Under the pieces are notes generated by a model. The model was not told the DNA's origin. It searched no databases and saw nothing but the letters and a program-made list of their open reading frames with translations. From the UHGV virus genome UHGV-1367859: a stretch of DNA of 64,000 nt; one strand, written 5' to 3'. Shown one piece after another: positions 1 through 64,000 of the stretch (its first letter is position 1; each line of letters begins with the position of its first letter). Both the position numbers and the translations under genes were made by a program. The DNA comes from a virus.

Positions 1-2634
1 CTATAGACTTGAACTTTTCAACAAGAGGTTTGCCACCTCTAGTCTTGCCTATTTCAAGGTTATCTCTTAGCATATCCCTGCCAAGCTCAAGCACATCAAT
101 TACTTTATTCATTTCATTAAAGTCATTAGCCATAGCAGCATAAGCTGTAAGTGTGGAAGTTATATCTGTGGATATGTCATTAGCACTCTCTCCTTCCTTC
201 AACTTAGTAAAATATATAGGCAACACCTGAACTTCATTACCTTCAAAGTCTTTTACAGTTGCTCTGTCACCAAATTCTGTATCATCACTTCTTCTGATAA
301 ATTGGTCTTTAATATTCTCCCATATTTGACTTGCGCCAGATTTTACCCCATCAGATGCCTTTACCCTCTCAAGTAAGTCCTTCCTTATCTTTACTGCATT
401 ATATAGAGTAGTATATTTATCAGGCAAGTAAGAATCAAGCTGAGACTTAATACCCATAATAGTTTCCCAGTACTCTTTTTGAGCAGCAGAGAGTCTTTGG
501 AAGTCCTTATTACCATATAAGGACTTTCTAGGCATTCTAGTACCATTTACAGTTTCCATATTGGCAGCAAACCAAGCTTGTCTCTCTCTGTTGTATGCTT
601 GTGCATCATCTCCTACAGGATTCTTGCCATATTTCTCAGTAAGTTCCTTATACATCTTCCTCATAGCTTCTCTAAAGAGTCCATGATTTATTTCTGATAT
701 ATAACTACCTGTAAGTTTGCCATCACTGCCTCTTTCAAACATCCAGTCTGTAGTCTTTACCCCAGCCTGTTCAAGTTTGATAGTGGCAGCCTGCAATTGC
801 TTCATAACATCAATAGTCTGTAGTCTTGCATTTTCCTTAGACTTCTTAACTGCCTGGTCCATTATTTTAAGCATATAGTCAGAACTATCTGCCATACTGT
901 CAAGCCACCTATCAAAGAATGATATATCCTTGTCAGCCATTTTTACTAAGTCCTCTGCCTTAATTACTTTTCCTTTCCATTTGCCAAAAGGTACTATAAT
1001 ACTCTCACCTACGAATGGCTTTATGAAACTTACAAATGAAGGCAGTGATGTATTCTTGTACTTGACAAATAGGTCTCCAAGTAGGGTAGTAATATTATTC
1101 ATAGTAACTCTAACCCTTTCACCATACCTATTATCATCATACCTTTCTTCATCAATGAGAGCCGCTCTTATATCATCTACAATATGTTTGTAGCTGTACA
1201 GGTAATTTCTAACATCCCTTAGTATTTTAGCTCTCCCATTTACAGAGGTTGCAGGAGTATTCTGAAGAGCTACAAGCCTATTGTCAAGTTTACTTAACGT
1301 ATCAAGAGCATTCTCTGCAAAGGAGTATATACCTTCTATCTCATTATTATCAGCAAGTTCAGCTTCAAGCTTATCAATGAGTAGCTTTTGATTAGTGCTA
1401 AAGGTGCTATTGGGATTTCTAGCTTCATATACTTTAAGTCTCTTCAATTCATTATTAATAATCTCCTGTAAGAGCCTCTTATCTCTTGCAACCCTCTCAG
1501 TAGTATTAAAGAAGGTACTTGACCCAGTAATGTTACTTACCTTCATCTCATCATCAAGATTACCATCAAGTATATCTCTTGCTAGAGAGCCAAATGATTT
1601 ATCAGCTTGCCTCATTGCTCTTTGTATAGAGCTAGCTGATAGTCCTTGGAAGAAATTTTTTATAGAGGAGATTATCCTCTGTAGTAAATTCTTATAAGGT
1701 TTTGAGGGAATTGCTTCAGCTTGTAACAGATGCTTAGCAAGCAACTTACCAGCTGCTTCCTTCGCAAGTTTGACTTCATCTTTATTATATAGAGAGCTGT
1801 ATGTTTCGTAGTCTTCTCCTATAATCTCACTTGCAAGATTGTTAGAAGCTATAAGGTTAATAAGTCTTGTTACTAAAGGATTATTGTTACCCAGTGCTTC
1901 AAGAGCAAAGTGGGCAAACTCCTCAGGAAGAGCTTTCTCCCCTTTAATACCGTCAGCTAACCTTATCATTTCTACCATGCCCTCAGCAGCAGTTCTTGCT
2001 TGGTCAAGGTCTGTTACACCATTGATGCCCATCCTCCTTTCAAGTTCAGTTAATGCACCAATGCTTACACCATGAGAGGATAGAATATCTCTCAGCCTTT
2101 CATTAAGGCTTTCATTGTATTCTAGCTTATCAGCTTCTATAGAGTTAAATCTGTTTCTTTTTTCAACTCTAACTCCCATGAATACTCTAGAAGATTCATT
2201 GTCATAGATGTCTATAATTTTTGCAACATATTCATCTCTGAAATCAGACTCAAGATTGAACTTTCTTGCCTTGTCAGCCAGTTTCTTGTAATTCTCTTGG
2301 TTCTTAATCCATAAAGCAGGTCTATCCATACCTCTCTTAAAGTAACCAATGTCCCTATTAAGTTTCTCTAGTACCACCCTTTCAGGAATATAGTTACTAA
2401 GGTTAGTCTTTTGAAGTAAACTCCTAAGAGTTGGTTCATCATTGCTGTCAAGAACAAGCCTTGGATTCCAGCTTTGAATGAATTGTTGGCTCTTAGTTAT
2501 CTTATAGATTCTAACAGCCTCTGCTCTATTATTGGAGAGATAGGACAGTAGGTCATTGAATAACCTACTGTCCACTTTTTCACCTCTCCTATTGAGCACT
2601 TTGGGAATGATTGCACATTGTCTTGCCATTCTTT
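1..2634 (-). CDS. large protein, partial in window (start ATG at 2632-2634, continues past position 1); unknown, candidate virion/injected protein
   Basis: Hand translation of the minus strand from 2634 (MARQCAIIPKVLNRRGEKVDSR...) stays open for >870 codons to the window edge. It is absent from the ORF track because it has no stop inside the window. Head-to-tail with the giant ORF downstream. Confidence 0.6.
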
Positions 2635-2649
2635 ATCTCAATAAGTTAT

Positions 2650-5600
2650 TTATAATTCTCCAAGAAGGATTGCACCTCCACATATATCCTCATTATTAGC
2701 ATCCCTGTAGCTATCATTAGGAGCTATATCAGTGATACTATTTGAACTTGCAGATGCAGAAGAAGGTGCTTCTCCATACACAGATTCAAAGGCACTAGAA
2801 GCAGCAAGAGAAGCCATTGCCTCATAAGAGTAAGCCTCAGAATAGTCTGGCATAGACTCCAGCATTTCTGCTGTAAGTCCATTATCAGTAAACTGGGCTG
2901 CATACTCTGCAAGAGGGTCATAATTCTTCTTATTCTTGTCAATTACTGTCTCTATCTCTGAAGCAAGCTTACCATACTCATACTCCAAGAAACTGTTCTT
3001 ATATCCTAGAGGTTCAATTCTAGTATATATAGCACTATTGTCTCCTGGGAGAGTATCAGTATTATCAAAGCTAGTTGATTGTCTGTAATAATACCATCTA
3101 CCTTTGATTCTCTTACCTATAAAGTTAAAAAACTCATAAGTGACATTGCCTTCATCATCTCTTTGTTCCTTCTTGACAGCAGCCTTGTCTCCAAAAGTAG
3201 AGCTAGAATCAATGGTGATTACTATCTCATCCTTGATATTACCCTCATCATCTACAAACTTGGTTGCAGCTGTTTCAGGTATTTCAGGAACAAGTCTTCT
3301 ATTGTCAAGATGGTTATATACATATTGCTCTACAAACTCTTCATAGTTGTCCTCGTGAGTAAGGAGGTCTCTCAGAGTAGAAATATATCCTGGGATAGCA
3401 TCTCTTACTGCTGTAGGAGCAAGATGAATAAATGTAGAGGGACCAAATGCAAAGCCATTTCTGTAGTAGCTGTAGAGGAACAAGTTGAGAGCAAGTTCTT
3501 GAGCTTTAGGATTCTCCATATACAACAGGGTAGCCCAATCTCTCATATATCTTTCTCTCAGTGTAGAACTTAACTGTCCTACATTCTTGAACACAATCAC
3601 ATCAACAGGATTCTTGTCATTGTGAAGAGCTGTTTTGAGTCTCCGCACAAATTCAAGCTCAGCTATATCTTCATTATCATTCACAATCTGCTTGAAGTAA
3701 GTTGGGAAGTTGTTGATGAAATCCCTCCTCTTTTCAGCAGAAGATACTACTTTGCCACTCTTGCTTATACCACTTCCAAAGAACTCAGTCTTTGACATGA
3801 TGTAGGCAAGAAGGTCATTGTAAATACTGTTAATAGTCTTCACATTGAGCTTTCCTGTCTTAGTCATTTGTCTAAGTCCCTCAAAGATAAGGTTACCTTC
3901 ATTGTCATATTTTCCATCAAGAACCTCTTGGAATGGTCTTGAGAATTGAGGGAAATACCTTCCCATCATCCTCTCAGTCTGTCTAAGACCAAGAGTATAG
4001 AAAGCTTGAAGGAAGGGAAGAGGACTGTTGAGTAACTGTTCTCTCATTGCATCAATATCACCAGTGTATCCAAGGTGGTCTCTTATGACATTTGCATTAA
4101 CCAATGGAAACTTCCCATTAGTATATACACTTGTCAGAAGGTCATCAACCTTTTGTAACTTAATCATAGTGTCAGCAATAGTAGGGCCAGCAGCACCACC
4201 TTGGGTATCTGCTCTTGTAGCTTGTACTAACTGTCCAAGTGCATCAGCAGTGCTCATGATTCTCTTGAAGAGAAGACCTACAGCAACCTGTCTCCTATAG
4301 AAGTTTACTCTGTCTTTTTGAGACATAGTACCTACCTCTTTATAGAGTTGAATATCGCCCATGAGCATTTCAAATTCAAATGGATTGTTCTTTACATTTA
4401 CCCACGAAAGATTTTCATACATACCAGCATACTTTATAGTGTCTGCAAGTACTTCCTCTATAACAGTGTCCTTTGACTTTCCATCTCTAGAGTCTCTGAA
4501 GAACTTCCTTGTTATCTCCATGACAATAGGCTGCCTCATTAAGATAGCAATCTCAGTGGGGTTGTAGCCAAGTCTTGAGAGAAGCATAGAAGCATCTCCA
4601 GTGAAGGTATTCTGATTGGTAGCATGAAGAGTGTTATCCTTGACATTATCCACAGAGGCAGCCAAGAAGTTAGCAGTGTTTCTTGAGATGAAGTCACCAC
4701 TTTCATTCTTGACACCATGAAGTGAAGTTCTCTTTACTCCACCAAGGTTGAAAGCTCCATTCATATCATTTACAGCAAGTTGAGTATGCTGCATCAGAGC
4801 ATGGCTGGCATTATGGTTAGCATAGATACCAATCATCTTACCACCTGTCATGTTCTGTTGATGAAGAGTCACTTGTGTTCTAGGGGAAAGAGGGTCTAAC
4901 CTTCTCTTAGCCTTTGAAGCAAGTTTATCAAGAGCCTTAAGGTTACTTGTGTCTTTAGACATCCTAAGAATGTCTGCAACAGTATAACCTTTCTTGGCAA
5001 GTTCCTCTTTTGTCATAGAGTCAAGGATAGTAACAACTCTGGCTGCCATCTTCTGCTTGTCAAAACCACCAGGGTTAAGAATCTTTGATGCAGTATCAGA
5101 GTTAGTGAGAATACCCCACATCATGTCAATTAAGGCATTGTTCCTTGCCTCAAGTGACTGTTCCTGTGGTAATTTATCATAGTCATATCTCACCTTCTCG
5201 ATGCTTCTACCCAAGAAGTAATCCGATTTTCTATTCTTGAACCAAGTAGAGAATCTCTTCTGAGCAGTTGCAGAGAGCTGATACTTCTTTATCCCTTGTC
5301 CTTGAATGAACTCAAGATAGTCATCAATGTCAAGGTCTGAATCATCAGGATGTTTAGACTTGTAGTCTTCAAGACCTGCCTCAAGAACACCTTGAATCTC
5401 TTCAGAGATGTCAGCATTAGCTGGGTCAGTATAGAAGTCATCCCATGCTGCTTTGATGTCATACTCTTTTCTAAGTTTGAACTCAGGCAACATGATGTAA
5501 AGTTTATCCACGTCAAAGTCTGAACCAGACAGAGTAGTAATTTCAGCAGGTAGCATAATAGCAGAACCATTCTGTTGAGGAAGGAATCCCTTGATATATA

Positions 5601-8600
5601 GAGGAACCATTGAGTACTTATCCTCAGTTGGAACTCTATAGCCAATAAGTCTCCTAAGCTCCTCAGGCAACTTTCTGACATCAAGCTGACCATCTTCCCC
5701 CATCAGAGGCTCATAGAACTCTCTAGAGTATGCAGGCATGTAACATTCAAGATACTTGATTCTCTTGTTCTCACCTTCACCCTCATAAACTATCTTGAGC
5801 TTATCTGTTACACCATAGGCTGATACCTGAATCAAGGCACCACCTCTGATTTTCTGCTTGGTGATTCTACTCTTTATGATACTGTTAAGAAGAGTCTGAA
5901 CTCTCTGAGACTGGACAGGGTCATACAATGGAATGTTGAACTCTCCATTCTCATTAAGAGTACAGGCTCTTAACATATCAATACCATATCTCTGATTTCC
6001 TCTGATTTCCTCAAGGAGAATCTTCTCAACCTCTTTAGGGTCTTTGAAGATGTCATCCACTTCTTTGAAGGCTTGCAGGATATTCTCAGTGTTAATAGCA
6101 TTATACAACCTTAGCCATTCGGCTTTAGTCATGGTCTTGTTACCAACAGTTATCTGAGCATCATCTGCAATGTCAGCAGTAATCAGCTTCCTTATCTGAG
6201 TACCTACAAGCTGTACAGCATCAATAGCATGTTCAGGAGTAGCAGTCTGAATACCATAGTCTTCGTAACTTACTTTGTGCACTACATTAGGATTCTCCAT
6301 ACCATGAGCTATACCAGTAGTATTACCAAGAACTTTCATAGTGGTTTCATAATCCCTTGCACCATTAAGATTTATAACTCCTTGCTTTCCAACCTTAGTA
6401 GTAGACTCAAACTGAACTACATCAATTTGATTCTTCTCCATAAAGTCATTAATAGCTTTGAGCTTGCTAGACTTACCAAGAGGTCCAGAAATAGCATCAT
6501 GCAGTGCAAGAAGCAAGAACTCCGAGTTCTTATGCTGTACTGGAGTCTTTATGCCAGTGTGTCCTGGAACACCACTGTCATTATTGACCTGAGTATAGAC
6601 ATAAGGTTTCTTAGTCTGCCATATGATGTTGAAGTCTTCCATAGTCCATTGACCATTAGGGTCTGTAAGGTGTTTGTAGGCAGTTTCCATCTCATCTGTC
6701 CACTGACCCATCATACCAAGCATGGCTCTGTAAGAACTAAGACTTCTATATGCTTGAGCATCTGCAACATTGACCTTCTCAAACTGACTTAAGATATAAT
6801 CTCTCTCAATTTCAGTCATCTCCTTCTTTGCAATTTTTGCATCAAGGATTTCTTTGATGTCTGATATTGTAGAAGATACAATCTCATCATCAGCAAGATA
6901 GATAGTTCTCTCCCATGTTCTTCCTATAGTCTCACCTCTGAACCTAGCCATTGTGTTAAGTCTAAGGGAAGGAGCATGAACTTCCTTATACCTCTTCTGA
7001 AAATCCTCTATGTCCTTATAGAAAGCAAGGTCAGTAGTGGTCATCTGAATGATTTGGGAAGTAGCAAACTTGCTGTTCCAATAATACTCTCTAAGAGCGT
7101 CTTTGGAGTTATTCTTTGTTGTAAGGTTCCTTGTAATGGAGTTTAAGTCAGAAACTGATAGTTCCCCTCTTGTTACCTTATCATTGAGGATTTCCTTTAT
7201 CTGGTCGAATATCTCATTAGCTTGTCTATCATTAATTGGTTTATTATTGTTATACCTATCAAGGAGGACCATCATATCTGTAGTGAACATATCACCAAGA
7301 ACTTTCTGAGCTTCCTTGAGGGATTTAGCAACTTTCTGATTGGTTTGAGATTGTCCTTGGAAAGGGATGTGCTTGAATTTGCCATTAGGGAGTTCATCTA
7401 GAAGACCCATGTTAGCCCACTCTGTATAAGTAGACTCAAAGCCTTCTTCCATAATAGTTTCAAGAGTGTCTAGTAAGAATTGTCTGAACTGAGAAGGACT
7501 ACTTTGTCTCAGTCTTGCAAACCTATCCAAGAATGTTTCACCATTCTCATATTGTATGTTGTTAAGTTCTGGAATAAACTTGAACTCAGCTCCACCAAGA
7601 CTCTTGATTTCACCTTTTCCATCTCTTTTGATGTCAAAGTTGGCAATAGGAGAGATGTTTGCACCACTAAGATACATCTCATCTCTTTTCCTTACAAGCA
7701 TGATTCTATCATACTCCTGGTTAACAATATCAAGCATCTTGTCAAGAATGATTTCTTGATAGGTTCTCCTGTTACCATCTTCATCTGTTTCAGAGCCTGT
7801 AGTGTATCTTACAAACCTGATGAACTCAGCAGAAGGAGAGTCCGAGAGAATTGGTACATGGTACCAAGCCATCCTCTCTTTAGGCTCTGCCCAATATTCA
7901 TTAAGGAGAACTATGGTGTAATCAAGGTCATCCCAGTCCTGATAAGCAATCTTATCATGATTAAGTACTACTTTATGTTGCAATGCTTTTCTCATAGCAG
8001 GGTCAGTAACCAGCTTTTCAATCCAGTCACTTCTCCATCTGCCACCTTTATAGAACCATTCATATTGCTTGAACTCCTCTTGAATGAACTTCTCAAACCT
8101 CTCTTGATTATTCATCACATTCTTAAGCTGCTTGATAAGCTTGCCAAGATAGGAAGGAGTAACATGAGAAAAGTAAGTTTTCTCATTCTCTCTTACACTA
8201 CCCTCAATAGCATCCTCTGTAACTTCTGCAAGCATAGAAGCAATCTCATTGTATGCAGAGCCAAAGGTATTGATAAGGTCTCCTCTCTTGACAGTACCAT
8301 CTTCAGCAGTCTCTGATTTAACCTGTCCTTTCTGCACACCACTAAAGATGATATTCAGCTGGGGAAGAAGAAGCATGATAGGGTCAGTAAATGTAATACC
8401 AGGAGCTTCCTTGATATTAGTAAGAGCAGTTCTCAAGATTGCTGGGTTAGGGTCTATACCTATCATATTGAAGGTCTTCATGAGCTTATTCCAAACCTCT
8501 TCCTGCTCAAGGAGGTCAAGCCTTTCCTGAGTAGTTTTATTTTGAAACTCATTATTAAGTTCTTCAACTATAGTAAGACCTTTCTCAGCATTCTCCCTAT

Positions 8601-10482
8601 TGATTTCTCCATTCTTCTCATAGACACTATCCTCATCAAGTTGAGTACCACTTTCATAGTTACTTCTCCAAGAATCAAGAAGATAGTAGACTCCTTCTGG
8701 TTTGTTCACAGAGATAGTCTCTATCTTGAATGTGCCATCAGGGTTCGTCACCTTCTTCTGAATCCAGTACTGGACATAATCCTTTCTGAAATCCTGATAG
8801 AATTGAGAGAAGAGGGAGTCATCACTATTGACAATTTTCACTATCTGCTTAACCCAAGGTTTGAGTTTTGCAAGGTCTTCGAGGAGAGGAATCATATCTT
8901 CAGAAGTTATCATATATCTCAGCTTGTCAATCAGAGTAGCATGAACAAAGTCAGCATCAAGGTATCTATTGTTACCCAAGTCATCCTTCTCATACTTTCC
9001 CCTATAATCAAGACTGGGAGTCTCTCTGATAATCTTCCTTACAGCTTGTGACAGTGACTCACGAGAACTTACCTGTCTGAAGTTGGTCATCCAGCCATCT
9101 TTAACAGTTTCTTCTTTACCATAATCATCAGCTTGATTATCTACTTCACTTTCTCCTTCAGGGGTGTCCTCATTGAGATTGGCATCTTCGAGAGTGACAT
9201 AGTTGGGGCCTACTCTGATACCTTCTGTCATAATTAACAGACCACTTGCTTCCTCTGCCAAAGGTCTGAAATGCTCGAGTAGCTTTTGATACTCTTGGAA
9301 CTTATATGCAGCTTTCTTTTTAGCTGCTGCAAGTTTCTTTTCATCAGAGTACTTCTCTGCACCTTTAGAAGCATTTATTTTAGCAAGCTCTGCCTGTATC
9401 CTTCCTTCTTCTGTGTCACTATTGTAACTCTCAAAGATAGCTCTTACTCTGTTAAAGATATCACCAGGAGTGAGGTCCTTTATTATTTGGAATCTATCAA
9501 GTGAGTAAAGTTCCCTTCTCAAGTCCTCTCTTTGTTTAGCAGTAAGTTCTTCTTCCATCATCCTTCTATTGATGATGTCTTGCTTCTCTTTAAGAGCAGC
9601 ATCTATTTCACTACTGAATAGTCTAGAGATAAGAGTTACTCTGTCTCTTCTTACTCTTGGGTCAAAGACAAGGTCAACTGCTTTCTGCTCTGAAAGAGAA
9701 GAAATAGGAGTTCTCTCAAAGGAAGTAGTATCAAGAGTTGGGGTCTCTTGTTGCTCAGGGAGATGTGCACCAAATAGAGCATCATCCAGCATTTCTGTTG
9801 CTGATTGCCCTGAGACTATCCCTATCTGGGATAATTTACCCTGAAGATACTGGTAGAGTAAGGGAGTCCTTTCCATAGAAATATTGGAGATGTTAGTATT
9901 GAAGAAGCCATCAGCACTTCCAATAACTATCCTCTTATACTTCCCAGTATTCCACTCCTTAACAATATCTTCGATTTCAGAGTCTATTACTTTTTGAAAC
10001 TCAGCAATATCAGCATCTGTCCATCTTCCAGACACACCTTTAGCCCCCTCATGATACCATCTCTGAGTACTTATAGGCATAGCATTATCCAATCCCCTAA
10101 GCACAGCTTGGGTCATAGTAGGATAGTGCTTATCCCTACCATACTTTTGAGCATATTTAGACATTGGGCCTATAAGACCTCGTCCACTATCTCTATCAGT
10201 GTTATCAGTAAAGATGTAAAGGGACTCTGGGTCTCTTGCAACCTCTGACCTAGTCCAATTTCCTCTGTGGCTCACAATAGTAGGAGAGATGAGTGTAGGA
10301 AACTTTGAACCTCTTAGCTCACTCATGAACTTTCTAAGTTCAGACACCAAAGGCATCTCTTTAACTCTGTTAGGATTTGCCTCCCACCAAAGACCGAGCA
10401 AATTAGCTATGGTCTGAGGAGTTTCATTTTCAAAGTGGGAAGCAAACTCTTTGATTGTATCAGTTATTTCTACACAATTCAT
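2650..10482 (-). CDS. giant ~2610-aa protein, candidate virion-packaged RNA-polymerase-like protein of crAss-like phages
   Basis: ORF track 2650..10509 is TTG-extended; first ATG at 10482 (MNCVEIT...). Contains SGSDFDVDKLY, a DxDxD metal-binding loop resembling the DFDGD catalytic loop of two-barrel RNAPs. TAA stop at 2650. Size is typical of crAss giant proteins. Confidence 0.5.
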   Translation of the reverse strand: MNCVEITDTIKEFASHFENETPQTIANLLGLWWEANPNRVKEMPLVSELRKFMSELRGSKFPTLISPTIVSHRGNWTRSEVARDPESLYIFTDNTDRDSGRGLIGPMSKYAQKYGRDKHYPTMTQAVLRGLDNAMPISTQRWYHEGAKGVSGRWTDADIAEFQKVIDSEIEDIVKEWNTGKYKRIVIGSADGFFNTNISNISMERTPLLYQYLQGKLSQIGIVSGQSATEMLDDALFGAHLPEQQETPTLDTTSFERTPISSLSEQKAVDLVFDPRVRRDRVTLISRLFSSEIDAALKEKQDIINRRMMEEELTAKQREDLRRELYSLDRFQIIKDLTPGDIFNRVRAIFESYNSDTEEGRIQAELAKINASKGAEKYSDEKKLAAAKKKAAYKFQEYQKLLEHFRPLAEEASGLLIMTEGIRVGPNYVTLEDANLNEDTPEGESEVDNQADDYGKEETVKDGWMTNFRQVSSRESLSQAVRKIIRETPSLDYRGKYEKDDLGNNRYLDADFVHATLIDKLRYMITSEDMIPLLEDLAKLKPWVKQIVKIVNSDDSLFSQFYQDFRKDYVQYWIQKKVTNPDGTFKIETISVNKPEGVYYLLDSWRSNYESGTQLDEDSVYEKNGEINRENAEKGLTIVEELNNEFQNKTTQERLDLLEQEEVWNKLMKTFNMIGIDPNPAILRTALTNIKEAPGITFTDPIMLLLPQLNIIFSGVQKGQVKSETAEDGTVKRGDLINTFGSAYNEIASMLAEVTEDAIEGSVRENEKTYFSHVTPSYLGKLIKQLKNVMNNQERFEKFIQEEFKQYEWFYKGGRWRSDWIEKLVTDPAMRKALQHKVVLNHDKIAYQDWDDLDYTIVLLNEYWAEPKERMAWYHVPILSDSPSAEFIRFVRYTTGSETDEDGNRRTYQEIILDKMLDIVNQEYDRIMLVRKRDEMYLSGANISPIANFDIKRDGKGEIKSLGGAEFKFIPELNNIQYENGETFLDRFARLRQSSPSQFRQFLLDTLETIMEEGFESTYTEWANMGLLDELPNGKFKHIPFQGQSQTNQKVAKSLKEAQKVLGDMFTTDMMVLLDRYNNNKPINDRQANEIFDQIKEILNDKVTRGELSVSDLNSITRNLTTKNNSKDALREYYWNSKFATSQIIQMTTTDLAFYKDIEDFQKRYKEVHAPSLRLNTMARFRGETIGRTWERTIYLADDEIVSSTISDIKEILDAKIAKKEMTEIERDYILSQFEKVNVADAQAYRSLSSYRAMLGMMGQWTDEMETAYKHLTDPNGQWTMEDFNIIWQTKKPYVYTQVNNDSGVPGHTGIKTPVQHKNSEFLLLALHDAISGPLGKSSKLKAINDFMEKNQIDVVQFESTTKVGKQGVINLNGARDYETTMKVLGNTTGIAHGMENPNVVHKVSYEDYGIQTATPEHAIDAVQLVGTQIRKLITADIADDAQITVGNKTMTKAEWLRLYNAINTENILQAFKEVDDIFKDPKEVEKILLEEIRGNQRYGIDMLRACTLNENGEFNIPLYDPVQSQRVQTLLNSIIKSRITKQKIRGGALIQVSAYGVTDKLKIVYEGEGENKRIKYLECYMPAYSREFYEPLMGEDGQLDVRKLPEELRRLIGYRVPTEDKYSMVPLYIKGFLPQQNGSAIMLPAEITTLSGSDFDVDKLYIMLPEFKLRKEYDIKAAWDDFYTDPANADISEEIQGVLEAGLEDYKSKHPDDSDLDIDDYLEFIQGQGIKKYQLSATAQKRFSTWFKNRKSDYFLGRSIEKVRYDYDKLPQEQSLEARNNALIDMMWGILTNSDTASKILNPGGFDKQKMAARVVTILDSMTKEELAKKGYTVADILRMSKDTSNLKALDKLASKAKRRLDPLSPRTQVTLHQQNMTGGKMIGIYANHNASHALMQHTQLAVNDMNGAFNLGGVKRTSLHGVKNESGDFISRNTANFLAASVDNVKDNTLHATNQNTFTGDASMLLSRLGYNPTEIAILMRQPIVMEITRKFFRDSRDGKSKDTVIEEVLADTIKYAGMYENLSWVNVKNNPFEFEMLMGDIQLYKEVGTMSQKDRVNFYRRQVAVGLLFKRIMSTADALGQLVQATRADTQGGAAGPTIADTMIKLQKVDDLLTSVYTNGKFPLVNANVIRDHLGYTGDIDAMREQLLNSPLPFLQAFYTLGLRQTERMMGRYFPQFSRPFQEVLDGKYDNEGNLIFEGLRQMTKTGKLNVKTINSIYNDLLAYIMSKTEFFGSGISKSGKVVSSAEKRRDFINNFPTYFKQIVNDNEDIAELEFVRRLKTALHNDKNPVDVIVFKNVGQLSSTLRERYMRDWATLLYMENPKAQELALNLFLYSYYRNGFAFGPSTFIHLAPTAVRDAIPGYISTLRDLLTHEDNYEEFVEQYVYNHLDNRRLVPEIPETAATKFVDDEGNIKDEIVITIDSSSTFGDKAAVKKEQRDDEGNVTYEFFNFIGKRIKGRWYYYRQSTSFDNTDTLPGDNSAIYTRIEPLGYKNSFLEYEYGKLASEIETVIDKNKKNYDPLAEYAAQFTDNGLTAEMLESMPDYSEAYSYEAMASLAASSAFESVYGEAPSSASASSNSITDIAPNDSYRDANNEDICGGAILLGEL

Positions 10483-10506
10483 AAGCCTGTTATTAAAAGT
10501 TTTGTG

Positions 10507-10537
10507 CAAAGGTAAGTAAATTTCTTTATATAACCAA
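10507..10537 (-). promoter_or_regulatory. Bacteroidetes sigma-A type promoter (TTG-N20-TACCTTTG) upstream of the giant ORF
   Basis: Minus strand reads TTGGTTATATAAAGAAATTTACT-TACCTTTG-CAC. Same TTG-N20-TAnnTTTG architecture as four plus-strand sites in this window. Sits ~25 nt upstream of ATG 10482. Confidence 0.5.
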
Positions 10538-10747
10538 CAGTGTAAGGAAAAAACTGAAGGCTACTAATGATTGTGTTTGTTTAAGGAAAATAATTGCCCA
10601 TGTAACTCCATAAGTATAAAGCTACATGGGCAAAAGAAGTTATTTAATAACTCAACAGAGCAACAAATAACCTTTGATAAATTCATTTATTGTTGCTAAG
10701 GGAGTTAGGGTAATAGAAGTGAGGAAGGATTAGTTTGATGTTACTTA

Positions 10748-12580
10748 TCATATCAATCCTCTTTTGACAAACTCATCCATAAGTGAATCTGCAAGTTCCT
10801 GAGCTTGTGGATGAGGTTTTCCAGTTTCAGCAATCCTACTTCTGAGTCTAAAGAATTTCTTCCAATCAGATACAAACCCAGTTACAACTAATTCTGTCTT
10901 TAAGGAGTTTGGTAAAACAGTCCTTGCTTGCTGAGGAGTCCAACCCATTTTAAGAAGATTCATATAACTTGCTTCTGCATTTAACATTGCAGAACTCCAT
11001 TCCATATCAGGTACAGAAGGACCTTCTTGTTCCTTATTAGGACAATGAGTATTAACCCAGTTAGGAATAATAAAAGTAAGTTCATTTCCAAACTTATCCT
11101 TAGAATAGTTACAATACCTTGTACTTTCCTGAGCAAAAGAGAATACTCTGTGTCTTACAAATTCATGGGATACTCCCCTATCAGTTGTAAACCTCACAGT
11201 AATTCTCTTTTCATGATATTCTGTAGGTTCACAAAGATACTCAAGAACTCCTTGTAAGCCATGTTCTATAATTACTCTGTAGTTAGTCGTATAGTAGTAA
11301 TAATCTCCATCACTAGTATATTTCGTATAAGGATTTAGGCATAAAATACTCCAATTAGTGCCAAACTGGAACCCTTCATCTACAACACTATTAGGGACTT
11401 TAAGGTACACAGTACCATGCTCTAGCATTGCACAGTTACCACAGATAGAAGTAACCCCATTGTCACCTCTAACTATAATCAAGCCAGTAGAGACAGTAAC
11501 ACAATAAACTCTCTCTGTTTTATTAGTTATTCTAACTTTAGAGTCTGGGTTTCTACTATCATTGTTAATAGTATAATCAGTATCTAACAAAAGAATTTTA
11601 TACACAGGATTGTGTACAGGAGTTTCATGACAAATTCCTCTGAATGAGGCTGTATAACCGCCAATAGGGGCTACAGAGTTTATCCAATCTATGATGCTAT
11701 AGCTGGTGCTGGTAAAAGTAACAGTCTTGGTATTTACTCCAACACTCCCATCAGAGTTAATCAATCCTTTTATTATAGAATTAACAGCAATAGGGTCATC
11801 AGCTTTATACATCATTGGAATGTATTTACCATTATAATAAAACTGAGAATTAACCAGCTCTCCTATACCATCTCTAACTACTTTGTAATAATTTCCCTTA
11901 CCTATCTCAAATTTATACCCTAGCTCATTACATAGATTTATAAGATACTCTATTTTCCTGTCTTTCTTAAGATGGAATACTAACTTATTTATTGTATCTT
12001 TTTGGTAGCAACCATCTCCTAGCCAGAATCCTATTAGTTCATAGAAAGGGTTAGTGTAGATAGGTTTTGGACAATGTTTAGGAGATTTGAACATCCTCTC
12101 TCCAAGGGTCTTTTCTCTACCATTATTATCCTTATAGGATTGCCCACATACAAAGACATCATAGTAAGAACTATTATAAAAGTTATTTCTACTTTCTCTA
12201 AATAGCCCATACATTCTATGCCCATCTGTAACTTCTAAACCTAGTGATGGGTAGTAATAGAAGTTACCAGTGTATTCATGAGATATTACTCTAGTAGGGA
12301 ACTCAAAGCCAATAAATTGGCTAGAGTCTCTATCTACAACAGCTACTTTTTCTCCACTATAACTATGCCAAGGAACCCACCCTCTTTCAGTGAGAACCTC
12401 ACTACTACCTGTATAACAATGTTGAGAAGCAATCATCCTGTCAACAAAGTCCTTTGCTGTTTGACCCTCTGGCCTTTTACTTTTATAACAAGTCCTACCT
12501 GCCCTCTCTACAGCTTCATAGATACCATCTAAACCAGGACCTTGCTCATATATTTCAAAGGAAGGTTTGATTAGTTTCAT
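10748..12580 (-). CDS. thyX: FAD-dependent thymidylate synthase ThyX interrupted by an intein
   Basis: Exteins carry ThyX signatures: RTCYKS, H-[insert]-CAMLEHG (cf. GHxSxLEH) and RHRVFSFAQESTRY (RHR...S.QE.S.RY motif). The 328-aa insert begins CYTGSSEVLTERGW and ends ...ICGN followed by Cys. Joined exteins ~282 aa. Confidence 0.8.
   Translation of the reverse strand: MKLIKPSFEIYEQGPGLDGIYEAVERAGRTCYKSKRPEGQTAKDFVDRMIASQHCYTGSSEVLTERGWVPWHSYSGEKVAVVDRDSSQFIGFEFPTRVISHEYTGNFYYYPSLGLEVTDGHRMYGLFRESRNNFYNSSYYDVFVCGQSYKDNNGREKTLGERMFKSPKHCPKPIYTNPFYELIGFWLGDGCYQKDTINKLVFHLKKDRKIEYLINLCNELGYKFEIGKGNYYKVVRDGIGELVNSQFYYNGKYIPMMYKADDPIAVNSIIKGLINSDGSVGVNTKTVTFTSTSYSIIDWINSVAPIGGYTASFRGICHETPVHNPVYKILLLDTDYTINNDSRNPDSKVRITNKTERVYCVTVSTGLIIVRGDNGVTSICGNCAMLEHGTVYLKVPNSVVDEGFQFGTNWSILCLNPYTKYTSDGDYYYYTTNYRVIIEHGLQGVLEYLCEPTEYHEKRITVRFTTDRGVSHEFVRHRVFSFAQESTRYCNYSKDKFGNELTFIIPNWVNTHCPNKEQEGPSVPDMEWSSAMLNAEASYMNLLKMGWTPQQARTVLPNSLKTELVVTGFVSDWKKFFRLRSRIAETGKPHPQAQELADSLMDEFVKRGLI
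11435..12418 (-). mobile_element. intein with LAGLIDADG homing-endonuclease domain inside thyX
   Basis: N-terminal Cys (CYTGSSEV), block-B-like TDGH, two LAGLIDADG motifs (LIGFWLGDGCY, IKGLINSDGSVG), C-terminal ...VTSICGN|C. Penultimate residue is G, not H, so boundaries are +/- a few residues. Confidence 0.65.
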
Positions 12581-13014
12581 AGAATAATTACTTTACCGTT
12601 TTGACATTCCTTAGCTTCTTTATCTGCCTTGTTATAATCATCAAAGACCTTAACTTCACCATCCTCATCAGTTACCAGACTAATGAAACCATTGAAGTCC
12701 TCAATGACTACAAGCTTTGACTTAGGTAGTTCTACACCTTCAGGCATCTTTGGGAAGGGCATCCAAGGAGATGTTCCTCTGCATCCTACAATGAGGATTA
12801 AGATTACAGCCCACATAGATAAAGACATACCTGAACTGTCACTGAGTTTAGTTATACCCTGTATCACATTGTCCAAGTGCTCTAAGTTTTTATTACCAAG
12901 AGCCTCTTTGAACCTCTCATCCTTGAGAATAGCGTCTACTACCTCACTAGGAGTCATTTCTTCTAGTTTCTTTTCTTCCATATTGTTTTTATTTAGATGT
13001 ATTTGTGAGTTCAT
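12577..13014 (-). CDS. hypothetical protein with one hydrophobic segment
   Basis: ORF track. 4-nt ATGA overlap with the thyX start. Confidence 0.4.
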   Translation of the reverse strand: MNSQIHLNKNNMEEKKLEEMTPSEVVDAILKDERFKEALGNKNLEHLDNVIQGITKLSDSSGMSLSMWAVILILIVGCRGTSPWMPFPKMPEGVELPKSKLVVIEDFNGFISLVTDEDGEVKVFDDYNKADKEAKECQNGKVIIL

Positions 13015-13255
13015 GGATGAAGTTGTTGATAATACTGGACCTGGTAAAACCGACCCATCTACATATCACTTCATCATGGTCACCTATTAGAATCATTGTA
13101 GGTATAGGCCTGATACTGAACTTGGTCGATAAGTCTTCCTTATCTTCATCAATATCAACAGCTACAACTTCCACATCTATGGGGTTTTCCTCAAACTCCT
13201 TAGTCTGTTGTTTGCAAGGTCCACACCAGCTTGCTTTGAATTGTAATAGTTTCAT
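12989..13255 (-). CDS. trx: thioredoxin
   Basis: WCGPC active-site motif at residues 10-14. 88 aa, thioredoxin-size. Confidence 0.8.
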   Translation of the reverse strand: MKLLQFKASWCGPCKQQTKEFEENPIDVEVVAVDIDEDKEDLSTKFSIRPIPTMILIGDHDEVICRWVGFTRSSIINNFIHELTNTSK

Positions 13256-13554
13256 TTCAGTATCTTTCCTTTATGTTTTACTATGTCTACTTTTGTTCCG
13301 AAAGCCCACTGACAGTGGTTGGTATCATGTCCCAACTTCTCAATGAACTCCTCGTCTACCTCTATGTCAGAAGATATGTCATAGATATGAACTTCAACCT
13401 CCTGACATAGAAATTTATCAAAGTCCCATGAGTTATTGCAGCACAACGGGCAATGGTTGGGACAGTCTGTTGTCACTAAGAGTCGAAGTTTTCTATTTCT
13501 TTCCATCATTTCCATAGTGTACATGGTTAACAGTAGTCTGCTTGACATGACCAC
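13252..13554 (-). CDS. Cys-rich small protein (TTDCPNHCPLCC), possible redoxin/metal-binding; true start may be internal
   Basis: ORF track. Cys cluster. Between thioredoxin and a zinc-ribbon ORF. Confidence 0.35.
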   Translation of the reverse strand: MVMSSRLLLTMYTMEMMERNRKLRLLVTTDCPNHCPLCCNNSWDFDKFLCQEVEVHIYDISSDIEVDEEFIEKLGHDTNHCQWAFGTKVDIVKHKGKILK

Positions 13555-13660
13555 AGAGAGGACACTTCAATGTAGTATAGGAAGTTCCCATCTCATACTT
13601 AGTCTCAGGCTTATACTCTATCAGCTTGCCACAGCCCTCACATATTACATATCTTGCCAT
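13493..13660 (-). CDS. small zinc-ribbon protein (~55 aa)
   Basis: Hand translation MARYVICEGCGKLIEYKPETKYEMGTSYTTLKCPLCGHVKQTT... has CxxC...CxxC. Below the 60-aa cutoff of the ORF track. Confidence 0.35.
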   Translation of the reverse strand: MARYVICEGCGKLIEYKPETKYEMGTSYTTLKCPLCGHVKQTTVNHVHYGNDGKK

Positions 13661-13818
13661 ATCAGTTCTTGTTTATTATCTCGGCAAGTGCCTTCTTTGC
13701 TTCTATCAAGGTATTCTGAGCCTTACTGTTTCCCTTCAATTCATCATACTCCTGTTCAAACAGGAATGAAGATATTTGATTAAACAGTTTAAGTGAAGCC
13801 TTTGCCTTTGTTTTACAA

Positions 13819-14262
13819 CTATAGTTTATTCCCATCTTCCAGCATCTTTATTCTGTCATGTATGTACCAGACAGCCTTCTTCAAGTCCTGAATGGTCTTC
13901 TCTCTGTCAGTCATTCCTTCCTCTGACTTGTGTCCAGCCCGGAGCAGATATTTTACAGCATTGCCAGTGTCAAAGTCAAGCCATCTTGTGATGTCTATGA
14001 CCTCAATGCCACACTTCTCCTTGAGCCATGTATAGTGACTGGGATGATTGACCTTATCCTCTGTAACAGGAGCAGATTTAGTCTCATATGTAGGGGCAAA
14101 GTAGTTTCTATCCTCTACAATCTGAGGCATCTGAGTTACTTTCTGCTGCCCATTTGTATTGACAACAGTGCGGTTGTCAGGCAGAAGGACTACATGGTCT
14201 CCCTTGGTGGCAAACCTGAAGTCCTCTATATAGAAATCTTTTATACACAAATATTCTTTCAT
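13819..14262 (-). CDS. phage protein with NHPSHY motif (DUF3310-like)
   Basis: VNHPSHYT...IEVIDI...GNAVKYLLRAGHK pattern typical of the DUF3310 family common in phage replication modules. Confidence 0.5.
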   Translation of the reverse strand: MKEYLCIKDFYIEDFRFATKGDHVVLLPDNRTVVNTNGQQKVTQMPQIVEDRNYFAPTYETKSAPVTEDKVNHPSHYTWLKEKCGIEVIDITRWLDFDTGNAVKYLLRAGHKSEEGMTDREKTIQDLKKAVWYIHDRIKMLEDGNKL

Positions 14263-14306
14263 ATTGGTTGAATGAAAGGTAAGGGACTTAAATGTCCCTT
14301 ACCATG

Positions 14307-16628
14307 TTAATGTATCCAGTGGTCAGAGAGTTCTGCATCAGCAGGCAGTTCCAGTTTCCTACAGAAGTAGGAGCCAGCTCTGCTCATGCAGTCTTGCAGA
14401 ACCTTCTTCATTTCCTCCGCAATCTCTTCAGGAACTTCTATGTTCCATTCATCATGTGCAGGAATACACAGTAAAACCTTAAAGAGTAGGTCATGTTCCA
14501 CAAGATAGTCCCAAAGAAATACTGAGGCAGTCTTGAACATAACAGCACCTGTACCTTGACAAGGATAGTTGATTGCCTGCTTCTCAGAAGCAGCCTTCCT
14601 CTTGAAGTAGTGTCTTACAGGATGGACATAGACATCAGAGATAGTTACAGTAACCTCCTTTGTCTCTTCCATCTTGCCTTTCTTCTTGGTATAGGTATAA
14701 ACACCAGCCATAGATTCAAAAGGTTCACCATTAGCAAACCTCTGATATAACTGTTGAAGGGCAGCCTTAGGAATTTTCCTATTGTCATGTCCTTTGTGTT
14801 TCTTGTAAACATCCCAGAACTCTCTTGTGAACCTAGCTTTAGTTCTCATAAGTAAATCATAGTCATAAATATAAGCCTTATGATGACTTATAGAATTAAG
14901 AATTATGAAACCATGTTCCATGACAAACTTTCTCTGTCTATCCTGATATGTCTTCATACCCTTAAAACCCTTCATATAACTATCATATATCTTCTGAGCT
15001 TCCTCTATAGGTATACCTTTGTTATTCTTGATAGTGTTGGCATCTCCACCATAATTGATGGCAAATTCAACACCTTTGGCTTCACTTCTCCAATGTTTGA
15101 ATCTCTTCTTTACTTCTTCTACAGGACAGTCACCTATAATATCAGGATAGGACATCTTGGCTACCAATGAATGGACATCACCACAACCATGATTAAACAG
15201 GTCTAGTAATGCCATATCATTGGTTATGTCAGCTATAATCCTACTTTCCTGACCACTATAGTCACAGCTAATCCACTTCATACCTGGCCCAGATATGAAA
15301 CAAGCTCTGGTTACAGGGTCAGCAGGAAAGTTCTGAAAGTTAAGATACTCAAGACCATTAGCCTTATCCTTACCTCCTGAACTTAATCTACCTGTATCTG
15401 TGCCTAACTGATTGAAGTTGGTATGGATTCTCCTGCTCCTTTCATTTATCTGATTGAGAACATTCTGTCCATAAGTAGAGGTTACTTTCTTAGCAGCCTT
15501 ATATTGAAGATAAAGATAAGCTAAAGTTGACTTATCCTGTTGAGGTTCTATGACTTTAGACTCAGTGCTATGCTTCATTTCACCAGTCTCATCATCTTGA
15601 ACCAACAGGTCAAATCCTAATGATAAGAGAAGAGGAACTACCTGCTTGGGGCTATCCCAATTTATAGTACACTCTCCTTCTCTTGATTCTTCAAATAGAT
15701 TTGCTGGTATATCAGGTCCTACAAACTTAGGGTCTATATTACCTTCAACTACCACTCTATAAGCTTCACAATAGCCTCTCTTCTCTCCTTTGATGTCCAT
15801 TTCAGGGCATCTTTCACCCTTCATACTGGCTCTGGCCTTCTCTAAATCCTCTTCATCAACACCATCAGTCTGTAGATAGTGATAAGCAAAGTTTCTCCCT
15901 TTTACACAAGCAACAACCCAGTCATTAAGACCCTTCTTAAATACTCTTTCAGAGAAGCTATCAAGTTCCATCTTCTCCTGCCATTTCTGAACATCAAGAA
16001 GAACTCCACAATATTCTGTGTATGCCAGCCAAAGTACTGACATATTTTCATAGATAAGAGCATTGACAAGACCTCTTCTTTCAAGTTCAGGCTGTTGGGC
16101 TTCCATAATCTTTTCCAGATATTTCACATCATTGGCACCATACACAATGACTTCATCTGAAAGACCAGCCCACATAATCTTCCCTCGAACAGTCTTGTCA
16201 AGTTCAACTCCAAGATAGTTCTCACCTGCTGCCTTCAAAGACATACCATGAATGCCAGCAGGATAGCCAAGCCACATAAGTTTCTCAGCCAAGAAACCAT
16301 CATAGACTCTCTTAGGTACTATCCTTTTATGATATAGGAACTTCAAGTCAAACTTGATATTCCATCCTATAAAGAGTCTGTTTGATTCAAGATAGGCTTT
16401 ATACTGTTGTATATTAACTGTAGTGCAATCTATTACCACTTGAAATTCATAGCACCCTAACTGAACCATAAGGAGTTCCTTTGTATAAGGGTCAAATCCC
16501 ATAGTCTCAGTATCAAGTCCTACAACTCTCAAGGGTTCAAGCAGGGCCAGAGACTCTTCTACACTTACTATTTTGTAATGAGGAGATTCAATTCCAGGGA
16601 GAATTGCATTGGTAACAAGATAAATCAT
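14307..16628 (-). CDS. polA: family A DNA polymerase with 3'-5' exonuclease domain
   Basis: Exo I motif GLDTET. Pol motif A DYSGQESRI (cf. DYSQIELR), motif B RSEAKGVEFAINYGG, motif C PAHDEW. Confidence 0.9.
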   Translation of the reverse strand: MIYLVTNAILPGIESPHYKIVSVEESLALLEPLRVVGLDTETMGFDPYTKELLMVQLGCYEFQVVIDCTTVNIQQYKAYLESNRLFIGWNIKFDLKFLYHKRIVPKRVYDGFLAEKLMWLGYPAGIHGMSLKAAGENYLGVELDKTVRGKIMWAGLSDEVIVYGANDVKYLEKIMEAQQPELERRGLVNALIYENMSVLWLAYTEYCGVLLDVQKWQEKMELDSFSERVFKKGLNDWVVACVKGRNFAYHYLQTDGVDEEDLEKARASMKGERCPEMDIKGEKRGYCEAYRVVVEGNIDPKFVGPDIPANLFEESREGECTINWDSPKQVVPLLLSLGFDLLVQDDETGEMKHSTESKVIEPQQDKSTLAYLYLQYKAAKKVTSTYGQNVLNQINERSRRIHTNFNQLGTDTGRLSSGGKDKANGLEYLNFQNFPADPVTRACFISGPGMKWISCDYSGQESRIIADITNDMALLDLFNHGCGDVHSLVAKMSYPDIIGDCPVEEVKKRFKHWRSEAKGVEFAINYGGDANTIKNNKGIPIEEAQKIYDSYMKGFKGMKTYQDRQRKFVMEHGFIILNSISHHKAYIYDYDLLMRTKARFTREFWDVYKKHKGHDNRKIPKAALQQLYQRFANGEPFESMAGVYTYTKKKGKMEETKEVTVTISDVYVHPVRHYFKRKAASEKQAINYPCQGTGAVMFKTASVFLWDYLVEHDLLFKVLLCIPAHDEWNIEVPEEIAEEMKKVLQDCMSRAGSYFCRKLELPADAELSDHWIH

Positions 16629-16629
16629 T

Positions 16630-16779
16630 ACTCAAATTCAATAATAACTCCCTCTTCTCCTCTTGATATAGATTTGACTATGTTACCATCAATTTCAGTT
16701 CCTTTCTGTATAAAGGAACCACCAGAATAGTTTTCATCTTCTCTATATCTTGATTGAAGTCTTATTTGTTCTTTCATTT
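16630..16779 (-). CDS. small hypothetical protein (~49 aa)
   Basis: Hand translation MKEQIRLQSRYREDENYSGGSFIQKG... Fills the polA-to-protease gap. Below ORF-track cutoff. Confidence 0.25.
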
Positions 16780-17355
16780 GTGATATGCTACAAGTTCTGC
16801 AAAATCAAGTACATACTTGTGCTCTTTGAGGAAATCAGCACCAAGAATGCCATGCAGCTGCACTCCACATTCTTTCTTAACCTCCTCAAAGGAAGTATCA
16901 AGTCCTTCATTGACAAACAGATTGACCTTGAACTCTTCATTCTTATATTTAAGAATTGACTCAATCATCTTGCTGGTAGAGTCAGAACCTATTGAGGTAG
17001 TATAGGTATAATCTGTATCAATAGGTGTTCCTATCAGCATCTTTGCAGCACTCTTACTGATATGTGAATGGGAACCACCACTATCAAGAAGGAAGTTCAG
17101 CTTTGTATCTCCCTCAAGGAAGGTAATTACAGGTACTTGAGCCAAGTCCATAGACTCCTTGATAGAGATTTTAGCTTTTTCCTTGTTTATCTTACTCTCG
17201 AAGTGGTTGACAGTAAGTCCTACTGCCACCACTGCAAGAAGTACTATTCCAGTTTCTAAAATCATGCTTTCATATTGTTTTTTTTTGTTCTTACCTAGTG
17301 CCAGTGCTGCCAATTCCCTCTCTGTCAGGATTGTCAAGTTCATCAACCTCAACAA
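16774..17355 (-). CDS. membrane-anchored retropepsin-like aspartic protease (putative)
   Basis: N-terminal TM helix. FLLDSGGSHSHIS resembles the hhLDTGA(S/T) active-site motif of clan AA retroviral-type proteases. Confidence 0.4.
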   Translation of the reverse strand: MLRLMNLTILTERELAALALGKNKKKQYESMILETGIVLLAVVAVGLTVNHFESKINKEKAKISIKESMDLAQVPVITFLEGDTKLNFLLDSGGSHSHISKSAAKMLIGTPIDTDYTYTTSIGSDSTSKMIESILKYKNEEFKVNLFVNEGLDTSFEEVKKECGVQLHGILGADFLKEHKYVLDFAELVAYHK

Positions 17356-17830
17356 TCTCTATACCAGAACTGAGGAGCCACTTAATCTTCTGCCACATAG
17401 TAGCCTTCTGACTAAGCTGGACTCTGAACTGACAGATTCTGTCACCTTCATTGATTGTAGTGTCCCTCAATGCTATAGCATTAAATCTCCACTCATCATT
17501 ATCACCACAGTAAGGCTGGTCAATTACTCCCTCACTATTGGCAAGAATTACTCCAAAGTTCTTGAAGGAGCTACTTCTAGAAAGAGCTACTGCTTCAAGT
17601 CCTTTGGGGAGTTGCATAGCAACACCAAGACCAATAAGCTTGGAGTCAAATGTAACATCTCTATGTGACACTTCTACTCCATCAACTGTATGCCTCTTTA
17701 ATGTCCCTGCCTGAGGAGCACTGAGATGTACAGTTTCAGCAGCTCTAAGGTCAATCCAATCTCCCTTTTCTATCACTTCGGGGAGAGGAATATTCTTATT
17801 TATTCTTTTTACTTTAATCTTCTGCTTCAT
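17291..17830 (-). CDS. dut: dUTP pyrophosphatase (trimeric dUTPase)
   Basis: Motif 3 ALSRSSSFKNFGVILANSEGVIDQPYCGD and C-terminal motif 5 REGIGSTG. Confidence 0.85.
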   Translation of the reverse strand: MKQKIKVKRINKNIPLPEVIEKGDWIDLRAAETVHLSAPQAGTLKRHTVDGVEVSHRDVTFDSKLIGLGVAMQLPKGLEAVALSRSSSFKNFGVILANSEGVIDQPYCGDNDEWRFNAIALRDTTINEGDRICQFRVQLSQKATMWQKIKWLLSSGIEIVEVDELDNPDREGIGSTGTR

Positions 17831-18350
17831 GTTTCCAAAATCTACTTGTTATGTCATACAACTTACTTTTACCTGTTGTAGTGTGAACTACCTTATAGAA
17901 CCTTTGATTGGTTGTTCTCTTATCAAGAGGTCCTTTGTCCTCCTCATAAGGTCCAACCTTGATATAGTCAAAGTACCATAGGTCTATCCTGTCACTTATC
18001 TCCTGTCTCCCACTGTACCAAGCTACTTTTATCTCAGGATGCTCTCCTTTTATGCACCCTGCCAAATAACTTACTACTATGGGTTCAGCATCTCCACCCA
18101 TTAAAGCTATACATGTTATGCCACTGTTGTTGTATATCAACCTGTCTATAGCTTCTGGGGTTAGCTCCTCACCTATGTCCTCGGCAAGATAAGATGAGTG
18201 GCAACCCTTGCAATGACAAGGGCAGCCACTTATACTTATTGCTAAAGTTATCTCATCTGGAACCTCTGCAAAGACTACTTGAGCATCAACATATTTCAAC
18301 ATTACTCTTATAGTATCTTTTCTTTGCCTCAATCTGCCTATCTTCTCCAA
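17814..18350 (-). CDS. nrdG: anaerobic ribonucleotide reductase activating protein (radical SAM)
   Basis: CxxxCxxC cluster within ISGCPCHCKGCHS. Small size. Immediately downstream of nrdD. Confidence 0.8.
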   Translation of the reverse strand: MEKIGRLRQRKDTIRVMLKYVDAQVVFAEVPDEITLAISISGCPCHCKGCHSSYLAEDIGEELTPEAIDRLIYNNSGITCIALMGGDAEPIVVSYLAGCIKGEHPEIKVAWYSGRQEISDRIDLWYFDYIKVGPYEEDKGPLDKRTTNQRFYKVVHTTTGKSKLYDITSRFWKHEAED

Positions 18351-20451
18351 ACTTGTCGATTGGCCTAAGATAACCTATTACTCTTGTGTAATAAGTGATA
18401 TGAGTTCCTCCACATTTAGGACACACTTTCATAATTGATTTGGTAATGTGCCCACACTTGTTACACTTGCTGTTAGGAATATTGAAGGTAAAATAGTTAG
18501 TACCCTGTGCTATTGCAAAATCTATCAGCTTAAGATATTGTTCCTTGCTAAGATGCTCTGCAAGATTGATATGTGCAGCAGAACCACCATCAGTATATTG
18601 ATAAGTCTTTCTTCCATGAAGAATAAACTTGTCAAGTACTGATGTATCGTCATGGGCATTGTAGAAATAACTATTATATAGGTTCTCATCTGAGGGCACC
18701 CAGTAATTATCAGCTAAATCCCATTGGTAGTTCTTACCACCTAATCCTTCAGCAGGAACTACTTCTGAGTTGAACAGGAAAGGTCTTTTCTTATCATGGA
18801 GTGAATGAAGTTTGTTCTGTTCTTTGATAGTTCCAAGAATAAGCTGGAGGAACTCAAAGTATTTCTCATTGTTGCTTACATCAAGACCTAAGAACCTTGC
18901 AGCTTCATTCAGACCATTGATACCAATGGTGCTATACAGCTTGCTTATGTGAATATATCCACCATTGCTTGCTGCAAACATACCTTTGTCTTCAGTTTCA
19001 TAGAGCATTGTCTTAAATGCAATATGATACTTATAAACCCTTTCCAGAATGTTTACGAGGTAATTCTTGAGCAATATCTTATCTCCATCCCACCATTCGC
19101 CTCTACTTAGATTGTTTATTCTTACACAATCTTGTACAATTCTGTTGATATTCAAAGTAATCACATTGCAACTACCTGTCATAACACCAGTAAGACCAGA
19201 GGTAGGACTGAAGGTATTCTCAGTGAGTTCATTCTTCAACCTACAACAGGAAGCAAGACTATCAGCACTATCTGATATATAGGTGAAGAAACTGTGTCCT
19301 TCTGCATACATTTCAGCAGTGAGCTGTTTATACTCCTTATCAATAATGTCTTTGCCATCATGAACCATAGCCATAGTTTCAACAGGGAATGTAAGCACCT
19401 GCTTCAATCTAAGTTGGTTAAACCACTTCATGAACATTCTTTGGAGAGTATCTATTGCTTTCCATTCAGGTCTTGAACCATCAGGATATGCAAATTCTCC
19501 AAAGAGTGACTCAAAGTAAGTATGGTCATAATAGGAGATATTGGTAAAGGGAGACTGATAGCTCCTATTACCAGCAGGTTGATTGATACCCCATACAAAC
19601 TGCTTGAAAGCTTTAAGTATAGAGTCTCTGATTGTTCTTTTCTGTACACAGAAGTCTGATGTGGCAATTTCATCAAGCTTCTCATACCATATAGGGCCAA
19701 ATTCTTTCACAATATAGTAGTTGAGAGCAATAAAGTATTCACCTACTGCTACTGCACCTTTACACTGTGAAGAAAGGAGGAAGATAAGGTTGGTAATCTG
19801 CCCACTAAAGGACTGTATATCATTAGGAGGACCTGGAGTTACCCCATCAATATTACCAACACCCTCAAGCATGAGAGGATAGAGACTCACTGCCATGCAA
19901 TACTGCTTGAGTACTGGAGTAGATGCCTCATCGTGGGTATATATAATGTGGTGATTTAGGTCTTCCTCATATCTCTTGGCAAGTTCAGGGAACATCTCAT
20001 TGAGCTTGTCCTTCATTCTCTGCCTTTGAATAGTCCTATTGGTGGTTTTATAAACCTCACCTTCAAGATTGGCAACATTCTTCATTGTGACATTTGCATT
20101 TGCATCTGTCTCAGAGGAAGTGGCTGCATTATCAGAAGAAGTGCTATACCTCTCCATATAATCCAGCCTTTCTCTTATAAATCTTGCCTGTTTATGATGC
20201 TCTCTATAAGTTACATATGCCCTTGCAACTTTATAAGGAGCCAAATCAAACAGAATCTTCTCAACTTCATCCTGTATATGTTCCACACTGAGAGTTACAT
20301 CTTTGTAATCCCGTGTAAATACATAGTTCAGTTCAGCTAAGATACCTTCTGATACTTCCTGACCTTGACTGGCATAGGCTGCTTTTACAGCTTTTTCAAT
20401 CTTGCCAATGTCAAAATCCTCTATTGAACCGTCTCTTTTTGTAACTTTCAT
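18286..20451 (-). CDS. nrdD: anaerobic ribonucleoside-triphosphate reductase
   Basis: N-terminal ATP-cone (VTKRDGSIEDFDIGKIEKAV). C-terminal Zn ribbon CNKCGH...CPKCG followed by glycyl-radical motif TRVIGYL (cf. RVCGYLG). Confidence 0.9.
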   Translation of the reverse strand: MKVTKRDGSIEDFDIGKIEKAVKAAYASQGQEVSEGILAELNYVFTRDYKDVTLSVEHIQDEVEKILFDLAPYKVARAYVTYREHHKQARFIRERLDYMERYSTSSDNAATSSETDANANVTMKNVANLEGEVYKTTNRTIQRQRMKDKLNEMFPELAKRYEEDLNHHIIYTHDEASTPVLKQYCMAVSLYPLMLEGVGNIDGVTPGPPNDIQSFSGQITNLIFLLSSQCKGAVAVGEYFIALNYYIVKEFGPIWYEKLDEIATSDFCVQKRTIRDSILKAFKQFVWGINQPAGNRSYQSPFTNISYYDHTYFESLFGEFAYPDGSRPEWKAIDTLQRMFMKWFNQLRLKQVLTFPVETMAMVHDGKDIIDKEYKQLTAEMYAEGHSFFTYISDSADSLASCCRLKNELTENTFSPTSGLTGVMTGSCNVITLNINRIVQDCVRINNLSRGEWWDGDKILLKNYLVNILERVYKYHIAFKTMLYETEDKGMFAASNGGYIHISKLYSTIGINGLNEAARFLGLDVSNNEKYFEFLQLILGTIKEQNKLHSLHDKKRPFLFNSEVVPAEGLGGKNYQWDLADNYWVPSDENLYNSYFYNAHDDTSVLDKFILHGRKTYQYTDGGSAAHINLAEHLSKEQYLKLIDFAIAQGTNYFTFNIPNSKCNKCGHITKSIMKVCPKCGGTHITYYTRVIGYLRPIDKFGEDRQIEAKKRYYKSNVEIC

Positions 20452-21479
20452 TTACTTAACCATTCAGTTAATGAATTACATTTCTCTAGCTTTATGCCTA
20501 TGGGAACTGATAAACTTAATGTAAGATAGGTGTGAAGTTCTCTCCCTATATCTTCAGGGTCTTCAAATACTATATCATTAAATGAAATTGTTCCCTTCTG
20601 TTGGGTAAATTCACAATTCCAAATCAATGGGGTGAGGGTTCTCCTGTTAGCTACAATGAACCTGTAATCACATAATTGAAAATCCTTAAAATAAGGGTCT
20701 CTATCAAGGTTATATCTAATGATTCTCCAATAGAGCCTTGCTTGAATATCATACCTCCAATCTACAAATGATTTGTAGAAGTCCCATTCAGGCTTTCCAC
20801 TTGTTTTCAAATCAACAGGGATAATCACTTTCCTATCATAGTCTACTATCAGAAGGTCTGCCATGCACCTATATTCAATGCCATTAAGAGTGGCTTTGAA
20901 CTTAAGCTGATAGAGCCTTTCAATGTTCTCAAAGGGATTTTTAGGAGCAAAGTACCATCCAGTAACAGGACTGTTCTTGAGTGCCTCCACTGTTCTTCTT
21001 ATATCAAAGTTAGTGGTAGTATCAATAATAGTCTTGTCTTTGCTCAAGTACAGTAGTCTGTAATAAGCAGAACCTTTCTCCTTAATCACTTTAGCTCTTG
21101 TCTCTGGCTTCCAGTTGTTCTGATAGTTGAACTGAGAAGCTACTTCTATGACCTCCTTATCAGGAATGTTTTCAAGTATCCTGTAATTATGGTGATAGTT
21201 CTCGAATAGGCACTTTACTATAGTGATAATAGAGTCAGGAACAGGAGGAAACTCTGCTACCATGAACCTGCTCTCAAACTCCTCTTCTCCACCTGTAATA
21301 ATGCTATCTACAGCAGAACCAAATGTAAGAGAAGGAGTGTCTATTCTGTCAAAGAGATGTTCAAGTTCATTGAAACCTGTTCTCTTAAACTTTGACAAGG
21401 TAGAGTAAGATATTGCAGGGTCTGCTCTATACACATCCTCTGGAACATTCCAGCTTATTTCTTTCAATGATTTAATCAT
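20448..21479 (-). CDS. PD-(D/E)xK superfamily nuclease (RecB/YqaJ-like), start probably MIKSLKEISW
   Basis: CMADLLIVDYDRKVIIPVDLKTSGK matches the D...(D/E)xK core. The ORF-track N-terminal extension overlaps the neighbour. Confidence 0.45.
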   Translation of the reverse strand: MIKSLKEISWNVPEDVYRADPAISYSTLSKFKRTGFNELEHLFDRIDTPSLTFGSAVDSIITGGEEEFESRFMVAEFPPVPDSIITIVKCLFENYHHNYRILENIPDKEVIEVASQFNYQNNWKPETRAKVIKEKGSAYYRLLYLSKDKTIIDTTTNFDIRRTVEALKNSPVTGWYFAPKNPFENIERLYQLKFKATLNGIEYRCMADLLIVDYDRKVIIPVDLKTSGKPEWDFYKSFVDWRYDIQARLYWRIIRYNLDRDPYFKDFQLCDYRFIVANRRTLTPLIWNCEFTQQKGTISFNDIVFEDPEDIGRELHTYLTLSLSVPIGIKLEKCNSLTEWLSK

Positions 21480-21759
21480 ACATCCAGCTGTCATCATCAG
21501 AATTGTCAGGCACTTCAAGGAATGACATATACTCATCTATAGCTCCCCTAAGTTCCAGCAATTCTTCAAGGTTAATATTAGCAAACTTCTCTTTAGGATG
21601 TTCAAGAAGCTCATTCTGCTGAACCATGTATATATCTGATTCAACTATCTCAAGCAACTTGTCAAACTCTCGGCTTGCAATATATTTCTCAGCAAATTTG
21701 ATGTCCCTTTCAGGTAAACTCTTTGAGAGTCTTCTGATTTTGTCCAGTGGCTGTTCCAT
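21472..21759 (-). CDS. small acidic hypothetical protein
   Basis: ORF track. Very acidic C-terminus (PDNSDDDSWMYD). Confidence 0.4.
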   Translation of the reverse strand: MEQPLDKIRRLSKSLPERDIKFAEKYIASREFDKLLEIVESDIYMVQQNELLEHPKEKFANINLEELLELRGAIDEYMSFLEVPDNSDDDSWMYD

Positions 21760-22240
21760 AAGATTTGATTATGTTTATTACTTCAAGTAATTCTCTCTTG
21801 GTATGAACTTCAAAGTACACACAAGGCATCTCCATAGATTCAAGAAACCTTCTGAAAAGCTTCTTCTTAAGAGGGAAGGTATCATTCTCTATACCCTTTG
21901 CTTCTATGATGAATAAAGTACCATTATAGAGAATGGTAAAGTCAGGGGTATAGGTAATATCCCTGACTTTATTCATATCCATCTTGAACACCTTTGACTT
22001 ACTTCTGTTGTAGAATGGTACTGTGGGCTTAAATCCCTCAACCAGTACAAACTTAGCAAGTTCATAGTCAGGTTCTAGACCTGCTGACACAAGTGTTCTG
22101 TAGAAACTTTCCTCTAGTTTGGACTTAAAAGTTATACCATTGAAGACTGACTCTCTAGCATTTCTAATCTTCTTATTTTCTGCCACTTTTGAACATCTCC
22201 TTAAGTTCACTTCTGAGAATCCTACAGGCAGTCTTTGCAT
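21710..22240 (-). CDS. PD-(D/E)xK endonuclease (start near MQRLPVGF; first ~97 codons of the ORF-track call are out-of-frame overlap)
   Basis: YTPDFTILYNGTLFIIEAKG is a classic PD...(E)xK motif. Confidence 0.5.
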   Translation of the reverse strand: MQRLPVGFSEVNLRRCSKVAENKKIRNARESVFNGITFKSKLEESFYRTLVSAGLEPDYELAKFVLVEGFKPTVPFYNRSKSKVFKMDMNKVRDITYTPDFTILYNGTLFIIEAKGIENDTFPLKKKLFRRFLESMEMPCVYFEVHTKRELLEVINIIKSYGTATGQNQKTLKEFT

Positions 22241-22667
22241 CTTCCTTAGTCCTGAAAGCTGCAAAGTTCCTGAAGTTCTTGATGTAGGCTCTAGGTACTT
22301 TGTGAATCCTGCCATCCATCGAAGAAATAATGTAGAGTTCCTTACAGTTGTTGATGTGGTCCTCATACTTCTTGTCAAGCTCAATGGCCACCTCTCTGAG
22401 GAGCATAGAGAATGCAAGAGCAGGATTGATGTTGTAGAGGTTGGAGAGATAACCTGCCATTTTTTCAGGTTTCCATCCTGCTTTCTGTGCGAGGCTTGCA
22501 ATGTAGTAGCCCACACACACAGGGACAGCACTCTCTATGGCTGCAAGAATTTCGTCCTTAGTTGAGTCAATCACTTCAACAATCTCTTTGGGAAGGTGCT
22601 CCCTTACTGCATCAAAGGGAACAGGGCCAAAAGAAGTCATCACCATCAGTTGTTTCTTTTCTTTCAT
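22173..22667 (-). CDS. hypothetical protein
   Basis: ORF track, TAA stop. Confidence 0.5.
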   Translation of the reverse strand: MKEKKQLMVMTSFGPVPFDAVREHLPKEIVEVIDSTKDEILAAIESAVPVCVGYYIASLAQKAGWKPEKMAGYLSNLYNINPALAFSMLLREVAIELDKKYEDHINNCKELYIISSMDGRIHKVPRAYIKNFRNFAAFRTKEDAKTACRILRSELKEMFKSGRK

Positions 22668-23355
22668 TGTCGTTTGTATTTATGTTATTTAATTCATGAT
22701 ACCACTCAATAGTAGTACCATATTTACCTTTTAAGAGTTTATTTATATCAGTAAAGACACTGTATGGCATAATCTGACCAGTCCTTGCAAAGTATGCAGG
22801 ATGCTCTACTTCAATTATGTCATTATAGTTCTTATTGATATAAGGTTTGAAAGTCTTTGCTTGAGAACCAAACAGAACATAAATTATTCCTGTCTCATGC
22901 TCTGAAAGGTTCTTTAGCAGTTTAGAGATGAAGGGCCTCCATAAGTTAACATGAGAGTTTACCTTTCCTACTTCACAAGTTAGAGCTGAATTTATCATAA
23001 GAATACCCTGCTTGGCCCATGATTCAAGAGTTATATCAAACTCTATAGGGCCATGAGGTATCTCATAATTTACACAACCCTCCTTGATAATTTCTAGTGA
23101 AGGAGAAAGTTCCTTTGTTCCAGGTTTATTACCAAATAATACACCTGTTGCAACACCTTTCTGAGGATAGGGGTCTTGACCTAGGAAGACTACCTTACAG
23201 TCATCATACCTGCACAGTTCAAATGCCTTGAATATATTTGGGTATTCAGGGCATAACCTGTCAGGATTTACACTCCTGAGTGTATTGAGAACCTTTGTCA
23301 TCTCATTCATATCAATGACTCTCATCCATCTTCCAAAGTATTCCTCTGCTGTCAT
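22612..23355 (-). CDS. ung: uracil-DNA glycosylase (family 1)
   Basis: Water-activating motif FLGQDPYPQKG (GQDPYH) and C-terminal EHPAYFARTG (HPSPLS-like). Confidence 0.8.
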   Translation of the reverse strand: MTAEEYFGRWMRVIDMNEMTKVLNTLRSVNPDRLCPEYPNIFKAFELCRYDDCKVVFLGQDPYPQKGVATGVLFGNKPGTKELSPSLEIIKEGCVNYEIPHGPIEFDITLESWAKQGILMINSALTCEVGKVNSHVNLWRPFISKLLKNLSEHETGIIYVLFGSQAKTFKPYINKNYNDIIEVEHPAYFARTGQIMPYSVFTDINKLLKGKYGTTIEWYHELNNINTNDNERKETTDGDDFFWPCSL

Positions 23356-24110
23356 ATTAAGTCATTTACATGCTCTTCAAGAAAGCCCCATATAGCATCA
23401 TCAAGATGTTCTATGAACCTAGGTGCTTTAGGAGTAACAAAGAAGTCATTCAAGCAACATATTGTCACAGGGATACACTGAAAGCTCTCAGAGTTGAAAG
23501 TGACACAGTGGCTTCTCCTAAAAAGGACTGGAACATCTGCGCCTCTAGTGCTTATAAAGGGAACAACTTTCTTTATGATAGCCTTTGACAGAATATCCTT
23601 ATTCTCAATGACATCAGGAGAAACATGGCATACAGGCTTTACAATCCGTATAACTTTGTTAATCCTATCAATGTTAATGATGTACCCACAGAGCATAAGA
23701 GGATTCCAGTTCTCATCAAAGATAAGCCCTTGTCCCCCATAATAGTCAAGACCTTTTGAAGTAATAATATTACTAAGCCTCAGGTCCTCAGGGCAGTTGT
23801 TAATAGATTGTATGATAGAGTCTGCTGTTTTTCTCACCCCCTTTCCACCTACGAAGAGAGGATAGGAGAGCTTTATTGGCCGTGTAGGAGATACTGAATC
23901 AAGCCAGTGTTTTATAAAGCTTATGGTATTTGAAATACCTAGCACAGGCACAAAGCATTCTCCAGAACAAGGAACAATTACCTCAAGAAATCTAGAGAAC
24001 CTTCCATTATTCTCATAGCTGGGAGGGGGACTGACAGTGTCGTACCACCTATCAGAGGGTCCAAAAGTGTCACTTCTCAGACTGTTACTAAGTGCATAAG
24101 AGATTGTCAT
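23352..24110 (-). CDS. hypothetical protein (Cys-containing)
   Basis: ORF track. Immediately downstream (3') of the E1-like gene. Confidence 0.5.
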   Translation of the reverse strand: MTISYALSNSLRSDTFGPSDRWYDTVSPPPSYENNGRFSRFLEVIVPCSGECFVPVLGISNTISFIKHWLDSVSPTRPIKLSYPLFVGGKGVRKTADSIIQSINNCPEDLRLSNIITSKGLDYYGGQGLIFDENWNPLMLCGYIINIDRINKVIRIVKPVCHVSPDVIENKDILSKAIIKKVVPFISTRGADVPVLFRRSHCVTFNSESFQCIPVTICCLNDFFVTPKAPRFIEHLDDAIWGFLEEHVNDLI

Positions 24111-24946
24111 ACCATTTCAGTTTTGAAGTACATCCTTTCTGCATCATAGTTGGTGTAGAAAGGAAGTTCTCTCTCAATGAGAGGTTCACATTTGTTTGCT
24201 ATGAAATTGACAAAGAGATTTATCATAACAGATGCAATCATATTGGCGCAAAAGCTTGTCTGTTTGTAAGAACACAGTGTTGCTTCTGCCTCACCATCTT
24301 GGAACAGCCACTCTTCCTCATATTTATCCATAAGGAAGTTGTCAGTACCTTTGATGCAAAATACTTGGAACTCCTCTGCTGCAAGCCTGCCATCAATAAA
24401 GAGGCAATTACCTCTTTCTGCTTCAGGTTTGCCCGTAACATAGTCTCTCCATCCCTTGTAGAATGTCTCTCTTGCTGACATATTGTCAAAGCCACATATC
24501 ATAATATCAGTAGCAGGAGAGCCACATGTAAACCTTTCATTATTGCTTATAATATTATAATAGTTGGAATAGTCCCTAAGCATCTGACATACTGTGATTG
24601 TCTTGAAGCGTCCTATGTCTCTTCTGGAGAACATCTGTCCTGACAGGTTGGTTTCATCTACAGTGTCATCATCATAGATAATTATCTGGCTTACCTTAAG
24701 TCTACCAAGAAGGAAGGCAACATAGCTGCCAATACCTCCAAGTCCAGCAAGAGTTACTATCTGCTTTCCTATTTCTTTAAACCATATGGCAGAACTGAAT
24801 CTCGAAGAAGATTCATCTATTAGGAGTGATTCTGAATTAGGAGGCAGAATCTGCCTGTTATCCTCATGTGCCTGTGCCAAAGTTGCTTCAAGAAGTGCAA
24901 CCTCTGCTTCAGATAATCCTAAGGTATTTGTTGTTATAACATCCAT
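24107..24946 (-). CDS. E1-like ThiF/MoeB-family adenylyltransferase
   Basis: Rossmann nucleotide-binding signature IVTLAGLGGIGSYVAFLLGRLKVSQIIIYDDDTVDETNLSGQMF (GxGxxG ... D.D.V..SNL.RQ). Confidence 0.8.
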   Translation of the reverse strand: MDVITTNTLGLSEAEVALLEATLAQAHEDNRQILPPNSESLLIDESSSRFSSAIWFKEIGKQIVTLAGLGGIGSYVAFLLGRLKVSQIIIYDDDTVDETNLSGQMFSRRDIGRFKTITVCQMLRDYSNYYNIISNNERFTCGSPATDIMICGFDNMSARETFYKGWRDYVTGKPEAERGNCLFIDGRLAAEEFQVFCIKGTDNFLMDKYEEEWLFQDGEAEATLCSYKQTSFCANMIASVMINLFVNFIANKCEPLIERELPFYTNYDAERMYFKTEMV

Positions 24947-26100
24947 GTAATTAATGCGTCTTGAATTGCTTTAATATATTTATTCTTGGGTAACTTATCA
25001 AGAGTCATATAGACTGCTTGACACAGTTCTGATATATACTCCTCTTCAAAGTGAGCATATTCATCTGGTACAAAGTTAGTTAAGACAAACTCTGCCATAG
25101 TTTCAGCCCATAATGCAAAGAGAGATTCATCTTTATCAAATCTCTTGTCAAACAGACCCACCATCTGACCTGACCATTTCACAGGGTCAATTCTACTTGC
25201 ATCAGCAATAGCTATTGAACCTGTGATAAGTTGTAGTGTGGTAGCTCTCACTACAGGTGCTGGGATAGTAATATCTATCTCATTAGGGTCAGCAGAAACT
25301 ACTCTTGGTGGTTCACTTTCCATGAACTCTTCATCAAAGAGTGTACTCTGTTGTACAGGCTTGACTTCTTTAGCTTTGGGATATGTGGGAGGAGTGAAAG
25401 GAAGGCTACTATGATAAGGAGTAGTTGACAATGGAGCTTTTGTAGGAGCTGCTGTAGCCTTATTCTTCTTGATTGCCTCCAGCCTTTCATCAATTTCAAG
25501 AAAGGGTTCAGTTACCTCACCCTCCTTGATGATATTGAGGTAATTATATGCAATCACCTCTTCCTCTACTTCCACAGTTCTAGTGCCTGTCTTCTCAACA
25601 TCTTCAAAGGTCTTATAAGTATAAGTAGAGTTTATTACCTTCTTGGTTGTGAGTTTCCTTGTAATAGCAGCAGTATAGGTTCCTGCATTATTTACAATAA
25701 GGCTTACAAAATGGTTCCTATCATTTCCCTCCTCCCTTAAGGTGGCAGTATCTGTACCACTGAAGAAAGTAGCCATATTATTATGGCTATGTATAAGTCC
25801 CATCTGGCAATCTAACAGTTCAGGATGGCCAGTCATGTAAGCTATTACATCAGGAGACATGTCAAACTCTGTATATGCCTGTGAACCAATGTCCATTGGG
25901 AATATGTCCACACATCTTATCTCAAGAGTTCCCTCCTCGTATGAGCCACTATGCGTGTAGAACAGTGTACCAGACCACTCCACCTGTGAAACCCTATTGC
26001 AAAGGTGTCTTATTTTCTTCTCTACATCAGCAGGGATAACTAATTTATAAGTATCTGTGTGCTCTTCCAAAGAAATTATCTTCTTGGTTGGATTGTCCAT
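24934..26100 (-). CDS. JAB/MPN (JAMM) metallopeptidase-domain protein, deubiquitinase-like
   Basis: GLIHSHNNMATFFSGTD is an exact HxHx7Sx2D JAMM zinc-site motif. Conserved E upstream (SLEEH). Confidence 0.8.
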   Translation of the reverse strand: MDNPTKKIISLEEHTDTYKLVIPADVEKKIRHLCNRVSQVEWSGTLFYTHSGSYEEGTLEIRCVDIFPMDIGSQAYTEFDMSPDVIAYMTGHPELLDCQMGLIHSHNNMATFFSGTDTATLREEGNDRNHFVSLIVNNAGTYTAAITRKLTTKKVINSTYTYKTFEDVEKTGTRTVEVEEEVIAYNYLNIIKEGEVTEPFLEIDERLEAIKKNKATAAPTKAPLSTTPYHSSLPFTPPTYPKAKEVKPVQQSTLFDEEFMESEPPRVVSADPNEIDITIPAPVVRATTLQLITGSIAIADASRIDPVKWSGQMVGLFDKRFDKDESLFALWAETMAEFVLTNFVPDEYAHFEEEYISELCQAVYMTLDKLPKNKYIKAIQDALITWML

Positions 26101-27160
26101 ACTTGTTATTTATTGTTCTTAAAATTCTATCAATTATAATCCTTACTATAATATCTGATAGGAAGATAGACATATTAGGGTCATCTTCCGCAACTGAATC
26201 CTCAGTAATGTTGAGAGTTATAGTTTTGTCCTTGAACCTCAGCATATCTCTCCCTATCATATCTCTATAGTTGGTAACTGCATTTGGGTCACTATCATAG
26301 ACATAGTACAATTTATTACCAATAAGTTTACCTTTACACAAGATACCTGCGAAAAATAGGTCTTCTATTGGGGTCTGTTGTGAAGCAGGTAGGGAGTTGT
26401 AAAATTCAATGAATAGGTTGCTCAAAGTAATAAAGAGGTCTCTTTCAGACATTGCAATGCCATAGCTCCCATTGAAAAAGTTAAACCCAAAGGGTTTCTT
26501 ACTAAGTATTGCAGGAATGAAAGCTGCTATACTCTGCCTTATATGTTCATTAAGGTCTATATCAACTGGAGCAGGTTCAAGTGGAAATGTAATTTCCTCA
26601 GTAGCTCTCCTGTCAGTTCCTATAGTTTCGAGACGTATATAAGGACCTCCTGTGAGAGATTCCACAGTGACATACTTTGATAGTTCAAGGCAGAATAAGT
26701 TCCACATCTCCTCAGAGAACTCTATAGACAAAGAGGAAATAGTACCCCTTATAGGCCCATCACCAAGACAGGGGCTACCCCAAGAAAGTTCAGTGGTTTT
26801 AATGCTTGGTAGATGAGAATGACTGTAACCACTTGCAAACTGAGTTGCTGTAAACTCAGACCTCATCATCTGAAATGTGCCATCTATAGTTCCATTAAGA
26901 GACACTTGGACCTTTACCCACAAATGAGTTATATCAACACTTCGGTTGTTTTCATTAGTCACTGTGACCTTGGGAAAATGAACTATGATAATCTGTCCTT
27001 GTAAGTCCACATTTTCTTCACCAAAGAAATCAACAAAGATGCTGTGGACTATTGATATAGGGTCATGTTCTGTCATATAAAATGCAAAAAAAAATGGGGA
27101 AGAAAGGTATTGCTCCTCTCTTCCCCATGGGTTATTGCCTATAGGCTGTGCTATCAGCAC
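26045..27160 (-). CDS. putative E2-like (UBC-fold) protein with extra C-terminal domain
   Basis: HSHLPSIKTTELSWGSPCLGDG parallels the E2 HPN-x-G-x-I-C-L catalytic loop with a candidate catalytic Cys. Preceding beta-rich segment. Motif-level inference only. Confidence 0.4.
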   Translation of the reverse strand: MLIAQPIGNNPWGREEQYLSSPFFFAFYMTEHDPISIVHSIFVDFFGEENVDLQGQIIIVHFPKVTVTNENNRSVDITHLWVKVQVSLNGTIDGTFQMMRSEFTATQFASGYSHSHLPSIKTTELSWGSPCLGDGPIRGTISSLSIEFSEEMWNLFCLELSKYVTVESLTGGPYIRLETIGTDRRATEEITFPLEPAPVDIDLNEHIRQSIAAFIPAILSKKPFGFNFFNGSYGIAMSERDLFITLSNLFIEFYNSLPASQQTPIEDLFFAGILCKGKLIGNKLYYVYDSDPNAVTNYRDMIGRDMLRFKDKTITLNITEDSVAEDDPNMSIFLSDIIVRIIIDRILRTINNKYGQSNQEDNFFGRAHRYL

Positions 27161-27918
27161 ATACCTCTGAACATGGCATCAATCTCATTGTCACTGTAGG
27201 GAGAGGCAGAATCAGGCTTGTAGCTGTCAGTTACTGTGGGTGCAACAGCACTACCACCAAGGATATTGAGAACCTCATCTCTGGTATCCTCCTCAATAGT
27301 GCCTTCTTCACAGAGAACCTTTGTGAGTTCAGTGATGGCAGCTCTTACCTGTACATCAACACATTTTGCTACAGGTGCAGGAGCAGAGGGAGTAGCAGGA
27401 GTAGTAGCTACAGTCTCAACTTTTGTAGGTGCAGGCTGCTCCTTTACAGGGGCAGTAGCAGCTTTCTTGCCCTTCTTCTGAATGAGAAGGATAAGGTCAT
27501 TGGTAGAGCACTGTGTAAAGTTTTTGCCATACATAGCTACACAGGCACCCTGAAGACCCTGAGCCTTGATAGTATTGTAAGCCTCAGTTCTAGTCATAGC
27601 ACCTGACCTGATTTTCTTGTTGGTATTGGTGAGCATAAACACCAGTTCATTGGTGTTTATGGTTTCACCTGTAGTTCTGTTGGTGTAAGGTACATCCCTA
27701 GGAAGAACAGACTCATCTGTCTTGAGTTCAGTCTTCGAGGTGCCTTCAAAGAAGGTCATGCCATTGTAGTCAATACCTGCCTCATTGAGGTCTTTCTTCA
27801 GTTCGCCAAGTGTCTCGGCACCTGACATGATTACACTCTTTTTCTGAGTTTTCGTAGAAACAACTGTAATTTTTCTTGCTTCCATGTTTTCATTATTTTT
27901 TTTTTGGTTGTTAATCAA
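27154..27918 (-). CDS. hypothetical two-domain protein; N-terminal beta-grasp-like segment, P/T/A-rich linker, C-terminal ILGG
   Basis: ORF track. KITVVSTKTQKKSVIMSGAETLGELKKDLNEAGIDYNGMTFFEG aligns loosely to a ubiquitin/ThiS-like beta-grasp. Confidence 0.35.
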   Translation of the reverse strand: MINNQKKNNENMEARKITVVSTKTQKKSVIMSGAETLGELKKDLNEAGIDYNGMTFFEGTSKTELKTDESVLPRDVPYTNRTTGETINTNELVFMLTNTNKKIRSGAMTRTEAYNTIKAQGLQGACVAMYGKNFTQCSTNDLILLIQKKGKKAATAPVKEQPAPTKVETVATTPATPSAPAPVAKCVDVQVRAAITELTKVLCEEGTIEEDTRDEVLNILGGSAVAPTVTDSYKPDSASPYSDNEIDAMFRGMC

Positions 27919-28903
27919 ATAGACCTATCATAATCTTTTGGAATTGTTCTTTGTCCTGGAGGGAAAGATAGAGGTCTGACACATCTTTTGCACCATTGAT
28001 GTTAGGTAGTACTATGTTAGTGAACCCAGTTTTTGAAGCTAATATTTCAGCATCTTTCAGTCCTGCCTCATCATTATCAAGTAAGATATAGACATTCTTG
28101 AATCTGCGTTTCAATTCACTAACAGCAGTATCACTGATAGTATATCCTTCACCTTGTATTGCCAAAGCAGGAATCCCTGTATTGGACCATAGACATAGTG
28201 CATCTTTTAGAGAAGAGCATATACATACTCTATCCCCTGTAGGTGGCACTTTTGTCCACAGACTTATTACAGACCTATCATGTTTGTTGCTCCATTTGAA
28301 TCCCTGCTTGTTGTATGGCTGGTAAATCTTCAAGGTGGTCTTTCCATCCTTGAACTCTGCATAAGCATAAGCATACTTATCAGCTCCAAAGACATATCTT
28401 TGACCATTCTTGATTATTATCTTGTGAGATATAGGATGTACATTAGCATACTTAAGCCACTCTAATGATATACCATAAGACTCCCAATATTCAATATCAT
28501 GCTTCCTCCACTCTCTAACTTTGCACTCCATTATAACATCATTATTTCCTACATTGATGCGAGGTGCCATTGGCAAATGCCCTGTGGAGTCTATCTTAAC
28601 ACTTCCATTGAATTTATTGAAGTCCTTATATATTCTTGCAAGAGTCTCCTTAAAACTAGTGTTCCACATCTTTCCAAGCAGGTCGAATATACCTCCCCTC
28701 TCTCCAGAGGAGAAATCTATCCAAGTTATCCTGCTACCATTAGGAGAAAACAGTCCAAATGAGGGACTTCTGTCTAACCTCAATGGACTGTTTATCTTGC
28801 ATGGAATATTTGTTATACCCAAATAGTAGTGGGTTATTTCAGCTTCAGTTGTTACCTTATATATATCTTCCAAAGATACAGAGGATTCACCTGAGCTTAT
28901 CAT
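27911..28903 (-). CDS. DNA primase (TOPRIM domain)
   Basis: TOPRIM DxD motif VYILLDNDEAGLKDA and conserved E (AIQGEG). N-terminal Cys-containing region. Confidence 0.7.
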   Translation of the reverse strand: MISSGESSVSLEDIYKVTTEAEITHYYLGITNIPCKINSPLRLDRSPSFGLFSPNGSRITWIDFSSGERGGIFDLLGKMWNTSFKETLARIYKDFNKFNGSVKIDSTGHLPMAPRINVGNNDVIMECKVREWRKHDIEYWESYGISLEWLKYANVHPISHKIIIKNGQRYVFGADKYAYAYAEFKDGKTTLKIYQPYNKQGFKWSNKHDRSVISLWTKVPPTGDRVCICSSLKDALCLWSNTGIPALAIQGEGYTISDTAVSELKRRFKNVYILLDNDEAGLKDAEILASKTGFTNIVLPNINGAKDVSDLYLSLQDKEQFQKIMIGLFD

Positions 28904-28906
28904 ACT

Positions 28907-29845
28907 TTACTTGTTATCCCAGGGATTTGAAGCAGCAGGAGCTGAAGATGCGAAGGGGTCATCAGCTGTATTGTCTGTGATGGTGGTACTCTTTACAGAA
29001 TACTCATGGAAGTCTACTGTTTCAAACTCAGTAGTGGCATAAGCACCATTGTTCTTCCTTTCCTGTACATTTGCATCCAGCTTGCTATAGTCAGTAATGT
29101 TGTTCTTCAGGAACATCTGAGTGAAAGCAGCCTGATACTGCCTGCCTTCATTATCAGTTCTGATACCAAACAGTATCTTGACTTTGTTGGTAGGCTGAAG
29201 GGAAAGAGCCTCTCTAAGCTCAGAGAAGTTGCCCTTGAAATAGTCTTCAATATGGTCAAGTCTGCACTCTGACTCCTCAGGATGCTCTACCATATACCAC
29301 TTCTTCTCTCCCTGATTATACCTCATCACAGAGGGGATATTGAGATAAGCAATAAGGAAGTTAGTAAGCTCTTCCTCACCTACATAAGCAGGTCTATAGT
29401 CCTTGTCAAGATTGGCAGGACCATTGCTGTACATAGGAATCTCGTGATTCTTGCACTCCTCGATGGTAACCCATGCAGTTCTGCCATACTTATCAATGAC
29501 CTGTACTTTAGTCTTGTCCTTGTTGTATTTGAACCTCTTCTGAAGGAAGAGAGCCACACTGATGGGCTTAAGTTCAACACCTACCTTTTCAGGGTCGGGA
29601 AGTGCAAGGAAGCTAAGCCTTACATTGGGATATTTCACTTTCGATTCACCCTCAGTGACTTCTACCTCACCTACATATTCAGGCTCTTTGTCCTGAGGAT
29701 TGCCATAAATCTCCTCAAGCTGAGCCTTAGTGGGGTTAAGACCTTTGATGAAGCAGGGAGCTACACCAATATACCTTTTGAAATCACCTTCTGTAGATTC
29801 CTTACCTTTGGCAATAGCCATAAAAAGAAAACCTTTGTTATTCAT
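28907..29845 (-). CDS. hypothetical protein, possible ssDNA-binding protein by position
   Basis: ORF track. Between primase and ATPase. No firm motif. Confidence 0.3.
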   Translation of the reverse strand: MNNKGFLFMAIAKGKESTEGDFKRYIGVAPCFIKGLNPTKAQLEEIYGNPQDKEPEYVGEVEVTEGESKVKYPNVRLSFLALPDPEKVGVELKPISVALFLQKRFKYNKDKTKVQVIDKYGRTAWVTIEECKNHEIPMYSNGPANLDKDYRPAYVGEEELTNFLIAYLNIPSVMRYNQGEKKWYMVEHPEESECRLDHIEDYFKGNFSELREALSLQPTNKVKILFGIRTDNEGRQYQAAFTQMFLKNNITDYSKLDANVQERKNNGAYATTEFETVDFHEYSVKSTTITDNTADDPFASSAPAASNPWDNK

Positions 29846-29875
29846 TGTAGTCTGTTATTAGTTTGTTTTTTTTTG

Positions 29876-30328
29876 TTATTCAAGTCCTTCAAGGGGGTTG
29901 AAGGTTGCATCAGCAGCAGTGGTCTCTACCTCACCATTAGGAGTGTCATCCACCTCTGAAGTAGGTTCCATAGGAACTTCCTCTACCTCTACAGGAGCAT
30001 GAAAAGTGAGCACCTGATTCTTGACCTGATACTTGCCCTCTTTGTCCATCTTAGGAGTACCATCCTCATTGAACTGAGGTTCATAGGTACAAGTAATAAG
30101 GTCTACAGACCTATAACCACCAGTCATTGCCATGATACCAGCCTCGCCACCATCAAGGATAGCTTGCTGAATAGCTCTCTCTTCCTGAAGTTTTGCAATC
30201 TTCAAGTCAATAGACTCAATCTTCTTCATTGCAGGAAGAGAGTTCTTAAACTGCCTCTTAATGGCAGCAATTTCTCTAGTTGATAATTCTCTCATGTTTT
30301 CTTTTGTTTTTTTAGTTATAATATTCAT
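29876..30328 (-). CDS. hypothetical protein
   Basis: ORF track. Confidence 0.45.
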   Translation of the reverse strand: MNIITKKTKENMRELSTREIAAIKRQFKNSLPAMKKIESIDLKIAKLQEERAIQQAILDGGEAGIMAMTGGYRSVDLITCTYEPQFNEDGTPKMDKEGKYQVKNQVLTFHAPVEVEEVPMEPTSEVDDTPNGEVETTAADATFNPLEGLE

Positions 30329-30992
30329 CCATTGCTCTTACAACAAGACCCAAATCATTGGGGATGAAGTCCTGTTCAAACATATCAGCAGGAGACTTGG
30401 CAGGAATTTCAACTCCACCTTCCATACATCTGTGTGTATAGAATCCATAACTTGCCTCTCCCTTATCATTATACTTGACAGAAGAGAATAAAGTCATAGG
30501 AACCACCTCAGCAGGATTATAACTGTTATCAATGAGCTTACCCACTGTAGAAGTCTTGTACCCGACAATAGTATTGTCCGAGAAGATTTCCTCACAGTGC
30601 ATGATGATAAACACATTAAGGTTATCCCTGAGGTTCTCAGCAGTGCTGACAATGCTCTGGAAATGTGCTGCCATGTCTACAAACTTATTGAAGCCTGAGA
30701 TTTTGGCAGTCTTGAAATACTCTTTCCTCATGATGTAGGTAGCATCCTCAATAACTATGTTCCTTACATGAGGAGCAGACTTGTCAACTCCCTGCATGTA
30801 ATTTACAATAGTAGCATAGTCATCTACATTAAAGAGGTTCTTGTTCTCTTCATTGTACAAAGACTTACTTCCTTTGAAAGGAAGCCTTTTCTTCAATACA
30901 TTGAAGATAACTGTTTCCTTAGGGTCAAGACCTCTGATACTTGAAGATTTACCAGTGCCAGTCTTGCCCAAAATGAGACAAATGTTAGCCAT
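30312..30992 (-). CDS. P-loop ATPase (Sak4/RecA-like phage recombination ATPase family, putative)
   Basis: Walker A LILGKTGTGKSS at N-terminus. Walker B-like VFIIMHCEE. Confidence 0.55.
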   Translation of the reverse strand: MANICLILGKTGTGKSSSIRGLDPKETVIFNVLKKRLPFKGSKSLYNEENKNLFNVDDYATIVNYMQGVDKSAPHVRNIVIEDATYIMRKEYFKTAKISGFNKFVDMAAHFQSIVSTAENLRDNLNVFIIMHCEEIFSDNTIVGYKTSTVGKLIDNSYNPAEVVPMTLFSSVKYNDKGEASYGFYTHRCMEGGVEIPAKSPADMFEQDFIPNDLGLVVRAMDEYYN

Positions 30993-32166
30993 TCTTGTTA
31001 AATAATGATTTTATTGATTTCATGAAGAAGGAAATACCCTTCTTCTTTGGTTGTTTCAGTGTCTGAATGTAAGCATAAACTTTTTCAAGTCCCTCCTTAT
31101 CATCAGCTCTTGGAAGCTCTGCAAAAGTACTTGCTGCACCATCAAAGAACAAAGGACATATGTTGTTGCTTGCACCATAATCTCTATCCTCAATAACTTC
31201 CATGAACCTGATGAAGTTTCCAAACTTTGTTATGTCATAACCTTCATATTCTCTCAGTCCATATTTATAAGGACTGTAAAGACCAAGGACAAAGTTGGCA
31301 TCTCTTGTTGTAGTCTTACAGTCTGCAAGACCATCAGAAGATGGTTTAATCTTGTTAAGTTTCTGATTTTCAACACCTTCCTGTGCTTGTGCTTGATGCT
31401 GTATGAGAACAAAGATATACTTGAGCTGATTTCTCAAGGTTATACCATACTTAGCAAGTTTATCAATGTTCTCCATCTTCTTCATTCCACTTTCAAGTGC
31501 AAGGTTTGAAGCATTGTCAACTATGACAATCCTATATTCCTCAGGGTCATCTGGGGTATAGGGATTGTCAGAGTCAACCACTCTCCTCTTGGTGACTTTT
31601 GTATCATCAAGAGGGTCAACAACATCAACCTCCTTGAAATTGAGATGTCCATGAGATAAAGCATAATCTCTGCATCTTTTATTGATACCAGTAGGATTCT
31701 TATCTTCATCAATGAACTCAACCATTTCATCAAACTTTTCAATGTATGGTCTATATCTCTCAGATTCAAGCAATTCAAGAATCTTTTCATCAACAGGTCT
31801 TTCTTGGTCAGTACTTCTCAAATCAGTAGGAGATATTCTTATACCATCAAGCCTGTATAACAAGTGGCAATAGAACTCATCTCTCTTTGCAGAGGGACTC
31901 ATCTCCAAAGTGAAATAAAGAATCTTTACCTTGAGTTCAGGGTGTTCCATAGAAAAGAACAGAGGTTCATATACCAATATATAATCAGTAAACTTGCTCT
32001 TGCCAATCTTCTGATTGGCAGTCACAACCAGGAACTTCTCTTGCTCCAATCCAGGAAACAGCCTTCTAAACCTTGGGAAAGGAAATGGGATGCAATTATA
32101 CTTCCCATCAAGAACTCTTTGTCTCCTGTTTCGGAGTCTTTGAATGTCATTTCTTAACTTTCCCAT
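30985..32166 (-). CDS. DnaB-like replicative helicase (RecA-fold C-terminal domain)
   Basis: Walker A-like TANQKIGKS, Walker B IVIVDN, followed by LIQHQAQAQEG region. Confidence 0.6.
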   Translation of the reverse strand: MGKLRNDIQRLRNRRQRVLDGKYNCIPFPFPRFRRLFPGLEQEKFLVVTANQKIGKSKFTDYILVYEPLFFSMEHPELKVKILYFTLEMSPSAKRDEFYCHLLYRLDGIRISPTDLRSTDQERPVDEKILELLESERYRPYIEKFDEMVEFIDEDKNPTGINKRCRDYALSHGHLNFKEVDVVDPLDDTKVTKRRVVDSDNPYTPDDPEEYRIVIVDNASNLALESGMKKMENIDKLAKYGITLRNQLKYIFVLIQHQAQAQEGVENQKLNKIKPSSDGLADCKTTTRDANFVLGLYSPYKYGLREYEGYDITKFGNFIRFMEVIEDRDYGASNNICPLFFDGAASTFAELPRADDKEGLEKVYAYIQTLKQPKKKGISFFMKSIKSLFNKNG

Positions 32167-32168
32167 AG

Positions 32169-32765
32169 TCAGATAGTTGTTGATGTCCAGTCATCTTTGA
32201 GAACCTCTTCCTTTCCTGCATTCTCCAGATAGTTAAGCAAGTCTGAGGTATATTCTCTTTCACCTGCTATGTCTCTATCTTTGAAAATGAAGTACTTAAG
32301 AGTTCTCATGAATTGATAGTTCCCATTGAAGCTCTCAACATACTTCTTTGCAGCATTTACAATTTGCTCATCAGTATAGCCTGTGCCATATTTCTTAAAG
32401 AATGCTTTTAGCCTTTTCGCAATAAGAGCCTTACCCTCAGCCCAGTAGTTTGATGTACCATCCTTTCTCCCAGCAGGGAATACTTCTTTGAGTTTCTCTG
32501 CCAAAGAGAGAATGTCAGCATCACTTTTTTCACTACTTTCAGAGTCAAGTACAACAGAATCAAGTAGCTCTTGCCCTTTCCTCGTCACTCTCCATCCATT
32601 TTGTTGAAACAGGCTATCCCTTTCAGCAGTGATATAACCTTTCTGTATAAGGAGGTCTTGAGCTTTTTTAAGTTCAATTTTATTTTGATGCGCTAGCAGC
32701 ATAAGCACTTCCCCTAGAGACACTTGGTTACTGAAACAACCTTCCTTACTTAAAACTATCCTCAT
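32169..32765 (-). CDS. hypothetical protein
   Basis: ORF track. Confidence 0.45.
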   Translation of the reverse strand: MRIVLSKEGCFSNQVSLGEVLMLLAHQNKIELKKAQDLLIQKGYITAERDSLFQQNGWRVTRKGQELLDSVVLDSESSEKSDADILSLAEKLKEVFPAGRKDGTSNYWAEGKALIAKRLKAFFKKYGTGYTDEQIVNAAKKYVESFNGNYQFMRTLKYFIFKDRDIAGEREYTSDLLNYLENAGKEEVLKDDWTSTTI

Positions 32766-33937
32766 AATTGTATTTCTTCAACAAAGTTAACAGTCTTGAC
32801 AAGGTCTGGGTTATAGTCTTCAAGCATCTTCTCAACAAGTTCTTCTTCCCTCGTTCCTTTATAATAAGGAATGATAATGATAGGATGAGAGTGTCTTAAC
32901 AATCTACCAGCTCTTTGTTTAATAATAGTTTCAGAGCTATTCAGGTTTGCATAGATACCAACTCTGCAATCAATAAGATTCATACCCTCATTAAGCATAT
33001 TACAGGCTGTGATATGATGAACTATTCCTTTGTTAAACAGTTCAAGAGCATCACTTGACTTTGAGTTCTGACTGTTGATGCAATATTCACCAAGTCTCTT
33101 TGTCTGTTCTATACTATTGCAGAATGTTAGTGTCCTTTGATAGCCACAATGCTGGAGTATTCTAAGTACAGTAGGTACTTTGCAGTCACTAAGGTACTTG
33201 AGCCTGTCTCCACAAAGTTTGAGCCACCTATTCTTACAGACAATATTTCCTCTCCTGTTCTTGAACCATTCTATCTGACCATTAAGGTCATCAAGGTACT
33301 GTACTTGAGTACAGAAAATGTGGACAGGATTGCTTTTCTGCCTTATATAAGACCATCTCTCAGCCCAAGAACTATAAATAACCCTACCTTTTGCTTTAGG
33401 GTTCTTTATAATTCTCTCATTGGGAAGTCTATTATCAAGAGAGAGAGGAAGTAGGTAGACTGTTGGGTCAGGAAGTACACCATTATCAATAGCTTCCCTT
33501 AGGGCAGTATTGTAATAGTAGAGGTCATCAAAGACCTCTTTAAGTTCTTCCCTCAAATCCTTCTTTACTGTAGCTGAAAGTAGCACAGTATAGTCTGTTG
33601 TAAAGTCACATAGTGCCTCTCTACACCTCTCTGAAAGGTGATGAGCTTCATCAAAGATGATAAAGTCCCAACTACCTTTGTGCTTGGGGAAAGATACATA
33701 TGTTGTGAAAGTAATATTGAGCTTACAATCAGCCCACCACTTTGCAAATTCTGCTGTCCAGCTTACCTTAAGAACATTCCTTGGTATTACTATAAGCAGG
33801 TTCTTATGCTTCCTCTTTGCAAAATGTTTTATCCTCTCTATAGCATTTCTGCTCTTTCCAAACCCAGTTGGTAAGGTCAGCAAGACATTCCTGTTGGGGA
33901 TAGTCTTTACCTCCTCCAAGACTTCTTCTCTTGTCAT
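32762..33937 (-). CDS. SF2 DEAH-box helicase
   Basis: Motif I LPTGFGKS, motif II IIFDEAHHL, motif III LSAT, motif VI QRAGRLLR. Confidence 0.8.
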   Translation of the reverse strand: MTREEVLEEVKTIPNRNVLLTLPTGFGKSRNAIERIKHFAKRKHKNLLIVIPRNVLKVSWTAEFAKWWADCKLNITFTTYVSFPKHKGSWDFIIFDEAHHLSERCREALCDFTTDYTVLLSATVKKDLREELKEVFDDLYYYNTALREAIDNGVLPDPTVYLLPLSLDNRLPNERIIKNPKAKGRVIYSSWAERWSYIRQKSNPVHIFCTQVQYLDDLNGQIEWFKNRRGNIVCKNRWLKLCGDRLKYLSDCKVPTVLRILQHCGYQRTLTFCNSIEQTKRLGEYCINSQNSKSSDALELFNKGIVHHITACNMLNEGMNLIDCRVGIYANLNSSETIIKQRAGRLLRHSHPIIIIPYYKGTREEELVEKMLEDYNPDLVKTVNFVEEIQL

Positions 33938-34418
33938 TACTGTTAACTATCTGTTTAAGTTTGTGAATGTACTTGGGGTCTTTTGCATACCCCATTTTCC
34001 GAAGGAAACTATAGTAGTCCTCCGGAGGTTTGTATCTCTTTTGTATCCACTCCTTGTATGCTATAACACTCTCTGTCCAGTGGTTGAATCTACAATATCT
34101 CTTAGCTTTGTTGTTATATAAGCCAAATAAATTATTATGTCTCAAGCATCCTACTGACTTAAAGTGACCTGTTTCAAGCAATGCTTGAGCATATACTATA
34201 TTAGGATGCTGAATATCATAATACTTGAGGGCATCTTTCAGTCCCTCTTTTGCAGATTTGTTCATGAACACTGGAACTGATGCTACAGTATCAGGAGGGG
34301 TAACATTATGATTAGGAGTAGTGGCTTTTCCTTCAAGTTGATATATGAAGAAAATACCAGCCAAGCATGTCCCTATCATCAATGCTACTTTGATGAAGTT
34401 TTTGATTCTATCTTTCAT
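33804..34418 (-). CDS. membrane-anchored glucosaminidase-domain peptidoglycan hydrolase (endolysin-like)
   Basis: N-terminal TM (MIGTCLAGIFFIY). AQALLETGHFKS...NNLFGL matches the FlgJ/mannosyl-glycoprotein endo-beta-N-acetylglucosaminidase domain. Confidence 0.65.
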   Translation of the reverse strand: MKDRIKNFIKVALMIGTCLAGIFFIYQLEGKATTPNHNVTPPDTVASVPVFMNKSAKEGLKDALKYYDIQHPNIVYAQALLETGHFKSVGCLRHNNLFGLYNNKAKRYCRFNHWTESVIAYKEWIQKRYKPPEDYYSFLRKMGYAKDPKYIHKLKQIVNSNDKRRSLGGGKDYPQQECLADLTNWVWKEQKCYREDKTFCKEEA

Positions 34419-34930
34419 CTTAGTTGTTTGATGTTTGATTCAACACTGTCATTGTAGTAGACATGGCCTGGTACATAGATGAGGTTCTCTGTAATCCTCT
34501 TACCTATTTCCTCAACAGCCCATTTTCTGTTCATAGGGCCACAGTGGTGTTCAACACTCTGTTTATCAAGGAAGTCAAAGTAGTAGCCTTCCTTGCTTTG
34601 ACATACATCCATATGTGTAACAACTAAGTTTGTAGAGATGTTGAACCTCTTCACATAGTTGTCTATATGGTGTCTGTCATAAGCTCTGTTAAGAAGGTCT
34701 ATCTCCAATATGCCTGTCTTGAAGTCTCCTTGGAACTCATTGGTCACATTGGATTCATACTTGTCTTCCATAGAATACCTTATAGGACTTCTTGGAATGT
34801 AACCATTACCATGCCTGGTAGTATAAGTTCTAGTGACTAGGTACAACTCTGCATCTTGAAGGATATTCTCTTGAATGCCATTAAGACCTACTTTTGAGGG
34901 AGTAACATTAGGATAGAATCCATTGTCCAT
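34415..34930 (-). CDS. hypothetical protein, partner of the vWA protein
   Basis: ORF track (start likely MDNGFYP). 22-nt overlap with the upstream vWA gene. Confidence 0.4.
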   Translation of the reverse strand: MDNGFYPNVTPSKVGLNGIQENILQDAELYLVTRTYTTRHGNGYIPRSPIRYSMEDKYESNVTNEFQGDFKTGILEIDLLNRAYDRHHIDNYVKRFNISTNLVVTHMDVCQSKEGYYFDFLDKQSVEHHCGPMNRKWAVEEIGKRITENLIYVPGHVYYNDSVESNIKQLR

Positions 34931-35597
34931 TGTAGTCCATGAGATTGATATGATATACATCCCATGACTCCTGTACCCTATTGAGTAGCTGAGAAGCAGT
35001 CATAGAGTCCACCTCACTTGAGGTACCAAATAGAGTGTTGAACTCTGACTTGGTTATACTTCTGTGAACAGGCTCATCACCAATGGTGATAAGTACACCC
35101 TTCTTACCTCTCTTTTCAATGTGGTCTGCACTAACATGGTTAGCAGCAAACCACCAGGCAAGATTATAAGACTCTCCACCATTACCACCACCATGTCCTT
35201 CGAGCCATATGGTCTTGAGCCACCTGTCAAGAAGCTCATCTGAAGACTCAAACTGGCCTACTTGAATAGGTGCAAGGTCACTATATTGGTCTCCTATTCC
35301 TAAGAAACATACTTGTGGATGTGCAATCCCCTCATCCATGATTTTCTTCATGATTTCAGGGAAGTCACTTGTGATGAGTTTGTGAGGAATCATGCCCATA
35401 GAACCAGTGACATCAAGTGCAATGATAATGGGAAGAGTCTCAGGATGTTCCTCACTATCCTTACACTCTCTTACCTTGTTCTTTATGTCCATGTCAGGAC
35501 TCATGCTCCTCTGCTGGAACACCTCTTCTCTTGACATATGAGAGTTGCTTAGTTTCCTAGCATTATCTCTTATGTATGAATAACATCCACCTCCCAT
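34908..35597 (-). CDS. von Willebrand factor A (vWA) domain protein
   Basis: MIDAS-like IIIALDVTGSMG (DxTGS). Confidence 0.55.
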   Translation of the reverse strand: MGGGCYSYIRDNARKLSNSHMSREEVFQQRSMSPDMDIKNKVRECKDSEEHPETLPIIIALDVTGSMGMIPHKLITSDFPEIMKKIMDEGIAHPQVCFLGIGDQYSDLAPIQVGQFESSDELLDRWLKTIWLEGHGGGNGGESYNLAWWFAANHVSADHIEKRGKKGVLITIGDEPVHRSITKSEFNTLFGTSSEVDSMTASQLLNRVQESWDVYHINLMDYNGQWILS

Positions 35598-36001
35598 TAC
35601 TCTTCAACTTTGAATTGATAGTTAGGAAGGACTTTGAGGATGGCACTCTTATCAGTGATAGGACCAAAGAGATATTCATACCTCTCAATTACAATCTCAA
35701 GCTTGATAATAGCATCCCTCTTGTTGAGACCTATCTCTACATCCTTTGCAAGGAAGTCAGCAGGTTTGAAGTCAGAGGGTACTACATTGCCATTGAAGGC
35801 ACTTGAGGGACTGAGGTCAAGGATGAGGTTTTCCCTATCCCTGTCATAGTTCCTTATCTGATGACACAGGTCTTCAATCTGTCTCTTGTAGATAATCTCT
35901 ACATCTTCTGCTACACTCTCAGCTCTTGACTCTTTGAGCTGCTTGAATGTTCTCATGAGGTCTGTCTTGAAGACACCATGTTTGTTTTCCATTTCTGCCA
36001 T
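35597..36001 (-). CDS. hypothetical protein
   Basis: ORF track. Confidence 0.45.
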   Translation of the reverse strand: MAEMENKHGVFKTDLMRTFKQLKESRAESVAEDVEIIYKRQIEDLCHQIRNYDRDRENLILDLSPSSAFNGNVVPSDFKPADFLAKDVEIGLNKRDAIIKLEIVIERYEYLFGPITDKSAILKVLPNYQFKVEE

Positions 36002-36003
36002 AG

Positions 36004-36345
36004 TTATATTTCTTTGTTTAGAATGTTTATAAGTTTCTTCATTAGCTTACTATGTAACCTCCAGTAGGTGTTATCACCACAGTCATTGTCAGTATCTCTT
36101 CCTGCCTTAAGTCCCCATACTATCCAAAAGATGGGGAAAGTTATAAGACTGACCCATCCTATATTACCAAGAGCTAAGAGGATAACCCACCAAAGTCTTA
36201 CTTTGACAGGTTTCTCCTCTTTACTTCTTTCCCATCTCTTACAACCCCAACCATCTTCTACTTTTTCAAGCCAAAAATAAGTGGTGTTCTTGAGGATGGT
36301 AAGCTCTATGATAAATAGTATAATACCTATTACTATCCAGGTCAT
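36004..36345 (-). CDS. small membrane protein (2-3 TM), holin-like candidate
   Basis: Hydrophobic helices (WIVIGIILFIIELTIL; LWWVILLALGNIGWVSLITFPIFWIVW). Confidence 0.4.
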   Translation of the reverse strand: MTWIVIGIILFIIELTILKNTTYFWLEKVEDGWGCKRWERSKEEKPVKVRLWWVILLALGNIGWVSLITFPIFWIVWGLKAGRDTDNDCGDNTYWRLHSKLMKKLINILNKEI

Positions 36346-37133
36346 TTTGTAATATCCTTAAATAGTGTAGGTACCTGACCATACTGAGGGAGTTTTCCAT
36401 CCCACTTCTCAATCCACATCTTCTCAAGAATCTGAGGAGTGAGAGCCTGCTGTTTCAGCCTATTGGCTTCAGCTTCTGCCTGTGCAGCCACAAGTAAGCT
36501 CTTTGCATTTGCCTCAGCTACAGCTACTTCATTCTGAGCTTTCTGAGCCTCTTGAATTGCCTTATTCTTAGCATTTACAGCCTCTACAATAACAGCAGGG
36601 TACTTGAGACCTGAGGTAAGCTGTTCAAGCTGAAAATTCTCTCTGAGCAAGTCAGCAGCAAGATACCTTTCAATGGCTGATTCAATGGAATCCCTGTTAC
36701 TTACAATGTAGTCAGTAGTGAAGTTGTTGAGCTGGATTCTGAAGGCATTCTTTACATAGTTGTAGAGAGTTCCATTGATTACATCCTTCAGTTCTTTCCT
36801 GTACTTCTTAAATACAAGAGGGGACTTACCATCTACAATCTTAAGAGAGATAGTAGGGTCAACTGTGAACTCTGAACCATCCTTTGCATTGATAGTGAAA
36901 GGCTCATAGTCTACTGTCTGCACAAAGGTAGGATACTCATACACACTCTGTGTGAAAGGATTATACCATACCATGCCAGTACACATAGATACATCACCTA
37001 CACCCTTGTCACCACCATAGAGGTTTACAAGGATACCTTCATGTCCTGCATCTACTTTTTCACAGGAACTCATGCCAACCATAGCCATTACAGCTACAAG
37101 CAGCATCAGAATTTTACTTTTCATTGCTTTCAT
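36342..37133 (-). CDS. lipoprotein with SPFH/band-7 (prohibitin-like) domain
   Basis: Lipobox LVAVMAMVGMSSC. C-terminal AEAEANRLKQQALTPQILEKMWIEKW region typical of SPFH proteins. Confidence 0.45.
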   Translation of the reverse strand: MKAMKSKILMLLVAVMAMVGMSSCEKVDAGHEGILVNLYGGDKGVGDVSMCTGMVWYNPFTQSVYEYPTFVQTVDYEPFTINAKDGSEFTVDPTISLKIVDGKSPLVFKKYRKELKDVINGTLYNYVKNAFRIQLNNFTTDYIVSNRDSIESAIERYLAADLLRENFQLEQLTSGLKYPAVIVEAVNAKNKAIQEAQKAQNEVAVAEANAKSLLVAAQAEAEANRLKQQALTPQILEKMWIEKWDGKLPQYGQVPTLFKDITK

Positions 37134-37320
37134 TTTGCTTTTTGTTTATTTTAATTGATGTGAAACACTTAGTCTGTATAGACAATACTATGAATAGTAC
37201 TCCTACAATAAAGCCAATTACATTGACTATATTGCTAGAGTATGTGAGCATATAGCCCACTTCTGTCAGTGCAATCATAAGCACTACTACCCAAATTGAT
37301 AATGCTATGAAATTCTTCAT
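37114..37320 (-). CDS. small 2-TM membrane protein (holin-like)
   Basis: 68 aa, two hydrophobic helices, charged C-terminus. Confidence 0.4.
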   Translation of the reverse strand: MKNFIALSIWVVVLMIALTEVGYMLTYSSNIVNVIGFIVGVLFIVLSIQTKCFTSIKINKKQNESNEK

Positions 37321-37811
37321 TTTATTATTAAGTTATAGTATCCTTCAGTATGAGTATTATAGTTATATATGAAGTGCCAAGAACCAAAGTGAATTTTTTC
37401 TCTGTAGTGAAGTTTTTCATCTATGACTTTGCTCATACATATCATACTACCATACCCAACTATGTTCGCTTCTTTGGAAGCAAGGTAGAAAGGAAGAGGG
37501 GATATGAATACACTTTTAAGTTTTACTTGGGTGTAGCCTTCTCTAACATAGAATCTTCCAAGGAATACAGGTTGTCTCCAGTTAGATGCCTTCTTACACA
37601 GCTTGATTATCTCGCTCTGTGAGGGCATATTTTTCTCATTGGTAACTCTATAAAGTGGATTTAGAGTAGGCTGTATATACCTTCTTCTCTTCTTATAGTT
37701 AAGGATTCCATTTGTAATATAGAACCCACCCCCACCTTGAGATGTTTTCTTTCTTTTGTATACTCCTATAAAACTCTCTTTTAAGGTTATACCTACGCAC
37801 AGATTTACCAC
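37317..37811 (-). CDS. hypothetical protein
   Basis: ORF track. Confidence 0.4.
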   Translation of the reverse strand: MVNLCVGITLKESFIGVYKRKKTSQGGGGFYITNGILNYKKRRRYIQPTLNPLYRVTNEKNMPSQSEIIKLCKKASNWRQPVFLGRFYVREGYTQVKLKSVFISPLPFYLASKEANIVGYGSMICMSKVIDEKLHYREKIHFGSWHFIYNYNTHTEGYYNLIIK

Positions 37812-38040
37812 ACCTCTTTAAGAACTCAGAGTAAACCTTGTCTATTGGCTTGCCTACATTTGCTAGTAGGAATTTCTCTAAGTATTCAGCGACATGTACA
37901 ATTCCTATCCCTCCATATAACCCTCTCATACGCATGTGAGAACCCTCGAAATTCTTGAACTTCTTTGTTCCTCTTACGAACTTAGGAAATCCTCTACTTC
38001 TCTTGCCATTTCCACACCTTCTAACTTTGAATGTTATCAT
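37699..38040 (-). CDS. hypothetical basic protein
   Basis: ORF track. Overlaps 37317..37811 in another frame, so one of the two may be shorter. Confidence 0.3.
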   Translation of the reverse strand: MITFKVRRCGNGKRSRGFPKFVRGTKKFKNFEGSHMRMRGLYGGIGIVHVAEYLEKFLLANVGKPIDKVYSEFLKRCGKSVRRYNLKREFYRSIQKKENISRWGWVLYYKWNP

Positions 38041-38264
38041 ATCTCAAACAGGTATTTATATACTCTTCCTTTGTAACATGGACCATCCCAAGCATTGTAC
38101 CACAGATAGACCCTATAGTGGGAGATAAGCACTACCACTTCAATCTTTGGTTCATAATGTCTGAACATGGGCCATATAGTACAAAAGAGAAGTACTGTAA
38201 TTAGTATCATTATATCCATGTTGTTGAACTTTGCAAAAAAAAAGAGGTAAGGGAGTGAATACAC
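38037..38264 (-). CDS. small membrane protein
   Basis: ORF track. Hydrophobic. Confidence 0.3.
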   Translation of the reverse strand: MYSLPYLFFFAKFNNMDIMILITVLLFCTIWPMFRHYEPKIEVVVLISHYRVYLWYNAWDGPCYKGRVYKYLFEI

Positions 38265-38307
38265 TCTCTCACCTCTTCTTGTACTTAAAGTACTTTTTTT
38301 TTGCTAC

Positions 38308-38694
38308 TCAGTCATCCAAGACCTCATAGCTGAAGGAAGTTGCACCGAAGTTCTCTGCTATGAGACTGAGGTGATATTCAAGTCTTTGAGCAGTTGTCAT
38401 ATTCCCCCATACTTTGAGCATTCTTGCTGAGGGGATTTCCCTTCCATCAGTCATGTAGCTATATGCCTCCTTGCTGATGGAGATGCACTGCTTTGCGGGC
38501 TTTGACTTCCTTGTATTGATGTGAAGGGTTTCTTTTTCTGTTACCAGTTTCTTTCCCTTCTTTACCTGATGTTCCACTACTATTGTAGTGTGGTCAAAGG
38601 CATCTTTTTTTTTGGACATTTTTTCGCAGTCCTGCGAGCTTAGCATGGTAGCACCTGGTACTTCCATGCTAAGTCTTACTTTGATTTCACTCAT
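38308..38694 (-). CDS. hypothetical protein
   Basis: ORF track. Confidence 0.45.
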   Translation of the reverse strand: MSEIKVRLSMEVPGATMLSSQDCEKMSKKKDAFDHTTIVVEHQVKKGKKLVTEKETLHINTRKSKPAKQCISISKEAYSYMTDGREIPSARMLKVWGNMTTAQRLEYHLSLIAENFGATSFSYEVLDD

Positions 38695-38870
38695 TCTTCT
38701 GAGGTTGTATCTTCTTTGTCTTTCTCGGCTTCCAGCTTAGCTTTCAACTCTTTCAGAGCTGTCATTCTGAGCAAAGTGTTCTTGTGTAAAGTTTATTTTT
38801 GCCATTGTTTACTTTATTAGCCAGTTGAAGTATAATTTGTCAAGCCATACTCTAAGTAGGATTGAGAGAA

Positions 38871-39251
38871 TTATGACAATGACTGCAACAAATGCAGCTT
38901 GTTAGGAAGATAGAACCTTACCCAGCTATAGTAGATGTCTCCCTTGGTGAGTTTAGGCTCCCAACCTCCATTAAGAGCCTTGCGGATGATGTCCAGTTTG
39001 TAGATGGCTATAAGGTGCTTGCCAAGTCCACACTCTGCCTCTTCTATTCTCTCTATGTCATAGTTTACATTGCCTTCACTAAGACCAAGAGCCTTGCAAG
39101 CATCCTCAAAGGTCTTGATGTCAGTGTAGTGTACTTCCTTGAGTTCATTCTCTGTGAAGGCTTGCAATGCTACCTCTCTGAGAGCATCATTGCCACTGTT
39201 ATAGAACTCTTTAGCCTTGTCAAGAGTCAGTGTTACATTTCTTGTTTCCAT
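38871..39251 (-). CDS. hypothetical protein
   Basis: ORF track. Confidence 0.45.
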   Translation of the reverse strand: METRNVTLTLDKAKEFYNSGNDALREVALQAFTENELKEVHYTDIKTFEDACKALGLSEGNVNYDIERIEEAECGLGKHLIAIYKLDIIRKALNGGWEPKLTKGDIYYSWVRFYLPNKLHLLQSLS

Positions 39252-39260
39252 TGTTTCTAT

Positions 39261-39581
39261 TTAGAATCTGAGTAATCTTTTAATTCTGTTCCATAAACCA
39301 TTTGTGTTGTGATTAGGAGTGATATGCACTCCTTCTCTGTTGATGGTCCTGTTTCTCATGTTGCTCTCTGTACCTACCATGGTAAAGAGGCACCCTACAT
39401 ACTTGCTATGGTTGGGATTAGATAGTATATTATACCATCTCCATGAAATACTTGATACAGCTCTGTTGAGCTGCTGTGAAACTTCCCTGAAAGCTTGAGC
39501 TTTGTTGTGAGGATTTGCTTTTACAGCTTGGACTAAGACTTGGTCTTCCTCAGCAGTCCATCTTTTTTTTTGTTCTACCAT
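39261..39581 (-). CDS. hypothetical protein, possible SANT/Myb-like DNA-binding fold
   Basis: KRWTAEEDQVLVQAV...ISWRWYNIL has Trp spacing reminiscent of Myb repeats. Confidence 0.3.
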   Translation of the reverse strand: MVEQKKRWTAEEDQVLVQAVKANPHNKAQAFREVSQQLNRAVSSISWRWYNILSNPNHSKYVGCLFTMVGTESNMRNRTINREGVHITPNHNTNGLWNRIKRLLRF

Positions 39582-39603
39582 TTTGTTTACTTGTAATTTG
39601 TTC

Positions 39604-39650
39604 AGTTGTGGAGCATGAGGGAGTCGAACCCTCGTCTTACAAACTTCACA
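39604..39650 (-). pseudogene. tRNA 3'-half fragment (T-arm plus acceptor 3' strand) with no matching 5' half
   Basis: Minus strand reads ...AAGACGAGGGTTCGACTCCCTCATGCTCCA. Required 5' acceptor strand GGAGCAT is absent nearby. Confidence 0.35.
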
Positions 39651-40184
39651 TAAGAGAATTGTACATGCTTTTCAATTTGGAGTGTTTTCTTCACAGGGTT
39701 GACTAGTTGTCTTTCCACCACTCTGTTTTATTGTCCATAAACAGAGAAAAAGTTGGCTTACCTTCTCCGTGCATATCAGAGCTAATTAAGCACTAGGACC
39801 TCGGACTGCCAGTCTTAGTTTCCTTTCAGACTTTTGCACCTTTCTGTTTCCAAGCAAGTGCTGCTCAGAGTCAAGCTTATGCAGCCATTCTCACAGGAGT
39901 TTCATCAACTTCTGCATCTAAGTTTACTTGCTATTTATAGAGTATGCCCTCTTGCATGTTCTCTTACCTAATAATTTGCAATCAAATACCAGATATGCCC
40001 CAAATGTTGCTTCTTCAAAAAGAAAATCTTAAACAAAACTCCGAAGCAAGTTTTGTATTTAGCCTTATTCTTTACTAACCTTTTGTTTCTCTCCCTTGTA
40101 GTCTTCAATAAAGCGAACTTATCTTTTAGGAGCCTACATTAGAGTATGCAGGATACTGCCTTTTAGAGTCGAGGTCATGACTGT

Positions 40185-40235
40185 CTAATAAATCATTGGT
40201 GATTCCAGTGAGACTCGAACTCACAACCTACAGAT
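40185..40235 (-). pseudogene. tRNA 3'-half fragment with encoded CCA, abutting the HNH gene stop
   Basis: Minus strand reads ...TCTGTAGGTTGTGAGTTCGAGTCTCACTGGAATCACCA (T-arm GTGAG/TTCGAGT/CTCAC). No complementary 5' acceptor strand. Confidence 0.35.
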
Positions 40236-40652
40236 TTATCTGTGATGATTATGATGATAAATTCTATCACTATTCTTATTCTTGCTTTTGTATGTGTCTA
40301 ACTGTGAGTCACAATTAGGGCAAACAAGTCTAAGATTAGTTCTAATATTGTTGTTAGCATGACCATCAATGTGGTCAAGTATAAATACTAATGGTTTATT
40401 ATTCCAAGTATCAACACATCCACAAATAGAACATTTATGTTCTTGTTCTTTTAGGATATGTTTCTTTACCCAAAACATATTACTCTGTCCTTCATACTCT
40501 TCGGGATGTTGTAAATATCTTTGGTATTTTTGCTTGGATTGGTATTCCATCTGGCATTTATTTGAACAATACTTTCCAGACATATTATATGCTGGATAAA
40601 ATTCATCACCACAATTTACGCAGATACAATTACTTCTTCTCTTTGGATTCAT
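40236..40652 (-). CDS. HNH homing endonuclease
   Basis: LDHIDGHANNNIRTNLRLVCPNCDS is an HNH core with Zn-binding Cys pairs. Free-standing between tRNA genes. Confidence 0.8.
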   Translation of the reverse strand: MNPKRRSNCICVNCGDEFYPAYNMSGKYCSNKCQMEYQSKQKYQRYLQHPEEYEGQSNMFWVKKHILKEQEHKCSICGCVDTWNNKPLVFILDHIDGHANNNIRTNLRLVCPNCDSQLDTYKSKNKNSDRIYHHNHHR

Positions 40653-40672
40653 AATATATAAATTTATTTTAG

Positions 40673-40745
40673 TCTCCCCTCCCAGACTCGAACTGGGGTT
40701 TATGGTTTAGAAGACCATTGTTACTATCCGCTGAACTAAGGGGAG
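40673..40745 (-). tRNA. tRNA-Arg(UCU)
   Basis: Manual fold: acceptor CTCCCCT/AGGGGAG, anticodon arm ATGGT-CTTCTAA-ACCAT, T-arm CCCAG-TTCGAGT-CTGGG. TAACTTTG -7 box just upstream on minus strand. Confidence 0.7.
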
Positions 40746-40779
40746 TTATGCAAAGTTAGTAATAAATTTCTATACTATG

Positions 40780-40838
40780 AAATCCTTAGAGTTAAAGTAT
40801 CTTAAGTCTGTTGCTCTATCCATTTGAGCTATGGAACC
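40780..40838 (-). pseudogene. tRNA-like fragment (acceptor 5' strand plus canonical D-arm, anticodon stem unpaired, no T-arm)
   Basis: GGTTCCA-TA-GCTC-AAATGGATA-GAGC then ACAGA-CTTAAGA-TACTT (stem not complementary). Confidence 0.3.
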
Positions 40839-41008
40839 ATTTGCATCACTTCTTTACGTATATTGCTAATGCTACTAGATATATGGCATCAAGTGTCATA
40901 CCTATCAAATAGAATAGGCTGGCTACAGTAATTGCTATGCACTGAAAAATCAGTATTGCTTTCTCCATTGTTTCTGTTTTCATTTTCCTTCTTACTTTAA
41001 TTGTTTAG

Positions 41009-41082
41009 TACCCCCAGAAGGACTCGAACCTTCCACCTACAGTTTAGGAAACTGTTGCTCTATCCTGATGAGCTATGAGGGC
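41009..41082 (-). tRNA. tRNA-Arg(CCU)
   Basis: Manual fold: acceptor GCCCTCA/TGGGGGT (two G-U), D-arm GCTC..GAGC, anticodon arm ACAGT-TTCCTAA-ACTGT, T-arm GAAGG-TTCGAGT-CCTTC. Confidence 0.7.
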
Positions 41083-41172
41083 AAGTAAAAACTCCACATT
41101 ATCTTCACAGACTATGTGAAGTGTTGCGACGTCATCCTAAAATAATCATCTTTTTACCTTAAAAAACACAAA

Positions 41173-41403
41173 TCACAATTCATCATCAGGCATTCCTCCG
41201 AAGAGTTTATTTCCTGAGAGTATATCAAATTCTTCCTCTGTGATAGTCTTGTAGCATACATATATGAGTAATGCTACAATACCTGTTGCAGGAAAGAAAT
41301 AACCTTGGTCATAGATGCTGTCTACTCCACATATAGAGAACATAGCCATTACCATGGTAGTGTAGAGTAGGAGTCCTTTAAGGACAAGTTTCATTGTCTT
41401 CAT
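41173..41403 (-). CDS. small membrane protein
   Basis: ORF track. Two hydrophobic segments. Confidence 0.4.
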   Translation of the reverse strand: MKTMKLVLKGLLLYTTMVMAMFSICGVDSIYDQGYFFPATGIVALLIYVCYKTITEEEFDILSGNKLFGGMPDDEL

Positions 41404-41440
41404 ATGTCTCTTTCTGGTTTTTCTGTTGTGAGTGCGCCAC

Positions 41441-41767
41441 CTACCATATAGAAGGTAATGCCCTTAAATGATTTCCTTCTCTCTCTCTTGCCTGCTTTAT
41501 TGCTTTGGCTTTGTCATAAGTCTTTTTCACAGCAGTTCTATTAGCTGTGTTATACTCCTCAAGTATTATAGCATAACTGTGTATATCCATATCTACTAGA
41601 GTATATGTCTTTGAGTATTTGACAAGATTGTTCCTTTTGAGAGCAGCCCAGAAATGAGATGACTTTGGACAGCCACATTCTTTCAGGATTATATCCCATT
41701 GCTTCTTGGTGAAGCTTAAGTTATTGAACCAGGATAATCTTTCAACAACTTGTTCTTGCTGTGTCAT
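41441..41767 (-). CDS. hypothetical protein
   Basis: ORF track. Confidence 0.4.
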   Translation of the reverse strand: MTQQEQVVERLSWFNNLSFTKKQWDIILKECGCPKSSHFWAALKRNNLVKYSKTYTLVDMDIHSYAIILEEYNTANRTAVKKTYDKAKAIKQAREREGNHLRALPSIW

Positions 41768-41772
41768 TTGAT

Positions 41773-42066
41773 TTATTCATTGATACCTAACTCTTGTTTG
41801 ATTTGGGTCTGTACTTCTTTAGGTAGGTAATACTTATATTCCTTGCCTGTCTTCTTTGATACTCTCTTGACATAACAAGCACCTTTCTTAGTGATAAAGA
41901 TAGGATACTTGTTACCTTGTTTGTCTTCCCAAATATACTTGGTCTGAGTATCATTTGCAGTAGATTTGGTTTGTTCAACCTTGAAGGTGTCACCTTCTCT
42001 TTTGACCTCTGCATATCCTGTTACTGCAAATATTGATAGGAGAATGCAGATTATGAGCTTTTTCAT
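41773..42066 (-). CDS. secreted small protein (signal peptide MKKLIICILLSIFAVTGYA)
   Basis: ORF track frame. Start moved to internal Met that gives a canonical signal peptide. Confidence 0.4.
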   Translation of the reverse strand: MKKLIICILLSIFAVTGYAEVKREGDTFKVEQTKSTANDTQTKYIWEDKQGNKYPIFITKKGACYVKRVSKKTGKEYKYYLPKEVQTQIKQELGINE

Positions 42067-42201
42067 CGTTTGTTTTTGTGTTCTGAGTATTTTATTAGAA
42101 GGAAAAAGATGAAGAATAGTATGATTGTTCCTATTATTAGGTCTAAGTTTTTCCATTGATTAGTCAGTAAAAACAGTTATACATTATAGATTAAGCCCAA
42201 T

Positions 42202-42468
42202 TTAGATGTCCCCGTCAGAGAGCCATTTACATAGGAGGATTGCCAATGCCCAACAAACGAGCATTGCAGTAAAGAATAGTAAAATATCCATATTATTAAT
42301 ATTCAAGGGATTACAGTAGAAAAGAGGGATAATAGAGAAGGAATGTTTTATCCTATCCCATACTATCCCTCTTGTATAGAGTGTCAAGTAACAGAACATT
42401 CTATATCCACTATCAACATTAATACCTTTCAAGTGTAAGACACATAATAGGATACTATTAATGTTCAA
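42202..42468 (-). CDS. small hydrophobic protein
   Basis: ORF track. Confidence 0.3.
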   Translation of the reverse strand: MNINSILLCVLHLKGINVDSGYRMFCYLTLYTRGIVWDRIKHSFSIIPLFYCNPLNINNMDILLFFTAMLVCWALAILLCKWLSDGDI

Positions 42469-42487
42469 ACATTATTAATGTTCAGAG

Positions 42488-42521
42488 GATAAAAAGGGGA
42501 GCAGGCTTTCGCCTGCCCTCC
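42488..42521 (-). terminator. rho-independent terminator of gene 42523..42837
   Basis: GC-rich hairpin GGAGGGCAGGC-GAAA-GCCTGCTCCCC followed by TTTTTAT on the minus strand, directly after the stop. Confidence 0.6.
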
Positions 42522-42522
42522 A

Positions 42523-42816
42523 TCAGAACTCTGCTACTACAGGTGCACCGCCCTGACCTTCCTCATGGAGGAGGTAGAACTGCTCACCTTCATTGCCTTT
42601 GACAAGGCTAATCATTGGGTGTGCAGGTACACCTTTGGCTGCAACTGCGCCTGTCTTTGCGCCGAAGGTGAAGAAGAGCTTGCCTGTGTTGGGATTCTTC
42701 TTCACTTGGATTTTGTCTACGCGCTTTTCAGCTTTGAACTGTTCGACTGTGAGAGTGTCGAGGAACTCAAGGTTTTTGTTTGCTTCCATTTGATTGTGGA
42801 TTAAACGATTGAACAT
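42523..42816 (-). CDS. hypothetical protein, compositional outlier (~48% GC, C-ending codons)
   Basis: ORF track 42523..42837; likely start MFNRL. Codon usage (ctc gac act ctc aca gtc gaa cag ttc) unlike the rest of the window. Own terminator. Confidence 0.5.
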   Translation of the reverse strand: MFNRLIHNQMEANKNLEFLDTLTVEQFKAEKRVDKIQVKKNPNTGKLFFTFGAKTGAVAAKGVPAHPMISLVKGNEGEQFYLLHEEGQGGAPVVAEF

Positions 42817-42942
42817 TTTGCCTACCAGGGGTAACACCCCATTGGGCTAAGTGATGGGGAGGGTGTGGTTGGTGTATCCCCCACTCACGACAATATCCAA
42901 AAAATTTTTTTAAAAAAAAAATTAAAATTTTTCCTTAGCCTC

Positions 42943-42973
42943 TTGCATATATCAGATATTTTTACTAACTTTG
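42943..42973 (+). promoter_or_regulatory. Bacteroidetes sigma-A type promoter (TTGCATATATCA-N11-TAACTTTG)
   Basis: TTG at 42943 and TAACTTTG at 42966..42973. Near-identical to the sites at 45006 and 46170. Confidence 0.55.
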
Positions 42974-43256
42974 CACCCACTAGGACATAACAAGTACTAG
43001 GCTACATATCCAACCTACTAAGGTTGAAGAGGTTAAGATAGTTGAGAAGTCTCCAAGCCAACATGGGAAAGTAAAGGATACCATAAGTAGGGCAGAGGTA
43101 ATTGGAGCTTGAGATAAGAAGAGAAGAACTAATAGTATATAAACGCCTTCAATGCTATCTTAATACTATACCAGAGAGCTTAATTGGTGAATTGCTCTAG
43201 GTCTCTTTATATCTTTAAGTGAATAGGTTGATTATGGTAGCTAGGAATTAGAATAA

Positions 43257-44315
43257 TTGTACGAAGATATGTGGGATAATCTTTCAATGGCTGAAAAAGC
43301 TAATATTATAATGTTAGGTATAAAATCGGGTATTGTAGATTTGCCAACCATAAGAAGGGGTTATAATAGTTTTGCTAGAGGGGGATATACTAAGTGGAAA
43401 GAGAAGATTCAAAAGCATAAAGGAATTATTATAGATGGTGATGACACCTATGACTATAGAGGGTTTTATGATAGCAATCCTGATGCTGCTTGGGAGATGC
43501 TGAAAGAGTCTGGTACAAGTCACTTTCCTGATAGATTTAAGACTGCAAGTCACCCATCCTTCTCAGATGAATCTCAATACTCTGGCAGAGTAAGTAGACA
43601 CAATCCTAAAGGTATACAAGGTGGTCATTGGTATAATGACCACATATACCAAATGTCGGAAGACCAGTTCAGCACAGACTGGGATACAGATAGAACTTTA
43701 GATTATTTCAGTCAAGAAAATGAGTCTCCTGTATTATACGGACCAGATGGCTCTACAGTACTAAGAAGTATACAAGTTACGCCTCAGTCTTCTGCACTAA
43801 ATAGAAGTAGAGAGGCAACAAGCCCAAATACTGACTTTAGTAATGCACAGGACATGACAGGAACACAACAGTTTGGGGCTAATTGGTTAGCAGAAATACC
43901 TATTATAGGTACTAATCCTCACACTTGTCTTAATACAGTTACAGGGTTTTATGACCCTAAGAGTACTGTAGCATCTAATGCTAATATGGTAGCTAGACCT
44001 GAAGATTTTGGGTATAGAGAGATACCACAAACTGAGGCAGTCCCTGGAGATATTATTATACTTTCAAATAGTGATAATCATCCTACTCACGCTGTAATGT
44101 TTGACAGTGTATCTGAGGAAGAGGGGATACATAATGGGTATCATATTGAAGTAGGAGATACCTTAGTTAACTATTCTAATGGAGGGAGAAATAAAGGCGA
44201 CTATAGGTTGCAAGGACCATTGCCTAGATTTAATGACCCAGAGAGAGCAGGAGGAGATTTTTCAGGGGTACATAGGTACTATAGATACACTGGAAAAGGA
44301 AGAAAGAAAAAATAA
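43257..44315 (+). CDS. hypothetical protein with papain-like (CHAP/NlpC-P60-type) Cys/His candidate catalytic dyad
   Basis: PHTCLNTVTGFYDP (Cys) and NHPTHAVMF (His). TAA stop. No in-frame TAG. Confidence 0.35.
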   Translation: MYEDMWDNLSMAEKANIIMLGIKSGIVDLPTIRRGYNSFARGGYTKWKEKIQKHKGIIIDGDDTYDYRGFYDSNPDAAWEMLKESGTSHFPDRFKTASHPSFSDESQYSGRVSRHNPKGIQGGHWYNDHIYQMSEDQFSTDWDTDRTLDYFSQENESPVLYGPDGSTVLRSIQVTPQSSALNRSREATSPNTDFSNAQDMTGTQQFGANWLAEIPIIGTNPHTCLNTVTGFYDPKSTVASNANMVARPEDFGYREIPQTEAVPGDIIILSNSDNHPTHAVMFDSVSEEEGIHNGYHIEVGDTLVNYSNGGRNKGDYRLQGPLPRFNDPERAGGDFSGVHRYYRYTGKGRKKK

Positions 44316-44351
44316 TTCAGTAAAAAAAAAGTTGTATATAAAAAACATAAT

Positions 44352-44924
44352 ATGAAACTAGGCACACATAATTCAATGTCTTATCTTAAACCTAAAAGAT
44401 GGTGGATGAGACCTTTTCACTTCATAGCTAAATGTCAAAGTAGACATATAGACCATTAGTACAAGCTAGGTGCTAGAATGTTTGATATAAGAGTCTCTTA
44501 TAATAAGTATGGAGAAGCTGAATTTAGACATGGCTCTATGGCATTTGAAGGAGATGTAGAAGGAGTATTTAAATATTTGAATAGTCGTAATAGAGCTATC
44601 TATGTAAGATTAATTCTAGAAGTGTCAAAGAATACTAAGAACAGGGAAGATAAAGAAAGACTGTTTATTAATGATTGTAAGAGATGGGCTGAGACATATA
44701 CCCATATTAAATTTTTCTGCGGAAGAAGAAAATTTGATTGGGTTCAGTTATATAAGTTTGAACTAGATGATATAGAGCTTGTTCAGAAAATCTCCTCCAT
44801 GACTGGTACAGTACTAGATGATTGGTGGCCTTGGCTATATGCAAGGTTCTTCAATAAGAAGAATCTAGAAAAGCATAGAGATAGTAAGGATTGGATGTTG
44901 ATTGATTTTATTGGAATGGTATAA
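44352..44924 (+). CDS. hypothetical protein; one in-frame TAG if started at ATG 44352 (alternative start 44478)
   Basis: Frame open from MKLGTHNSMSYLKPK... through TAG at 44457 into ORF-track ORF 44478..44924. Confidence 0.35.
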
Positions 44925-45005
44925 AGTGTGATAATTTATCTATGGTAATATAAAAGCCATAGATAAATTATTTTATTATATAAGCTAAAAAAAACACTTA
45001 GCCTA

Positions 45006-45036
45006 TTGGATATATCATGGCTATTATATAACTTTG
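45006..45036 (+). promoter_or_regulatory. Bacteroidetes-type promoter (TTGGATATATCA-N11-TAACTTTG)
   Basis: Same spacing as 42943 and 46170. 18 nt upstream of ATG 45055. Confidence 0.5.
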
Positions 45037-45054
45037 CATTATATATAAGAATAA

Positions 45055-46090
45055 ATGAAAACTAGAAAAGAGACTGTACTAGGTAAGAGATTAGTGTAGG
45101 GAGACCCTAATCTAGTTACCAAAGATGAAATACTTGTAAAAGAAGTTGGGAATGAAGTTAAGTTATATGAGAGAAGTGATAATGGTAAACTTGTGTTATT
45201 AACTCCTGAAAGTAATAAACCTGCACCTAAAGATTATTTAGAGGTTTATTGGGCTAATTTCTCATGTCATATGAACCCAGGAAACATGGTACCTACTGAC
45301 ACTGCGTATACCATAGCTATAGACGCTCTACCATTAAAAAGAAATGGAAAAAATATATAGTATTTTTTATTTTCATTTCCTTTTTAGGGAGACTACTCCC
45401 TCGATGAGGGAGAAGTGACTGTTCTTACGAGATTAAGAACAGTCGACAACTCCCATTTGTTGGAGTTGCAAGAATTAAATAAAATACATAATATACAAGA
45501 CGTCCTTAATATAATAACTAAGGATGCGTTTGTCGAGGACCTACATACAACCAATTATATTCCATCTATAATACGCCAAAAATCTAGAGGAATTCTTGGT
45601 TTAATTAAATTAACTGCTAATACAGACGATTATCATATTCTAGATGCAAACTTAGAATTTCTTCCTGCGTTTACACAGAAAGAGGAACTTGAGGAGTAGA
45701 AATCTTTATTAGATGGGTCATTCAGAGAATGGAGGTGGAAAGCTAACTTTAAAATAAAAAATATAGATAATTAGGTTAGAACCTTCCTAGCTGAAGAAAT
45801 GTGTTATGTAGATGGAACTGTGATAGCAGGTTCTATAGGACCTACTTATCTTCAAAGCATTCGCCAGGCAATTATTAAGAATAAAGAAGTCTATGTTGGA
45901 GAGGTCCCAGCTAATGGAGGCCGTCATAAAGTAGATAATGGGGTAATACAACATGCTAAGTATCTATTTACTAGAAATACCTATGTTGTTAACTAGGCCT
46001 ATAAAAGCAGATAGACTCCTGTCTCTCAGGAGGATCTTCGCAGGTATTTTATAAAAAACATAAGCCAACACAAAATTTTAACAAAATAAA
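45055..46090 (+). CDS. hypothetical protein(s) in one reading frame with 6 in-frame TAG codons, ending at TAA
   Basis: ORF-track ORFs 45415..45699 and 45799..45996 share this frame. Hand translation shows only TAG interruptions from 45055 to TAA at ~46088. Confidence 0.4.
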
Positions 46091-46169
46091 AAAAAAAGAG
46101 AAGGAGAACATGCCACCTGTACCCGACGCGTCGAGTGTGGTGATTCTCCTTTTTTTTCTGTCTAAAAAT

Positions 46170-46200
46170 TTGCATATATCAAAAATTTTACCTAACTTTG
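46170..46200 (+). promoter_or_regulatory. Bacteroidetes-type promoter (TTGCATATATCA-N11-TAACTTTG) driving the tRNA array
   Basis: 21 nt upstream of tRNA-Gln(UUG). Confidence 0.55.
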
Positions 46201-46221
46201 CACTGTAATTCAAGAGAACAT

Positions 46222-46293
46222 TGCCACTTGGTGTAATGGTCAGCACATCAGATTTTGGTTCTGAGTGTAAGGGTTCAAGTCCTTTAGTGGCAA
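46222..46293 (+). tRNA. tRNA-Gln(UUG)
   Basis: Acceptor TGCCACT/AGTGGCA (U1:A72), D-arm GTGT-AATGGTCA-GCAC, anticodon arm TCAGA-TTTTGGT-TCTGA, T-arm AAGGG-TTCAAGT-CCTTT. Confidence 0.75.
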
Positions 46294-46297
46294 CTAT

Positions 46298-46369
46298 GCT
46301 CCCTTAGTTCAATGGAAGAACAAGGGTCTTCTAAGCCCTAAGTTGTAAGTTCGAGTCTTACAGGGAGTA
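46298..46369 (+). tRNA. tRNA-Arg(UCU)
   Basis: Acceptor GCTCCCT/AGGGAGT, anticodon arm AGGGT-CTTCTAA-GCCCT, T-arm GTAAG-TTCGAGT-CTTAC. Confidence 0.7.
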
Positions 46370-46454
46370 CAAACTTGTTCGTGAAAAGAATGTAAATGGC
46401 AAAGAAGTGAGAATCATTACCTACCTAGCCTGTGAAGGTGCAAGTAGGGTGCAT

Positions 46455-46527
46455 GGTGCCATCTTCTAAATGGTCAGGAAACTGCCCTTTCAAGGCAGTA
46501 ATCTGGGTTCAAACCCCAGTGGCACTA
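46455..46527 (+). tRNA. tRNA-Glu(UUC)
   Basis: Acceptor GGTGCCA/TGGCACT, anticodon arm CTGCC-CTTTCAA-GGCAG, T-arm CTGGG-TTCAAAC-CCCAG. Confidence 0.7.
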
Positions 46528-46534
46528 CAATATA

Positions 46535-46609
46535 TAGCTCATGAAGTGTAATGGTTTTGCATATCACACTGTCAATGTGAGGGATGGGGTTCAATTCCCC
46601 CATGGGCTG
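46535..46609 (+). tRNA. tRNA-Asp(GUC)
   Basis: Anticodon arm TCACA-CTGTCAA-TGTGA, T-arm around GGGG-TTCAATT-CCCC. Acceptor register ambiguous by 1 nt. Confidence 0.6.
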
Positions 46610-46643
46610 CTGGCTATGTAACAAAGGCTCAGAGGAGCCAAAT

Positions 46644-46730
46644 GGAAGTCTAATCTATCAGGGATAGAAGCAGTCTTGAAAACTGAATGCTCATGTGAAA
46701 GTGGGTGGGGTTCGAGTCCTCAGGCTTCCT
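46644..46730 (+). tRNA. tRNA-Ser(UGA), class II long variable arm
   Basis: Acceptor GGAAGTC/GGCTTCC, anticodon loop CTTGAAA, T-arm TGGGG-TTCGAGT-CCTCA. 87 nt. Confidence 0.6.
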
Positions 46731-46732
46731 CT

Positions 46733-46930
46733 ATGATAACAATATTGAGAAGAGAAGGGTGGGTACTCAACCCTAATGATAAAGTAGTCAACTCAATACT
46801 TAAGAGAGTTGAACAGAACAATGGACTATGTCCCTGTCAGAATGACTCTGAGGATAAGCATTGTCCTTGTTCGAACTATAGAGTACTAGACCACTGTTGC
46901 TGCGGTTTATATAAGAAACTTGGAGAGTAA
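46733..46930 (+). CDS. small Cys-rich protein, ferredoxin-thioredoxin-reductase catalytic-subunit-like (CPC...CPC...HCC) candidate
   Basis: MITILRREGWVLNPNDKVVNSILKRVEQNNGLCPCQNDSEDKHCPCSNYRVLDHCCCGLYKKLGE. The ORF-track ORF 46676..46930 has a 5' extension overlapping tRNA-Ser. Confidence 0.35.
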   Translation: MITILRREGWVLNPNDKVVNSILKRVEQNNGLCPCQNDSEDKHCPCSNYRVLDHCCCGLYKKLGE

Positions 46931-47006
46931 TTTATCAAGGTGATAAACCTATCTGCTAAATAGTGTGGTCATTAATTTGGCTTTGGTTCGAGTCCAATGC
47001 TCTCCT
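46922..47006 (+). tRNA. tRNA-Ser(GCU), class II
   Basis: Acceptor GGAGAGT/GCTCTCC, D-arm TTATC..GATAA, anticodon loop CTGCTAA, T-loop TTCGAGT. Confidence 0.6.
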
Positions 47007-47012
47007 CAACAT

Positions 47013-47087
47013 AGAGTAGTAGGGTAATAGGTAACCCCCTTCATTTGGGATGAAGTGATACTGCAAGTTCGAGTCTTGTCTACTCTA
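47013..47087 (+). tRNA. tRNA-Pro(UGG)
   Basis: Acceptor AGAGTAG/CTACTCT (perfect), anticodon arm CTTCA-TTTGGGA-TGAAG, T-arm GCAAG-TTCGAGT-CTTGT. Confidence 0.7.
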
Positions 47088-47093
47088 CTTAAT

Positions 47094-47167
47094 GGGCGTT
47101 GTGGTGTAATTGGCTAACACATCTCCTTTGCAAGGAGAAGTTCAGGGTTCAAGTCCCTCATTGTCCA
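47094..47167 (+). tRNA. tRNA-Ala(UGC)
   Basis: Anticodon arm TCTCC-TTTGCAA-GGAGA, T-arm CAGGG-TTCAAGT-CCCTC. Acceptor has one mismatch. Confidence 0.6.
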
Positions 47168-47252
47168 CTTTGTTTTTCATGTTTTCATAAAATTGTAGGA
47201 CTGTTGTTAGTCCCTCTTTTCGGCAGTTAGAGGATAAAGAAACTGCCCACTT

Positions 47253-47323
47253 TGGGATATAGCTCGAAGGTCGAGCGTGAGACTGTTAATCTCTTGGTGA
47301 GAGTTCGATTCTCTCTATCCCAG
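47253..47323 (+). tRNA. tRNA-Asn(GUU)
   Basis: Acceptor TGGGATA/TATCCCA, D-arm GCTC-GAAGGTC-GAGC, anticodon loop CTGTTAA, T-arm GAGAG-TTCGATT-CTCTC. Confidence 0.7.
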
Positions 47324-47438
47324 CCTAATAAAGAGAATAGTACTAGTGTAAGACTCAACGTAACATGTTCAGATATTAGCTCTGTTCTGAGTGTCGTATA
47401 ACTCAACCTAGCTACAGGGGGTGGTTAAAGGTAGCAAC

Positions 47439-47483
47439 TGGTAGGTATGGTACTAGTAAAAGTTCGATTCTTTTACCTACCAC
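47439..47483 (+). pseudogene. tRNA-like minihelix (7-bp acceptor stem plus T-arm, no D or anticodon arm) immediately 5' of the HNH gene
   Basis: GGTAGGT-ATGGTACTAGT-AAAAG-TTCGATT-CTTTT-ACCTACC-A, only 43 nt. Upstream 115 nt has no other tRNA parts. Confidence 0.3.
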
Positions 47484-47484
47484 T

Positions 47485-47961
47485 ATGAGAAGAAAAGGTA
47501 CAAGTAAAGTATATAGTATCTCTGATAAGGAGTTTATAAATTTAATAAATAGAGTTAATAGTTACTCTGATGCCCTGAGAGCATTAGGACTAACTACTAA
47601 AGGGGGTTCTTCACAAGATGTCTTGAAAAGAAGAATCCAAGAACTAGGATGTTCAACATCTCACTTTGGAGATGTAAGCATAAAATCTCCAACGCAAGTA
47701 TATCCCATTGAGAACATACTAGTAAAGAATAGTAGCTATGCTAATATAGCTTCACTTAAAAGAAGGCTTATAGACAATAAGTTGCTAAAATATGAATGCA
47801 GTAAATGTGGTATATCCTCGTGGAATGGTCAGCCACTATCTCTACATCTAGACCACATAAATGGTATAAATAATGACCATAGATTAGAGAATTTAAGATT
47901 CTTATGCCCTAACTGTCATTCACAGACAAGTACATACGCAGGTAAAAACAAAAGAAAATAA
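47485..47961 (+). CDS. HNH homing endonuclease
   Basis: LHLDHINGINNDHRLENLRFLCPNCHS is an HNH core. Embedded between tRNA-Asn and tRNA-Trp. Confidence 0.8.
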   Translation: MRRKGTSKVYSISDKEFINLINRVNSYSDALRALGLTTKGGSSQDVLKRRIQELGCSTSHFGDVSIKSPTQVYPIENILVKNSSYANIASLKRRLIDNKLLKYECSKCGISSWNGQPLSLHLDHINGINNDHRLENLRFLCPNCHSQTSTYAGKNKRK

Positions 47962-47970
47962 TCATTACTC

Positions 47971-48042
47971 ATTGGTGTAGTGTTAATGGTAGCACAGTGA
48001 ACTCCAAATTCACAAGTGAGGGTTCGATTCCTTCCACCTTTG
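47971..48042 (+). tRNA. tRNA-Trp(CCA)
   Basis: D-arm GTGT-TAATGGTA-GCAC, anticodon arm GTGAA-CTCCAAA-TTCAC, T-arm GAGGG-TTCGATT-CCTTC. Acceptor has 2 mismatches. Confidence 0.55.
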
Positions 48043-48048
48043 CCACAT

Positions 48049-48122
48049 TGGGATATAGCTTAGATGGTTAAAGCATCTGACTGATATTCAGAAGACCGTA
48101 GGTTCAAGTCCCACTATCCCAA
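48049..48122 (+). tRNA. tRNA-Ile(GAU)
   Basis: Acceptor TGGGATA/TATCCCA, D-arm GCTT..AAGC, anticodon arm TCTGA-CTGATAT-TCAGA. Confidence 0.7.
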
Positions 48123-48124
48123 CT

Positions 48125-48196
48125 GTACTAGTAGCTTAATGGTAAAGCACCACACTGTGAATGTGGAAGATGTGAGTTCAATTCTCACCTAGCACC
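48125..48196 (+). tRNA. tRNA-His(GUG)
   Basis: Anticodon arm CCACA-CTGTGAA-TGTGG, T-arm GTGAG-TTCAATT-CTCAC, discriminator C. Confidence 0.65.
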
Positions 48197-48204
48197 CCAA
48201 CATA

Positions 48205-48279
48205 TGGATGTATCCCCTGTGTCTTATACACACTAGAAAGGGTAGTTGGTCACACGCAGGTTCAAGCCCTGCCATCCAT
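48205..48279 (+). ncRNA. atypical tRNA-like gene: perfect acceptor (ATGGATG/CATCCAT) and T-arm (GCAGG-TTCAAGC-CCTGC), hairpin TGTGT-CTTATAC-ACACA (UAU), no recognisable D-arm
   Basis: Manual folding. Could be tRNA-Ile(UAU)-like with a noncanonical core, or a degenerate copy. Confidence 0.3.
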
Positions 48280-48338
48280 ACAATACTCATGAGTGGCATA
48301 GTAGTCCCTGGGGTGGTTTCAAACTGCTATGTCTGTAT

Positions 48339-48410
48339 CTCTAGGATTCCGAATGGTTAGGAGCTGGTCTGCAAAACCAGTATTTGTGGGTTCAATTCCC
48401 ACCCTAGAGT
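48339..48410 (+). tRNA. tRNA-Cys(GCA)
   Basis: Acceptor CTCTAGG/CCTAGAG, anticodon arm CTGGT-CTGCAAA-ACCAG, T-arm GTGGG-TTCAATT-CCCAC. Confidence 0.7.
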
Positions 48411-48522
48411 CCTTGGAGGAGCAGGTAGTCTATCCATGGAAAAACCTCCGTAAAAACAGCTACAATTGACTACTAAGGAGAAGGAAGGGATAAATAACTC
48501 CTTAACAAATACCCTTCTACCA

Positions 48523-48594
48523 CTTCCTATAGCTCAATGGTAGAGCTACTGACTCTTAATCAGAAGGTTCAAGGTTCAAATCCTTGTAGGAAGA
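48523..48594 (+). tRNA. tRNA-Lys(CUU)
   Basis: Acceptor CTTCCTA/TAGGAAG, D-arm GCTC-AATGGTA-GAGC, anticodon loop CTCTTAA, T-arm CAAGG-TTCAAAT-CCTTG. Confidence 0.7.
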
Positions 48595-48776
48595 CATAAC
48601 ATTTTAATTAAATAACAGTGTTATGAGAGTACTTAGATTTATTAAGAAAGCAGTCAAAGCTTATTTTAGAATGACTGCTGAGAACTATTCTATAAGGTGT
48701 ACAGGTGATGTATTTATACCTGTCCCTTAAGGATAGTTCCTCCTTCCTCTCTGACAAGTTATTTGATAATAAATAT

Positions 48777-48857
48777 GGGAGTATCGCGTAGTGGCAATCG
48801 CAGTTGACTGTAAATCAACCCTCTAAGAGTTCATAGGTTCGAGTCCTTTTGCTCCCA
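48777..48857 (+). tRNA. tRNA-Tyr(GUA), long variable arm
   Basis: Acceptor GGGAGTA/TGCTCCC, anticodon arm GTTGA-CTGTAAA-TCAAC, T-loop TTCGAGT. Confidence 0.65.
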
Positions 48858-48922
48858 CTTCAATAGAACTTTGGCTTTTATCTATAAGCCTGACAGGGGT
48901 AGAGACCTGAATAGATAATATT

Positions 48923-48995
48923 GGAACTTTGGTGTAGATGGTTTGTCACATCAGATTGAAGCTCTGAGGGCTGGGGTTCGACTCCCTGAGGTTCC
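48923..48995 (+). tRNA. tRNA-Phe(GAA)
   Basis: Acceptor GGAACTT/AGGTTCC, anticodon arm TCAGA-TTGAAGC-TCTGA, T-loop TTCGACT. Confidence 0.7.
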
Positions 48996-49019
48996 ACTAC
49001 ATAGTAAAAAGAGAAAGAT

Positions 49020-49619
49020 ATGGTAATAAAAAGAGGGGATAAAGGTCCTAATGTAAAGCTCCTTCAGAGGAAGCTTAATCTGAAAGATGATGGAATATTT
49101 GGACCTCTCACAGAAGAAGCAGTCAAAGAATTTCAGAAGGCTAATGGTCTTGTTGTAGATGGCATAGTGGGAAATAACACATGGTCTAAGCTGAATGTAA
49201 CTCAGAACAAGAGGAATATAAAGGAAATTATAGTTCATTGTTCTGCTACTCCTGAAGGTGAGGACTTTACTACTGCGCAGATTAAGCAATGGCACCTTCA
49301 AAGAGGTTTCTCTGATATAGGTTATCATTATGTAATCTATAGAGATGGGTCAATACATGCTGGTAGACCAGAGGCTATATCTGGAGCACACTGTACTGGG
49401 CACAATACAATGTCTATTGGAGTATGCTATATCGGAGGATGTGCCAAGGATGGAAAAACTCCAAAAGATACTAGAACTGAAGCTCAAAAAGCTGCTCTAG
49501 TACAGCTTCTTAAACAGCTTAAAGCAAAGTACCCTAATGCTACAATACATGGCCATAGGGAGTTTGCAAATAAAGCATGTCCAAGTTTTGATGCTAAAGC
49601 AGAATATACTTCTCTCTAA
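49020..49619 (+). CDS. N-acetylmuramoyl-L-alanine amidase (Amidase_2/PGRP) with N-terminal peptidoglycan-binding domain; endolysin
   Basis: PG_binding_1-like GDKGPNVKLLQRKLNLKDDGIFGPLTEEAV...NNTWSKL. Amidase_2 core HCSATPEG...GYHYVIYRDG...HGHREF...ACPSFD. Confidence 0.8.
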   Translation: MVIKRGDKGPNVKLLQRKLNLKDDGIFGPLTEEAVKEFQKANGLVVDGIVGNNTWSKLNVTQNKRNIKEIIVHCSATPEGEDFTTAQIKQWHLQRGFSDIGYHYVIYRDGSIHAGRPEAISGAHCTGHNTMSIGVCYIGGCAKDGKTPKDTRTEAQKAALVQLLKQLKAKYPNATIHGHREFANKACPSFDAKAEYTSL

Positions 49620-49634
49620 AAAGAGAGACAATAA

Positions 49635-49716
49635 GCCTCTGTGGTGAAATGGTAAACACAAGGGACTTAAAATCCCTCGGATTTAATCCTTGAGGGTTCA
49701 AATCCCTCCAGAGGTA
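49635..49716 (+). tRNA. tRNA-Leu(UAA), class II
   Basis: Acceptor GCCTCTG/CAGAGGT, anticodon arm AGGGA-CTTAAAA-TCCCT, T-arm GAGGG-TTCAAAT-CCCTC. Confidence 0.7.
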
Positions 49717-49720
49717 CAAT

Positions 49721-49807
49721 GCCCCCTTGGTGGAATGGTAGACACGCTGGTCTTAGGAACCAGTATGAAGTAATAGTAGTGTGAGGGTTCGAGTCTCTCA
49801 GGGGGTA
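49721..49807 (+). tRNA. tRNA-Leu(UAG), class II
   Basis: Acceptor GCCCCCT/AGGGGGT, anticodon arm CTGGT-CTTAGGA-ACCAG, T-arm GAGGG-TTCGAGT-CTCTC. Confidence 0.7.
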
Positions 49808-50253
49808 CTGAAATAAGAAATTAAGTATTTATATAACATTGAGTTTTACTGTAAATATTCAGGTGGCGTAATTCATGTTATCATAACCCCTTTACTATTT
49901 GTAAAAGTATGAAATACACAGTTTAGTATAATAAACAGAAATATCAAGTAGACATATCTGATAATAATATAGCTATTTATGATTCCTATAAAATCACTTC
50001 ATTATCTGATATGAGTAGTTTCTCATTCATTTAAAAGCTAGATTTTACCCATACAGTTCTATTAATAACAGAACTATGTTTAGCTTACTTAATGAATGGA
50101 GAACTCACAATTTATTATATTCTCTTGGTGTTCAAAAAGAAAGAACTGCTAGTGTAGACCTGGAGTCTAATCAATCTTGGTATATGACCGTAGCTTATGC
50201 TATATTATCTCCATTTTATTTACACTTTTATTAAAAATTTATTATCAATTTAT

Positions 50254-50284
50254 TTGGTAATTTAAATTATTTTTCATACCTTTG
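50254..50284 (+). promoter_or_regulatory. Bacteroidetes-type promoter (TTG-N20-TACCTTTG) dedicated to the suppressor tRNA
   Basis: TTG 50254-56, TACCTTTG 50277..50284. tRNA starts 18 nt downstream. Confidence 0.5.
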
Positions 50285-50301
50285 CATTGTTAATAAAATA
50301 T

Positions 50302-50373
50302 TGCCTCATGGTGTAATGGTTAGCACAGAGGACTCTAAATCCTTTGGTCTCTGTTCGAGCCAGAGTGGGGCGA
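50302..50373 (+). tRNA. amber-suppressor tRNA(CUA) with glutamine-type identity (reads UAG)
   Basis: Acceptor TGCCTCA/TGGGGCG (U1), D-arm GTGT-AATGGTTA-GCAC nearly identical to tRNA-Gln(UUG) at 46222, anticodon arm GAGGA-CTCTAAA-TCCTT gives anticodon CUA, T-arm CTCTG-TTCGAGC-CAGAG. Confidence 0.7.
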
Positions 50374-50706
50374 CTAACTTTAATCACAATGAATAAGGAA
50401 GCTTTAAAATGGTTTATGTCCAATGTAATGCTCTAGCTAGAGCAGATTGACAAAGAGGTAAGTAACTCACTGTTGCAGGATGAACAGTTTGTTCTTGATT
50501 TTTATGATAAATTAAATGAAATAAGTGTTAGAAAATAAAAAAAATATAATTATGGAACAGGTAAAGATACCACACCCTATTGCTAGGATGGTGCTAACAC
50601 AGACTAAAATTATTCTTAATAGCCCCAACAACCAAGACAAAGAGTGGCTCAAAACTTTTAAAGAAGAACTTAATAAACTTATTAATCCTGAGTAATCTTT
50701 AGGAAA

Positions 50707-50779
50707 GCTTCCTTAGTTCAGCTGGTAGAACTACTGTTTTGTACTCAGTATGTCAGGGGTTCGAGTCCTCTAGGAAGCT
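50707..50779 (+). tRNA. tRNA-Thr(UGU)
   Basis: Acceptor GCTTCCT/AGGAAGC, D-arm GTTC-AGCTGGTA-GAAC, anticodon loop TTTGTAC, T-arm AGGGG-TTCGAGT-CCTCT. Confidence 0.65.
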
Positions 50780-50788
50780 CAAGTAAGT

Positions 50789-50859
50789 GCAGGATTAGTT
50801 TAATGGTAAAATGCCACTCTTCCAAAGTGGATTTGGGGGTTCGATTCTCCTATCCTGCT
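50789..50859 (+). tRNA. tRNA-Gly(UCC)
   Basis: Acceptor GCAGGAT/ATCCTGC (perfect), anticodon arm CCACT-CTTCCAA-AGTGG, T-arm GGGGG-TTCGATT-CTCCT. Confidence 0.7.
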
Positions 50860-50865
50860 CTATAT

Positions 50866-50938
50866 TGTGGGGTGTTAGCAGTGGTAGCTAGTCAGGCTCA
50901 TAACCTGAAGGTCGGAGGTTCGAGTCCTCCTCCCGCAA
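50866..50938 (+). tRNA. tRNA with CAU anticodon (Met / fMet / Ile-lysidine not distinguishable)
   Basis: D-arm TAGC-AGTGGTA-GCTA, anticodon arm TCAGG-CTCATAA-CCTGA, T-arm GGAGG-TTCGAGT-CCTCC. Confidence 0.65.
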
Positions 50939-50954
50939 CTAAATCGAAATATTA

Positions 50955-51116
50955 TGGGAGAAGATATGTATAAGAACGGAAAGATAATGAATGCTGTTGA
51001 AGCTCAGACTATCAGGGAGCTAGCAGATTTTGCCAATGATTATAAGATACCTAGGGAGGATGTGGTTTCAATCCTTCCTTCAAGAGAAGGATATGTAATG
51101 GTTTACTACTATTGAA
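50955..51116 (+). CDS. small hypothetical protein (~53 aa)
   Basis: Hand translation MGEDMYKNGKIMNAVEAQTIRELADFANDYKIPREDVVSILPSREGYVMVYYY. Below ORF-track cutoff. Confidence 0.3.
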
Positions 51117-51354
51117 CAACATGGAAGAGAACAAAGAGAATGTAAAGGAACTCACACTACTTAGGTTTGAGGCAGTGTCAAAGTTCAAATCTGTAAAGAG
51201 GGCTTGGAGAAGAGGTCATGTTTCAATTTATGGGTTCATTTACCCAAAGAGACCTTTCAATAACAGGACATCAAGAAAGAACAGCAGGCCCTTTAATGAA
51301 CTTAGAAAGGAGATATATGGGCAACTCAGAGATAAAGGCAGACTTGCAGTCTAA
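51112..51354 (+). CDS. small basic hypothetical protein
   Basis: ORF track. Overlaps the next ORF in another frame. Confidence 0.35.
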   Translation: MNNMEENKENVKELTLLRFEAVSKFKSVKRAWRRGHVSIYGFIYPKRPFNNRTSRKNSRPFNELRKEIYGQLRDKGRLAV

Positions 51355-51541
51355 ATATAATAATGAACCAGTATTCTATTGCAAACATTGCCTATCTCTT
51401 AAAATAAGAGATGCTGGTCTTCCTGACCTACTTTACTGTGATGACTGTGGCTCAGCTGATGTCCTTTCAACAAGTATAGAAGAATGGGAGAAGATGTACA
51501 AAGAGAAATATGGATTTAAGTTTTTAGATAAGGGTTTATAA
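51317..51541 (+). CDS. small zinc-ribbon protein (CKHC...CDDC)
   Basis: ORF track 51218..51541. Upstream part blocked by TAA at 51194. Probable start MGNSEIK. Confidence 0.4.
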   Translation: MGNSEIKADLQSKYNNEPVFYCKHCLSLKIRDAGLPDLLYCDDCGSADVLSTSIEEWEKMYKEKYGFKFLDKGL

Positions 51542-51553
51542 TACAAAATAAAA

Positions 51554-51853
51554 ATGGAAGAGAAGAATGAAAAAATGGCTGAACAGCCTACGAGATTTAC
51601 TTATGAACAACTTGAGCAGATTGCAAGTAATCTAAGCACTCAGGTACAACAGCTCGGAGCAAGGCTCCAGGAAGCTAATATGTTCAATATGTTCAAGAGA
51701 CTGGACTACTGCTTCAAGGTACTTGAAGTTGCTCCTACTCTGTCTGCTGCTATGTTTAGCCCTGATTTTGTAGAAAGATGTGCCAAGGAAATTGAGGAAC
51801 TTATGACTCCTCCTACTCCCACACCTACAGAGGAAGAACTTGAAAAGGAGTAA
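51554..51853 (+). CDS. hypothetical protein
   Basis: ORF track. Confidence 0.45.
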   Translation: MEEKNEKMAEQPTRFTYEQLEQIASNLSTQVQQLGARLQEANMFNMFKRLDYCFKVLEVAPTLSAAMFSPDFVERCAKEIEELMTPPTPTPTEEELEKE

Positions 51854-51858
51854 AAGCT

Positions 51859-52242
51859 ATGATGGGGAAAATGAACAATGTTATTAGAATCCCCACTTCA
51901 TTAAGCACAGGTTTCTTTAGATTTTGGTTTGAGTTCCTTAGACCTTTTCACAATCTTACTGACAGAGAGATGCAGGTAGCTTCCTCCTTACTTAAGAGGA
52001 GATATGAGCTTAGTAAAGTCATCCATGATGAAGACATCCTTGATAAGGTTGTGATGAGTGAAGATACAAAGAAAGTAGTGAGAGAGGGGTGTAACATCTC
52101 TCTCCCCCACTTTCAAGTAATAATGGGGAAACTCAGAAAGAACAAGGTCATCCTTGAGGGCAGAATCAATCCAAAGTTCATTCCAAACCTCACAGAAGAA
52201 CAAGGTTCTTTCAGGTTACTTCTTAATTTTGAACTCAGCTGA
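51859..52242 (+). CDS. hypothetical protein
   Basis: ORF track. Confidence 0.45.
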   Translation: MMGKMNNVIRIPTSLSTGFFRFWFEFLRPFHNLTDREMQVASSLLKRRYELSKVIHDEDILDKVVMSEDTKKVVREGCNISLPHFQVIMGKLRKNKVILEGRINPKFIPNLTEEQGSFRLLLNFELS

Positions 52243-52514
52243 TGAACTACAATGACCTTGTAACTCAATTATCTAAAGAACTTAACTTACCACCTAGAGT
52301 AGTGGATAAAGTATACAAGTCTTATTGGAAGTTTATAAGGGATTCTATTCAAGGACTACCTCTTAAAGAGGATATTTCTGAAGAGGAGTTTCAGAAACTA
52401 AGGACAAACTTCAATATACCCTCTCTTGGTAAGTTATCATGTACTTATGATAGAGTTAAAAGGGTAAAAGAAAGATATAAATACATAAGAAATTTAAGGG
52501 AGAAGAATGATTAA
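52242..52514 (+). CDS. hypothetical protein
   Basis: ORF track. Confidence 0.45.
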   Translation: MNYNDLVTQLSKELNLPPRVVDKVYKSYWKFIRDSIQGLPLKEDISEEEFQKLRTNFNIPSLGKLSCTYDRVKRVKERYKYIRNLREKND

Positions 52515-52929
52515 AGTAAAGAAAATAAAGCCAATGTTCACTGCTCTCATTACAACAATGGACTTGTATGAGACAGACTCTCTCACTTCTGGAGGTATCA
52601 TTGACTCTACAAAGCAGAAAGGTACTGTAAAGGAGTATCAGAAGGTAGTTGCAGTTGGTGACTCAGTCAGAGGTATCAAGGCAGGTGACTTGGTTTGCAT
52701 AGATGCTACAAGATTTGCCGTAAAGAAGCATAAAGATAACTCAATAAAGACTGACATTGAAGGAGGCAATCCAATCCTTGAATACAGGTTTGATATTGTA
52801 GAGATGGATGGTAAGAGTTACATGCTTCTTCAAGATAGAGATATTCAATTCATTATTGAAGAGTATGATGAGATTGAGGAACCTAAGAAATCCAATCTGG
52901 TAACAGCTCCTCCTGACATCATAATCTAA
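52507..52929 (+). CDS. GroES-like co-chaperonin fold protein (putative)
   Basis: IKPMFTALITTMDLYE...TSGGIIDSTK...QKVVAVGDSVRGIKAGDLVCI parallels GroES/T4 gp31 (mobile loop then VVAVGxG...GD.V). Confidence 0.4.
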   Translation: MIKVKKIKPMFTALITTMDLYETDSLTSGGIIDSTKQKGTVKEYQKVVAVGDSVRGIKAGDLVCIDATRFAVKKHKDNSIKTDIEGGNPILEYRFDIVEMDGKSYMLLQDRDIQFIIEEYDEIEEPKKSNLVTAPPDIII

Positions 52930-52979
52930 TAATCTAAGCCTGTATAGATTAAGTTCTGTACAGGCTATTTTTTTTTGAT

Positions 52980-53645
52980 ATGTACACAGTATATAAACAC
53001 ACCAATAAAGTTAATGGCAAGGTCTACATAGGTCAGACCTCTTTTAATGTGGGAAAGAGATGGAAAGAGGGGAGAGGATACAAAACAGGTATCTTTAAGA
53101 GAGCCATAGAAAAGTATGGGTGGGATAACTTTAAGCATGATATAATAAAAGAAGGACTAACTAAAGAGGAAGCTAATCTGTTAGAGATAACCTTAATTAA
53201 AGAATATAAGGAGCTAGGCATATCTTATAATATAACTGATGGCGGGGAAGGGTCTCTTGGATATAGGCATTCTGAAGAGACTAGAAGAAAAATGAGTGTT
53301 AAAGGCAAAGGTAAAAAGATACCTGAGCATGTTAAGCTCTTAGTAAGTTCCAGATTCAAAGGTGTTCCTCTCACAATAGAGCATAAATTAAAGATAAGTT
53401 TATCCTTACAAGGAAAGCCTAAGTCTGAAGAGGCTAAGCTTAAGATGAGACTTAATCACAGTTATCATGACTTAATTGAAATAGTTAAATGTGATAAAGA
53501 AGGAAATATAATTTGTACATACCCATCAATAGCTGATGCAGCTAGAGATACTGGAGTTTTGGAGACTCACATATCAAGATGTGCTAGAGGTAAAAGACCA
53601 TCAGCTGGAGGTTATAAATGGAAATATAAAAATGAAACTACTTAA
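52980..53645 (+). CDS. GIY-YIG homing endonuclease with NUMOD-type DNA-binding repeats
   Basis: VYKHTNKVNGKVYIGQT (GIY...YIG), conserved R/E/N region. Repeated HSEETRRKMS / TIEHKLKIS / SEEAKLKM modules. Confidence 0.75.
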   Translation: MYTVYKHTNKVNGKVYIGQTSFNVGKRWKEGRGYKTGIFKRAIEKYGWDNFKHDIIKEGLTKEEANLLEITLIKEYKELGISYNITDGGEGSLGYRHSEETRRKMSVKGKGKKIPEHVKLLVSSRFKGVPLTIEHKLKISLSLQGKPKSEEAKLKMRLNHSYHDLIEIVKCDKEGNIICTYPSIADAARDTGVLETHISRCARGKRPSAGGYKWKYKNETT

Positions 53646-54174
53646 ATTTGAAGGTTATAAGGTAATCATATCTCCTGAAGCTTTAGCATTAACTCCTTTT
53701 AAGAAGATATGGAACAGGGACAGGTCTGCAAACAAAAATAGAGCAATAGCCGAGATTTCCTACATATATTTTATGGCTGACCCAAGAAGTGACTATCAGT
53801 ACATTATAGATGAGGAAAGTAGGAAGGCTTCTATTAAGGAAGGTGAAGGCTTACCTAATGACTGGGAGCCTGATAACCTTGTACTTGAGGCAATGGAGTT
53901 CTATAAGACTTTCAAGCCAGCATCTGCATTACTTCTTGAAGATACCAGAGTGGCAGTTGATAAGCTGAGGACTCTATTGAGGGAAATAGACCTTGGTGCC
54001 CTTGATGATAAGGGTAAACCTATCTATACTCTCAATACTATCACTGCAACTATCAAGCAGATTCCTACTCTTGTGAAAGATTTGAATGAAGCTGAAGCAG
54101 CTATTGCCAAGGAAATTGCTCAGAGCAATAAGGTAAGAGGTGCTCAGGAAAAAGCAATGTATGAAGATTTGTAA
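53628..54174 (+). CDS. hypothetical protein (candidate small terminase by position only)
   Basis: ORF track 53536..54174 trimmed to first Met after the GIY-YIG stop (MKLLKFEGYKV...). Two genes upstream of TerL. Confidence 0.3.
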
Positions 54175-54583
54175 TATGACACTTGAAGATGTAATTGAAT
54201 CACTTAATGTGCATATACTGAATAAAAGAAGAGACTTGCACATCTTGTCAAACAGCCAGGAACACCTTGTTCTACAGAGAGTTATAGAACCTCATCCTAC
54301 ATTTAAGTCATATAAGAGGTATGAGTTTATATTATGGGTGGTTGGTAATGATTCAAAGTATAGATTACTTACTTTGACTAAGCAGGTTAATATGAGTGAT
54401 ATTCCTTCATATGCACAAGAGAGCTTTATTAAAGCTACAGAATCTGAATTTGTTACTGGGCTATTCGGCCTTATTCTAGATGGCAAGTCTTTTAATAAAA
54501 AAGACAGAACAATACTTGAAGATATTATCTATGGAGAATACCTCGGCTATGGAGATGAATGTGTACTAGACCCCCTTGACTGA
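54140..54583 (+). CDS. hypothetical protein
   Basis: ORF track. Confidence 0.4.
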   Translation: MLRKKQCMKICNMTLEDVIESLNVHILNKRRDLHILSNSQEHLVLQRVIEPHPTFKSYKRYEFILWVVGNDSKYRLLTLTKQVNMSDIPSYAQESFIKATESEFVTGLFGLILDGKSFNKKDRTILEDIIYGEYLGYGDECVLDPLD

Positions 54584-57500
54584 AGAACTCCTTGGGTCTT
54601 TACCTGAGGAAGTCAAGGAGGAGTTATTGGACACTATAAATAGTGTAGAACTTATAAAAAGACTTATCTCTCCTAATAGGGTATATGCTAAGGATAGACC
54701 AAGAGATGAGCAAGGAAGGATTATAGTAGACCTTGCCAATCCTCATATACTTGAGGATATGGATTATTTCAGACAACCAGCCTTACACTTTATGAAGCAT
54801 GGCTGCTATACTTTTCTAAGACCAAATTCTAATCCTAACAGTGAATACAGAAAGCACTGGGATGAGGAGATGAGGAGATGTAGAGAGGGTTATGTAAGGG
54901 AGAGTGATGGAGAATGGGTCACAGGATTCCTTTATTGGTTTCTTAATTACTGTCCCATGATGGTAAATAAGGTAATTTCTGGCACAAGGAAAGCTGTCAG
55001 AGTTGAGTCTTTCCCCTTCTTCTTTGAAGGAATCTATTGGAGATTTCACTATCTTCATCAAGCAAGAGAGGCTGGTAAACATGCCATAGAACTTGCAAAG
55101 AGAGGTTGTGCAAAGTCATATAGTCTTGCAAGTATAATGTCTCACAACCTTATACTTGGTGAATCTACTGAAGTAAAGAGGAGGGTTATTACTGTACTTA
55201 CTGCTTATCAGAAAGAGTATCTTAGTGACAGTAAGGATGGCACACTCTCTAAGTTCAAACCTGGAATTAACTTCTCCTTCAAAAATACTCCATTCCCTAG
55301 GCTCATGTTAAAGAACTCTCCTAATGAGATGGCATGGCAGATGGGCTACAAGGATGAGTTTGGTATTGAAAGTGGGTCATTGAATCAGGTGCTTGCTGTT
55401 TCTGCAAAGGATGACTCAGAGAAGTTAAGAGGTAAGAGAGGTTGGATTCTATTCGAGGAGATGGGTTCTTTTAAGGGACTTCTATCCCTGTATGACATCA
55501 CAAGAAAATCTGTAGAAGATGGTGACTATACATTTGCTACAATGTACCTTGTAGGTTGTGTATGTGCTGGTACTAAGGTATGGACATTAGATGGCAGGAA
55601 TATCAATATAGAGGATTTAAAGAGAGAGGATGGTATCATAGGATTTACAGACTCCTTTGAGTCAGGTACTGAACCTAATATTCGCCTCACAAGAGGGATT
55701 ACCAAAGAACCTATAATGAGTTCTATAAGTATTGCTAAAAAACCATGTGTACTTATTAAACTGAGTAATGGAAATGAACTTAGATGCTCTACAGACCATC
55801 CAATTCTTACTCAGAAACAAAGAATGAATCATAATGGGTCTATAAGGTATTATGAAGAAGTATTCAAAAATGCTGGAGCTTTAAGTGTAGGAGATAGAAT
55901 TATAGAGAGTAGGGAAGTTCCAATATTTGGGACAGATACCATGTTTGACCCTAGATTAGTAGGTATGCTTATTGGAGATGGTTCTTATGGATTAAGGCAA
56001 TCCCCCAAGTATAGTTCTGAGGATAAAGAGCTTTTAGACTATGTAAAGCATAGATATGAATGGTCATTATCTGCTACTCATATTACCAAGAAAGGAAAAA
56101 TATACGAGGATATAAGAATTAAAGGTATTTGTAATAAATTAAGAGAATTAGGTATTTAGGGGCAAGTAAAATCCAATAAAAGGCTTCCTATCAACTATTA
56201 GACTCTTACAAGAGATGATACCTCACTATTGCTATCTGGATTATATGATACTGATGGTAGTATAAGCTTTAATAGAGACGGATATATATCTTTAACTCAA
56301 AGCAATAGGAAAATATTAGAGCAAGTTAAAGTACTGTGGAGAAAATTTGGAGTAGTTGGCACTATTGTGGAGACCAAGCCAAAACTATGTTCTGATAGGA
56401 AAGATAGAAATTCTTGGTTTACTCTATCTATATCAGGGAGACATAATTGTACAAGAGTGTGTGGTGTGCTTCAACTTCTTGTTCCACACAAGAGAGATTG
56501 CCTTAAAAGGATAATGGACTATTATAATAGCAATCCGAGTATGAAGGCTCAAAAATATCCAGAGGATATAATAGTTCACAAAGTTACTTCTGTAGAAGAG
56601 ATAGGTGAACAAGAAGTATATAATTTAACTGCTGGATTAAGTCATACCTACTTGGCTAACAATATAGTAACTCATAATACTGCTGCTGAGGATGAGTCAG
56701 ACTTCAGTTCGGCAAAAACTCTTCTTTACAATCCAGATGGTTACAATATTCTGGCTATTGAGAATGTCTATGACAGACCTAAGCAAGGAAAGCCTACCTT
56801 TGGATTTTTCTTTCCTTCTTATGTAAATAGGGCAGGATGTTACAACAAGGATGGTGTTTCTGATGTAACAAAGGCTCTCATAGAAATTCTGTTGGCAAGA
56901 CACAAAGCTAAATATTCTGCTGACCCTAAGTCAGTATTAAGAGTTATTGCCGAGGACCCAATTACACCAGCTGAAGCTATCATTAAAGTGAAGGCTGCCT
57001 ACTTTCCTACAGTAGCTCTTACTGAGAGATTGGCTCAACTTGACTCAGACCCTCATGCTTTTGATGATGTTTACATAGGTAATCTTGCCCTAGCAAGTGG
57101 TAATAAGGTAGAGTTTAGAATAGGTAATGATGTGCCTATCAGAAAGTATGGAGTTGACAATTCAACAGTAGGTGCTATTGAGATATTTGAAATGCCTGAG
57201 AAACAAGCAAATGGGGATGATTTCAATATGAGATATATTATAGGCCATGACCCTGTGGATAATGATTAGGCAGAGTCTTCTTCTCTTTCTTCAACCTTTG
57301 TACTTGACCTGTTTACTGACAGAATTGTAGCAGAATACACTGGTAGGCAGGCATTTGCAGATGATAACTTTGAGATAGTAAGAATGCTGTGTCTATTCTA
57401 TAATGCCAAGTGCATGTACGAGGCTCATCCATATAGTCAGTCTGTACCAACACCAAATGGTATGAAACTGTGGAAGGATGTTAAAATAGGGGATAAACTG

Positions 57501-58904
57501 TTTTCCCCCACAAAGGGTGAAGTAACAGTAACTAATATACCAGTTGATGAGTACATGCCTATATATAAGGTTAAATTAGCTGATGGCAGAATTGTAGAAG
57601 CTAGTAATAATCATATATGGCTAGTATATAAAGGAACTTCTAGAACTCCTATCGAAATTACTACAGAAGAAATGCTTAGGTCAGGGTTAATAACTAAACA
57701 CAAGCAACATAAGTTTTTTATACCTGAGCATAATGGGGTTGATTATAGTTATAAAGAATTGCTCATAGACCCCTATACTATGGGTTTATTGCTTTCTGAA
57801 GGGAGTCTAACAGGAGGTCATTGTGGCAAAAATTATGTACAGATGTCCTCTTCTAGGGAAGATATGGATTTCTACAAAAAGAATATCCCATATAGAGTTA
57901 ACTATATTGGTAACAAGGGGTACTCTTGGCATATTTATATTCCAGGATGTAGAGATATAATGACTAAATATGGGTTATATGGAGCTACAAGTCACACTAA
58001 GTTCATTCCAAATGAATATCTTTTCAGTAACTATGTTCAGAGAATGGAACTACTGAGGGGAATAATGGATGGAGATGGGTGTGCCAGAACTAGGGGGGCT
58101 AGTGTATTTATTACATGCTCACAGTCACTTGCAAATAATGTATTATCCTTAGCTAGAAGTTTAGGGATGAAAGCATGGCTTCAGACTCCTAAAGAAGGGG
58201 TATATAGAGTGTTGATATCTTCCATATATAAGATATTCAAACTCCCTAGGAAAGTAGTGGAGCAACATACTTATAAGCCTTATAGTAAAGGAAGTAGAGC
58301 CTCAGCTATATTAGGAAAGACTGCGATAGATAGTATTAAATATTCTCACATGGAAATGGGCAAATGTGTCACTGTAGACTCAGATGATGGACTATATATG
58401 ATAGGAGATTATGTAGTAACTCATAATTGTAATAAGAAAGGACTATATGCCTATTTCAATAAAATGAATTGCACACACCTACTGGCAGATACTCCTGAAT
58501 ATTTAAGAGACAAACAGATGATTAAGTATTCTGCCTTTGGCTCAAATGCAAAAGGTATCAATGCGAATGCTACTATCAACAATTATGCTAATAACCTGAT
58601 AAGGGATTGGCTACTTCAGCCAGTTCCAACTATAATAAAGGAGGATGGAGAAGAGAAAGAGGTCAATATTCCAAGGCTCTATTCTCTAAGAAATAGAGCA
58701 TTACTTGAAGAGTTAATTTCCTACACTCCTGAACTTAATGTGGATAGAATCAGGGCATTAGGTATGGTTATGCTGTATAGACAAGAGAAGATTATACTGT
58801 ATAGAGATAATCTTAATGCTAAGGCACAGGAGGAAGTCAGTAGTTCATACTTAGGCAATGATTCTTTCTTCCAAAGGAATTACTCCCAAGGGTATATACA
58901 GTAA
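54576..58904 (+). CDS. terL: terminase large subunit, one 1443-codon frame containing 3 in-frame TAG codons and two inteins
   Basis: ORF-track ORFs 54576..56159, 56229..57269 and 57384..58904 share one frame, separated only by TAG at 56157, 56199, 57267. Walker A-like ELAKRGCAKSYS, Walker B WILFEEMG, nuclease motif IIGHDPVDND. Start may lie further upstream (frame open from 54480). Confidence 0.7.
55557..56678 (+). mobile_element. intein 1 in TerL (LAGLIDADG type), itself containing two in-frame TAG codons
   Basis: Starts CVCAGTKVWTLDG (block A), block B STDHPIL, LAGLIDADG motifs LIGDGSYG and LSGLYDTDGSIS, ends NNIVTHN|T. Inserted at ...ATMYLVG|TAAED near the ATPase coupling motif. Confidence 0.7.
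57441..58427 (+). mobile_element. intein 2 in TerL (LAGLIDADG type) in the nuclease domain
   Basis: Block B EASNNHIWLV, LAGLIDADG motifs LLSEGSLTGG and IMDGDGCA, ends GDYVVTHN|C. N-terminal boundary uncertain (Ser 57441 or Cys 57411). Confidence 0.6.
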
Positions 58905-59004
58905 ATTTAGCAAAAAAGAGTACTAAGACTTAATATTTTACTTATGGGCTTGCACAAGTTAAAGGTTTTGCTTACCTTTGCAGCACATTTAAGTTGAAGA
59001 ATAT

Positions 59005-61404
59005 ATGAGTGATTTCACAAATTTACCCCCACAACAACTGCCATTCTCCAGAAAGAATAAGGCTTGGAGAAAGAAGCACCTTGACTGGGCTGGCTCTAAG
59101 ACATTTTTCAACTATTCTTTGGTAAGGAAGAGTGTGATACATAAGAAAATCAACTATGATTTACTTAATGGTAGGCTTCACATGAGTGACCTTGCAATGG
59201 TATTGAACCCTGATAACATAAAGGCAGGTTACATACCTGAAAGGATTCAACATTACCCTATAATGAATAGTAAGCTGAATGTTCTTAGGGGAGAAGAGTC
59301 CGATAGAGTATTTGACTATAGGGTAGTTGTAACTAATCCAAATGCTATTTCTGAAATAGAGAATAATAAAAAGCAGGAATTACTTGCAAGAGTTCAGCAA
59401 CTATTAGCTGAGGAGACTCAATCAGAGGAAGAGTTCAATGCAGAGCTTGAAAAACTCAATGACTTCTTTACTTTTGAGTGGCAAGACATGAGAGAGGTAA
59501 GAGCCAATGCTCTCCTTAATCACTACTCTAAAGAGCTTAATTTCCCCTTCCTCTTTAACCAAGGTTTTACTGATGCAATGGCAGTAGGTGAAGAGATTTA
59601 CCAATGTGATATTGTAGGTGGTGAACCTATCATAGAAAGACTAAATCCTCTTAAAGTCAGAGTATTCAAGTCAGGATATAGTAACAGGATTGAGGATGCT
59701 GATATGATTGTACTTGAGGACTATTGGAGTCCTGGTAAAATCATAGACACTTATTATGATGTCCTTACCAAAAAGGACATGGAGTACATAGAAAAGATGC
59801 CCAATAACACAGACCAAGTAACTGACTCTATGGATAACATAGATGATAGAATGGGGTTTGTAAATGGGCACATGATAGGGGAAGAATTTACTTCTCAGGA
59901 AGGTTTCTTCTGGGACCCCATAGGAATGACAGATGGTGTAGGCACTTCACTTCTTCCTTTTGATGTTGCAGGAAATATAAGGGTACTTAGAGTTTACTGG
60001 AAATCAAGAAGGAGAATTAAGAAAGTTAAGTCTTACGACCCTCAGACAGGTGAAGAGGTATTTAATCTCTACCCAGAAACTTACGTTATAGATAAGGACA
60101 AAGGTGAGGAGGAAAAGATATTATATATCAATGAAGCCTGGGAAGGGACAAAGATAGGTAATGACATCTATGTCAACATGAGACCTAGAGTAGTTCAGTA
60201 TAACAGACTATCCAATCCTTCAAGGTGCCATTTTGGTATTATAGGTTCTATCTATAACCTTAATGACAACAAGCCTTTCTCTCTTGTTGATATGATGAAG
60301 CCCTATAACTATCTCTATGATACAATTCATGATAGGCTCAACAAGCTAATCTCAAGAAACTGGGGTATGCTTATTAACCTTGACCTTGCTAAGGTTCCTA
60401 AAGGATGGGAGATAGAGAAATGGATGTACTTTGCTAAGACTAATGGTATTGTAGTTACAGATAGTTTTAAGGAAGGCAATATTGGTGCTGCTACAGGTAA
60501 GCTTGCAGGTGCTCTTAACAATGCAAGTTCTGGAGTTGTCAATGCTGAACTTGGTAATACTATACAGCAATATACCAATCTTCTTGAGTTTATCAAGATG
60601 GAAATGTCTGATGTGGCTGGTATTTCTAGGCAAAGAGAAGGTCAGATAAGTAATAGAGAGACTGTTGGTGGTGTCGAAAGAGCTACCTTACAATCTTCTC
60701 ATATAACTGAATGGCTCTTTATCATACATGATGATGTAAAGAAGAGGGTTCTTGAGGCATTCCTTGAAACAGCTAAGATAGCTTTAAGAGGCAGAAGTAA
60801 GAAGTTCCAGTATATTCTTTCTGATAATTCAAGTAAGGTTATGGACATAGATGGAGATGAGTTCTCTGAAAATGATTATGGCCTTGTTGTAGATAATAGT
60901 AATGGACTACAGGAGTTACAGCAGAAGATGGATATGCTTGCTCAGGCAGCTTTGCAGAATCAGACTCTTACCTTCTCCACTATCATGAAGCTCTATAATA
61001 GCTCTTCTCTTGCTGAAAAACAGAGAATGGTTGAGAAGAATGAACAGGAGCTTATGCAAAGACAGCAGGAAGCTCAACAGCAGCAATTACAGGCTCAGCA
61101 ACAATAGGCTCAGATGGAAGCTCAGATAAGGGAAGCTGAAATGCAGCTCAAAGATACAATGAATCAGAGAGATAATGAGACTAAGATACTTATAGCAGGT
61201 ATAGGTTCTCAAAGTCAGGAAGATGGCATCCAAGAGCAGGAGTTTTCTGAAGAGGCAAGAGCTAATCTGTTTGAAAAGATGAGAGAGTTTGATGAGAGGC
61301 TCAAACTTGACAGAGAAAGGTTAGCCTTTGATAAGAAGAAAGCTCAAACTGATGCTGAACTCAAAAGAAAATAGATTAATAAGAAACCAAATACTAGTAA
61401 GTAA
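59005..61404 (+). CDS. portal protein (putative), with in-frame TAG at 61105 in a poly-Gln run and TAG at 61372 before the TAA/TGA stops
   Basis: ORF-track ORFs 59005..61107 and 61114..61374 share one frame (...LQAQQQ-TAG-AQMEAQ...). ~790 aa directly downstream of terL. Assignment is positional and size-based. Confidence 0.5.
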
Positions 61405-62318
61405 TGAGAAAATTTGATAATATAATACATTCAAATTCAGCCCCTCCTACCAATAGTCTGTGGCTCCATAATGACAAACTTCAATACCATAACAATGGCA
61501 AATGGACTGATATAATATTAACGATAGGAGAAGACAATCCAGAGGCTAAGTTAAAGTTTGAAGAGAGAGAACTGAGTCCCCTACATGACTATGTACCTGT
61601 TATACTTGTAAATAGAGACCGCGACGCGCCACTCAAAATTTTAGCAACGTTTTATAATGGTCAAGTAACAGCAATTGCCGATGGCAAGGCTATTATTTTC
61701 AATGTAGACTACAATGAGAATTGGCTTGTAAAGGAGACTAGAATTATTGACCTTACTCTACTTCCTACCTATGTTGACCTTGAACTAGGTGACTCTCCTG
61801 AGATTGAAGCATATAATAGAGAACAGCTGTCTAGGGTGGCAGGAACATAGTTCCTTGTTCATGCTGACTATGGCATTGGAGTAGGTTCTTGGTATTATAA
61901 TGCAGGTGGAGAAGCTACCATCACTACAGCATCAGGTAACAGAGTGCATTACATATTAACTGCGGATGGAGCTTGTAGAAGGGATGCTGACCACTTTGAC
62001 CATTCTGAATTATTTTATGATTTAGGGGTTATTAACTTAGCTGAAATAACTCCTACAACTATAATAAATAAAGAGATAACTGACTCTGTAGGGGTGGCTC
62101 AGTTCAAAAAAGCTTCGAATGTAGTTCTGACTGTTCACACTTCAAATGGAGATTTTGAAGTTAATTGCCCTCAGGTTTCAATGGGTCCTATTCAAAAGAC
62201 ATTTAATAGTCCTAGCATTGTAGCTGGTAATGAAGATAGTTGGAATTATCTTAAGATAATAGCTAACATCCAAACTGACCCAAGCAAAGTATTAATCACT
62301 ATTGAGGCAATGCAATGA
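61404..62318 (+). CDS. structural-module hypothetical protein with one in-frame TAG (61848)
   Basis: ORF-track ORFs 61404..61850 and 61944..62318 share one frame. TGA stop. Confidence 0.45.
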
Positions 62319-63110
62319 GAAAGTTTAGAGCAATAGTACAAACTCCAAAAGAACCATAGGACCATGAAGTCTTATGGTATTGGAAGGGTAATCTACTATA
62401 CTGGAATAATGGAGGTTGGGAACCATTTCATACCAATATTAAAGCTTCAGATATAAAATTTGAGTCTATCTTTTTTGATAATAAAGATAATGTAGATGAG
62501 GTACTAAGGGCATTACTTGAGATAGTTATAAGTAACCAATGGAAAATAGAGAATGCTTTTACAGTAATTGAAGCTGACAATATCCTTACTAATTCATTCT
62601 TTATTGATAGTACTAAGTATTGGTTATCTGAGATTCTTCAACCTTTTACAGTAGGGGCTAAATTTATTAAGGTAGGGAAAGGGTTTCTCTCTAAACAGAG
62701 AGCTAAAGCTGCTGTAATCAGAGAAGATGGAGTTCCTGTATTAGCTGTAAAGGGTTCCACTATACCTTGTACCCTTACTTAGCCTTTCTTATTCTTAAAT
62801 CTGGAAGCAATAGACCCTGATTATAAATTCCCATTCTATGTTACTTTAACATTCAAATTTAAAGGAACTTCATTTGGTAATATAGAAATAGCTACCGTAG
62901 ATTAGGATGGTGAGTCTATTGAAATAAAAGATACTTTGAGAATAGAACCTGATAATAAATGGCACATATATAAAACTACTTTTTTACTTGATAGGTATAA
63001 AGGAATAAGGTTTAATTTAAATGCTGATGTAAGGATAAAGGGGTTAAATATGAGAATGAATGAGGCTAGGACCCTTCATCTCAAGCCAGAAAGTTTAATT
63101 AATAAATAAT
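62319..63110 (+). CDS. hypothetical protein with three in-frame TAG codons, TAA stop
   Basis: Hand translation MRKFRAIVQTPKEP-TAG-DHEVLWYWKGNLLYWNNGGWEPF...-TAG-...-TAG-...LINK-TAA. No ORF-track entry because TAG splits it below cutoff. Confidence 0.4.
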
Positions 63111-63152
63111 GTAGATATGACTAAATAGGAAAAGGATGAACTATTTAATGAG

Positions 63153-64000
63153 TTGCTAGCTTTTCTCTCTAGGTCTTCAGTAAGTGTTGAAGACCTTCCA
63201 GAGGCTGGCAGCTTAGATGATGTGAATAGTTTTCCTGCATATAAGAAAGACTCTAAGGAGCTGGTAACCATTCCTTCTAGTGCTCTTAAAGAAGCTTCAA
63301 ATAAAGCTGATGCAGCTGCTCAGTCTGCACTTAGTGCATCTTAGCAATGTATGATTGCTGGAGCTAATGCTAACAATGCTGTATAGAGAGTCAACTAGAC
63401 CTTGAATTCTTTGCCTGGTTAGGTAGAAACACTGGTTAATAATTCTACTAGTGCACAGTCTAATGTAAATTCTAGAATTATTAATTTCTATACAAGTAGA
63501 CCTTCTTCTAATGCACTTGAATTAGAAATAACTGTATCAGAAAATGATTATAGAACTTTTGAATAGCTTCTGGAAGAAGAGTATGACTATGCTGATAGTT
63601 ATGACCATAGACCAATAATATTTACAGTTCTACAGAATAATGGTGTACCTAAGTATAGGAAGATTGTTTATGACAATAACCTTAGGGATAGTTAGAACTA
63701 TATTGACTATGACTTAAGTGGACTTCATGAGAGAATAGATACTCTTGACAGTAGGGTTCCTTATGATGCAGGAATAATAGAACTAGATTTAGTAAGTCAA
63801 GGAGAAACAACTTCCAAACAGGAAACTTTATTGCCTTCTAATAAAAATTATTTCAAATTTATAGAGATACTAGAATAGAGGGATAATAGGACTGTGCTAT
63901 GTACTATTGTCCCATCTAAAACTTAGGTAGGAAGTCCTTATACTGGTTTCAGATTCTTATGTTCTCTTCATAAGGATGGCTATGACTGGTCTATTCTTAC
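63153..64000 (+). CDS. hypothetical structural-module protein, frame open to window end with >=10 in-frame TAG codons and no TAA/TGA
   Basis: ORF-track ORF 63153..63344 continues in frame through repeated TAGs (…LSAS-TAG-QCMIAGANANNAV-TAG-…) to position 64000. Confidence 0.4.

Follow-up and report, generated by a model that had tools for sequence, protein, structure and literature searches.

A probable mobile intein ending in Gly-Asn within the ThyX gene of a crAss-like phage

The ThyX gene of UHGV virus genome UHGV-1367859 raises the question whether an insert that ends in Gly-Asn, and not in the His-Asn of the textbook consensus, is an intein that can still splice and, if so, how its terminal Asn would be cyclised. 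The window, which is the whole stretch of 64,000 nucleotides analysed here, comes from a crAss-like (Steigviridae-related) Bacteroides phage. The parts of the gene are as follows.

10748..12580, minus strand: ThyX precursor ORF, 610 aa plus a TGA stop at 10748-10750, comprising N-extein, intein and C-extein
12419..12580, minus strand: N-extein, ThyX residues 1-54, ending in ...RMIASQH, which forms the first half of GH-x-x-x-LEH, a conserved ThyX motif
11435..12418, minus strand: intein, ORF residues 55-382 (CYTG...ICGN), 328 aa, in which a LAGLIDADG homing endonuclease is nested within a HINT splicing domain
10748..11434, minus strand: C-extein, ThyX residues 383-610 (CAMLEHG...RHRVFSFAQESTRY...) and the stop codon

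The insert is absent from intein-free ThyX

An earlier note, made from the sequence alone, had stated that ThyX motifs flank a 328-aa insert, and this was found to be so. The insert, residues 55-382, lies between H54 and C383, and the ThyX signature RHRxxSxxxxSxR is found downstream of it as RHRVFSFAQESTRY (ORF 476-489). Pfam Thy1 (PF02511) matched the precursor with E = 4e-28 and the protein spliced in silico with E = 5e-32, and NCBIfam TIGR02170 gave the precursor 75.8 bits, which is under its cutoff of 87.9. The alignment to an intein-less ThyX that had been suggested as a check was carried out by deleting residues 55-382. The resulting 282-aa ThyX aligned end to end with the intein-free crAss001 gp54 (55% identity, E = 2e-111) and the junction was gapless, RMIASQH-CAMLEHG in the window being matched by RMIKSGH-GAMLEHG. 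Both the Pfam scan and this alignment showed that the exteins retain all ThyX motifs. The splice junctions defined in this way allow the mature ThyX to be predicted correctly.

The insert is missing in 120 ThyX homologues, the nearest of which has 82% identity, and the distribution of the intein is sporadic. In the 116 of these 120 homologues that are readable at the motif, the position corresponding to +1 is occupied by G, Y, N, W or H; Cys does not occur there, whereas all full-length intein-bearing crAss alleles have it. A junction with a canonical HN elsewhere is excluded because HN occurs just once in the ThyX ORF, as H323-N324-P, which precedes block F and has no nucleophile after it. 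Thus, the proposal of a ThyX domain specific to the lineage, or of a misplaced junction, is already refuted by the homologues, the gapless junction and the position of the lone HN, and it retains practically no probability. The GC content is 34.7% in the intein and 36.8% in the exteins, with GC3 alike; on these values a recent origin from a donor of foreign base composition was considered and rejected.

Splicing motifs of the intein

The motifs of the intein are listed below; the 176 domains are the full domains of the clade described further on.

12380..12418, minus strand: block A, CYTGSSEVLTERG, whose Cys1 (ORF Cys55), shared by 176/176 clade domains, is the N-terminal nucleophile
12206..12247, minus strand: block B, SLGLEVTDGHRMYG, ORF T118-D-G-H121-R-M, in intein numbering Thr64 (B:7), His67 (B:10), Arg68 (B:11) and Met69 (B:12, not Trp)
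12011..12037, minus strand: LAGLIDADG motif 1, LIGFWLGDG, ORF 182-190, acidic Asp present
11747..11773, minus strand: LAGLIDADG motif 2, IKGLINSDG, ORF 270-278, with an Asp that does not vary in the family and a Pfam LAGLIDADG_3 match
11465..11512, minus strand: block F, RVYCVTVSTGLIIVRG, with Cys306 at F:4, where the usual residue is Asp
11432..11455, minus strand: block G, VTSICGN|C, with Cys326 (G:5), Gly327 (G:6, penultimate), Asn328 (G:7, terminal) and ORF Cys383 as the +1 nucleophile

All the elements that the earlier note had named, Cys1, a TxxH block, two LAGLIDADG motifs and ICGN followed by Cys, are present. In ORF numbering the N-terminal nucleophile is Cys55 and the TxxH block is T118-x-x-H121, and both are invariant in the family. 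The intein ends in ...VTSICGN382 and is followed by C383-AMLEHG, so that the terminal Asn directly precedes a +1 Cys. The penultimate His at G:6, which is a consensus residue and not a required one, is replaced by Gly381 (Gly327 of the intein), as had been noted.

Predicted fold and endonuclease domain

When the precursor and the intein by itself were scanned against Pfam and NCBIfam, the only families matched were LAGLIDADG_3, Hom_end and Thy1, and no HINT or intein-splicing family was detected. Since these HINT models are blind here, the assignment as an intein rests on structure prediction, motifs and homologues. The AlphaFold2 model of the intein (pLDDT 91.4, pTM 0.89) has a HINT domain and a LAGLIDADG endonuclease, and its best Foldseek matches in the PDB are the endonuclease-bearing inteins TliVMA, PI-SceI, PhoVMA and PI-PfuI (E = 1e-13 to 1e-10). 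At the level of sequence, phmmer with the intein against PDB sequences gave no match at E <= 10, and the full-length intein profile gave only marginal ones to the endonuclease region of PI-SceI (E = 0.04). With a HINT-only profile the sole significant sequence match in the PDB was the AceL NrdHF split intein, 6ZGQ (E = 7e-5).

The endonuclease part has the double-motif LAGLIDADG arrangement of two acidic-ended helices in an alpha-beta-beta-alpha-beta-beta-alpha core. It matched Pfam LAGLIDADG_3 with E = 1e-5, Foldseek aligned the intein with I-DmoI and I-Tsp061I at E of about 3e-5, and the acidic residues of both motifs are conserved in a 29-sequence alignment. In several relatives the intein is 72-79% identical to that of the window, which is higher than the 41-69% of the flanking exteins, measured over the 54 aa of the N-extein and some 85 aa of the C-extein. 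From these data we infer that the domain has homing endonuclease activity.

The Gly-Asn terminus in a viral intein clade

A profile built from the family of the window intein was searched against a set of 1.8 billion proteins. At E <= 1e-30 it recovered 757 cluster representatives, and at the looser limit of E <= 1e-10 over 8,000. The Gly-Asn terminus is invariant in 54 close homologues. Cys1 is present in all 176 full domains, T/S at B:7 and His at B:10 in 175 each, Cys F:4 in 172, Arg in 164, Gly G:6 in 168 and Asn in 175, and the +1 residue is S, C or T in every one, being Ser in 97. Arg317 of block F is conserved throughout the clade. In the 29-sequence alignment, whose members show 24-80% identity and come from two host proteins, Cys1, Thr64, His67, Asp223, Cys306, Gly327 and Asn328 are invariant. 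The window intein has each feature by which the clade is recognised, namely Cys1, T-x-x-H, V-Y-C-x-T-V, the V-R-(R/G)-x-G hairpin, and an x-G-N end followed by S, C or T. The description of the C-terminal GN as atypical therefore holds against the textbook consensus but not within the clade, where GN is the rule (168/176 domains). The Gly-Asn end is what normally marks this large, mostly viral intein clade, which has already been sampled, and is not a sign of decay.

This clade slips past the standard Pfam and NCBIfam intein models, and as a result automated pipelines will call such genes an over-long ThyX or a LAGLIDADG protein.

Proposed splicing mechanism and its alternatives

It is very likely, with splicing predicted by homology, that the insert is a functional mobile intein in the GH-x-x-x-LEH motif of ThyX. 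The 610-aa precursor would be translated and the 328-aa intein would excise itself to give a 282-aa ThyX, in which a Cys scar would stand in place of the Gly or Tyr of intein-free alleles. Splicing would begin with an N-S acyl shift at Cys1, aided by Thr64 and His67 of block B; the acyl group would then be handed to Cys+1, the terminal Asn328 would cyclise, and an S-N shift would yield the finished peptide bond. The loss of the penultimate His would be compensated, the candidate being Arg68 (B:11), which may touch the C-scissile carbonyl as in AceL NrdHF, and Gly327 would make room for it. The invariant Cys306 of block F, which lies between the two junctions where Asp would be usual, may coordinate the steps or carry an intermediate thioester. 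By cutting the intein-free ThyX alleles of co-infecting phages, the endonuclease is predicted to spread the intein by homing.

The earlier note had suggested that Asn cyclisation is non-canonical or assisted. By analogy with the B:11 Arg of AceL NrdHF, which has the same H-R-M block B, assisted cyclisation is probably the best reading. Arg cannot be a universal substitute for His in the clade because B:11 varies, being R in 80, N in 33, K in 32 and T in 11 of the 176 domains. The order of the thiol steps in the Cys1-bearing window intein is tentative since AceL NrdHF, its closest solved relative, uses the class 3 route.

Class 3 inteins are defined by the lack of a nucleophile at position 1, and Tori and Perler reportedly dealt in 2011 with class 3 inteins having Cys1. 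A class 3 or hybrid route, in which Cys306 attacks the N-scissile bond or takes the acyl group from Cys1 before Cys+1 does, is rather unlikely here but is the alternative that survives best, and if it were true the GN/Cys-F:4 clade would differ in mechanism from ordinary class 1 inteins. Three of the four exceptions to Cys F:4 in the clade are Ser, which is still nucleophilic, and 6ZGQ is both the sole significant PDB sequence match and the top mini-intein structural match. AceL NrdHF also has the same M-C-(T/S/C) triplet, G-N end and absence of a block-F His, its class 3 pathway has been shown, and its C124A and C124S mutants are dead (PMC7891396). Against this route, the invariant Cys1 would be needless for a pure class 3 mechanism, the WCT residues Trp B:12 and Thr G:5 are missing, and the intein of Bethlehem gp51, which has the same signature, was treated as class 1 by Kelley et al. 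(PMC5050341).

A related idea, which we regard as distinctly doubtful, is that the clade, in which Cys1 and the block-F Cys are both kept, bridges class 1 and class 3 inteins in mechanism; it arises because the nearest characterised relative, AceL NrdHF, has lost Cys1 and uses the block-F Cys alone. If true, it would imply either an obligate relay of thiols from Cys1 to Cys F:4 to +1 or two redundant entry routes, in a subclass that has as yet no formal description. The clade statistics frame a testable question, why the block-F Cys is kept alongside Cys1.

It is improbable that splicing is conditional, with Cys1, Cys306, Cys326 and Cys+1 of the active site acting as a disulfide or metal switch that gates ThyX maturation in an anaerobic host. 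Cys does occur at 1, F:4, G:5 and +1 in the crAss subfamily, the M-C-C triplet is found in 24 of the 176 domains, and redox-trapped inteins are on record, the class 3 DnaBi1 intein being an example (PMC6195587). The four-Cys cluster is not, however, a requirement of the clade because G:5 is Ser or Thr in most members and +1 is so often Ser. Such a switch would add to the main explanation, with which it is compatible, and would not replace it.

Finally, the insert could be a decaying, splicing-dead intein in which the loss of His is a symptom, ThyX being then a pseudogene or its precursor inactive. The textbook HN and the block-F His are indeed both absent, and standard HINT profile models give no recognition. 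This is nevertheless very improbable because the 610-codon ORF is uninterrupted, the exteins keep every ThyX motif, and GN, Cys1, TxxH, Cys F:4 and the +1 nucleophile are kept down to 24% identity and over hundreds of clusters; moreover, inteins with a penultimate Gly splice efficiently (PMC5050341; PMC7891396).

Phage context and other inteins

The TerL gene of the same window has two further inteins, and the count of three given by the earlier note is therefore correct. The TerL inteins matched the ThyX-intein profile in their endonuclease parts only; none of the three inteins of the window is a copy of another. Three inteins are notable for a phage, as that note had remarked, but the density has a precedent in the same virus group: Yutin et al. 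2021 (PMC7886860) report crAss-like genomes with up to 3 inteins and 14 introns each, TerL being a typical intein host, and genomes in which TerL inteins go together with TAG recoding and mobile elements are several. The passages of that paper that were consulted mention neither a ThyX intein nor its GN terminus. With the window intein, ThyX joins TerL among the genes of crAss-like phages that mobile elements invade, and the ThyX gene of relatives also contains group I introns. A scan of the window at Rfam gathering thresholds detected no group I intron, so the ThyX gene of this phage carries the intein alone.

Comparison with known inteins

The class 1 inteins PI-SceI, TliVMA, PhoVMA and PI-PfuI share the two-domain architecture and the fold of the window intein and match it weakly in sequence in the LAGLIDADG part, but their F:4 residue is the canonical Asp, they end in His-Asn and they are only 11-15% identical to it. 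The class 3 (WCT) inteins, e.g., MP-Be DnaB (PMC2807308), resemble it in Cys F:4 and in their strong association with phages and differ in that the window intein has Cys1, Met and not Trp at B:12, and Cys and not Thr at G:5. Membership in that class was rejected, since Cys1 is present and invariant and, with the triplet Met/Cys/Cys, Cys alone is shared.

The penultimate His is known to be dispensable in inteins (PMC5050341, PMC7891396, PMC7664689), and the window intein would be another natural case of this. In our search of the literature on a penultimate glycine in inteins, Kelley et al. 2016 (PMC5050341) was the only relevant match. They showed that the intein of mycobacteriophage Bethlehem gp51 (RDF/metallophosphoesterase), with its penultimate Gly, splices completely and efficiently and that G316H slows it. 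That intein has Cys1, a TANH block B, VWCLRV (Cys F:4) and ...LTGN|S in common with the clade; it differs in its host protein and in matching the profile weakly and in the N-terminal HINT part only (21 bits, 3 sequences). Distant members of the window family (P0052-P0054) lie in a phosphoesterase similar to Bethlehem gp51.

The best mini-intein match in Foldseek, AceL NrdHF, is the experimental model of His-independent Asn cyclisation (PMC7891396) and, like the window intein, probably stems from a phage. It resembles the latter in block B (...PNH-R-M), Cys F:4, the lack of a block-F His and the penultimate Gly followed by Asn, the residues being H68-R69-M70, C124, G145 and N146. Hoffmann et al. 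2020 (PMC7891396) found R69 (B:11) hydrogen-bonded to the C-scissile carbonyl at 2.5 A, and in their mutants R69A slowed splicing whereas G145H abolished activity. Unlike the window intein, it has Ala1 and not Cys1, is a natural split intein that has a separate, free-standing gene for a GIY-YIG endonuclease in place of a nested LAGLIDADG domain, and resides in an RNR beta subunit.

The Thy1 intein of Corynebacterium phage P1201 (CP-P1201 Thy1, gp22, annotated 'contains hypothetical intein') has ThyX as its host and lies in the same conserved motif, with the same HINT and LAGLIDADG architecture. Its signature is also like that of the window, with Cys1, a TPNH block B, VYCATV (Cys F:4), VRRNG and ...VWSGN|S, and gp22 matched the window-family profile end to end with 149.8 bits. 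We know of no splicing test of this intein. It is about 27% identical to the window intein, retains the block-F His where the latter has Gly, and is inserted one codon further downstream so that its +1 residue is the conserved ThyX Ser; crAss-type ThyX has Ala at that position, and the window intein precedes Cys. On these sequence comparisons the window intein is a further member of the clade that includes the P1201 Thy1 intein. The finding does not overturn what is currently understood; as an observation it is confirmed but ordinary.

ThyX is interrupted by an intein

The ThyX gene of the window (10748..12580, minus strand) is a single unbroken ORF of 610 codons that ends in TGA and contains no in-frame TAG. 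Pfam Thy1 (ThyX family) matched the precursor only over residues 460-605 (E = 4e-28), and LAGLIDADG_3 matched residues 268-299. Compared with cultured phages at the DNA and protein level, the exteins are of the crAss-like phage ThyX type; the matches, at about 50-58% amino acid identity, include Steigviridae (for example, crAss001 and the PhiCrAssBcn isolates), and in those phages the ThyX gene has about 300 codons. An earlier note had claimed that ThyX motifs flank a 328-aa insert and had named alignment to an intein-less ThyX as the check. In the alignment with crAss001 gp54, which is intein-free, the window protein has one insert of 328 residues, between His54 and Cys383. When residues 55-382 were removed in silico, the resulting 282-aa ThyX aligned with gp54 end to end (E = 2e-111) with a gapless junction, RMIASQH-CAMLEHG against RMIKSGH-GAMLEHG in gp54, and its Pfam Thy1 score was higher than that of the precursor. 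The elements that the note had listed in the insert were all found in the ORF.

Sequence elements of the ThyX intein
Cys1, start of the intein: CYTGSSEVLTERG
Block B: T-D-G-H-R-M
Two LAGLIDADG motifs: LIGFWLGDG and IKGLINSDG
Block F: RVYCVTVSTGLIIVRG
C-terminus: ...VTSICGN, then Cys

The penultimate residue is Gly in place of His, as had been noted. The ORF has no hidden canonical junction because its sole HN dipeptide (HNP, residues 323-324) lies ahead of block F. Every detail of the observation holds; the intein is real and was interpreted correctly.

The HINT splicing domain was not matched by Pfam or NCBIfam sequence models (Pfam HINT/Intein_splicing and the NCBIfam intein N- and C-terminal models, E <= 1-10), and the intein sequence searched directly against the PDB gave no match. 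An AlphaFold2 model made with 29 family members (pLDDT 91.4, pTM 0.89) had as its top structural matches the endonuclease-containing inteins TliVMA, PI-SceI, PhoVMA, and PI-PfuI (E = 1e-13 to 1e-10), and free-standing LAGLIDADG enzymes ranked next. Of 120 ThyX homologues that lack an intein, the nearest of which is 82% identical, 116 allowed the +1 residue after the conserved His to be read at the motif; it is Gly in 72, Tyr in 37, Asn in 5, otherwise Trp or His, and never Cys. Every full-length intein-bearing ThyX allele has Cys there, which is the pattern expected if splicing requires it. Automated annotation of the intein's homologues gives PF02511 or PF14528 alone, despite hundreds of clade clusters.

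The Gly-Asn end is shared by a large clade

With the intein as query, 54 homologues at 24-80% identity were found among 5.8 billion proteins, and all that reach the C-terminus close with ...(I/V)CGN before Cys or ...SGN before Cys or Ser. Cys1, Thr64, His67, the Asp of the second LAGLIDADG motif, Cys306 (F:4), Gly327, and Asn328 are invariant in a 29-sequence alignment, and this invariance of the catalytic set extends to 24%-identical members hosted in metallophosphoesterase. Searched against 1.84 billion cluster representatives, a profile had 757 matches at E <= 1e-30, rising to 8,131 at E <= 1e-10. In a sample of the best-matching sequences, the hosts include ThyX, RNR subunits, DNA polymerases, RNA polymerase subunit 2, MCM, and primase-helicase, and a protein can carry up to three of these inteins.

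Residue counts in 176 complete intein domains from the best 148 proteins of the profile search
Cys1: 176/176
B:7 Thr/Ser: 175/176
B:10 His: 175/176
F:4 Cys: 172/176 (the rest 3 Ser, 1 Asp)
Arg following block F: 164/176
Penultimate Gly: 168/176 (His in 4)
Terminal Asn: 175/176
+1 Ser/Cys/Thr: 176/176

By these clade-wide counts, the GN end is the rule of the clade and under selection.

TerL inteins, TAG recoding and gene neighbourhood

The ThyX intein had been counted as the third in the window, and TerL indeed holds two inserts relative to the intein-free TerL of PhiCrAssBcn17 (78% identity).

About 54576..58904, plus strand: TerL gene in a single reading frame, with TAG codons in frame at 56157, 56199, and 57267 and a TAA stop at 58902
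55557..56678, plus strand: TerL intein a, CVCAGTK...NNIVTHN then T, canonical class 1, with LAGLIDADG motifs
About 57426..58427, plus strand: TerL intein b, ...EASNNHIWLVY...GKCVTV...VVTHN then C
46222..50939: array of 21 tRNA genes, including the suppressor tRNA
50302..50374, plus strand: suppressor tRNA, anticodon CTA (reads UAG), labelled tRNA-Pyl by ARAGORN
40672..41082, minus strand: two further tRNA-Arg genes

Intein b is without Cys1 and has Trp at B:12, Cys at F:4, and Thr-His-Asn before Cys, the class 3 WCT signature. Profile comparison ruled out that either TerL intein is a copy of the ThyX intein; the three are of three different types. Three inteins are noteworthy, as had been remarked, but such a density is already documented, since Yutin et al. 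2021 (PMC7886860) give up to 3 inteins and 14 introns for each crAss-like genome and describe TerL inteins together with TAG recoding. Two of the three TerL TAG codons fall within intein a. Because TerL has in-frame TAGs and a suppressor tRNA has the anticodon CTA, TAG recoding appears to operate in the translation of late genes such as TerL.

At 39606..40001 (minus strand) there is a full-length Rfam tmRNA match (RF00023; 69.5 bits where the gathering score is 47, E = 6e-25) for which ARAGORN made no call; a tmRNA carried by a phage that recodes a stop codon may merit attention. About 240 bp downstream of ThyX and on the same strand, a 2619-aa ORF (2650..10509, minus strand) matches the 'putative RNA polymerase' region of the uncultured phage cr85_1 and sits where crAss001 has its giant RNA polymerase gene (gp50). 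The crAss001 genes gp51-53, between the polymerase and ThyX, are absent here.

Mobility of the ThyX intein

Both LAGLIDADG motifs retain their acidic residues. In several relatives the identity to the window is higher for the intein (72-79%) than for the compared extein segments (41-69%), which are the N-extein of 54 aa and some 85 aa of the C-extein, and the closest ThyX overall is intein-free. Such a sporadic distribution is the pattern expected of homing. The base composition of the intein matches that of the exteins, which is consistent with circulation among crAss-like phages.

The homologous inteins sit one codon apart in ThyX of Corynebacterium phage P1201 (L002:1333-3156) and of the crAss type (window 11432..12421). 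In P1201 and the homologue P0048 the intein is between -3 and -2 relative to LEH and +1 is the conserved Ser, whereas in the crAss type it is between -4 and -3, with Ala in place of the Ser and a Cys provided; both sites are represented among the ThyX hosts of the clade. In the homologue P0033 (439 aa) the N-terminal ~260 intein residues join directly to ...DRGVSHEFVRHRVFSF of ThyX, and the intein C-terminus and ~90 C-extein residues are absent; this is either a chimeric assembly or a deletion that destroyed intein and ThyX alike.

The ThyX of Kolpuevirus 'frurule' (OQ198718) has a group I intron (L003:1923-2308; Rfam RF00028, 74.1 bits) directly after ...CDRGVSH. Many metagenomic ThyX ORFs that bear the intein end early with this same read-through tail, ...GVSHK-x-FVA*, and signs of a ThyX intron were seen in P0002, P0003, P0011, P0013, P0016, P0020, P0023, P0035, P0036, and P0043. 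Other intein-bearing ORFs terminate after ...RHK or ...ESTR, so the ThyX RHR motif may have two or three sites for introns. The window ThyX has no intron.

Class and mechanism compared with known inteins

The ThyX intein has a nucleophile at position 1, Met at B:12, and Cys at G:5, which is not the class 3 signature, and it is therefore filed, on its residues, as class-1-like. The AceL NrdHF intein starts with Ala and its class 3 splicing route via the block-F Cys has been demonstrated (PMC7891396), whereas the window intein and the entire clade retain both Cys1 and the block-F Cys. The latter either stands in for the usual Asp or carries a thioester, both putative roles, and only this clade-wide coexistence has some potential for novelty.

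P1201 gp22, a ThyX whose annotation reads 'contains hypothetical intein', has the sequence ...KHH/CYSSDTEVLT...VYCATV...VRRNGKPVWSGN/SVLEH (slashes mark junctions), and its intein aligned end to end with the family profile (149.8 bits). The position aligned with its block-F His is Gly in 120 and His in 25 of the 176 clade domains. Mycobacteriophage Bethlehem gp51 reads ...GNHD/CSW...TANH...VWCLRV...LTGN/S; its intein splices completely, a penultimate Gly-to-His change slows splicing, and Gly, Lys, or Ser is often penultimate in phage inteins (Kelley et al., PMC5050341).

The AceL NrdHF intein (6ZGQ) was the sole significant PDB match of the clade HINT-only profile (E = 7e-5) and the best mini-intein structural match of the model. 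It has neither the block-F His nor the penultimate His, and its residues include H68-R69-M70, G145-N146, and, at F:4, Cys124. Its crystal structure places Arg69 (B:11) at 2.5 A from the C-scissile carbonyl; splicing is slower in the R69A mutant and lost in G145H (PMC7891396). Because H67-R68-M69 of the window intein corresponds to H68-R69-M70, the mechanism with the best support for the 'assisted Asn cyclisation' suggested earlier is, by homology, that the block-B Arg would reach the C-terminal junction and assist cyclisation, while the small Gly would leave space for it. This Arg is not a universal solution in the clade since B:11 is R in only 80 of 176 domains (N in 33, K in 32). The ThyX intein adds a member to a known clade, large and already sampled, in which the atypical GN is the norm, and efficient His-independent splicing has experimental precedent.

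Follow-up and report, generated by a model that had tools for sequence, protein, structure and literature searches.

A phage-encoded Gln-like amber suppressor tRNA and in-frame TAG codons in late-module genes of a Steigviridae crAss-like phage

Is the TAG codon that repeatedly breaks the plus-strand reading frames of this phage genome a stop or a sense codon, and if it is read, by which tRNA and as which residue? By gene content and order, the window (the whole 64,000-nt stretch of DNA analysed here) comes from a relative of ΦcrAss001 within Steigviridae (beta crAss-like phages). Its Crassvirales/Steigviridae signature genes (TerL, portal, giant RNA polymerase and the replication module) are homologous to and syntenic with those of ΦcrAss001, with amino acid identities of 80% for TerL and 70% for the portal, and ORFs matched to ΦcrAss001 gp numbers, 28 in the left arm and 16 in the right, keep their order. 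The left arm (1..41800, minus strand) carries genes homologous to the middle and early genes of ΦcrAss001, among them RNA polymerase gp49/gp50, DNA polymerase, helicase, primase, anaerobic RNR and ThyX. A 21-tRNA array that begins with tRNA-Gln(UUG) (46222–50939, plus strand) is syntenic with the ΦcrAss001 array; the lineage has a genome of ~101 kb, and 23 tRNAs lie within the window. Comparisons were made with the nearest standard-code relatives (L003–L006), a more distant relative (L007) and two sister strains (L002 and L096); for the suppressor tRNA, 80 relatives were compared.

Plus-strand frames were called with only TAA and TGA as stops, and continuous frames then emerged across TAG, as a sequence-only reading had anticipated. 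Seven plus-strand genes totalling 5,520 codons contain 27 in-frame TAG codons and no TAA or TGA, while in the off-frames of these genes TAG is the least common of the three (TAA 4.8%, TGA 3.5%, TAG 2.9%). The chance probability that a frame stays open past its first TAG lies, gene by gene, between 2e-4 (portal) and 4e-55 (TerL). TAA and TGA are still stops, since 17 of 17 complete right-arm genes end in one or the other, and this is true of all complete TAG-bearing frames, as had been claimed. TAG accounts for 4–11% of Gln codons in core genes and for 43–60% in lineage-specific late genes. The same TAGs occur in four independent assemblies (the window, IMG/VR UViG_3300045988_037736, SRR8791370 and ERR11569452), which excludes an assembly artefact.

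The TerL precursor (54531–58904, plus strand; 1,457 aa) contains two inteins and four TAGs, at 54567, 56157, 56199 and 57267; an earlier count of three is corrected because the start is ATG 54531, making 54567 codon 13. After in silico removal of both inteins, TerL forms a single unbroken alignment with ΦcrAss001 TerL (coverage 99%, identity 80%). TAGs 54567 and 57267 sit opposite CAG in L003–L006 and, in the homolog alignment that had been suggested as a check on the residue, opposite conserved Q within identical motifs of ΦcrAss001. Intein 1 (55557..56678, plus strand; 374 aa) carries TAGs 56157 and 56199. It begins at Cys1 and ends in His-Asn before Thr+1 (CVCAG...VTHN|T), contains Pfam Intein_splicing and LAGLIDADG_3 domains, the latter an endonuclease domain, and is missing as an exact insertion from ΦcrAss001 and L003–L006. 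These features are those of a class 1 intein with a homing endonuclease, and splicing is predicted. Full-length, single-piece homologs of intein 1 are found in TerL of other crAss-like phages. Intein 2 (57423..58427, plus strand; 335 aa) starts Ala-His-Pro-Tyr, ends His-Asn before Cys+1 and carries a Hom_end domain (Pfam); it is TAG-free and missing from both sister strains, and strains that are ~99% identical differ in their intein complement.

The remaining genes follow the same pattern. In the portal (59005–61404, plus strand; 799 aa), residues 1 to 798 align with the 806-aa ΦcrAss001 portal through both TAGs (61105 and 61372), which lie opposite CAG or CAA in L003–L007. The 344-aa product of g45055 (45055–46089, plus strand) spans seven TAGs, one more than first counted (45097, 45358, 45385, 45697, 45772, 45994 and 46012; 44% of its Gln codons); six full-length homologs of 343–353 aa cross all seven, and the first TAG lies opposite the invariant Q of the motif GKRLVQGDPNLVTKDEILVKE. 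Two adjacent plus-strand genes, g61404 (61404–62318; 304 aa; TAG at 61848) and g62315 (62315–63109; 264 aa; TAGs at 62357, 62780 and 62903), have N-termini like that of the ΦcrAss001 head fibre protein gp21, over ~45 aa in g61404. One TAG site of g62315 is spanned by homologs and site 62357 is opposite CAG in L003; strain differences in the segment between its TAGs are 21 synonymous versus 3 nonsynonymous. The single TAG of g44352 (44352–44924, plus strand; 190 aa), at 44457, is kept in two other strains, and all three strain differences 5′ of it are synonymous third-position changes. This gene has a weak, sub-threshold match (E = 0.34) to a PI-PLC-like phosphodiesterase, in an alignment that crosses the TAG with Q opposite Q. 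The last frame, g63117 (63117..64000, plus strand), is cut by the window end and has nine TAGs within it (60% of its Gln codons), short of the ten or more first proposed; the complete gene of a sister genome has 11, and full-length products in sister strains measure 365–374 aa. Counts for 61404..62318 (one), g62315 (three) and g44352 (one) stand as first given, the two of the portal lie within the one to two first given, and the Gln-rich context LQAQQQ-TAG-AQMEAQ is found as described.

Standard-code ORFs with start codons do follow some TAGs (e.g. 56229, 57384 and 44478), and strain differences in g45055 are almost all nonsynonymous, but the idea that TAG is an ordinary stop between separate genes or decaying pseudogenes is vanishingly improbable against single-piece homolog alignments that span the TAGs, an intein 1 His-Asn|Thr terminus downstream of two TAGs, a TerL nuclease half past the third, TAGs kept in four assemblies, and the lack of any TAA or TGA in 5,520 codons where decay in 36% GC DNA would yield TAA first. 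Homologs in which the TAG-joined pieces are separate proteins were named at the outset as counting against recoding; the homologs aligned here are single-piece across the TAGs.

An amber suppressor tRNA with anticodon CUA and a Gln-like body was detected by ARAGORN and Rfam at 50302..50374 (plus strand), bearing out the expectation of a decoding tRNA beside the recoded genes. It scores 55 bits against the Rfam tRNA model (gathering score 29), folds into a canonical 7/4/5/5 cloverleaf, and among the 80 relatives is present in this lineage only, where it co-occurs with the TAGs. The nearest isoacceptor type is the phage's own tRNA-Gln(UUG) (46222..46294, plus strand), which is 64% identical and has the D-arm, U1, G2, C3, C4 and A73 in common with the suppressor. 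Likewise, all genome-collection tRNAs that fit the D-arm plus anticodon-arm pattern of the suppressor are tRNA-Gln; tRNA-Gln(CUG) is absent from the window and the 80 relatives. The suppressor deviates at 3:70, 73 and 38 from the E. coli tRNA-Gln identity set, and the phage tRNA-Gln has the deviations at 3:70 and 73 as well. The closest tRNAs, 81–84% identical, are tRNA(CUA) genes on large gut-phage contigs, and genome-collection tRNA searches gave no bacterial match; the higher identity to suppressors of other phages than to the phage's own tRNA-Gln points to a phage origin. ARAGORN labels the gene 'tRNA-Pyl' because of the CUA anticodon alone. A pyrrolysine system was rejected, as the cloverleaf is canonical, the body is Gln-like and no pyl genes are among the annotated window ORFs.

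Comparison with homologs and strains shows that TAG is read through and corresponds to Gln in this lineage. Standard-code homologs run continuously across the TAGs of TerL, the portal, g45055 and intein 1, as expected of a sense codon. All five TAG sites that can be aligned to L003–L006 are opposite CAG or CAA, with AGC at one of the five in L007, and strains are polymorphic between TAG and CAG at 54567, 61237 and 62696. In portal TAG columns from three independently recoded lineages, Q makes up 1,103 of 1,914 aligned residues, followed by E with 246. Decoding as another residue, for example pyrrolysine, Trp, Tyr, Ser, Leu, Lys or Glu, would fit the ARAGORN name and the W, Y, K, S, E or L that stands opposite some TAG sites in homologs or strains. 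The label, however, derives from the anticodon, the canonical tRNA body is nearest to tRNA-Gln, Q dominates conserved TAG columns, and proteomics has proven Q at TAG in other crAss-like phages (PMC9523058), which together make a non-Gln residue very unlikely. The non-Gln residues seen at some sites (W, S, L, E, K, V and N) are to be expected if any TAG-creating mutation is a tolerated missense change.

Where TAG is allowed follows gene module. The recoding is limited, as proposed, to genes with homologs in the late module of ΦcrAss001, and late timing in the present phage would follow by analogy with the ΦcrAss001 time course, in which middle genes are expressed at 10–30 min and late genes at 30–60 min, with modules tracking ORF orientation (PMC8375218). 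Every left-arm gene can be read without an internal TAG, in agreement with the sequence-only reading, and no such TAG occurs in homologs of replication, nucleotide metabolism and giant RNA polymerase genes. The further claim that minus-strand genes end only in TGA or TAA is correct for 42 of 45 left-arm ORFs but fails for three, which end in TAG under the standard code. The clearest is a bona fide DUF3310/nucleotide-kinase-like gene (13813..14262, minus strand; coding part 14262..13819) that ends in TAG at 13821–13819, followed by CTA and TAA. TAG stops are not significantly depleted in comparison with ΦcrAss001 (3/62 versus 14/103, P = 0.11). On the plus strand, the amidase endolysin (49020–49619), the gp9–gp17 homologs directly upstream of TerL and others are TAG-free, a caveat already entered for the amidase and several other ORFs; with so many such genes, TAG does not serve as a switch common to all late genes. 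Its internal absence from middle and early genes despite equal mutational opportunity argues for selection against TAG before the suppressor is available, and therefore for a timing dependence, whether or not this is a selected function.

Taken together, a phage-encoded Gln-like amber suppressor very probably decodes UAG as Gln in late-module genes, in a change that is recent and ongoing. We infer the charging enzyme, the timing of expression, any regulatory benefit and the donor. The suppressor would presumably be charged with Gln by the host and would compete with host release factor 1 at UAG. TAG-free middle- and early-module genes could be translated by the unmodified host ribosome, whereas full-length terminase, portal, head-fibre-like and lineage-specific proteins would be made only after the suppressor accumulates. 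The tRNA would have come in as an insertion of ~405 nt whose most probable source is another phage, and TAGs would then have arisen mostly through CAG→TAG transitions.

With the same decoding, the suppressor could instead be maintained mainly to attack the host or rival phages, acting through read-through of host TAG stops or interference with defence proteins, with late TAGs as near-neutral by-products and no timing switch. TAG sites do turn over between strains, the changes in core genes are mostly of the synonymous CAG↔TAG type at 4–11% of Gln codons, and the amidase, the sole lysis gene in the window, lacks TAG. Zeta crAss-like phages retain tRNA(CUA) without recoding (PMC12386605), the tRNA family of the window is common to such large phages, and an anti-defence role has been put forward (Yutin 2021; PMC7886860). 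As middle and early genes are strictly free of internal TAG and TAG makes up 43–60% of Gln codons in lineage-specific late genes, we regard a weapon without a timing switch as possible but rather unlikely.

The surroundings of the tRNA bear on its origin. Alignment with the standard-code relative L003 places the suppressor in a ~405-nt insertion (about 50300–50706). A Bacteroidetes-type promoter-like motif, TTTG...TAccTTTG (50253..50284, plus strand), ends 18 nt 5′ of the tRNA; a pattern search gave eight window matches versus 2.4 expected. The motif is kept in L003, there immediately 5′ of tRNA-Thr. The position of the suppressor directly behind it suggests transcription by the host RNA polymerase, and the motif may function as a promoter. 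Two small plus-strand ORFs lie in the insertion. The second, o2 (50552..50695; 47 aa), is conserved only in a sister strain. The first, o1 (50389..50538; 49 aa), lies 15 nt 3′ of the suppressor, contains an in-frame TAG at 50434 and belongs to an unannotated small-protein family, not found in Pfam or PHROG, that other phages also carry in linkage with tRNA(CUA). The family motif is (D/N)EQ(W/F)(F/V)LD(F/Y)xDxLNxxSV, and an AlphaFold2 model of o1 consists of two helices (pLDDT 76). Among loci picked by the tRNA, 57 of 76 have one o1 homolog, and among loci picked by an o1-family protein, 12 of 13 have the tRNA 321–1,008 nt upstream, both counts being inflated by shared ancestry. At the 56 loci with a called tRNA(CTA), the o1 homolog is on the same strand, 4–561 nt downstream. 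The exceptions are one 3.7-kb contig, L169 and a 91-nt tRNA(CTA) class within large arrays. Tentatively, a mobile 'code-change cassette' of promoter-like context, tRNA(CUA) and an o1 tied to suppression may have been captured, starting TAG accumulation, with the suppressor not evolved in situ. Such a cassette would be common to many gut phages of 95–270 kb, possibly the zeta crAss-like phages with an apparently 'unused' tRNA(CUA).

Suppressors of this type can also arise in place. In E. coli supE (glnV), a tRNA-Gln whose anticodon has changed from CUG to CUA competes with RF1 at UAG and inserts Gln there. Both supE and the window suppressor combine a Gln-type body with a CUA anticodon, but supE results from a single-base change in a resident tRNA, whereas the window suppressor is an inserted gene with 64% identity to the phage tRNA-Gln(UUG). 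The Jade phage 'code change module' comprises a suppressor tRNA, TrpRS and RF1, 5′ of the lysis cassette (bioRxiv 10.1101/2021.08.26.457843). There, as in the window, a suppressor tRNA is linked to protein-coding sequence upstream of recoded late genes, but the window encodes neither an aaRS nor a release factor, and the linked gene, itself with an in-frame TAG, encodes an unannotated ~50-aa helical protein.

Recoding of TAG to Gln in late genes of crAss-like phages is already known (Yutin et al. 2021, PMC7886860; Borges et al. 2021/22, bioRxiv 10.1101/2021.08.26.457843; Peters et al. 2022, PMC9523058); the pattern matches these reports, as the sequence-only reading had noted, and this lineage is a further case. 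As in code 15 crAss-like phages, TAG occurs in TerL, portal and structural genes, replication genes are standard, the phage encodes a tRNA(CUA), and the code switches across short phylogenetic distances. There is no difference in kind from that set, although the window lineage has few TAGs in core genes (2–4 per gene) and many in lineage-specific ones. Its endolysin is not recoded, whereas amidase and spanin families are preferentially recoded in the crAss-like set of Borges et al. (bioRxiv 10.1101/2021.08.26.457843). Within Steigviridae, the beta-group phage OFRY01000050 likewise gained a TAG suppressor and, unlike its closest relatives, began to accumulate TAGs in conserved genes, e.g. TerL; it has 96.5 kb, 8 tRNAs and 15 TerL TAGs (PMC7886860), compared with ~101 kb, 23 tRNAs in the window and four TerL TAGs here. 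A bacterial source was proposed for its tRNA (Yutin et al.), whereas the closest matches to the window tRNA are in other phages. OBYQ01000140, a delta-group phage of another crAss family, also combines two inteins with alternative coding in one TerL gene; its two inteins are of the Hint-Hop type, and TAG occurs in the extein as well as in intein sequence (Yutin 2021, Fig. 7b). In the window phage, of the two inteins, TAG lies within intein 1 only.

What the present lineage adds is a recoding that is recent, with TAG sites turning over between strains, and a suppressor tRNA that lies within an insertion of ~405 nt, is preceded by a host-type promoter-like motif and is accompanied by a conserved, unannotated ~50-aa protein. 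If capture of a mobile cassette is the true origin, o1 might antagonise RF1, or aid the charging or stability of the tRNA.

By sequence, the window covers part of the genome of a crAss-like phage in the Steigviridae (beta group); its TerL shares 80% identity and its portal 70% with their counterparts in Bacteroides phage ΦcrAss001, and genes follow the same order. The left arm (1 to ~41,800, minus strand) carries homologs of ΦcrAss001 middle and early genes, including the giant RNA polymerase subunits gp49 and gp50, DNA polymerase, helicase, primase, anaerobic ribonucleotide reductase, ThyX, and UDG. The right arm (from ~43,000 on, plus strand) holds, in order, lineage-specific ORFs, a 21-tRNA array (46222-50939, plus), gp9-gp17 homologs, TerL, portal, and head-fibre-like genes. 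In ΦcrAss001 the two gene orientations are transcriptional modules, with replication genes expressed in the middle period (10-30 min) and structural, terminase, and lysis genes late (30-60 min), and the middle and late classes are probably both transcribed by host RNA polymerase (PMC8375218). Two TAG-free plus-strand genes lie inside the tRNA array of the window, encoding an HNH endonuclease (47485-47961) and an amidase_2/PG_binding_1 endolysin (49020-49619) that sits far from the position of the ΦcrAss001 lysis cassette. A GIY-YIG/NUMOD3 homing-endonuclease gene (52980-53645, plus), also found in a sister strain, lies between the homologs of gp15 and gp16 and looks like the insertion of a free-standing mobile endonuclease; the segment 52975-53628 is missing from the nearest standard-code relatives (L003-L006).

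When frames are called with TAA and TGA alone as stops, seven continuous plus-strand frames contain 27 TAG codons, and neither TAA nor TGA, in 5,520 codons, which bears out the sequence-only reading in its claim of in-frame TAGs in plus-strand genes. Its counts were roughly right but need correction at three genes (named, where unassigned, by start coordinate): TerL has four TAGs rather than three, g45055 seven rather than six, and g63117, which is cut by the window end, nine within the window and 11 at full length in the sister genome. The fourth TerL site follows from the start at ATG 54531 rather than TTG 54576, which places TAG 54567 inside the gene. The portal gene has two TAGs, g62315 three, and g44352 and g61404 one each. 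In the off-frames of the recoded genes TAA and TGA are each more frequent than TAG, and the chance of a frame staying open past its first TAG ranges from 2e-4 to 4e-55 per gene. TAG makes up 4-11% of glutamine codons in TerL, portal, and g61404, 25% in g44352, and 43-60% in g45055, g62315, and g63117. A purine follows TAG at 21/27 sites versus 67/109 CAA/CAG codons, which is not a convincing bias. Public gene calls for the lineage already treat TAG as sense, and two Logan proteins of the same lineage (P0001 and P0007) fail to translate under table 11. Because of the recoding the right arm needs annotation with translation table 15, as table 11 fragments TerL, portal, and five other genes.

Aligned over the TAG sites, as the sequence-only reading had proposed, the homologs of TerL, portal, and g45055 are continuous. 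TerL with both inteins removed in silico is a 729-aa extein that aligns in one piece to ΦcrAss001 TerL (99% coverage, 80% identity); two of its TAGs fall within exteins and two within intein 1, which has full-length single-piece homologs in TerL of other crAss-like phages. From its residue 1 to 798 the portal aligns to the 806-aa ΦcrAss001 portal across both TAGs, and under the standard code it would end at residue 700. Six full-length homologs of g45055 (343-353 aa, on ~100-kb contigs) cover all seven TAG positions. Between the first two TAGs of g62315, 21 synonymous and three nonsynonymous differences separate the window from a sister strain, an excess that is the signature of a translated frame. 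Treatment of g61404 and g63117 as single genes is based on open-frame statistics and on TAG conservation in independent assemblies (the window, IMGVR_UViG_3300045988_037736, SRR8791370, and ERR11569452). Searches of GenBank phages and IMG/VR found no homologs of g45055 or g63117 except in the sister genome; a larger protein database yields full-length homologs for g45055 and same-lineage matches alone for g63117. The TAG-rich ORFs match no Pfam or PHROGs family, and a PDB match of g44352 to PI-PLC is sub-threshold (E = 0.34).

Comparison at individual sites agrees with the earlier proposal that TAG is read as glutamine. TAG 57267 of TerL lies in a 25-residue block identical to ΦcrAss001, in which the corresponding residue is Q (the predicted table-15 peptide across the site is HDPVDNDQAESSSL), and TAG 54567 is opposite the Q of 'NKYQTELTEEL'. 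L003-L006 (89-95% portal identity) have CAG or CAA opposite 5/5 alignable TAG sites; the more distant L007 has AGC at 57267, in a stretch with 69% nucleotide identity. An 82-sequence portal alignment includes three independently recoded lineages (the window lineage, L044/L046, and L069), and at their TAG columns Q is the commonest residue (1,103/1,914 aligned residues), with E second (246); the predicted table-15 peptide across portal TAG 61105 is LQAQQQQAQMEAQ. At TAG 45097 of g45055, Q is invariant in all six homologs. Strains are polymorphic between TAG and CAG at 54567, 61237, and 62696, while other TAG sites vary between strains to TGG, TCG, GAG, TTG, GTG, or AAT, as expected if any TAG-creating mutation is now a tolerated missense change.

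The recoding is accompanied, as had been noted from sequence, by a suppressor tRNA. This 73-nt gene (50302-50374, plus) folds into a canonical cloverleaf with anticodon CTA and scores 55 bits against the Rfam tRNA model (threshold 29); the 'Pyl' label given by ARAGORN reflects the anticodon alone. Its nearest counterpart among the phage's own tRNAs is tRNA-Gln(UUG), with which it has in common the D-arm and U1, G2, C3, C4, and A73, and all genome-collection matches to its D-arm plus anticodon-arm pattern are tRNA-Gln. Among 80 related loci the suppressor is found in the window lineage alone, a count that says nothing on the recoded lineages L044, L046, and L069, whose tRNA arrays lie outside their short contigs. 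The three closest relatives, with fully covered arrays of 19-22 tRNAs, are without it. A search for release factor or aaRS genes in the window found none.

Recoding in the window lineage is, on this comparative evidence, very recent, at an early and still polymorphic stage. The nearest relative, L003 (UViG_3300045988_042591), is ~86% identical in nucleotides across TerL and portal; its portal is free of in-frame TAG, as are the TerL sites that align, and it lacks a suppressor. Relative to L003, the suppressor lies inside a ~405-nt insertion (about 50300-50706) directly after a Bacteroidetes-type promoter-like motif, TTTG...TAccTTTG (50253-50284), that is conserved in L003, where it stands immediately 5' of tRNA-Thr. 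Acquisition from another phage is the best-supported candidate origin, since tRNA(CTA) genes from viral contigs of 95-270 kb match the suppressor at 81-84% identity, tRNA-Gln is less similar (64% identity for the phage's own and at most 70% for any in the relatives), and no bacterial match was found. A bacterial origin is conceivable but unsupported, because an exact scan of 185,579 genomes for the 3' half found no match, and a looser D-arm/anticodon-arm pattern hit nine contigs that all carry eukaryote-type tRNA-Gln and are probably contaminants. Origin in situ from the phage's own tRNA-Gln is rejected on the 64% identity and the lack of tRNA-Gln(CUG) in any relative.

The distribution of TAG follows the two arms. 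In the left arm no gene requires TAG internally, and every apparent case lies upstream of a homology-defined start; this upholds the earlier view that recoding is limited to late-module homologs, as reported in some crAss-like lineages. The right arm also has genes free of TAG, as had been cautioned: the amidase endolysin, two homing endonucleases, g43257, and the gp9-gp17 homologs. The further claim that every minus-strand gene end checked uses TGA or TAA does not extend to all genes, as under the standard code TAG is the stop of three left-arm ORFs. One is a genuine DUF3310/nucleotide-kinase-like gene (13813-14262, minus) that ends TAG-CTA-TAA, so that TAA backs up TAG two codons on. Read-through of TAG would add 19-20 codons to the other two (13433-13660 and 41378-41767), which are an ORF of 55 aa that resembles a zinc ribbon and one of 108 aa. 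TAG ends 14/103 genes in ΦcrAss001 versus 3/62 in the window, a lower share but not significantly so (P = 0.11), and purging of TAG as a stop relative to ΦcrAss001 is not significant overall (P = 0.11-0.22).

Near-identical strains differ in TerL intein content, and TerL is, from these sequences, evidently a hotspot of intein gain and loss. The window has intein 1 (55557-56678, plus; Cys1, C-terminal His-Asn then Thr, Pfam Intein_splicing and LAGLIDADG_3) and intein 2 (57423-58427, plus; Hom_end domain). Of two sister strains, L096 (375-3743) has intein 1 alone, and L002 lacks intein 2 but has intein 1 and a different insertion (6085-7106) in the Walker-A loop (KRG/AHPY...THN/CAKS); L004 and L005 use yet another TerL site (about 8547-9546 in L004). 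Intein 2 and its relatives (about 6085-7106 in L002 and 8547-9546 in L004) start with Ala-His-Pro-Tyr rather than Cys or Ser and end with Thr-His-Asn followed by Cys, and look like a putative non-canonical Ala1 intein family at three different Cys sites of TerL. The ThyX homolog (10748-12580, minus) is 610 aa versus 299 aa in ΦcrAss001; its insertion, with a LAGLIDADG match, flanks '...SQH/CYTGSS...' and '...ICGN/CAMLEHG', and no TAG, is probably an intein in a middle gene.

Against ~99%-identical sister strains (L084 and L002), differences at codon positions 1, 2, and 3 number 9, 5, and 0 in g45055 (45055-46089) and 5, 1, and 0 in g61404 (61404-62318), almost all nonsynonymous, and substitutions are clearly more numerous in g45055 than in its flanks, which are 99.4% identical. 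The pattern suggests diversifying selection. The changes in g45055 are mixed transitions and not adenine-specific, which makes a diversity-generating retroelement an unlikely source. The region 42875-44314, which includes a 352-aa ORF (43257-44315), is 82% identical to L084 while the adjacent 7.7 kb is 99.4% identical, indicating recent recombinational replacement.

The insertion that carries the suppressor also encodes two small ORFs, o1 (50389-50538, plus, 49 aa), which starts 15 nt past the tRNA and has its own in-frame TAG at 50434, and o2 (50552-50695). An iterative o1 profile search over all small ORFs of 76 loci, fetched solely for a similar tRNA(CTA), found exactly one homolog in 57 of them; in the 56 with a called tRNA it is on the tRNA's strand, 4-561 nt downstream. 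The homologs comprise 22 distinct sequences in ~10 subgroups of 30-50% identity with the common motif (D/N)EQ(W/F)(F/V)LD(F/Y)xDxLNxxSV, and two subgroups besides that of the window have an in-frame TAG. Among 18 loci lacking a match, nine have <600 nt after the tRNA, eight have a different, 91-nt class of tRNA(CTA) that sits within large arrays, and L169 alone is a true exception. In the reverse direction, a profile of the family retrieves 459 protein clusters of 57-84 aa, all unannotated. Of 13 loci fetched via five of these proteins, 12 have a tRNA(CTA) on the same strand, 321-1,008 nt upstream and in most cases with no other tRNA present, and the exception is a 3.7-kb contig. One member, P0110 (L186, 756-1010), has the motif in tandem duplication (NEQWFLDWLDELNKLS ... 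DSQWFLDWIDEINKLS) and is the sole fetched member without tRNA(CTA) in its short contig. These counts are inflated by shared synteny, many loci being related phages; the variety of spacings and subfamilies, and the joint entry of tRNA and o1 into the beta-crAss lineage, nonetheless favour a real association. The family is absent from Pfam and PHROGs, an AlphaFold2 model of o1 has two helices (pLDDT 76) and no PDB match in a fold search, and homology of o2 to neighbours of o1-like genes elsewhere is unsupported (E = 0.1). We hypothesize that o1 takes part in suppression, and as far as our searches show the tRNA–small-protein association is previously unreported. The large phages with the pair match no GenBank phage in DNA or protein searches; as a guess from contig sizes and a 2025 study (PMC12386605), they may be zeta crAss-like phages, a group that, as the study points out while asking for the reason, keeps tRNA(CTA) without visible recoding. 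If functional, the linkage would identify a protein component that phage code switching has so far been missing, and it might have a bearing on amber suppressors kept, apparently unused, in some large gut phages.

Taken as sequence evidence, these comparisons show that UAG is read through and corresponds to glutamine, with a dedicated tRNA only where TAGs occur and no TAG inside any middle or early gene; the original observation is confirmed and its interpretation as TAG→Gln in late genes supported. Host RNA polymerase would transcribe the tRNA from the motif upstream of it, the host Gln-charging system would charge it, and the tRNA would compete with RF1, so that late proteins would depend on its accumulation. 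Early and middle genes strictly lack TAG, which shows dependence on the suppressor to be real, whichever purpose it serves. That dependence may be a selected function, as in the timing model (Borges et al., bioRxiv 10.1101/2021.08.26.457843). It may instead, though we rate this as less likely, be a side effect of a tRNA that the phage keeps for a different purpose, for example an anti-host or anti-defence role (Yutin 2021, PMC7886860; PMC12386605); the endolysin free of recoding and the turnover of TAGs between strains tilt slightly toward this second reading.

[quoted passage not shown] 2021, PMC7886860). Metaproteomics has shown TAG→Q in crAss-like phages (Peters et al. 2022, PMC9523058). 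The beta-group genome OFRY01000050 had gained a TAG suppressor and begun accumulating TAGs (Yutin et al. 2021, PMC7886860) but, unlike the window genome, is 96.5 kb with eight tRNAs and 15 TAGs in TerL. Given this literature and the public gene calls, the finding correctly identifies, in a new lineage, a phenomenon already known: recoding is textbook for crAss-like phages, and the window adds one more case. Its value is in the setting: recoding is at an early, polymorphic stage, there are standard-code relatives with ~86% nucleotide identity, and one relative is in culture (ΦcrAss001 on Bacteroides intestinalis, 80% TerL identity), so that the path from suppressor gain to TAG accumulation could be reconstructed experimentally.

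Follow-up and report, generated by a model that had tools for sequence, protein, structure and literature searches.

A terminase large subunit (TerL) that combines two inteins with TAG recoding is already known in phages related to the one studied here, having been reported for a crAss-like TerL (Yutin et al., 2021; PMC7886860). The TerL of the Delta cMAG OBYQ01000140 (PMC7886860, Fig. 7b) consists of three in-frame extein fragments and two intein-endonuclease elements, carries TAGs in extein as well as intein parts, and belongs to a genome with suppressor-tRNA-dependent recoding of late genes. In all of these respects it resembles the gene described below, which lies in a window of 64,000 nucleotides (the whole stretch of DNA analyzed, from virus genome UHGV-1367859). 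The likeness is drawn from the published description, which states neither the class nor the insertion sites of the OBYQ01000140 inteins (PMC7886860); moreover, OBYQ01000140 belongs to the Delta family and is heavily recoded, whereas the window belongs to the beta group (Steigviridae) and its TerL contains four TAGs. The beta-group genome OFRY01000050, which has a newly acquired TAG suppressor and in whose TerL TAGs are starting to accumulate (PMC7886860), may represent the lineage of the window.

TerL is also the preferred intein host in mycobacteriophages, where P-loop and C-motif sites are used and where splicing and endonuclease activity have been shown experimentally for several inteins (Kelley et al., 2016; PMC5050341). 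These share with our locus the host protein, the occurrence of both class 1 and class 3 inteins (the latter predicted in our case) and the existence of intein-free alleles in relatives, but they reside in another TerL family and genetic-code context. In addition, every one of the seven mycobacteriophage sites falls in the ATPase domain (PMC5050341), whereas one site in the window follows immediately on a conserved Glu of the nuclease domain. The intein at that site (intein 2) resembles the Bethlehem DnaB intein, M. smegmatis DnaBi1 (PDB 6BS8) and Bvi IcmO in that it lacks an N-terminal nucleophile, carries a WCT triplet, ends in Asn and has the block B His but not the Thr that accompanies it in class 1 (PMC2807308, PMC6195587, PMC5222942); with Bvi IcmO it also shares Cys at +1 (PMC5222942). 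It differs from the characterized class 3 inteins in its host protein, TerL, and in its host, a Bacteroides-type phage. Furthermore, it keeps a full LAGLIDADG endonuclease, whereas DnaBi1 and Bvi IcmO are mini-inteins, and its identity to inteins of solved structure is low (about 11-28% in Foldseek alignments).

We regard it as very likely that the locus is the TerL gene of a crAss-like phage, translated with TAG as Gln into a single precursor from which two mobile inteins, one of class 1 and one of class 3, are excised. The phage Gln-type tRNA(CUA) would read the four TAGs as Gln, as it would in other late genes, giving a precursor with a computed mass of about 166 kDa that would be made only with this phage-encoded tRNA. 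Excision of both inteins would then leave a TerL of 748 aa, whose computed mass of 85.7 kDa replaces the value of about 70 kDa proposed in an earlier note on this DNA.

The terminase gene and its motifs

Homology identifies the gene as the terminase large subunit of a crAss-like phage (Steigviridae, Kehishuvirus-like; beta group). It shares about 79% amino acid and 78% nucleotide identity with gp19 TerL of ΦcrAss001, its spliced sequence matches PHROG 6681 'terminase large subunit' (E=7e-95), and a portal homologue (71% identity) is found directly downstream. Pfam and PDB sequence searches with TerL gave no match because crAss TerLs are too divergent. The gene is organized as follows, with the evidence in brackets.

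54531 to 58904, plus strand: TerL precursor CDS, 1,457 codons plus TAA (alignments with crAss001, L007, L010 and L012; PHROG match)
54531 to 55556, plus strand: N-extein (aa 1-342), N-terminal part of the ATPase (alignment to homologues)
55098 to 55118, plus strand: Walker A, KRGCAKS, within the N-extein
55440 to 55460, plus strand: Walker B, GWILFEE, within the N-extein
55557 to 56678, plus strand: intein 1, 374 aa, 42.5 kDa, class 1 LAGLIDADG (Pfam, exact insertion, homologous inteins)
56679 to 57422, plus strand: middle extein (aa 717-964), which takes in the last part of the ATPase, the linker and the first nuclease half (megablast, alignments)
57237 to 57266, plus strand: IIGHDPVDND, in the middle extein, which also holds ...FYNAKCMYE
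57423 to 58427, plus strand: intein 2, 335 aa, 37.9 kDa, predicted class 3 type (extein alignment, shared AHPY N-terminus)
58428 to 58901, plus strand: C-extein (aa 1300-1457), remaining half of the nuclease, including NVDRIRALG (alignment)

The core of the earlier note, that two LAGLIDADG inteins inserted in frame interrupt TerL and divide its ATPase and nuclease parts, is upheld by the alignments. The extein-only sequence is colinear with the intein-free TerLs of crAss001, L010 and L012 and ungapped at both junctions, and the megablast match to crAss001 TerL begins at window position 56678. The motifs KRGCAKS, ILFEE and IIGHDPVDND named in that note are all present in the translation. The frame proposed, 54576-58904, does contain 1,443 codons, a TAA at 58902 and only three internal stops, the TAGs at 56157, 56199 and 57267, but its start and its count of three TAGs had to be revised. 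The TTG at 54576 encodes an internal Leu, and the frame runs on upstream through the supposed upstream stop at 54567, which is a fourth in-frame TAG aligned to an invariant Gln, as far as the ATG at 54531. This ATG, chosen from the N-termini of homologues, is most likely the start codon, with nearby ATGs also possible.

With regard to the catalytic sites, KRGCAKS and LFEE fall in register with K166 and D255-E256 of T4 gp17 in a weak hhalign alignment (E=0.024, probability 2%). Residues D533, E590 and D696 of TerL (intein-free numbering) are invariant in 11 crAss TerLs, and the alignment that sets them opposite T4 D401, E458 and D542 is non-significant (hhalign E=0.37). The positions of the intein insertion sites relative to gp17 catalytic residues are read from these two alignments and are tentative.

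Two inteins and the predicted chemistry of their excision

Intein 1 shows the class 1 set of residues, namely Cys1, block B CSTDHPIL (TxxH), block F VYNLTAG, a C-terminal THN and Thr at +1, together with the LAGLIDADG motifs LVGMLIGDGSY and LLSGLYDTDGS. Position 4 of block F, usually Asp, is Asn, and this Asn is conserved in its relatives. The boundaries previously assigned to it (CVCAGTK...IVTHN before T, 374 aa) are exact by alignment: intein 1 is inserted precisely between LVG and TAAE, and its junction closes against five intein-free TerLs. The site, between G342 and T343, is the probable ATPase coupling (C) motif. Homologous inteins are found there in L008, cr53_1 and Dulem virus 42, and the catalytic blocks are conserved in relatives 33-54% identical. 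Excision would be canonical class 1, from Cys1 to His-Asn with Thr at +1.

The second insertion had been reported as about 330 aa ending in ...DYVVTHN before C in the nuclease domain; it is present there, with a length of 335 aa. Intein 2 follows directly on the conserved nuclease Glu of ...CMYE, and its junction closes against crAss001, L007, L010 and L012. Its N-terminus is Ala1 (AHPYSQS; precursor Ala965, nt 57423), a boundary that follows from the extein alignment and from the AHPY N-terminus common to members of this intein group at three insertion sites. The earlier note gave no N-terminus for this intein, which begins at Ala965 and not at the Cys of CMYE. Block B is GRIVEASNNHIW (His64, Trp66), the LAGLIDADG motifs are TMGLLLSEGS and LLRGIMDGDGC, block F is GKCVTVD (Cys315), the C-terminus is T333-H-N335 and the +1 residue is Cys (58428-58430).

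The Hint and LAGLIDADG similarity that had been put forward for the two insertions is found in both. In Pfam, intein 1 is matched by LAGLIDADG_3 at 5e-16 and by Intein_splicing at 5.4e-12, the latter with 46.2 bits where 35.8 are required. For intein 2, Pfam gives LAGLIDADG_3 (1.6e-6), with Intein_splicing at E=0.14, below threshold, and its Hint similarity is seen in PDB profiles and Foldseek. The intein 2 family profile matches solved inteins at 1.9e-16 to 9e-12, including the gp41-1 intein (1.9e-16) and Msm DnaBi1 (6bs8; 1.9e-13), and PI-PkoII and PI-SceI at about 1e-7. Its AlphaFold model (pLDDT 93.8) has the intein endonucleases TliVMA, PI-SceI and PI-PfuI as best Foldseek matches (E down to 7e-16), with an endonuclease fold matching PI-SceI and I-DmoI, and it reaches a TMt of 0.77 against class 3 DnaB inteins.

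Class 3 inteins, one of the rarer kinds, are marked by the WCT triplet: Trp is the 12th residue of block B, Cys the fourth of block F and Thr the fifth of block G (PMC2807308, PMC6195587, PMC5222942). In the alignment with Msm DnaBi1, W66, C315 and T333 of intein 2 fall on its Trp67, Cys118 and Thr137 (PMC6195587), and by this signature intein 2 is predicted to be a class 3 intein. Given Ala1 and the WCT triplet, its predicted splicing chemistry therefore differs from that of a standard intein with Cys or Ser at position 1: Cys315 of block F would attack the N-terminal junction and hand the N-extein to Cys+1, after which Asn335 would cyclize. The class 3 route requires the block F Cys as nucleophile and passes through a first branched intermediate formed on it. 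We infer that both inteins splice, intein 2 by this class 3 route.

It is unlikely that intein 2 is instead a class 2 intein, in which, as in KlbA, Cys+1 attacks the N-terminal junction directly, or a degenerate, non-splicing element that would leave an inactive TerL or a defective phage. Class 2 inteins likewise combine Ala1 with Cys+1 (PMC2807308), and the Intein_splicing score given above is low. Class 3 inteins typically have Ser or Thr at +1, and Cys+1 is atypical, with Bvi IcmO as the only example as of 2010-2016 (PMC2807308, PMC5222942); yet Bvi IcmO still follows the class 3 route despite its Cys+1, and its block F Cys cannot be replaced by that residue (PMC5222942). KlbA inteins, moreover, lack the WCT triplet, and the fourth residue of their block F is Asp (PMC2807308), whereas in intein 2 the triplet is complete and is invariant across its family down to 29% identity. 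More precisely, the patterns Ala1, His-x-Trp, Lys-Cys-(V/I)-Thr-Val-Asp and Thr-His-Asn recur without exception in inteins 29-73% identical, from three TerL sites and two non-TerL hosts; C315 and T333 do not vary in either family alignment, and W66 is invariant in the 9-member but not in the 13-member alignment, which includes truncated homologues. Class 3 DnaB inteins are also among the best mini-intein structure matches to intein 2. With regard to degeneration, TerL is essential and the site-specific intein 2 lineage has been kept in diverged phages, which argues for function.

In-frame TAG codons and the suppressor tRNA

The recoded positions of TerL and the tRNA that would read them are listed below.

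54567 to 54569, plus strand: TAG 1, codon 13, N-extein; CAG in L007, L010 and L012, CAA in crAss001
56157 to 56159, plus strand: TAG 2, codon 543, intein 1, between the LAGLIDADG motifs; TAG in L007 too
56199 to 56201, plus strand: TAG 3, codon 557, intein 1; TAG in L007 too, Gln in the L008 intein (54% identical)
57267 to 57269, plus strand: TAG 4, codon 913, nuclease extein, between DPVDND and AESS; TAG in L007, CAG in L010 and L012, CAA in crAss001
50302 to 50374, plus strand: suppressor tRNA, anticodon CUA, with Gln-like acceptor and D arms (ARAGORN; Rfam tRNA, 55 bits)

The four TAGs stand among 37 Gln positions of TerL. At the position of TAG 1, crAss001, cr111_1 and DAC15 have an invariant Gln, while the column of TAG 2 is variable because Tyr or Ser is found there in more distant inteins. 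Two TAGs do lie inside intein 1, as had been noted, but dependence on suppression is not limited to the endonuclease: TAGs are also present at codon 13 and in the nuclease extein, and therefore no TerL past residue 12 would be made without TAG read-through. In-frame TAGs are confined to plus-strand late genes, the portal and downstream genes carry them too, and the portal attains its crAss001 length only with read-through. The TAGs of TerL are thus best described as ordinary Gln codons of a code 15-like late-gene recoding and not as an intein-specific switch. The tRNA(CUA) can be aligned both to the tRNA-Gln(UUG) of the window and to a CTA-anticodon tRNA of cr53_1 annotated as tRNA-Gln. It is present in the L007 contig, four TAG-free relatives lack it in their syntenic tRNA arrays, and among close relatives it co-occurs with a TAG-bearing TerL. 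The association of the suppressor tRNA with intein 1 is seen in one lineage only.

TAG is probably decoded as Gln in this phage. That it is read as another amino acid (e.g., Tyr, Ser or pyrrolysine) seems very unlikely, even though the two portal TAGs stand opposite Ile and Ala in crAss001, distant inteins have Tyr or Ser opposite TAG 2, and ARAGORN labels the tRNA 'Pyl'. This label derives solely from the anticodon, and the acceptor and D arm are those of the phage tRNA-Gln(UUG) and the cr53_1 CTA tRNA-Gln. Three of the TAGs, the two in the exteins and one in an intein, align to Gln and are a single C-to-T change away from CAG in relatives 90-99% identical, and for Crassvirales the reported reassignment of TAG is to Gln (PMC7886860; bioRxiv 10.64898/2026.08.21.746148).

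We find it highly improbable that the TAGs are real stops, in a TerL decayed or fragmented into three or four ORFs or in an intein 1 whose endonuclease is a pseudogene. Under the standard code the region is indeed called as three ORFs, and public gene callers split similar loci such as that of Dulem virus 42. However, TAG is the only kind of stop within the frame, whose 1,457 codons include neither TAA nor TGA and are not broken by a frameshift; the TAGs stand in place of Gln codons, and a cognate suppressor tRNA is encoded in the genome. Furthermore, the two TAGs of intein 1 are retained in L007 within a 99.7% identical stretch, and the catalytic motifs of TerL and both inteins are intact.

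Removal of the insertions as RNA (group I/II introns with endonuclease ORFs, and no protein splicing) is hardly credible: although such introns occur in crAss-like phages (PMC7886860) and an HNH-ORF insertion splits TerL between GHDP and VDNDQ in the relative L034, both insertions in the window are in frame and have intein blocks A and G at their ends, flush with the extein junctions, their Hint sequence and fold are confirmed (Pfam, PDB profiles, Foldseek), and an Rfam scan of the window gave no intron-like RNA match.

Insertion sites, mobility and close relatives

The inteins are polymorphic for presence and absence among relatives 90-99% identical. The viral contig L007, about 98% identical in nucleotides, has the same intein 1, a related intein of the predicted class 3 type in the P-loop, and nothing inserted at the nuclease site; L010 and L012 are intein-free, and other close relatives lack inteins, TAGs and tRNA(CUA) altogether. 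Each intein of the window has two LAGLIDADG motifs with an acidic residue at the motif end. Both homing endonucleases are apparently intact and presumably active, and the inteins appear to behave as mobile elements in the phage population.

The AHPY inteins of Steigviridae TerLs (36-73% identity to intein 2) share its Ala1, WCT, THN and LAGLIDADG core. The set compared comprised cr111_1 (NC_055880), DAC15 (NC_055832), the IMG/VR contigs L007, L020, L009 and L011, and the metagenome proteins P0001-P0006 and P0011. An AHPY intein occupies the nuclease site of the window, with Cys+1, in P0001-P0006, L034, L036 and L197-L201, the closest allele being only 73% identical. It is found instead in the Walker A P-loop in cr111_1, DAC15, L007 and L020, where +1 is Cys or Ser, and after FGSN in L009, L011 and P0011. 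The nuclease-site alleles with readable upstream TerL (L034, L198, L199 and L200) include none (0/4) with intein 1.

The divergence between the window and L007 is clustered at the intein 2 site.

57419 to 58469, plus strand: putative co-conversion tract, extein parts 57419-57422 and 58428-58469 (mismatch clustering against L007)

Sixteen of the 28 mismatches in 3,369 aligned nt fall within these 46 extein nt (binomial P=4e-23), and identity is 100% directly past the tract, which is the pattern that would be expected from homing. At the same site, the +1 codon encodes Cys in all occupied and Ser in all empty alleles compared.

The terminase gene and its interruptions

In this analysis, we show that the gene for the terminase large subunit (TerL) is split by two inteins, an observation of the earlier note that is real and far beyond chance; the main interpretation offered with it stands, subject to the corrections given below. 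Outside two large insertions the translation is colinear with the TerL of the reference crAss-like phage crAss001 (763 aa) at 79% identity, and alignment of the exteins to intein-free homologues shows that both insertions are exact and that their junctions close. Megablast of 54000-59200 matched only Kehishuvirus/crAss001-type Bacteroides phages (Steigviridae), at ~78% nucleotide identity, the features under these matches being annotated as large terminase subunit; to judge from these comparisons, the window is from a crAss-like phage.

54531-58904, + strand: TerL gene, with its most likely start
55557-56678, + strand: intein 1 (374 aa), at TerL site b
57423-58427, + strand: intein 2 (335 aa), at TerL site c
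52980-53645, + strand: free-standing GIY-YIG/NUMOD homing endonuclease gene, two genes upstream of TerL

The frame first proposed, 54576-58904, does run for 1,443 codons to a TAA at 58902 with three TAGs (56157, 56199 and 57267) as its only internal stops, and calling ORFs with the standard code splits the region into three. Its start and its TAG count were wrong: homology to crAss001 TerL persists upstream of the TTG at 54576, and the TAG at 54567, which had been taken for an upstream stop, aligns to the Gln of crAss001 MNKYQTE, a residue invariant in crAss001 and the phages cr111_1 and DAC15. The start is most likely the ATG at 54531 (MENTSAMEMNVY*TPLTEE...), other ATGs close by being possible; this gives 1,457 codons and four TAGs, and the predicted spliced product is corrected from ~70 to 85.7 kDa.

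Intein 1 lies exactly between ...TMYLVG and TAAEDE.... Its first residue is Cys, block B holds CSTDH (TxxH), there are two LAGLIDADG motifs, and the C-terminal THN precedes a Thr. In Pfam it passes for LAGLIDADG_3 (5e-16) and, with 46.2 bits against a cut-off of 35.8, for Intein_splicing, the kind of domain match that the earlier note had proposed to look for. By its motifs we file intein 1 as a class 1 LAGLIDADG intein. [quoted passage not shown] Position 4 of block F is Asn, not Asp, throughout this family.

Neither the separate extein pieces nor the spliced TerL matched any Pfam family at E up to 10, and the spliced TerL and a profile of 11 crAss TerLs found nothing relevant in the PDB. Since these divergent proteins gave no sequence match, they were compared with T4 gp17 by hhalign. 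RGCAKS aligned to the Walker A K166 (E=0.024, probability 2%) and, in the same alignment (E=0.024), LFEE to the Walker B D255-E256. In a non-significant alignment, YIVGHD fell in register with D401, CMYE-x-N-xxG with VYIE458-L-N-STG and NVDR with HDD542, and the crAss residues matched to these gp17 sites are invariant in the 11 TerLs. Positions 401, 458 and 542 of gp17 hold D, E and D, which we take to be its catalytic residues. On this comparison intein 1 would sit at the G/T of the predicted C (coupling) motif, the alignment ending just before that motif, and intein 2 would follow directly after the putative nuclease Glu. The seven mycobacteriophage TerL intein sites reported by Kelley et al. 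are all in the ATPase domain (PMC5050341), which makes a nuclease-domain site the less usual one.

The endonuclease gene at 52980-53645 matches GIY-YIG (6e-8) and NUMOD3 (1e-6) in Pfam, and the crAss001 endonuclease gene gp18 has a similar position. The Rfam search of the window gave no intron hit. In L034 (ENA ERZ27271068 k141_273162, 99 kb; 5320-6060), which also has an intein at site c, ~680 nt with an HNH_3 ORF part GHDP from VDNDQ; this insertion looks like an intron, and Rfam returned no family and no intron for it. The metagenome proteins P0001-P0005 all begin MVDNDQ, which suggests that interruption at GHDP/VDNDQ is common.

TAG as a probable glutamine codon and the putative suppressor tRNA

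From the aligned codons we infer that TAG is a glutamine codon in the late genes of the window.

In-frame TAG codons of TerL and their counterparts in relatives
TAG 1: codon 13 (54567); TAG in the window, CAG in L007, CAG in L010/L012, CAA in crAss001
TAG 2: codon 543 (56157); TAG in the window and L007; no intein in L010/L012/crAss001; Tyr or Ser in distant inteins
TAG 3: codon 557 (56199); TAG in the window and L007; no intein in L010/L012/crAss001; Gln in the 54%-identical intein of L008
TAG 4: codon 913 (57267); TAG in the window and L007, CAG in L010/L012, CAA in crAss001

Recoding is at a low level, since four TAGs stand against 33 CAA/CAG codons in TerL. In-frame TAGs are found in the + strand late genes, namely TerL, portal and the two that follow it, and the long - strand genes have no internal TAG.

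50302-50374: tRNA with anticodon CUA
59005-61404, + strand: portal gene, two in-frame TAGs (61105 and 61372)
61401-62318, + strand: first gene downstream of portal, one TAG
62306-63109, + strand: second gene downstream of portal, three TAGs

The portal TAG at 61105 lies within a poly-Gln run (AQQQ*AQ), and only when it is read through does the portal (799 aa) approach the 806 aa of crAss001; the standard-code ORF ends at 61107, ~100 codons below the crAss001 length. This pattern matches the late-gene TAG recoding described in crAss-like phages (PMC7886860). Yutin et al. have reported a crAss-like TerL with two inteins and TAG recoding, and also name a beta-group genome in which a TAG suppressor has just been gained and TAGs are starting to build up in TerL (PMC7886860). 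It had been proposed that the TAGs within intein 1 gate the endonuclease alone; the TAGs of TerL, as part of a predicted general recoding of late-gene Gln, would gate the whole protein.

The acceptor and D arms of the tRNA(CUA) are those of the window's own tRNA-Gln(UUG) and of a CTA-anticodon tRNA of cr53_1 annotated as tRNA-Gln, and the 'Pyl' label given by ARAGORN follows the anticodon alone. Among close relatives, whose tRNA arrays were taken from a TerL search with 10-kb flanks, it is present in the window and L007, and the same syntenic array slot is without it in four relatives with TAG-free TerL. The array is large, with 23 genes at 46222-50939 (+) and 40672-41082 (-). The tRNA(CUA) sits in a ~900-nt gap between tRNA-Leu(tag) and tRNA-Thr(tgt), a gap of 125-400 nt in relatives without it, and so looks like a discrete insertion. 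The ORF at 49020-49616 adjoining the array proved on searching to be a widespread gene. Three small ORFs outside the late block, 13813-14298 (-), 41378-41776 (-) and 12638-13132 (+), have a sole TAG near the 3' end, which fits TAG being a genuine stop in early genes. Rfam also matched a tmRNA (RF00023) over the full model at 39606-40001 (-) with 69.5 bits (cut-off 47), where ARAGORN was silent; this putative tmRNA has two tRNA-Arg genes beside it, and one stop codon of the genome is reassigned.

Intein 2 and its predicted splicing route

Intein-free relatives read ...NAKC(M/L)YE-S-NKKG... at site c, the empty site of the L007 type being ...TGCATGTATGAA/TCCAATAAGAAGGGCCTG... (slash, insertion point), and the window reads ...NAKCMYE(AHPYSQ...DYVVTHN)CNKKG.... 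By this alignment intein 2 starts with Ala and has Cys in place of Ser at +1. The boundary is fixed by the N-terminus that it shares with related inteins at other TerL sites (AHPY; AFAY in cr111_1). The Cys of CMYE was considered as residue 1 and discarded, since CMYE is conserved extein in all intein-free relatives and AHPY recurs elsewhere.

Members of this family are 29-73% identical; they occupy three different sites of TerL and also two proteins other than TerL. A nine-member alignment has invariant His64-x-Trp66 in block B, Lys-Cys315-(V/I)-Thr-Val-Asp in block F and Thr333-His-Asn335; with 13 members Cys315 and Thr-His-Asn stay invariant and Trp66 not fully, because truncated homologues were included. 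Residue 1 is mostly Ala, and the Pro or Gln of the two non-TerL members is non-nucleophilic as well. Those two hosts are the metagenome proteins P0019 and P0020: one has a domain resembling the T4 gp19 tail tube (Pro1, Thr+1), the other is an AAA_25/RecA-like ATPase (Gln1, Ser+1).

Class 3 inteins are defined by a triplet of block B Trp, block F Cys and block G Thr (WCT); the attack on their N-terminal junction comes from the Cys of block F and not from residue 1 (PMC2807308). In HMMER alignment W66, C315 and T333 of intein 2 match Trp67, Cys118 and Thr137 of M. smegmatis DnaBi1 (PDB 6BS8; PMC6195587). Moreover, the family profile scores 1.9e-16 against gp41-1 C1A/F65W/D107C, 1.9e-13 against 6BS8 and ~1e-12 against MchDnaB-1, vs ~1e-7 against PI-PkoII and PI-SceI. 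An AlphaFold model (pLDDT 93.8, pTM 0.91) has TliVMA, PI-SceI, PI-PfuI and PI-PkoII as its top Foldseek matches (E 7e-16 to 3e-9), and class 3 DnaB inteins match its splicing domain (TMt 0.77). Cys+1 is unusual in class 3; in Bvi IcmO, the precedent that has been characterised, the block F Cys is still required (PMC5222942). We predict that intein 2 takes the class 3 route. The earlier claim of a LAGLIDADG intein in the nuclease domain stands as regards intein fold and sequence, with the predicted class 3 nature of intein 2 as a correction to it.

Intein alleles among relatives and their possible exchange

TerL insertion sites are a (P-loop), b (LVG/T), c (YE/) and d (FGSN/).

Occupancy of TerL sites in the window and its relatives
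Window: a empty, b intein 1, c intein 2, d empty; four TAGs
L007 (IMG/VR UViG_3300045988_037736, 101 kb; TerL 2501-6892): a 341-aa class 3 AHPY intein, b intein 1, c empty (CMYES/NKKG), d empty; three TAGs
L010, L012 (~90% aa identity to the window): a-d all empty; no TAG
L009, L011 (closely related, 96% over the N-extein): a-c empty, d AHPY intein; no TAG
L020, cr111_1, DAC15 (more distant): a AHPY-type intein, b-d empty; no TAG

L007 is a strain-level relative of the window: nucleotide identity is ~98% in the flanks and 99.7% over a 2.3-kb stretch that takes in intein 1. The site a intein of L007 (KRG/A...N/CAKS) is 36% identical to window intein 2, too little for the latter to be its recent transposition. 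Site c is occupied in P0001-P0006 (49-73% identity to intein 2) and at the junction in five JGI metagenome contigs (L197-L201). Site b is empty in the site-c carriers with readable upstream TerL (L034, L198, L199, L200), so that the combination of b and c is seen in the window only, each component being found elsewhere.

Across the 3,369 nt that the window and L007 have in common there are 28 nucleotide differences, 16 of them in a 46-nt tract spanning site c (P=4e-23), and identity is 100% immediately outside this tract. The +1 codon is TGT/TGC in all occupied alleles and TCC/TCA in all empty alleles compared. Such a patch is what a co-conversion tract from endonuclease-mediated homing would look like. 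In the search for a donor of the tract, neither L034 nor L036 came closer to the window than the empty alleles, and the metagenome contigs gave no exact match.

It is possible to read these data jointly, such that the genetic code gates the exchange of mobile elements and a class 3 Cys+1 family has colonised at least three TerL catalytic sites, a proposal that we consider unlikely as it stands. If the gate were general, a TAG-bearing intein could home only into phages already suppressing TAG, since in any other phage an essential gene would be cut short. Among close relatives, intein 1 occurs only where the tRNA(CUA) was gained (window, L007) and is absent from four TAG-free, suppressor-free ones, a hint, from a single lineage, that TAG-bearing inteins and the suppressor travel together. 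Under such a gate, a phage that gained a suppressor would become accessible to a further set of selfish elements. Phage TerLs are known to carry class 3 inteins, and experiments show splicing for several of them (PMC5050341); a recent survey counts 287 class 3 inteins in actinobacteriophages (bioRxiv 10.1101/2025.01.02.630785); our literature search, incomplete in coverage, met no description of class 3 inteins or of a nuclease-domain site in Crassvirales TerL. The sites colonised here would include a predicted nuclease-domain site, of which the mycobacteriophage survey has none (PMC5050341).

Nothing here overturns current understanding, and the added value is modest: a nuclease-site class 3 Cys+1 intein, near-identical alleles with differing intein content and the single-lineage link of TAG-bearing inteins to the suppressor. 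The alleles form a natural series (no intein, a+b, b+c, and c or d alone); one of the sites shows a divergent tract, and the lineage concerned gained its TAG suppressor only recently. This system may be useful for studying intein homing between co-circulating abundant gut phages, the spread of class 3 inteins to further sites, and any effect, limiting or permissive, of code reassignment on mobile-element exchange. The Ala1/WCT/Cys+1 inteins enlarge a small class 3 Cys+1 set and may interest protein engineers. For annotation, correct handling means reading TAG as Gln and masking inteins, as the standard code gives three unrelated ORFs for an essential gene.

Several records of relatives bear on the same subjects. 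L009 and L011 (IMG/VR UViG_3300045988_025205 and _031323; TerL 2501-5743) carry a 333-aa AHPY class 3 intein at FGSN/A->C KGIN in the C-terminal domain, and P0011 has the same site occupied with Ser at +1. The RefSeq TerL of DAC15 (L004 2898-6230, NC_055832, 1,110 aa) is named 'DarB-like antirestriction'. The protein aligns to crAss TerLs over its entire length and contains a P-loop intein, which is probably what gave rise to the name. The same label covers intein-bearing terminases or helicases in several other phage records, and the TerL homologue of Dulem virus 42 is fragmented in RefSeq.
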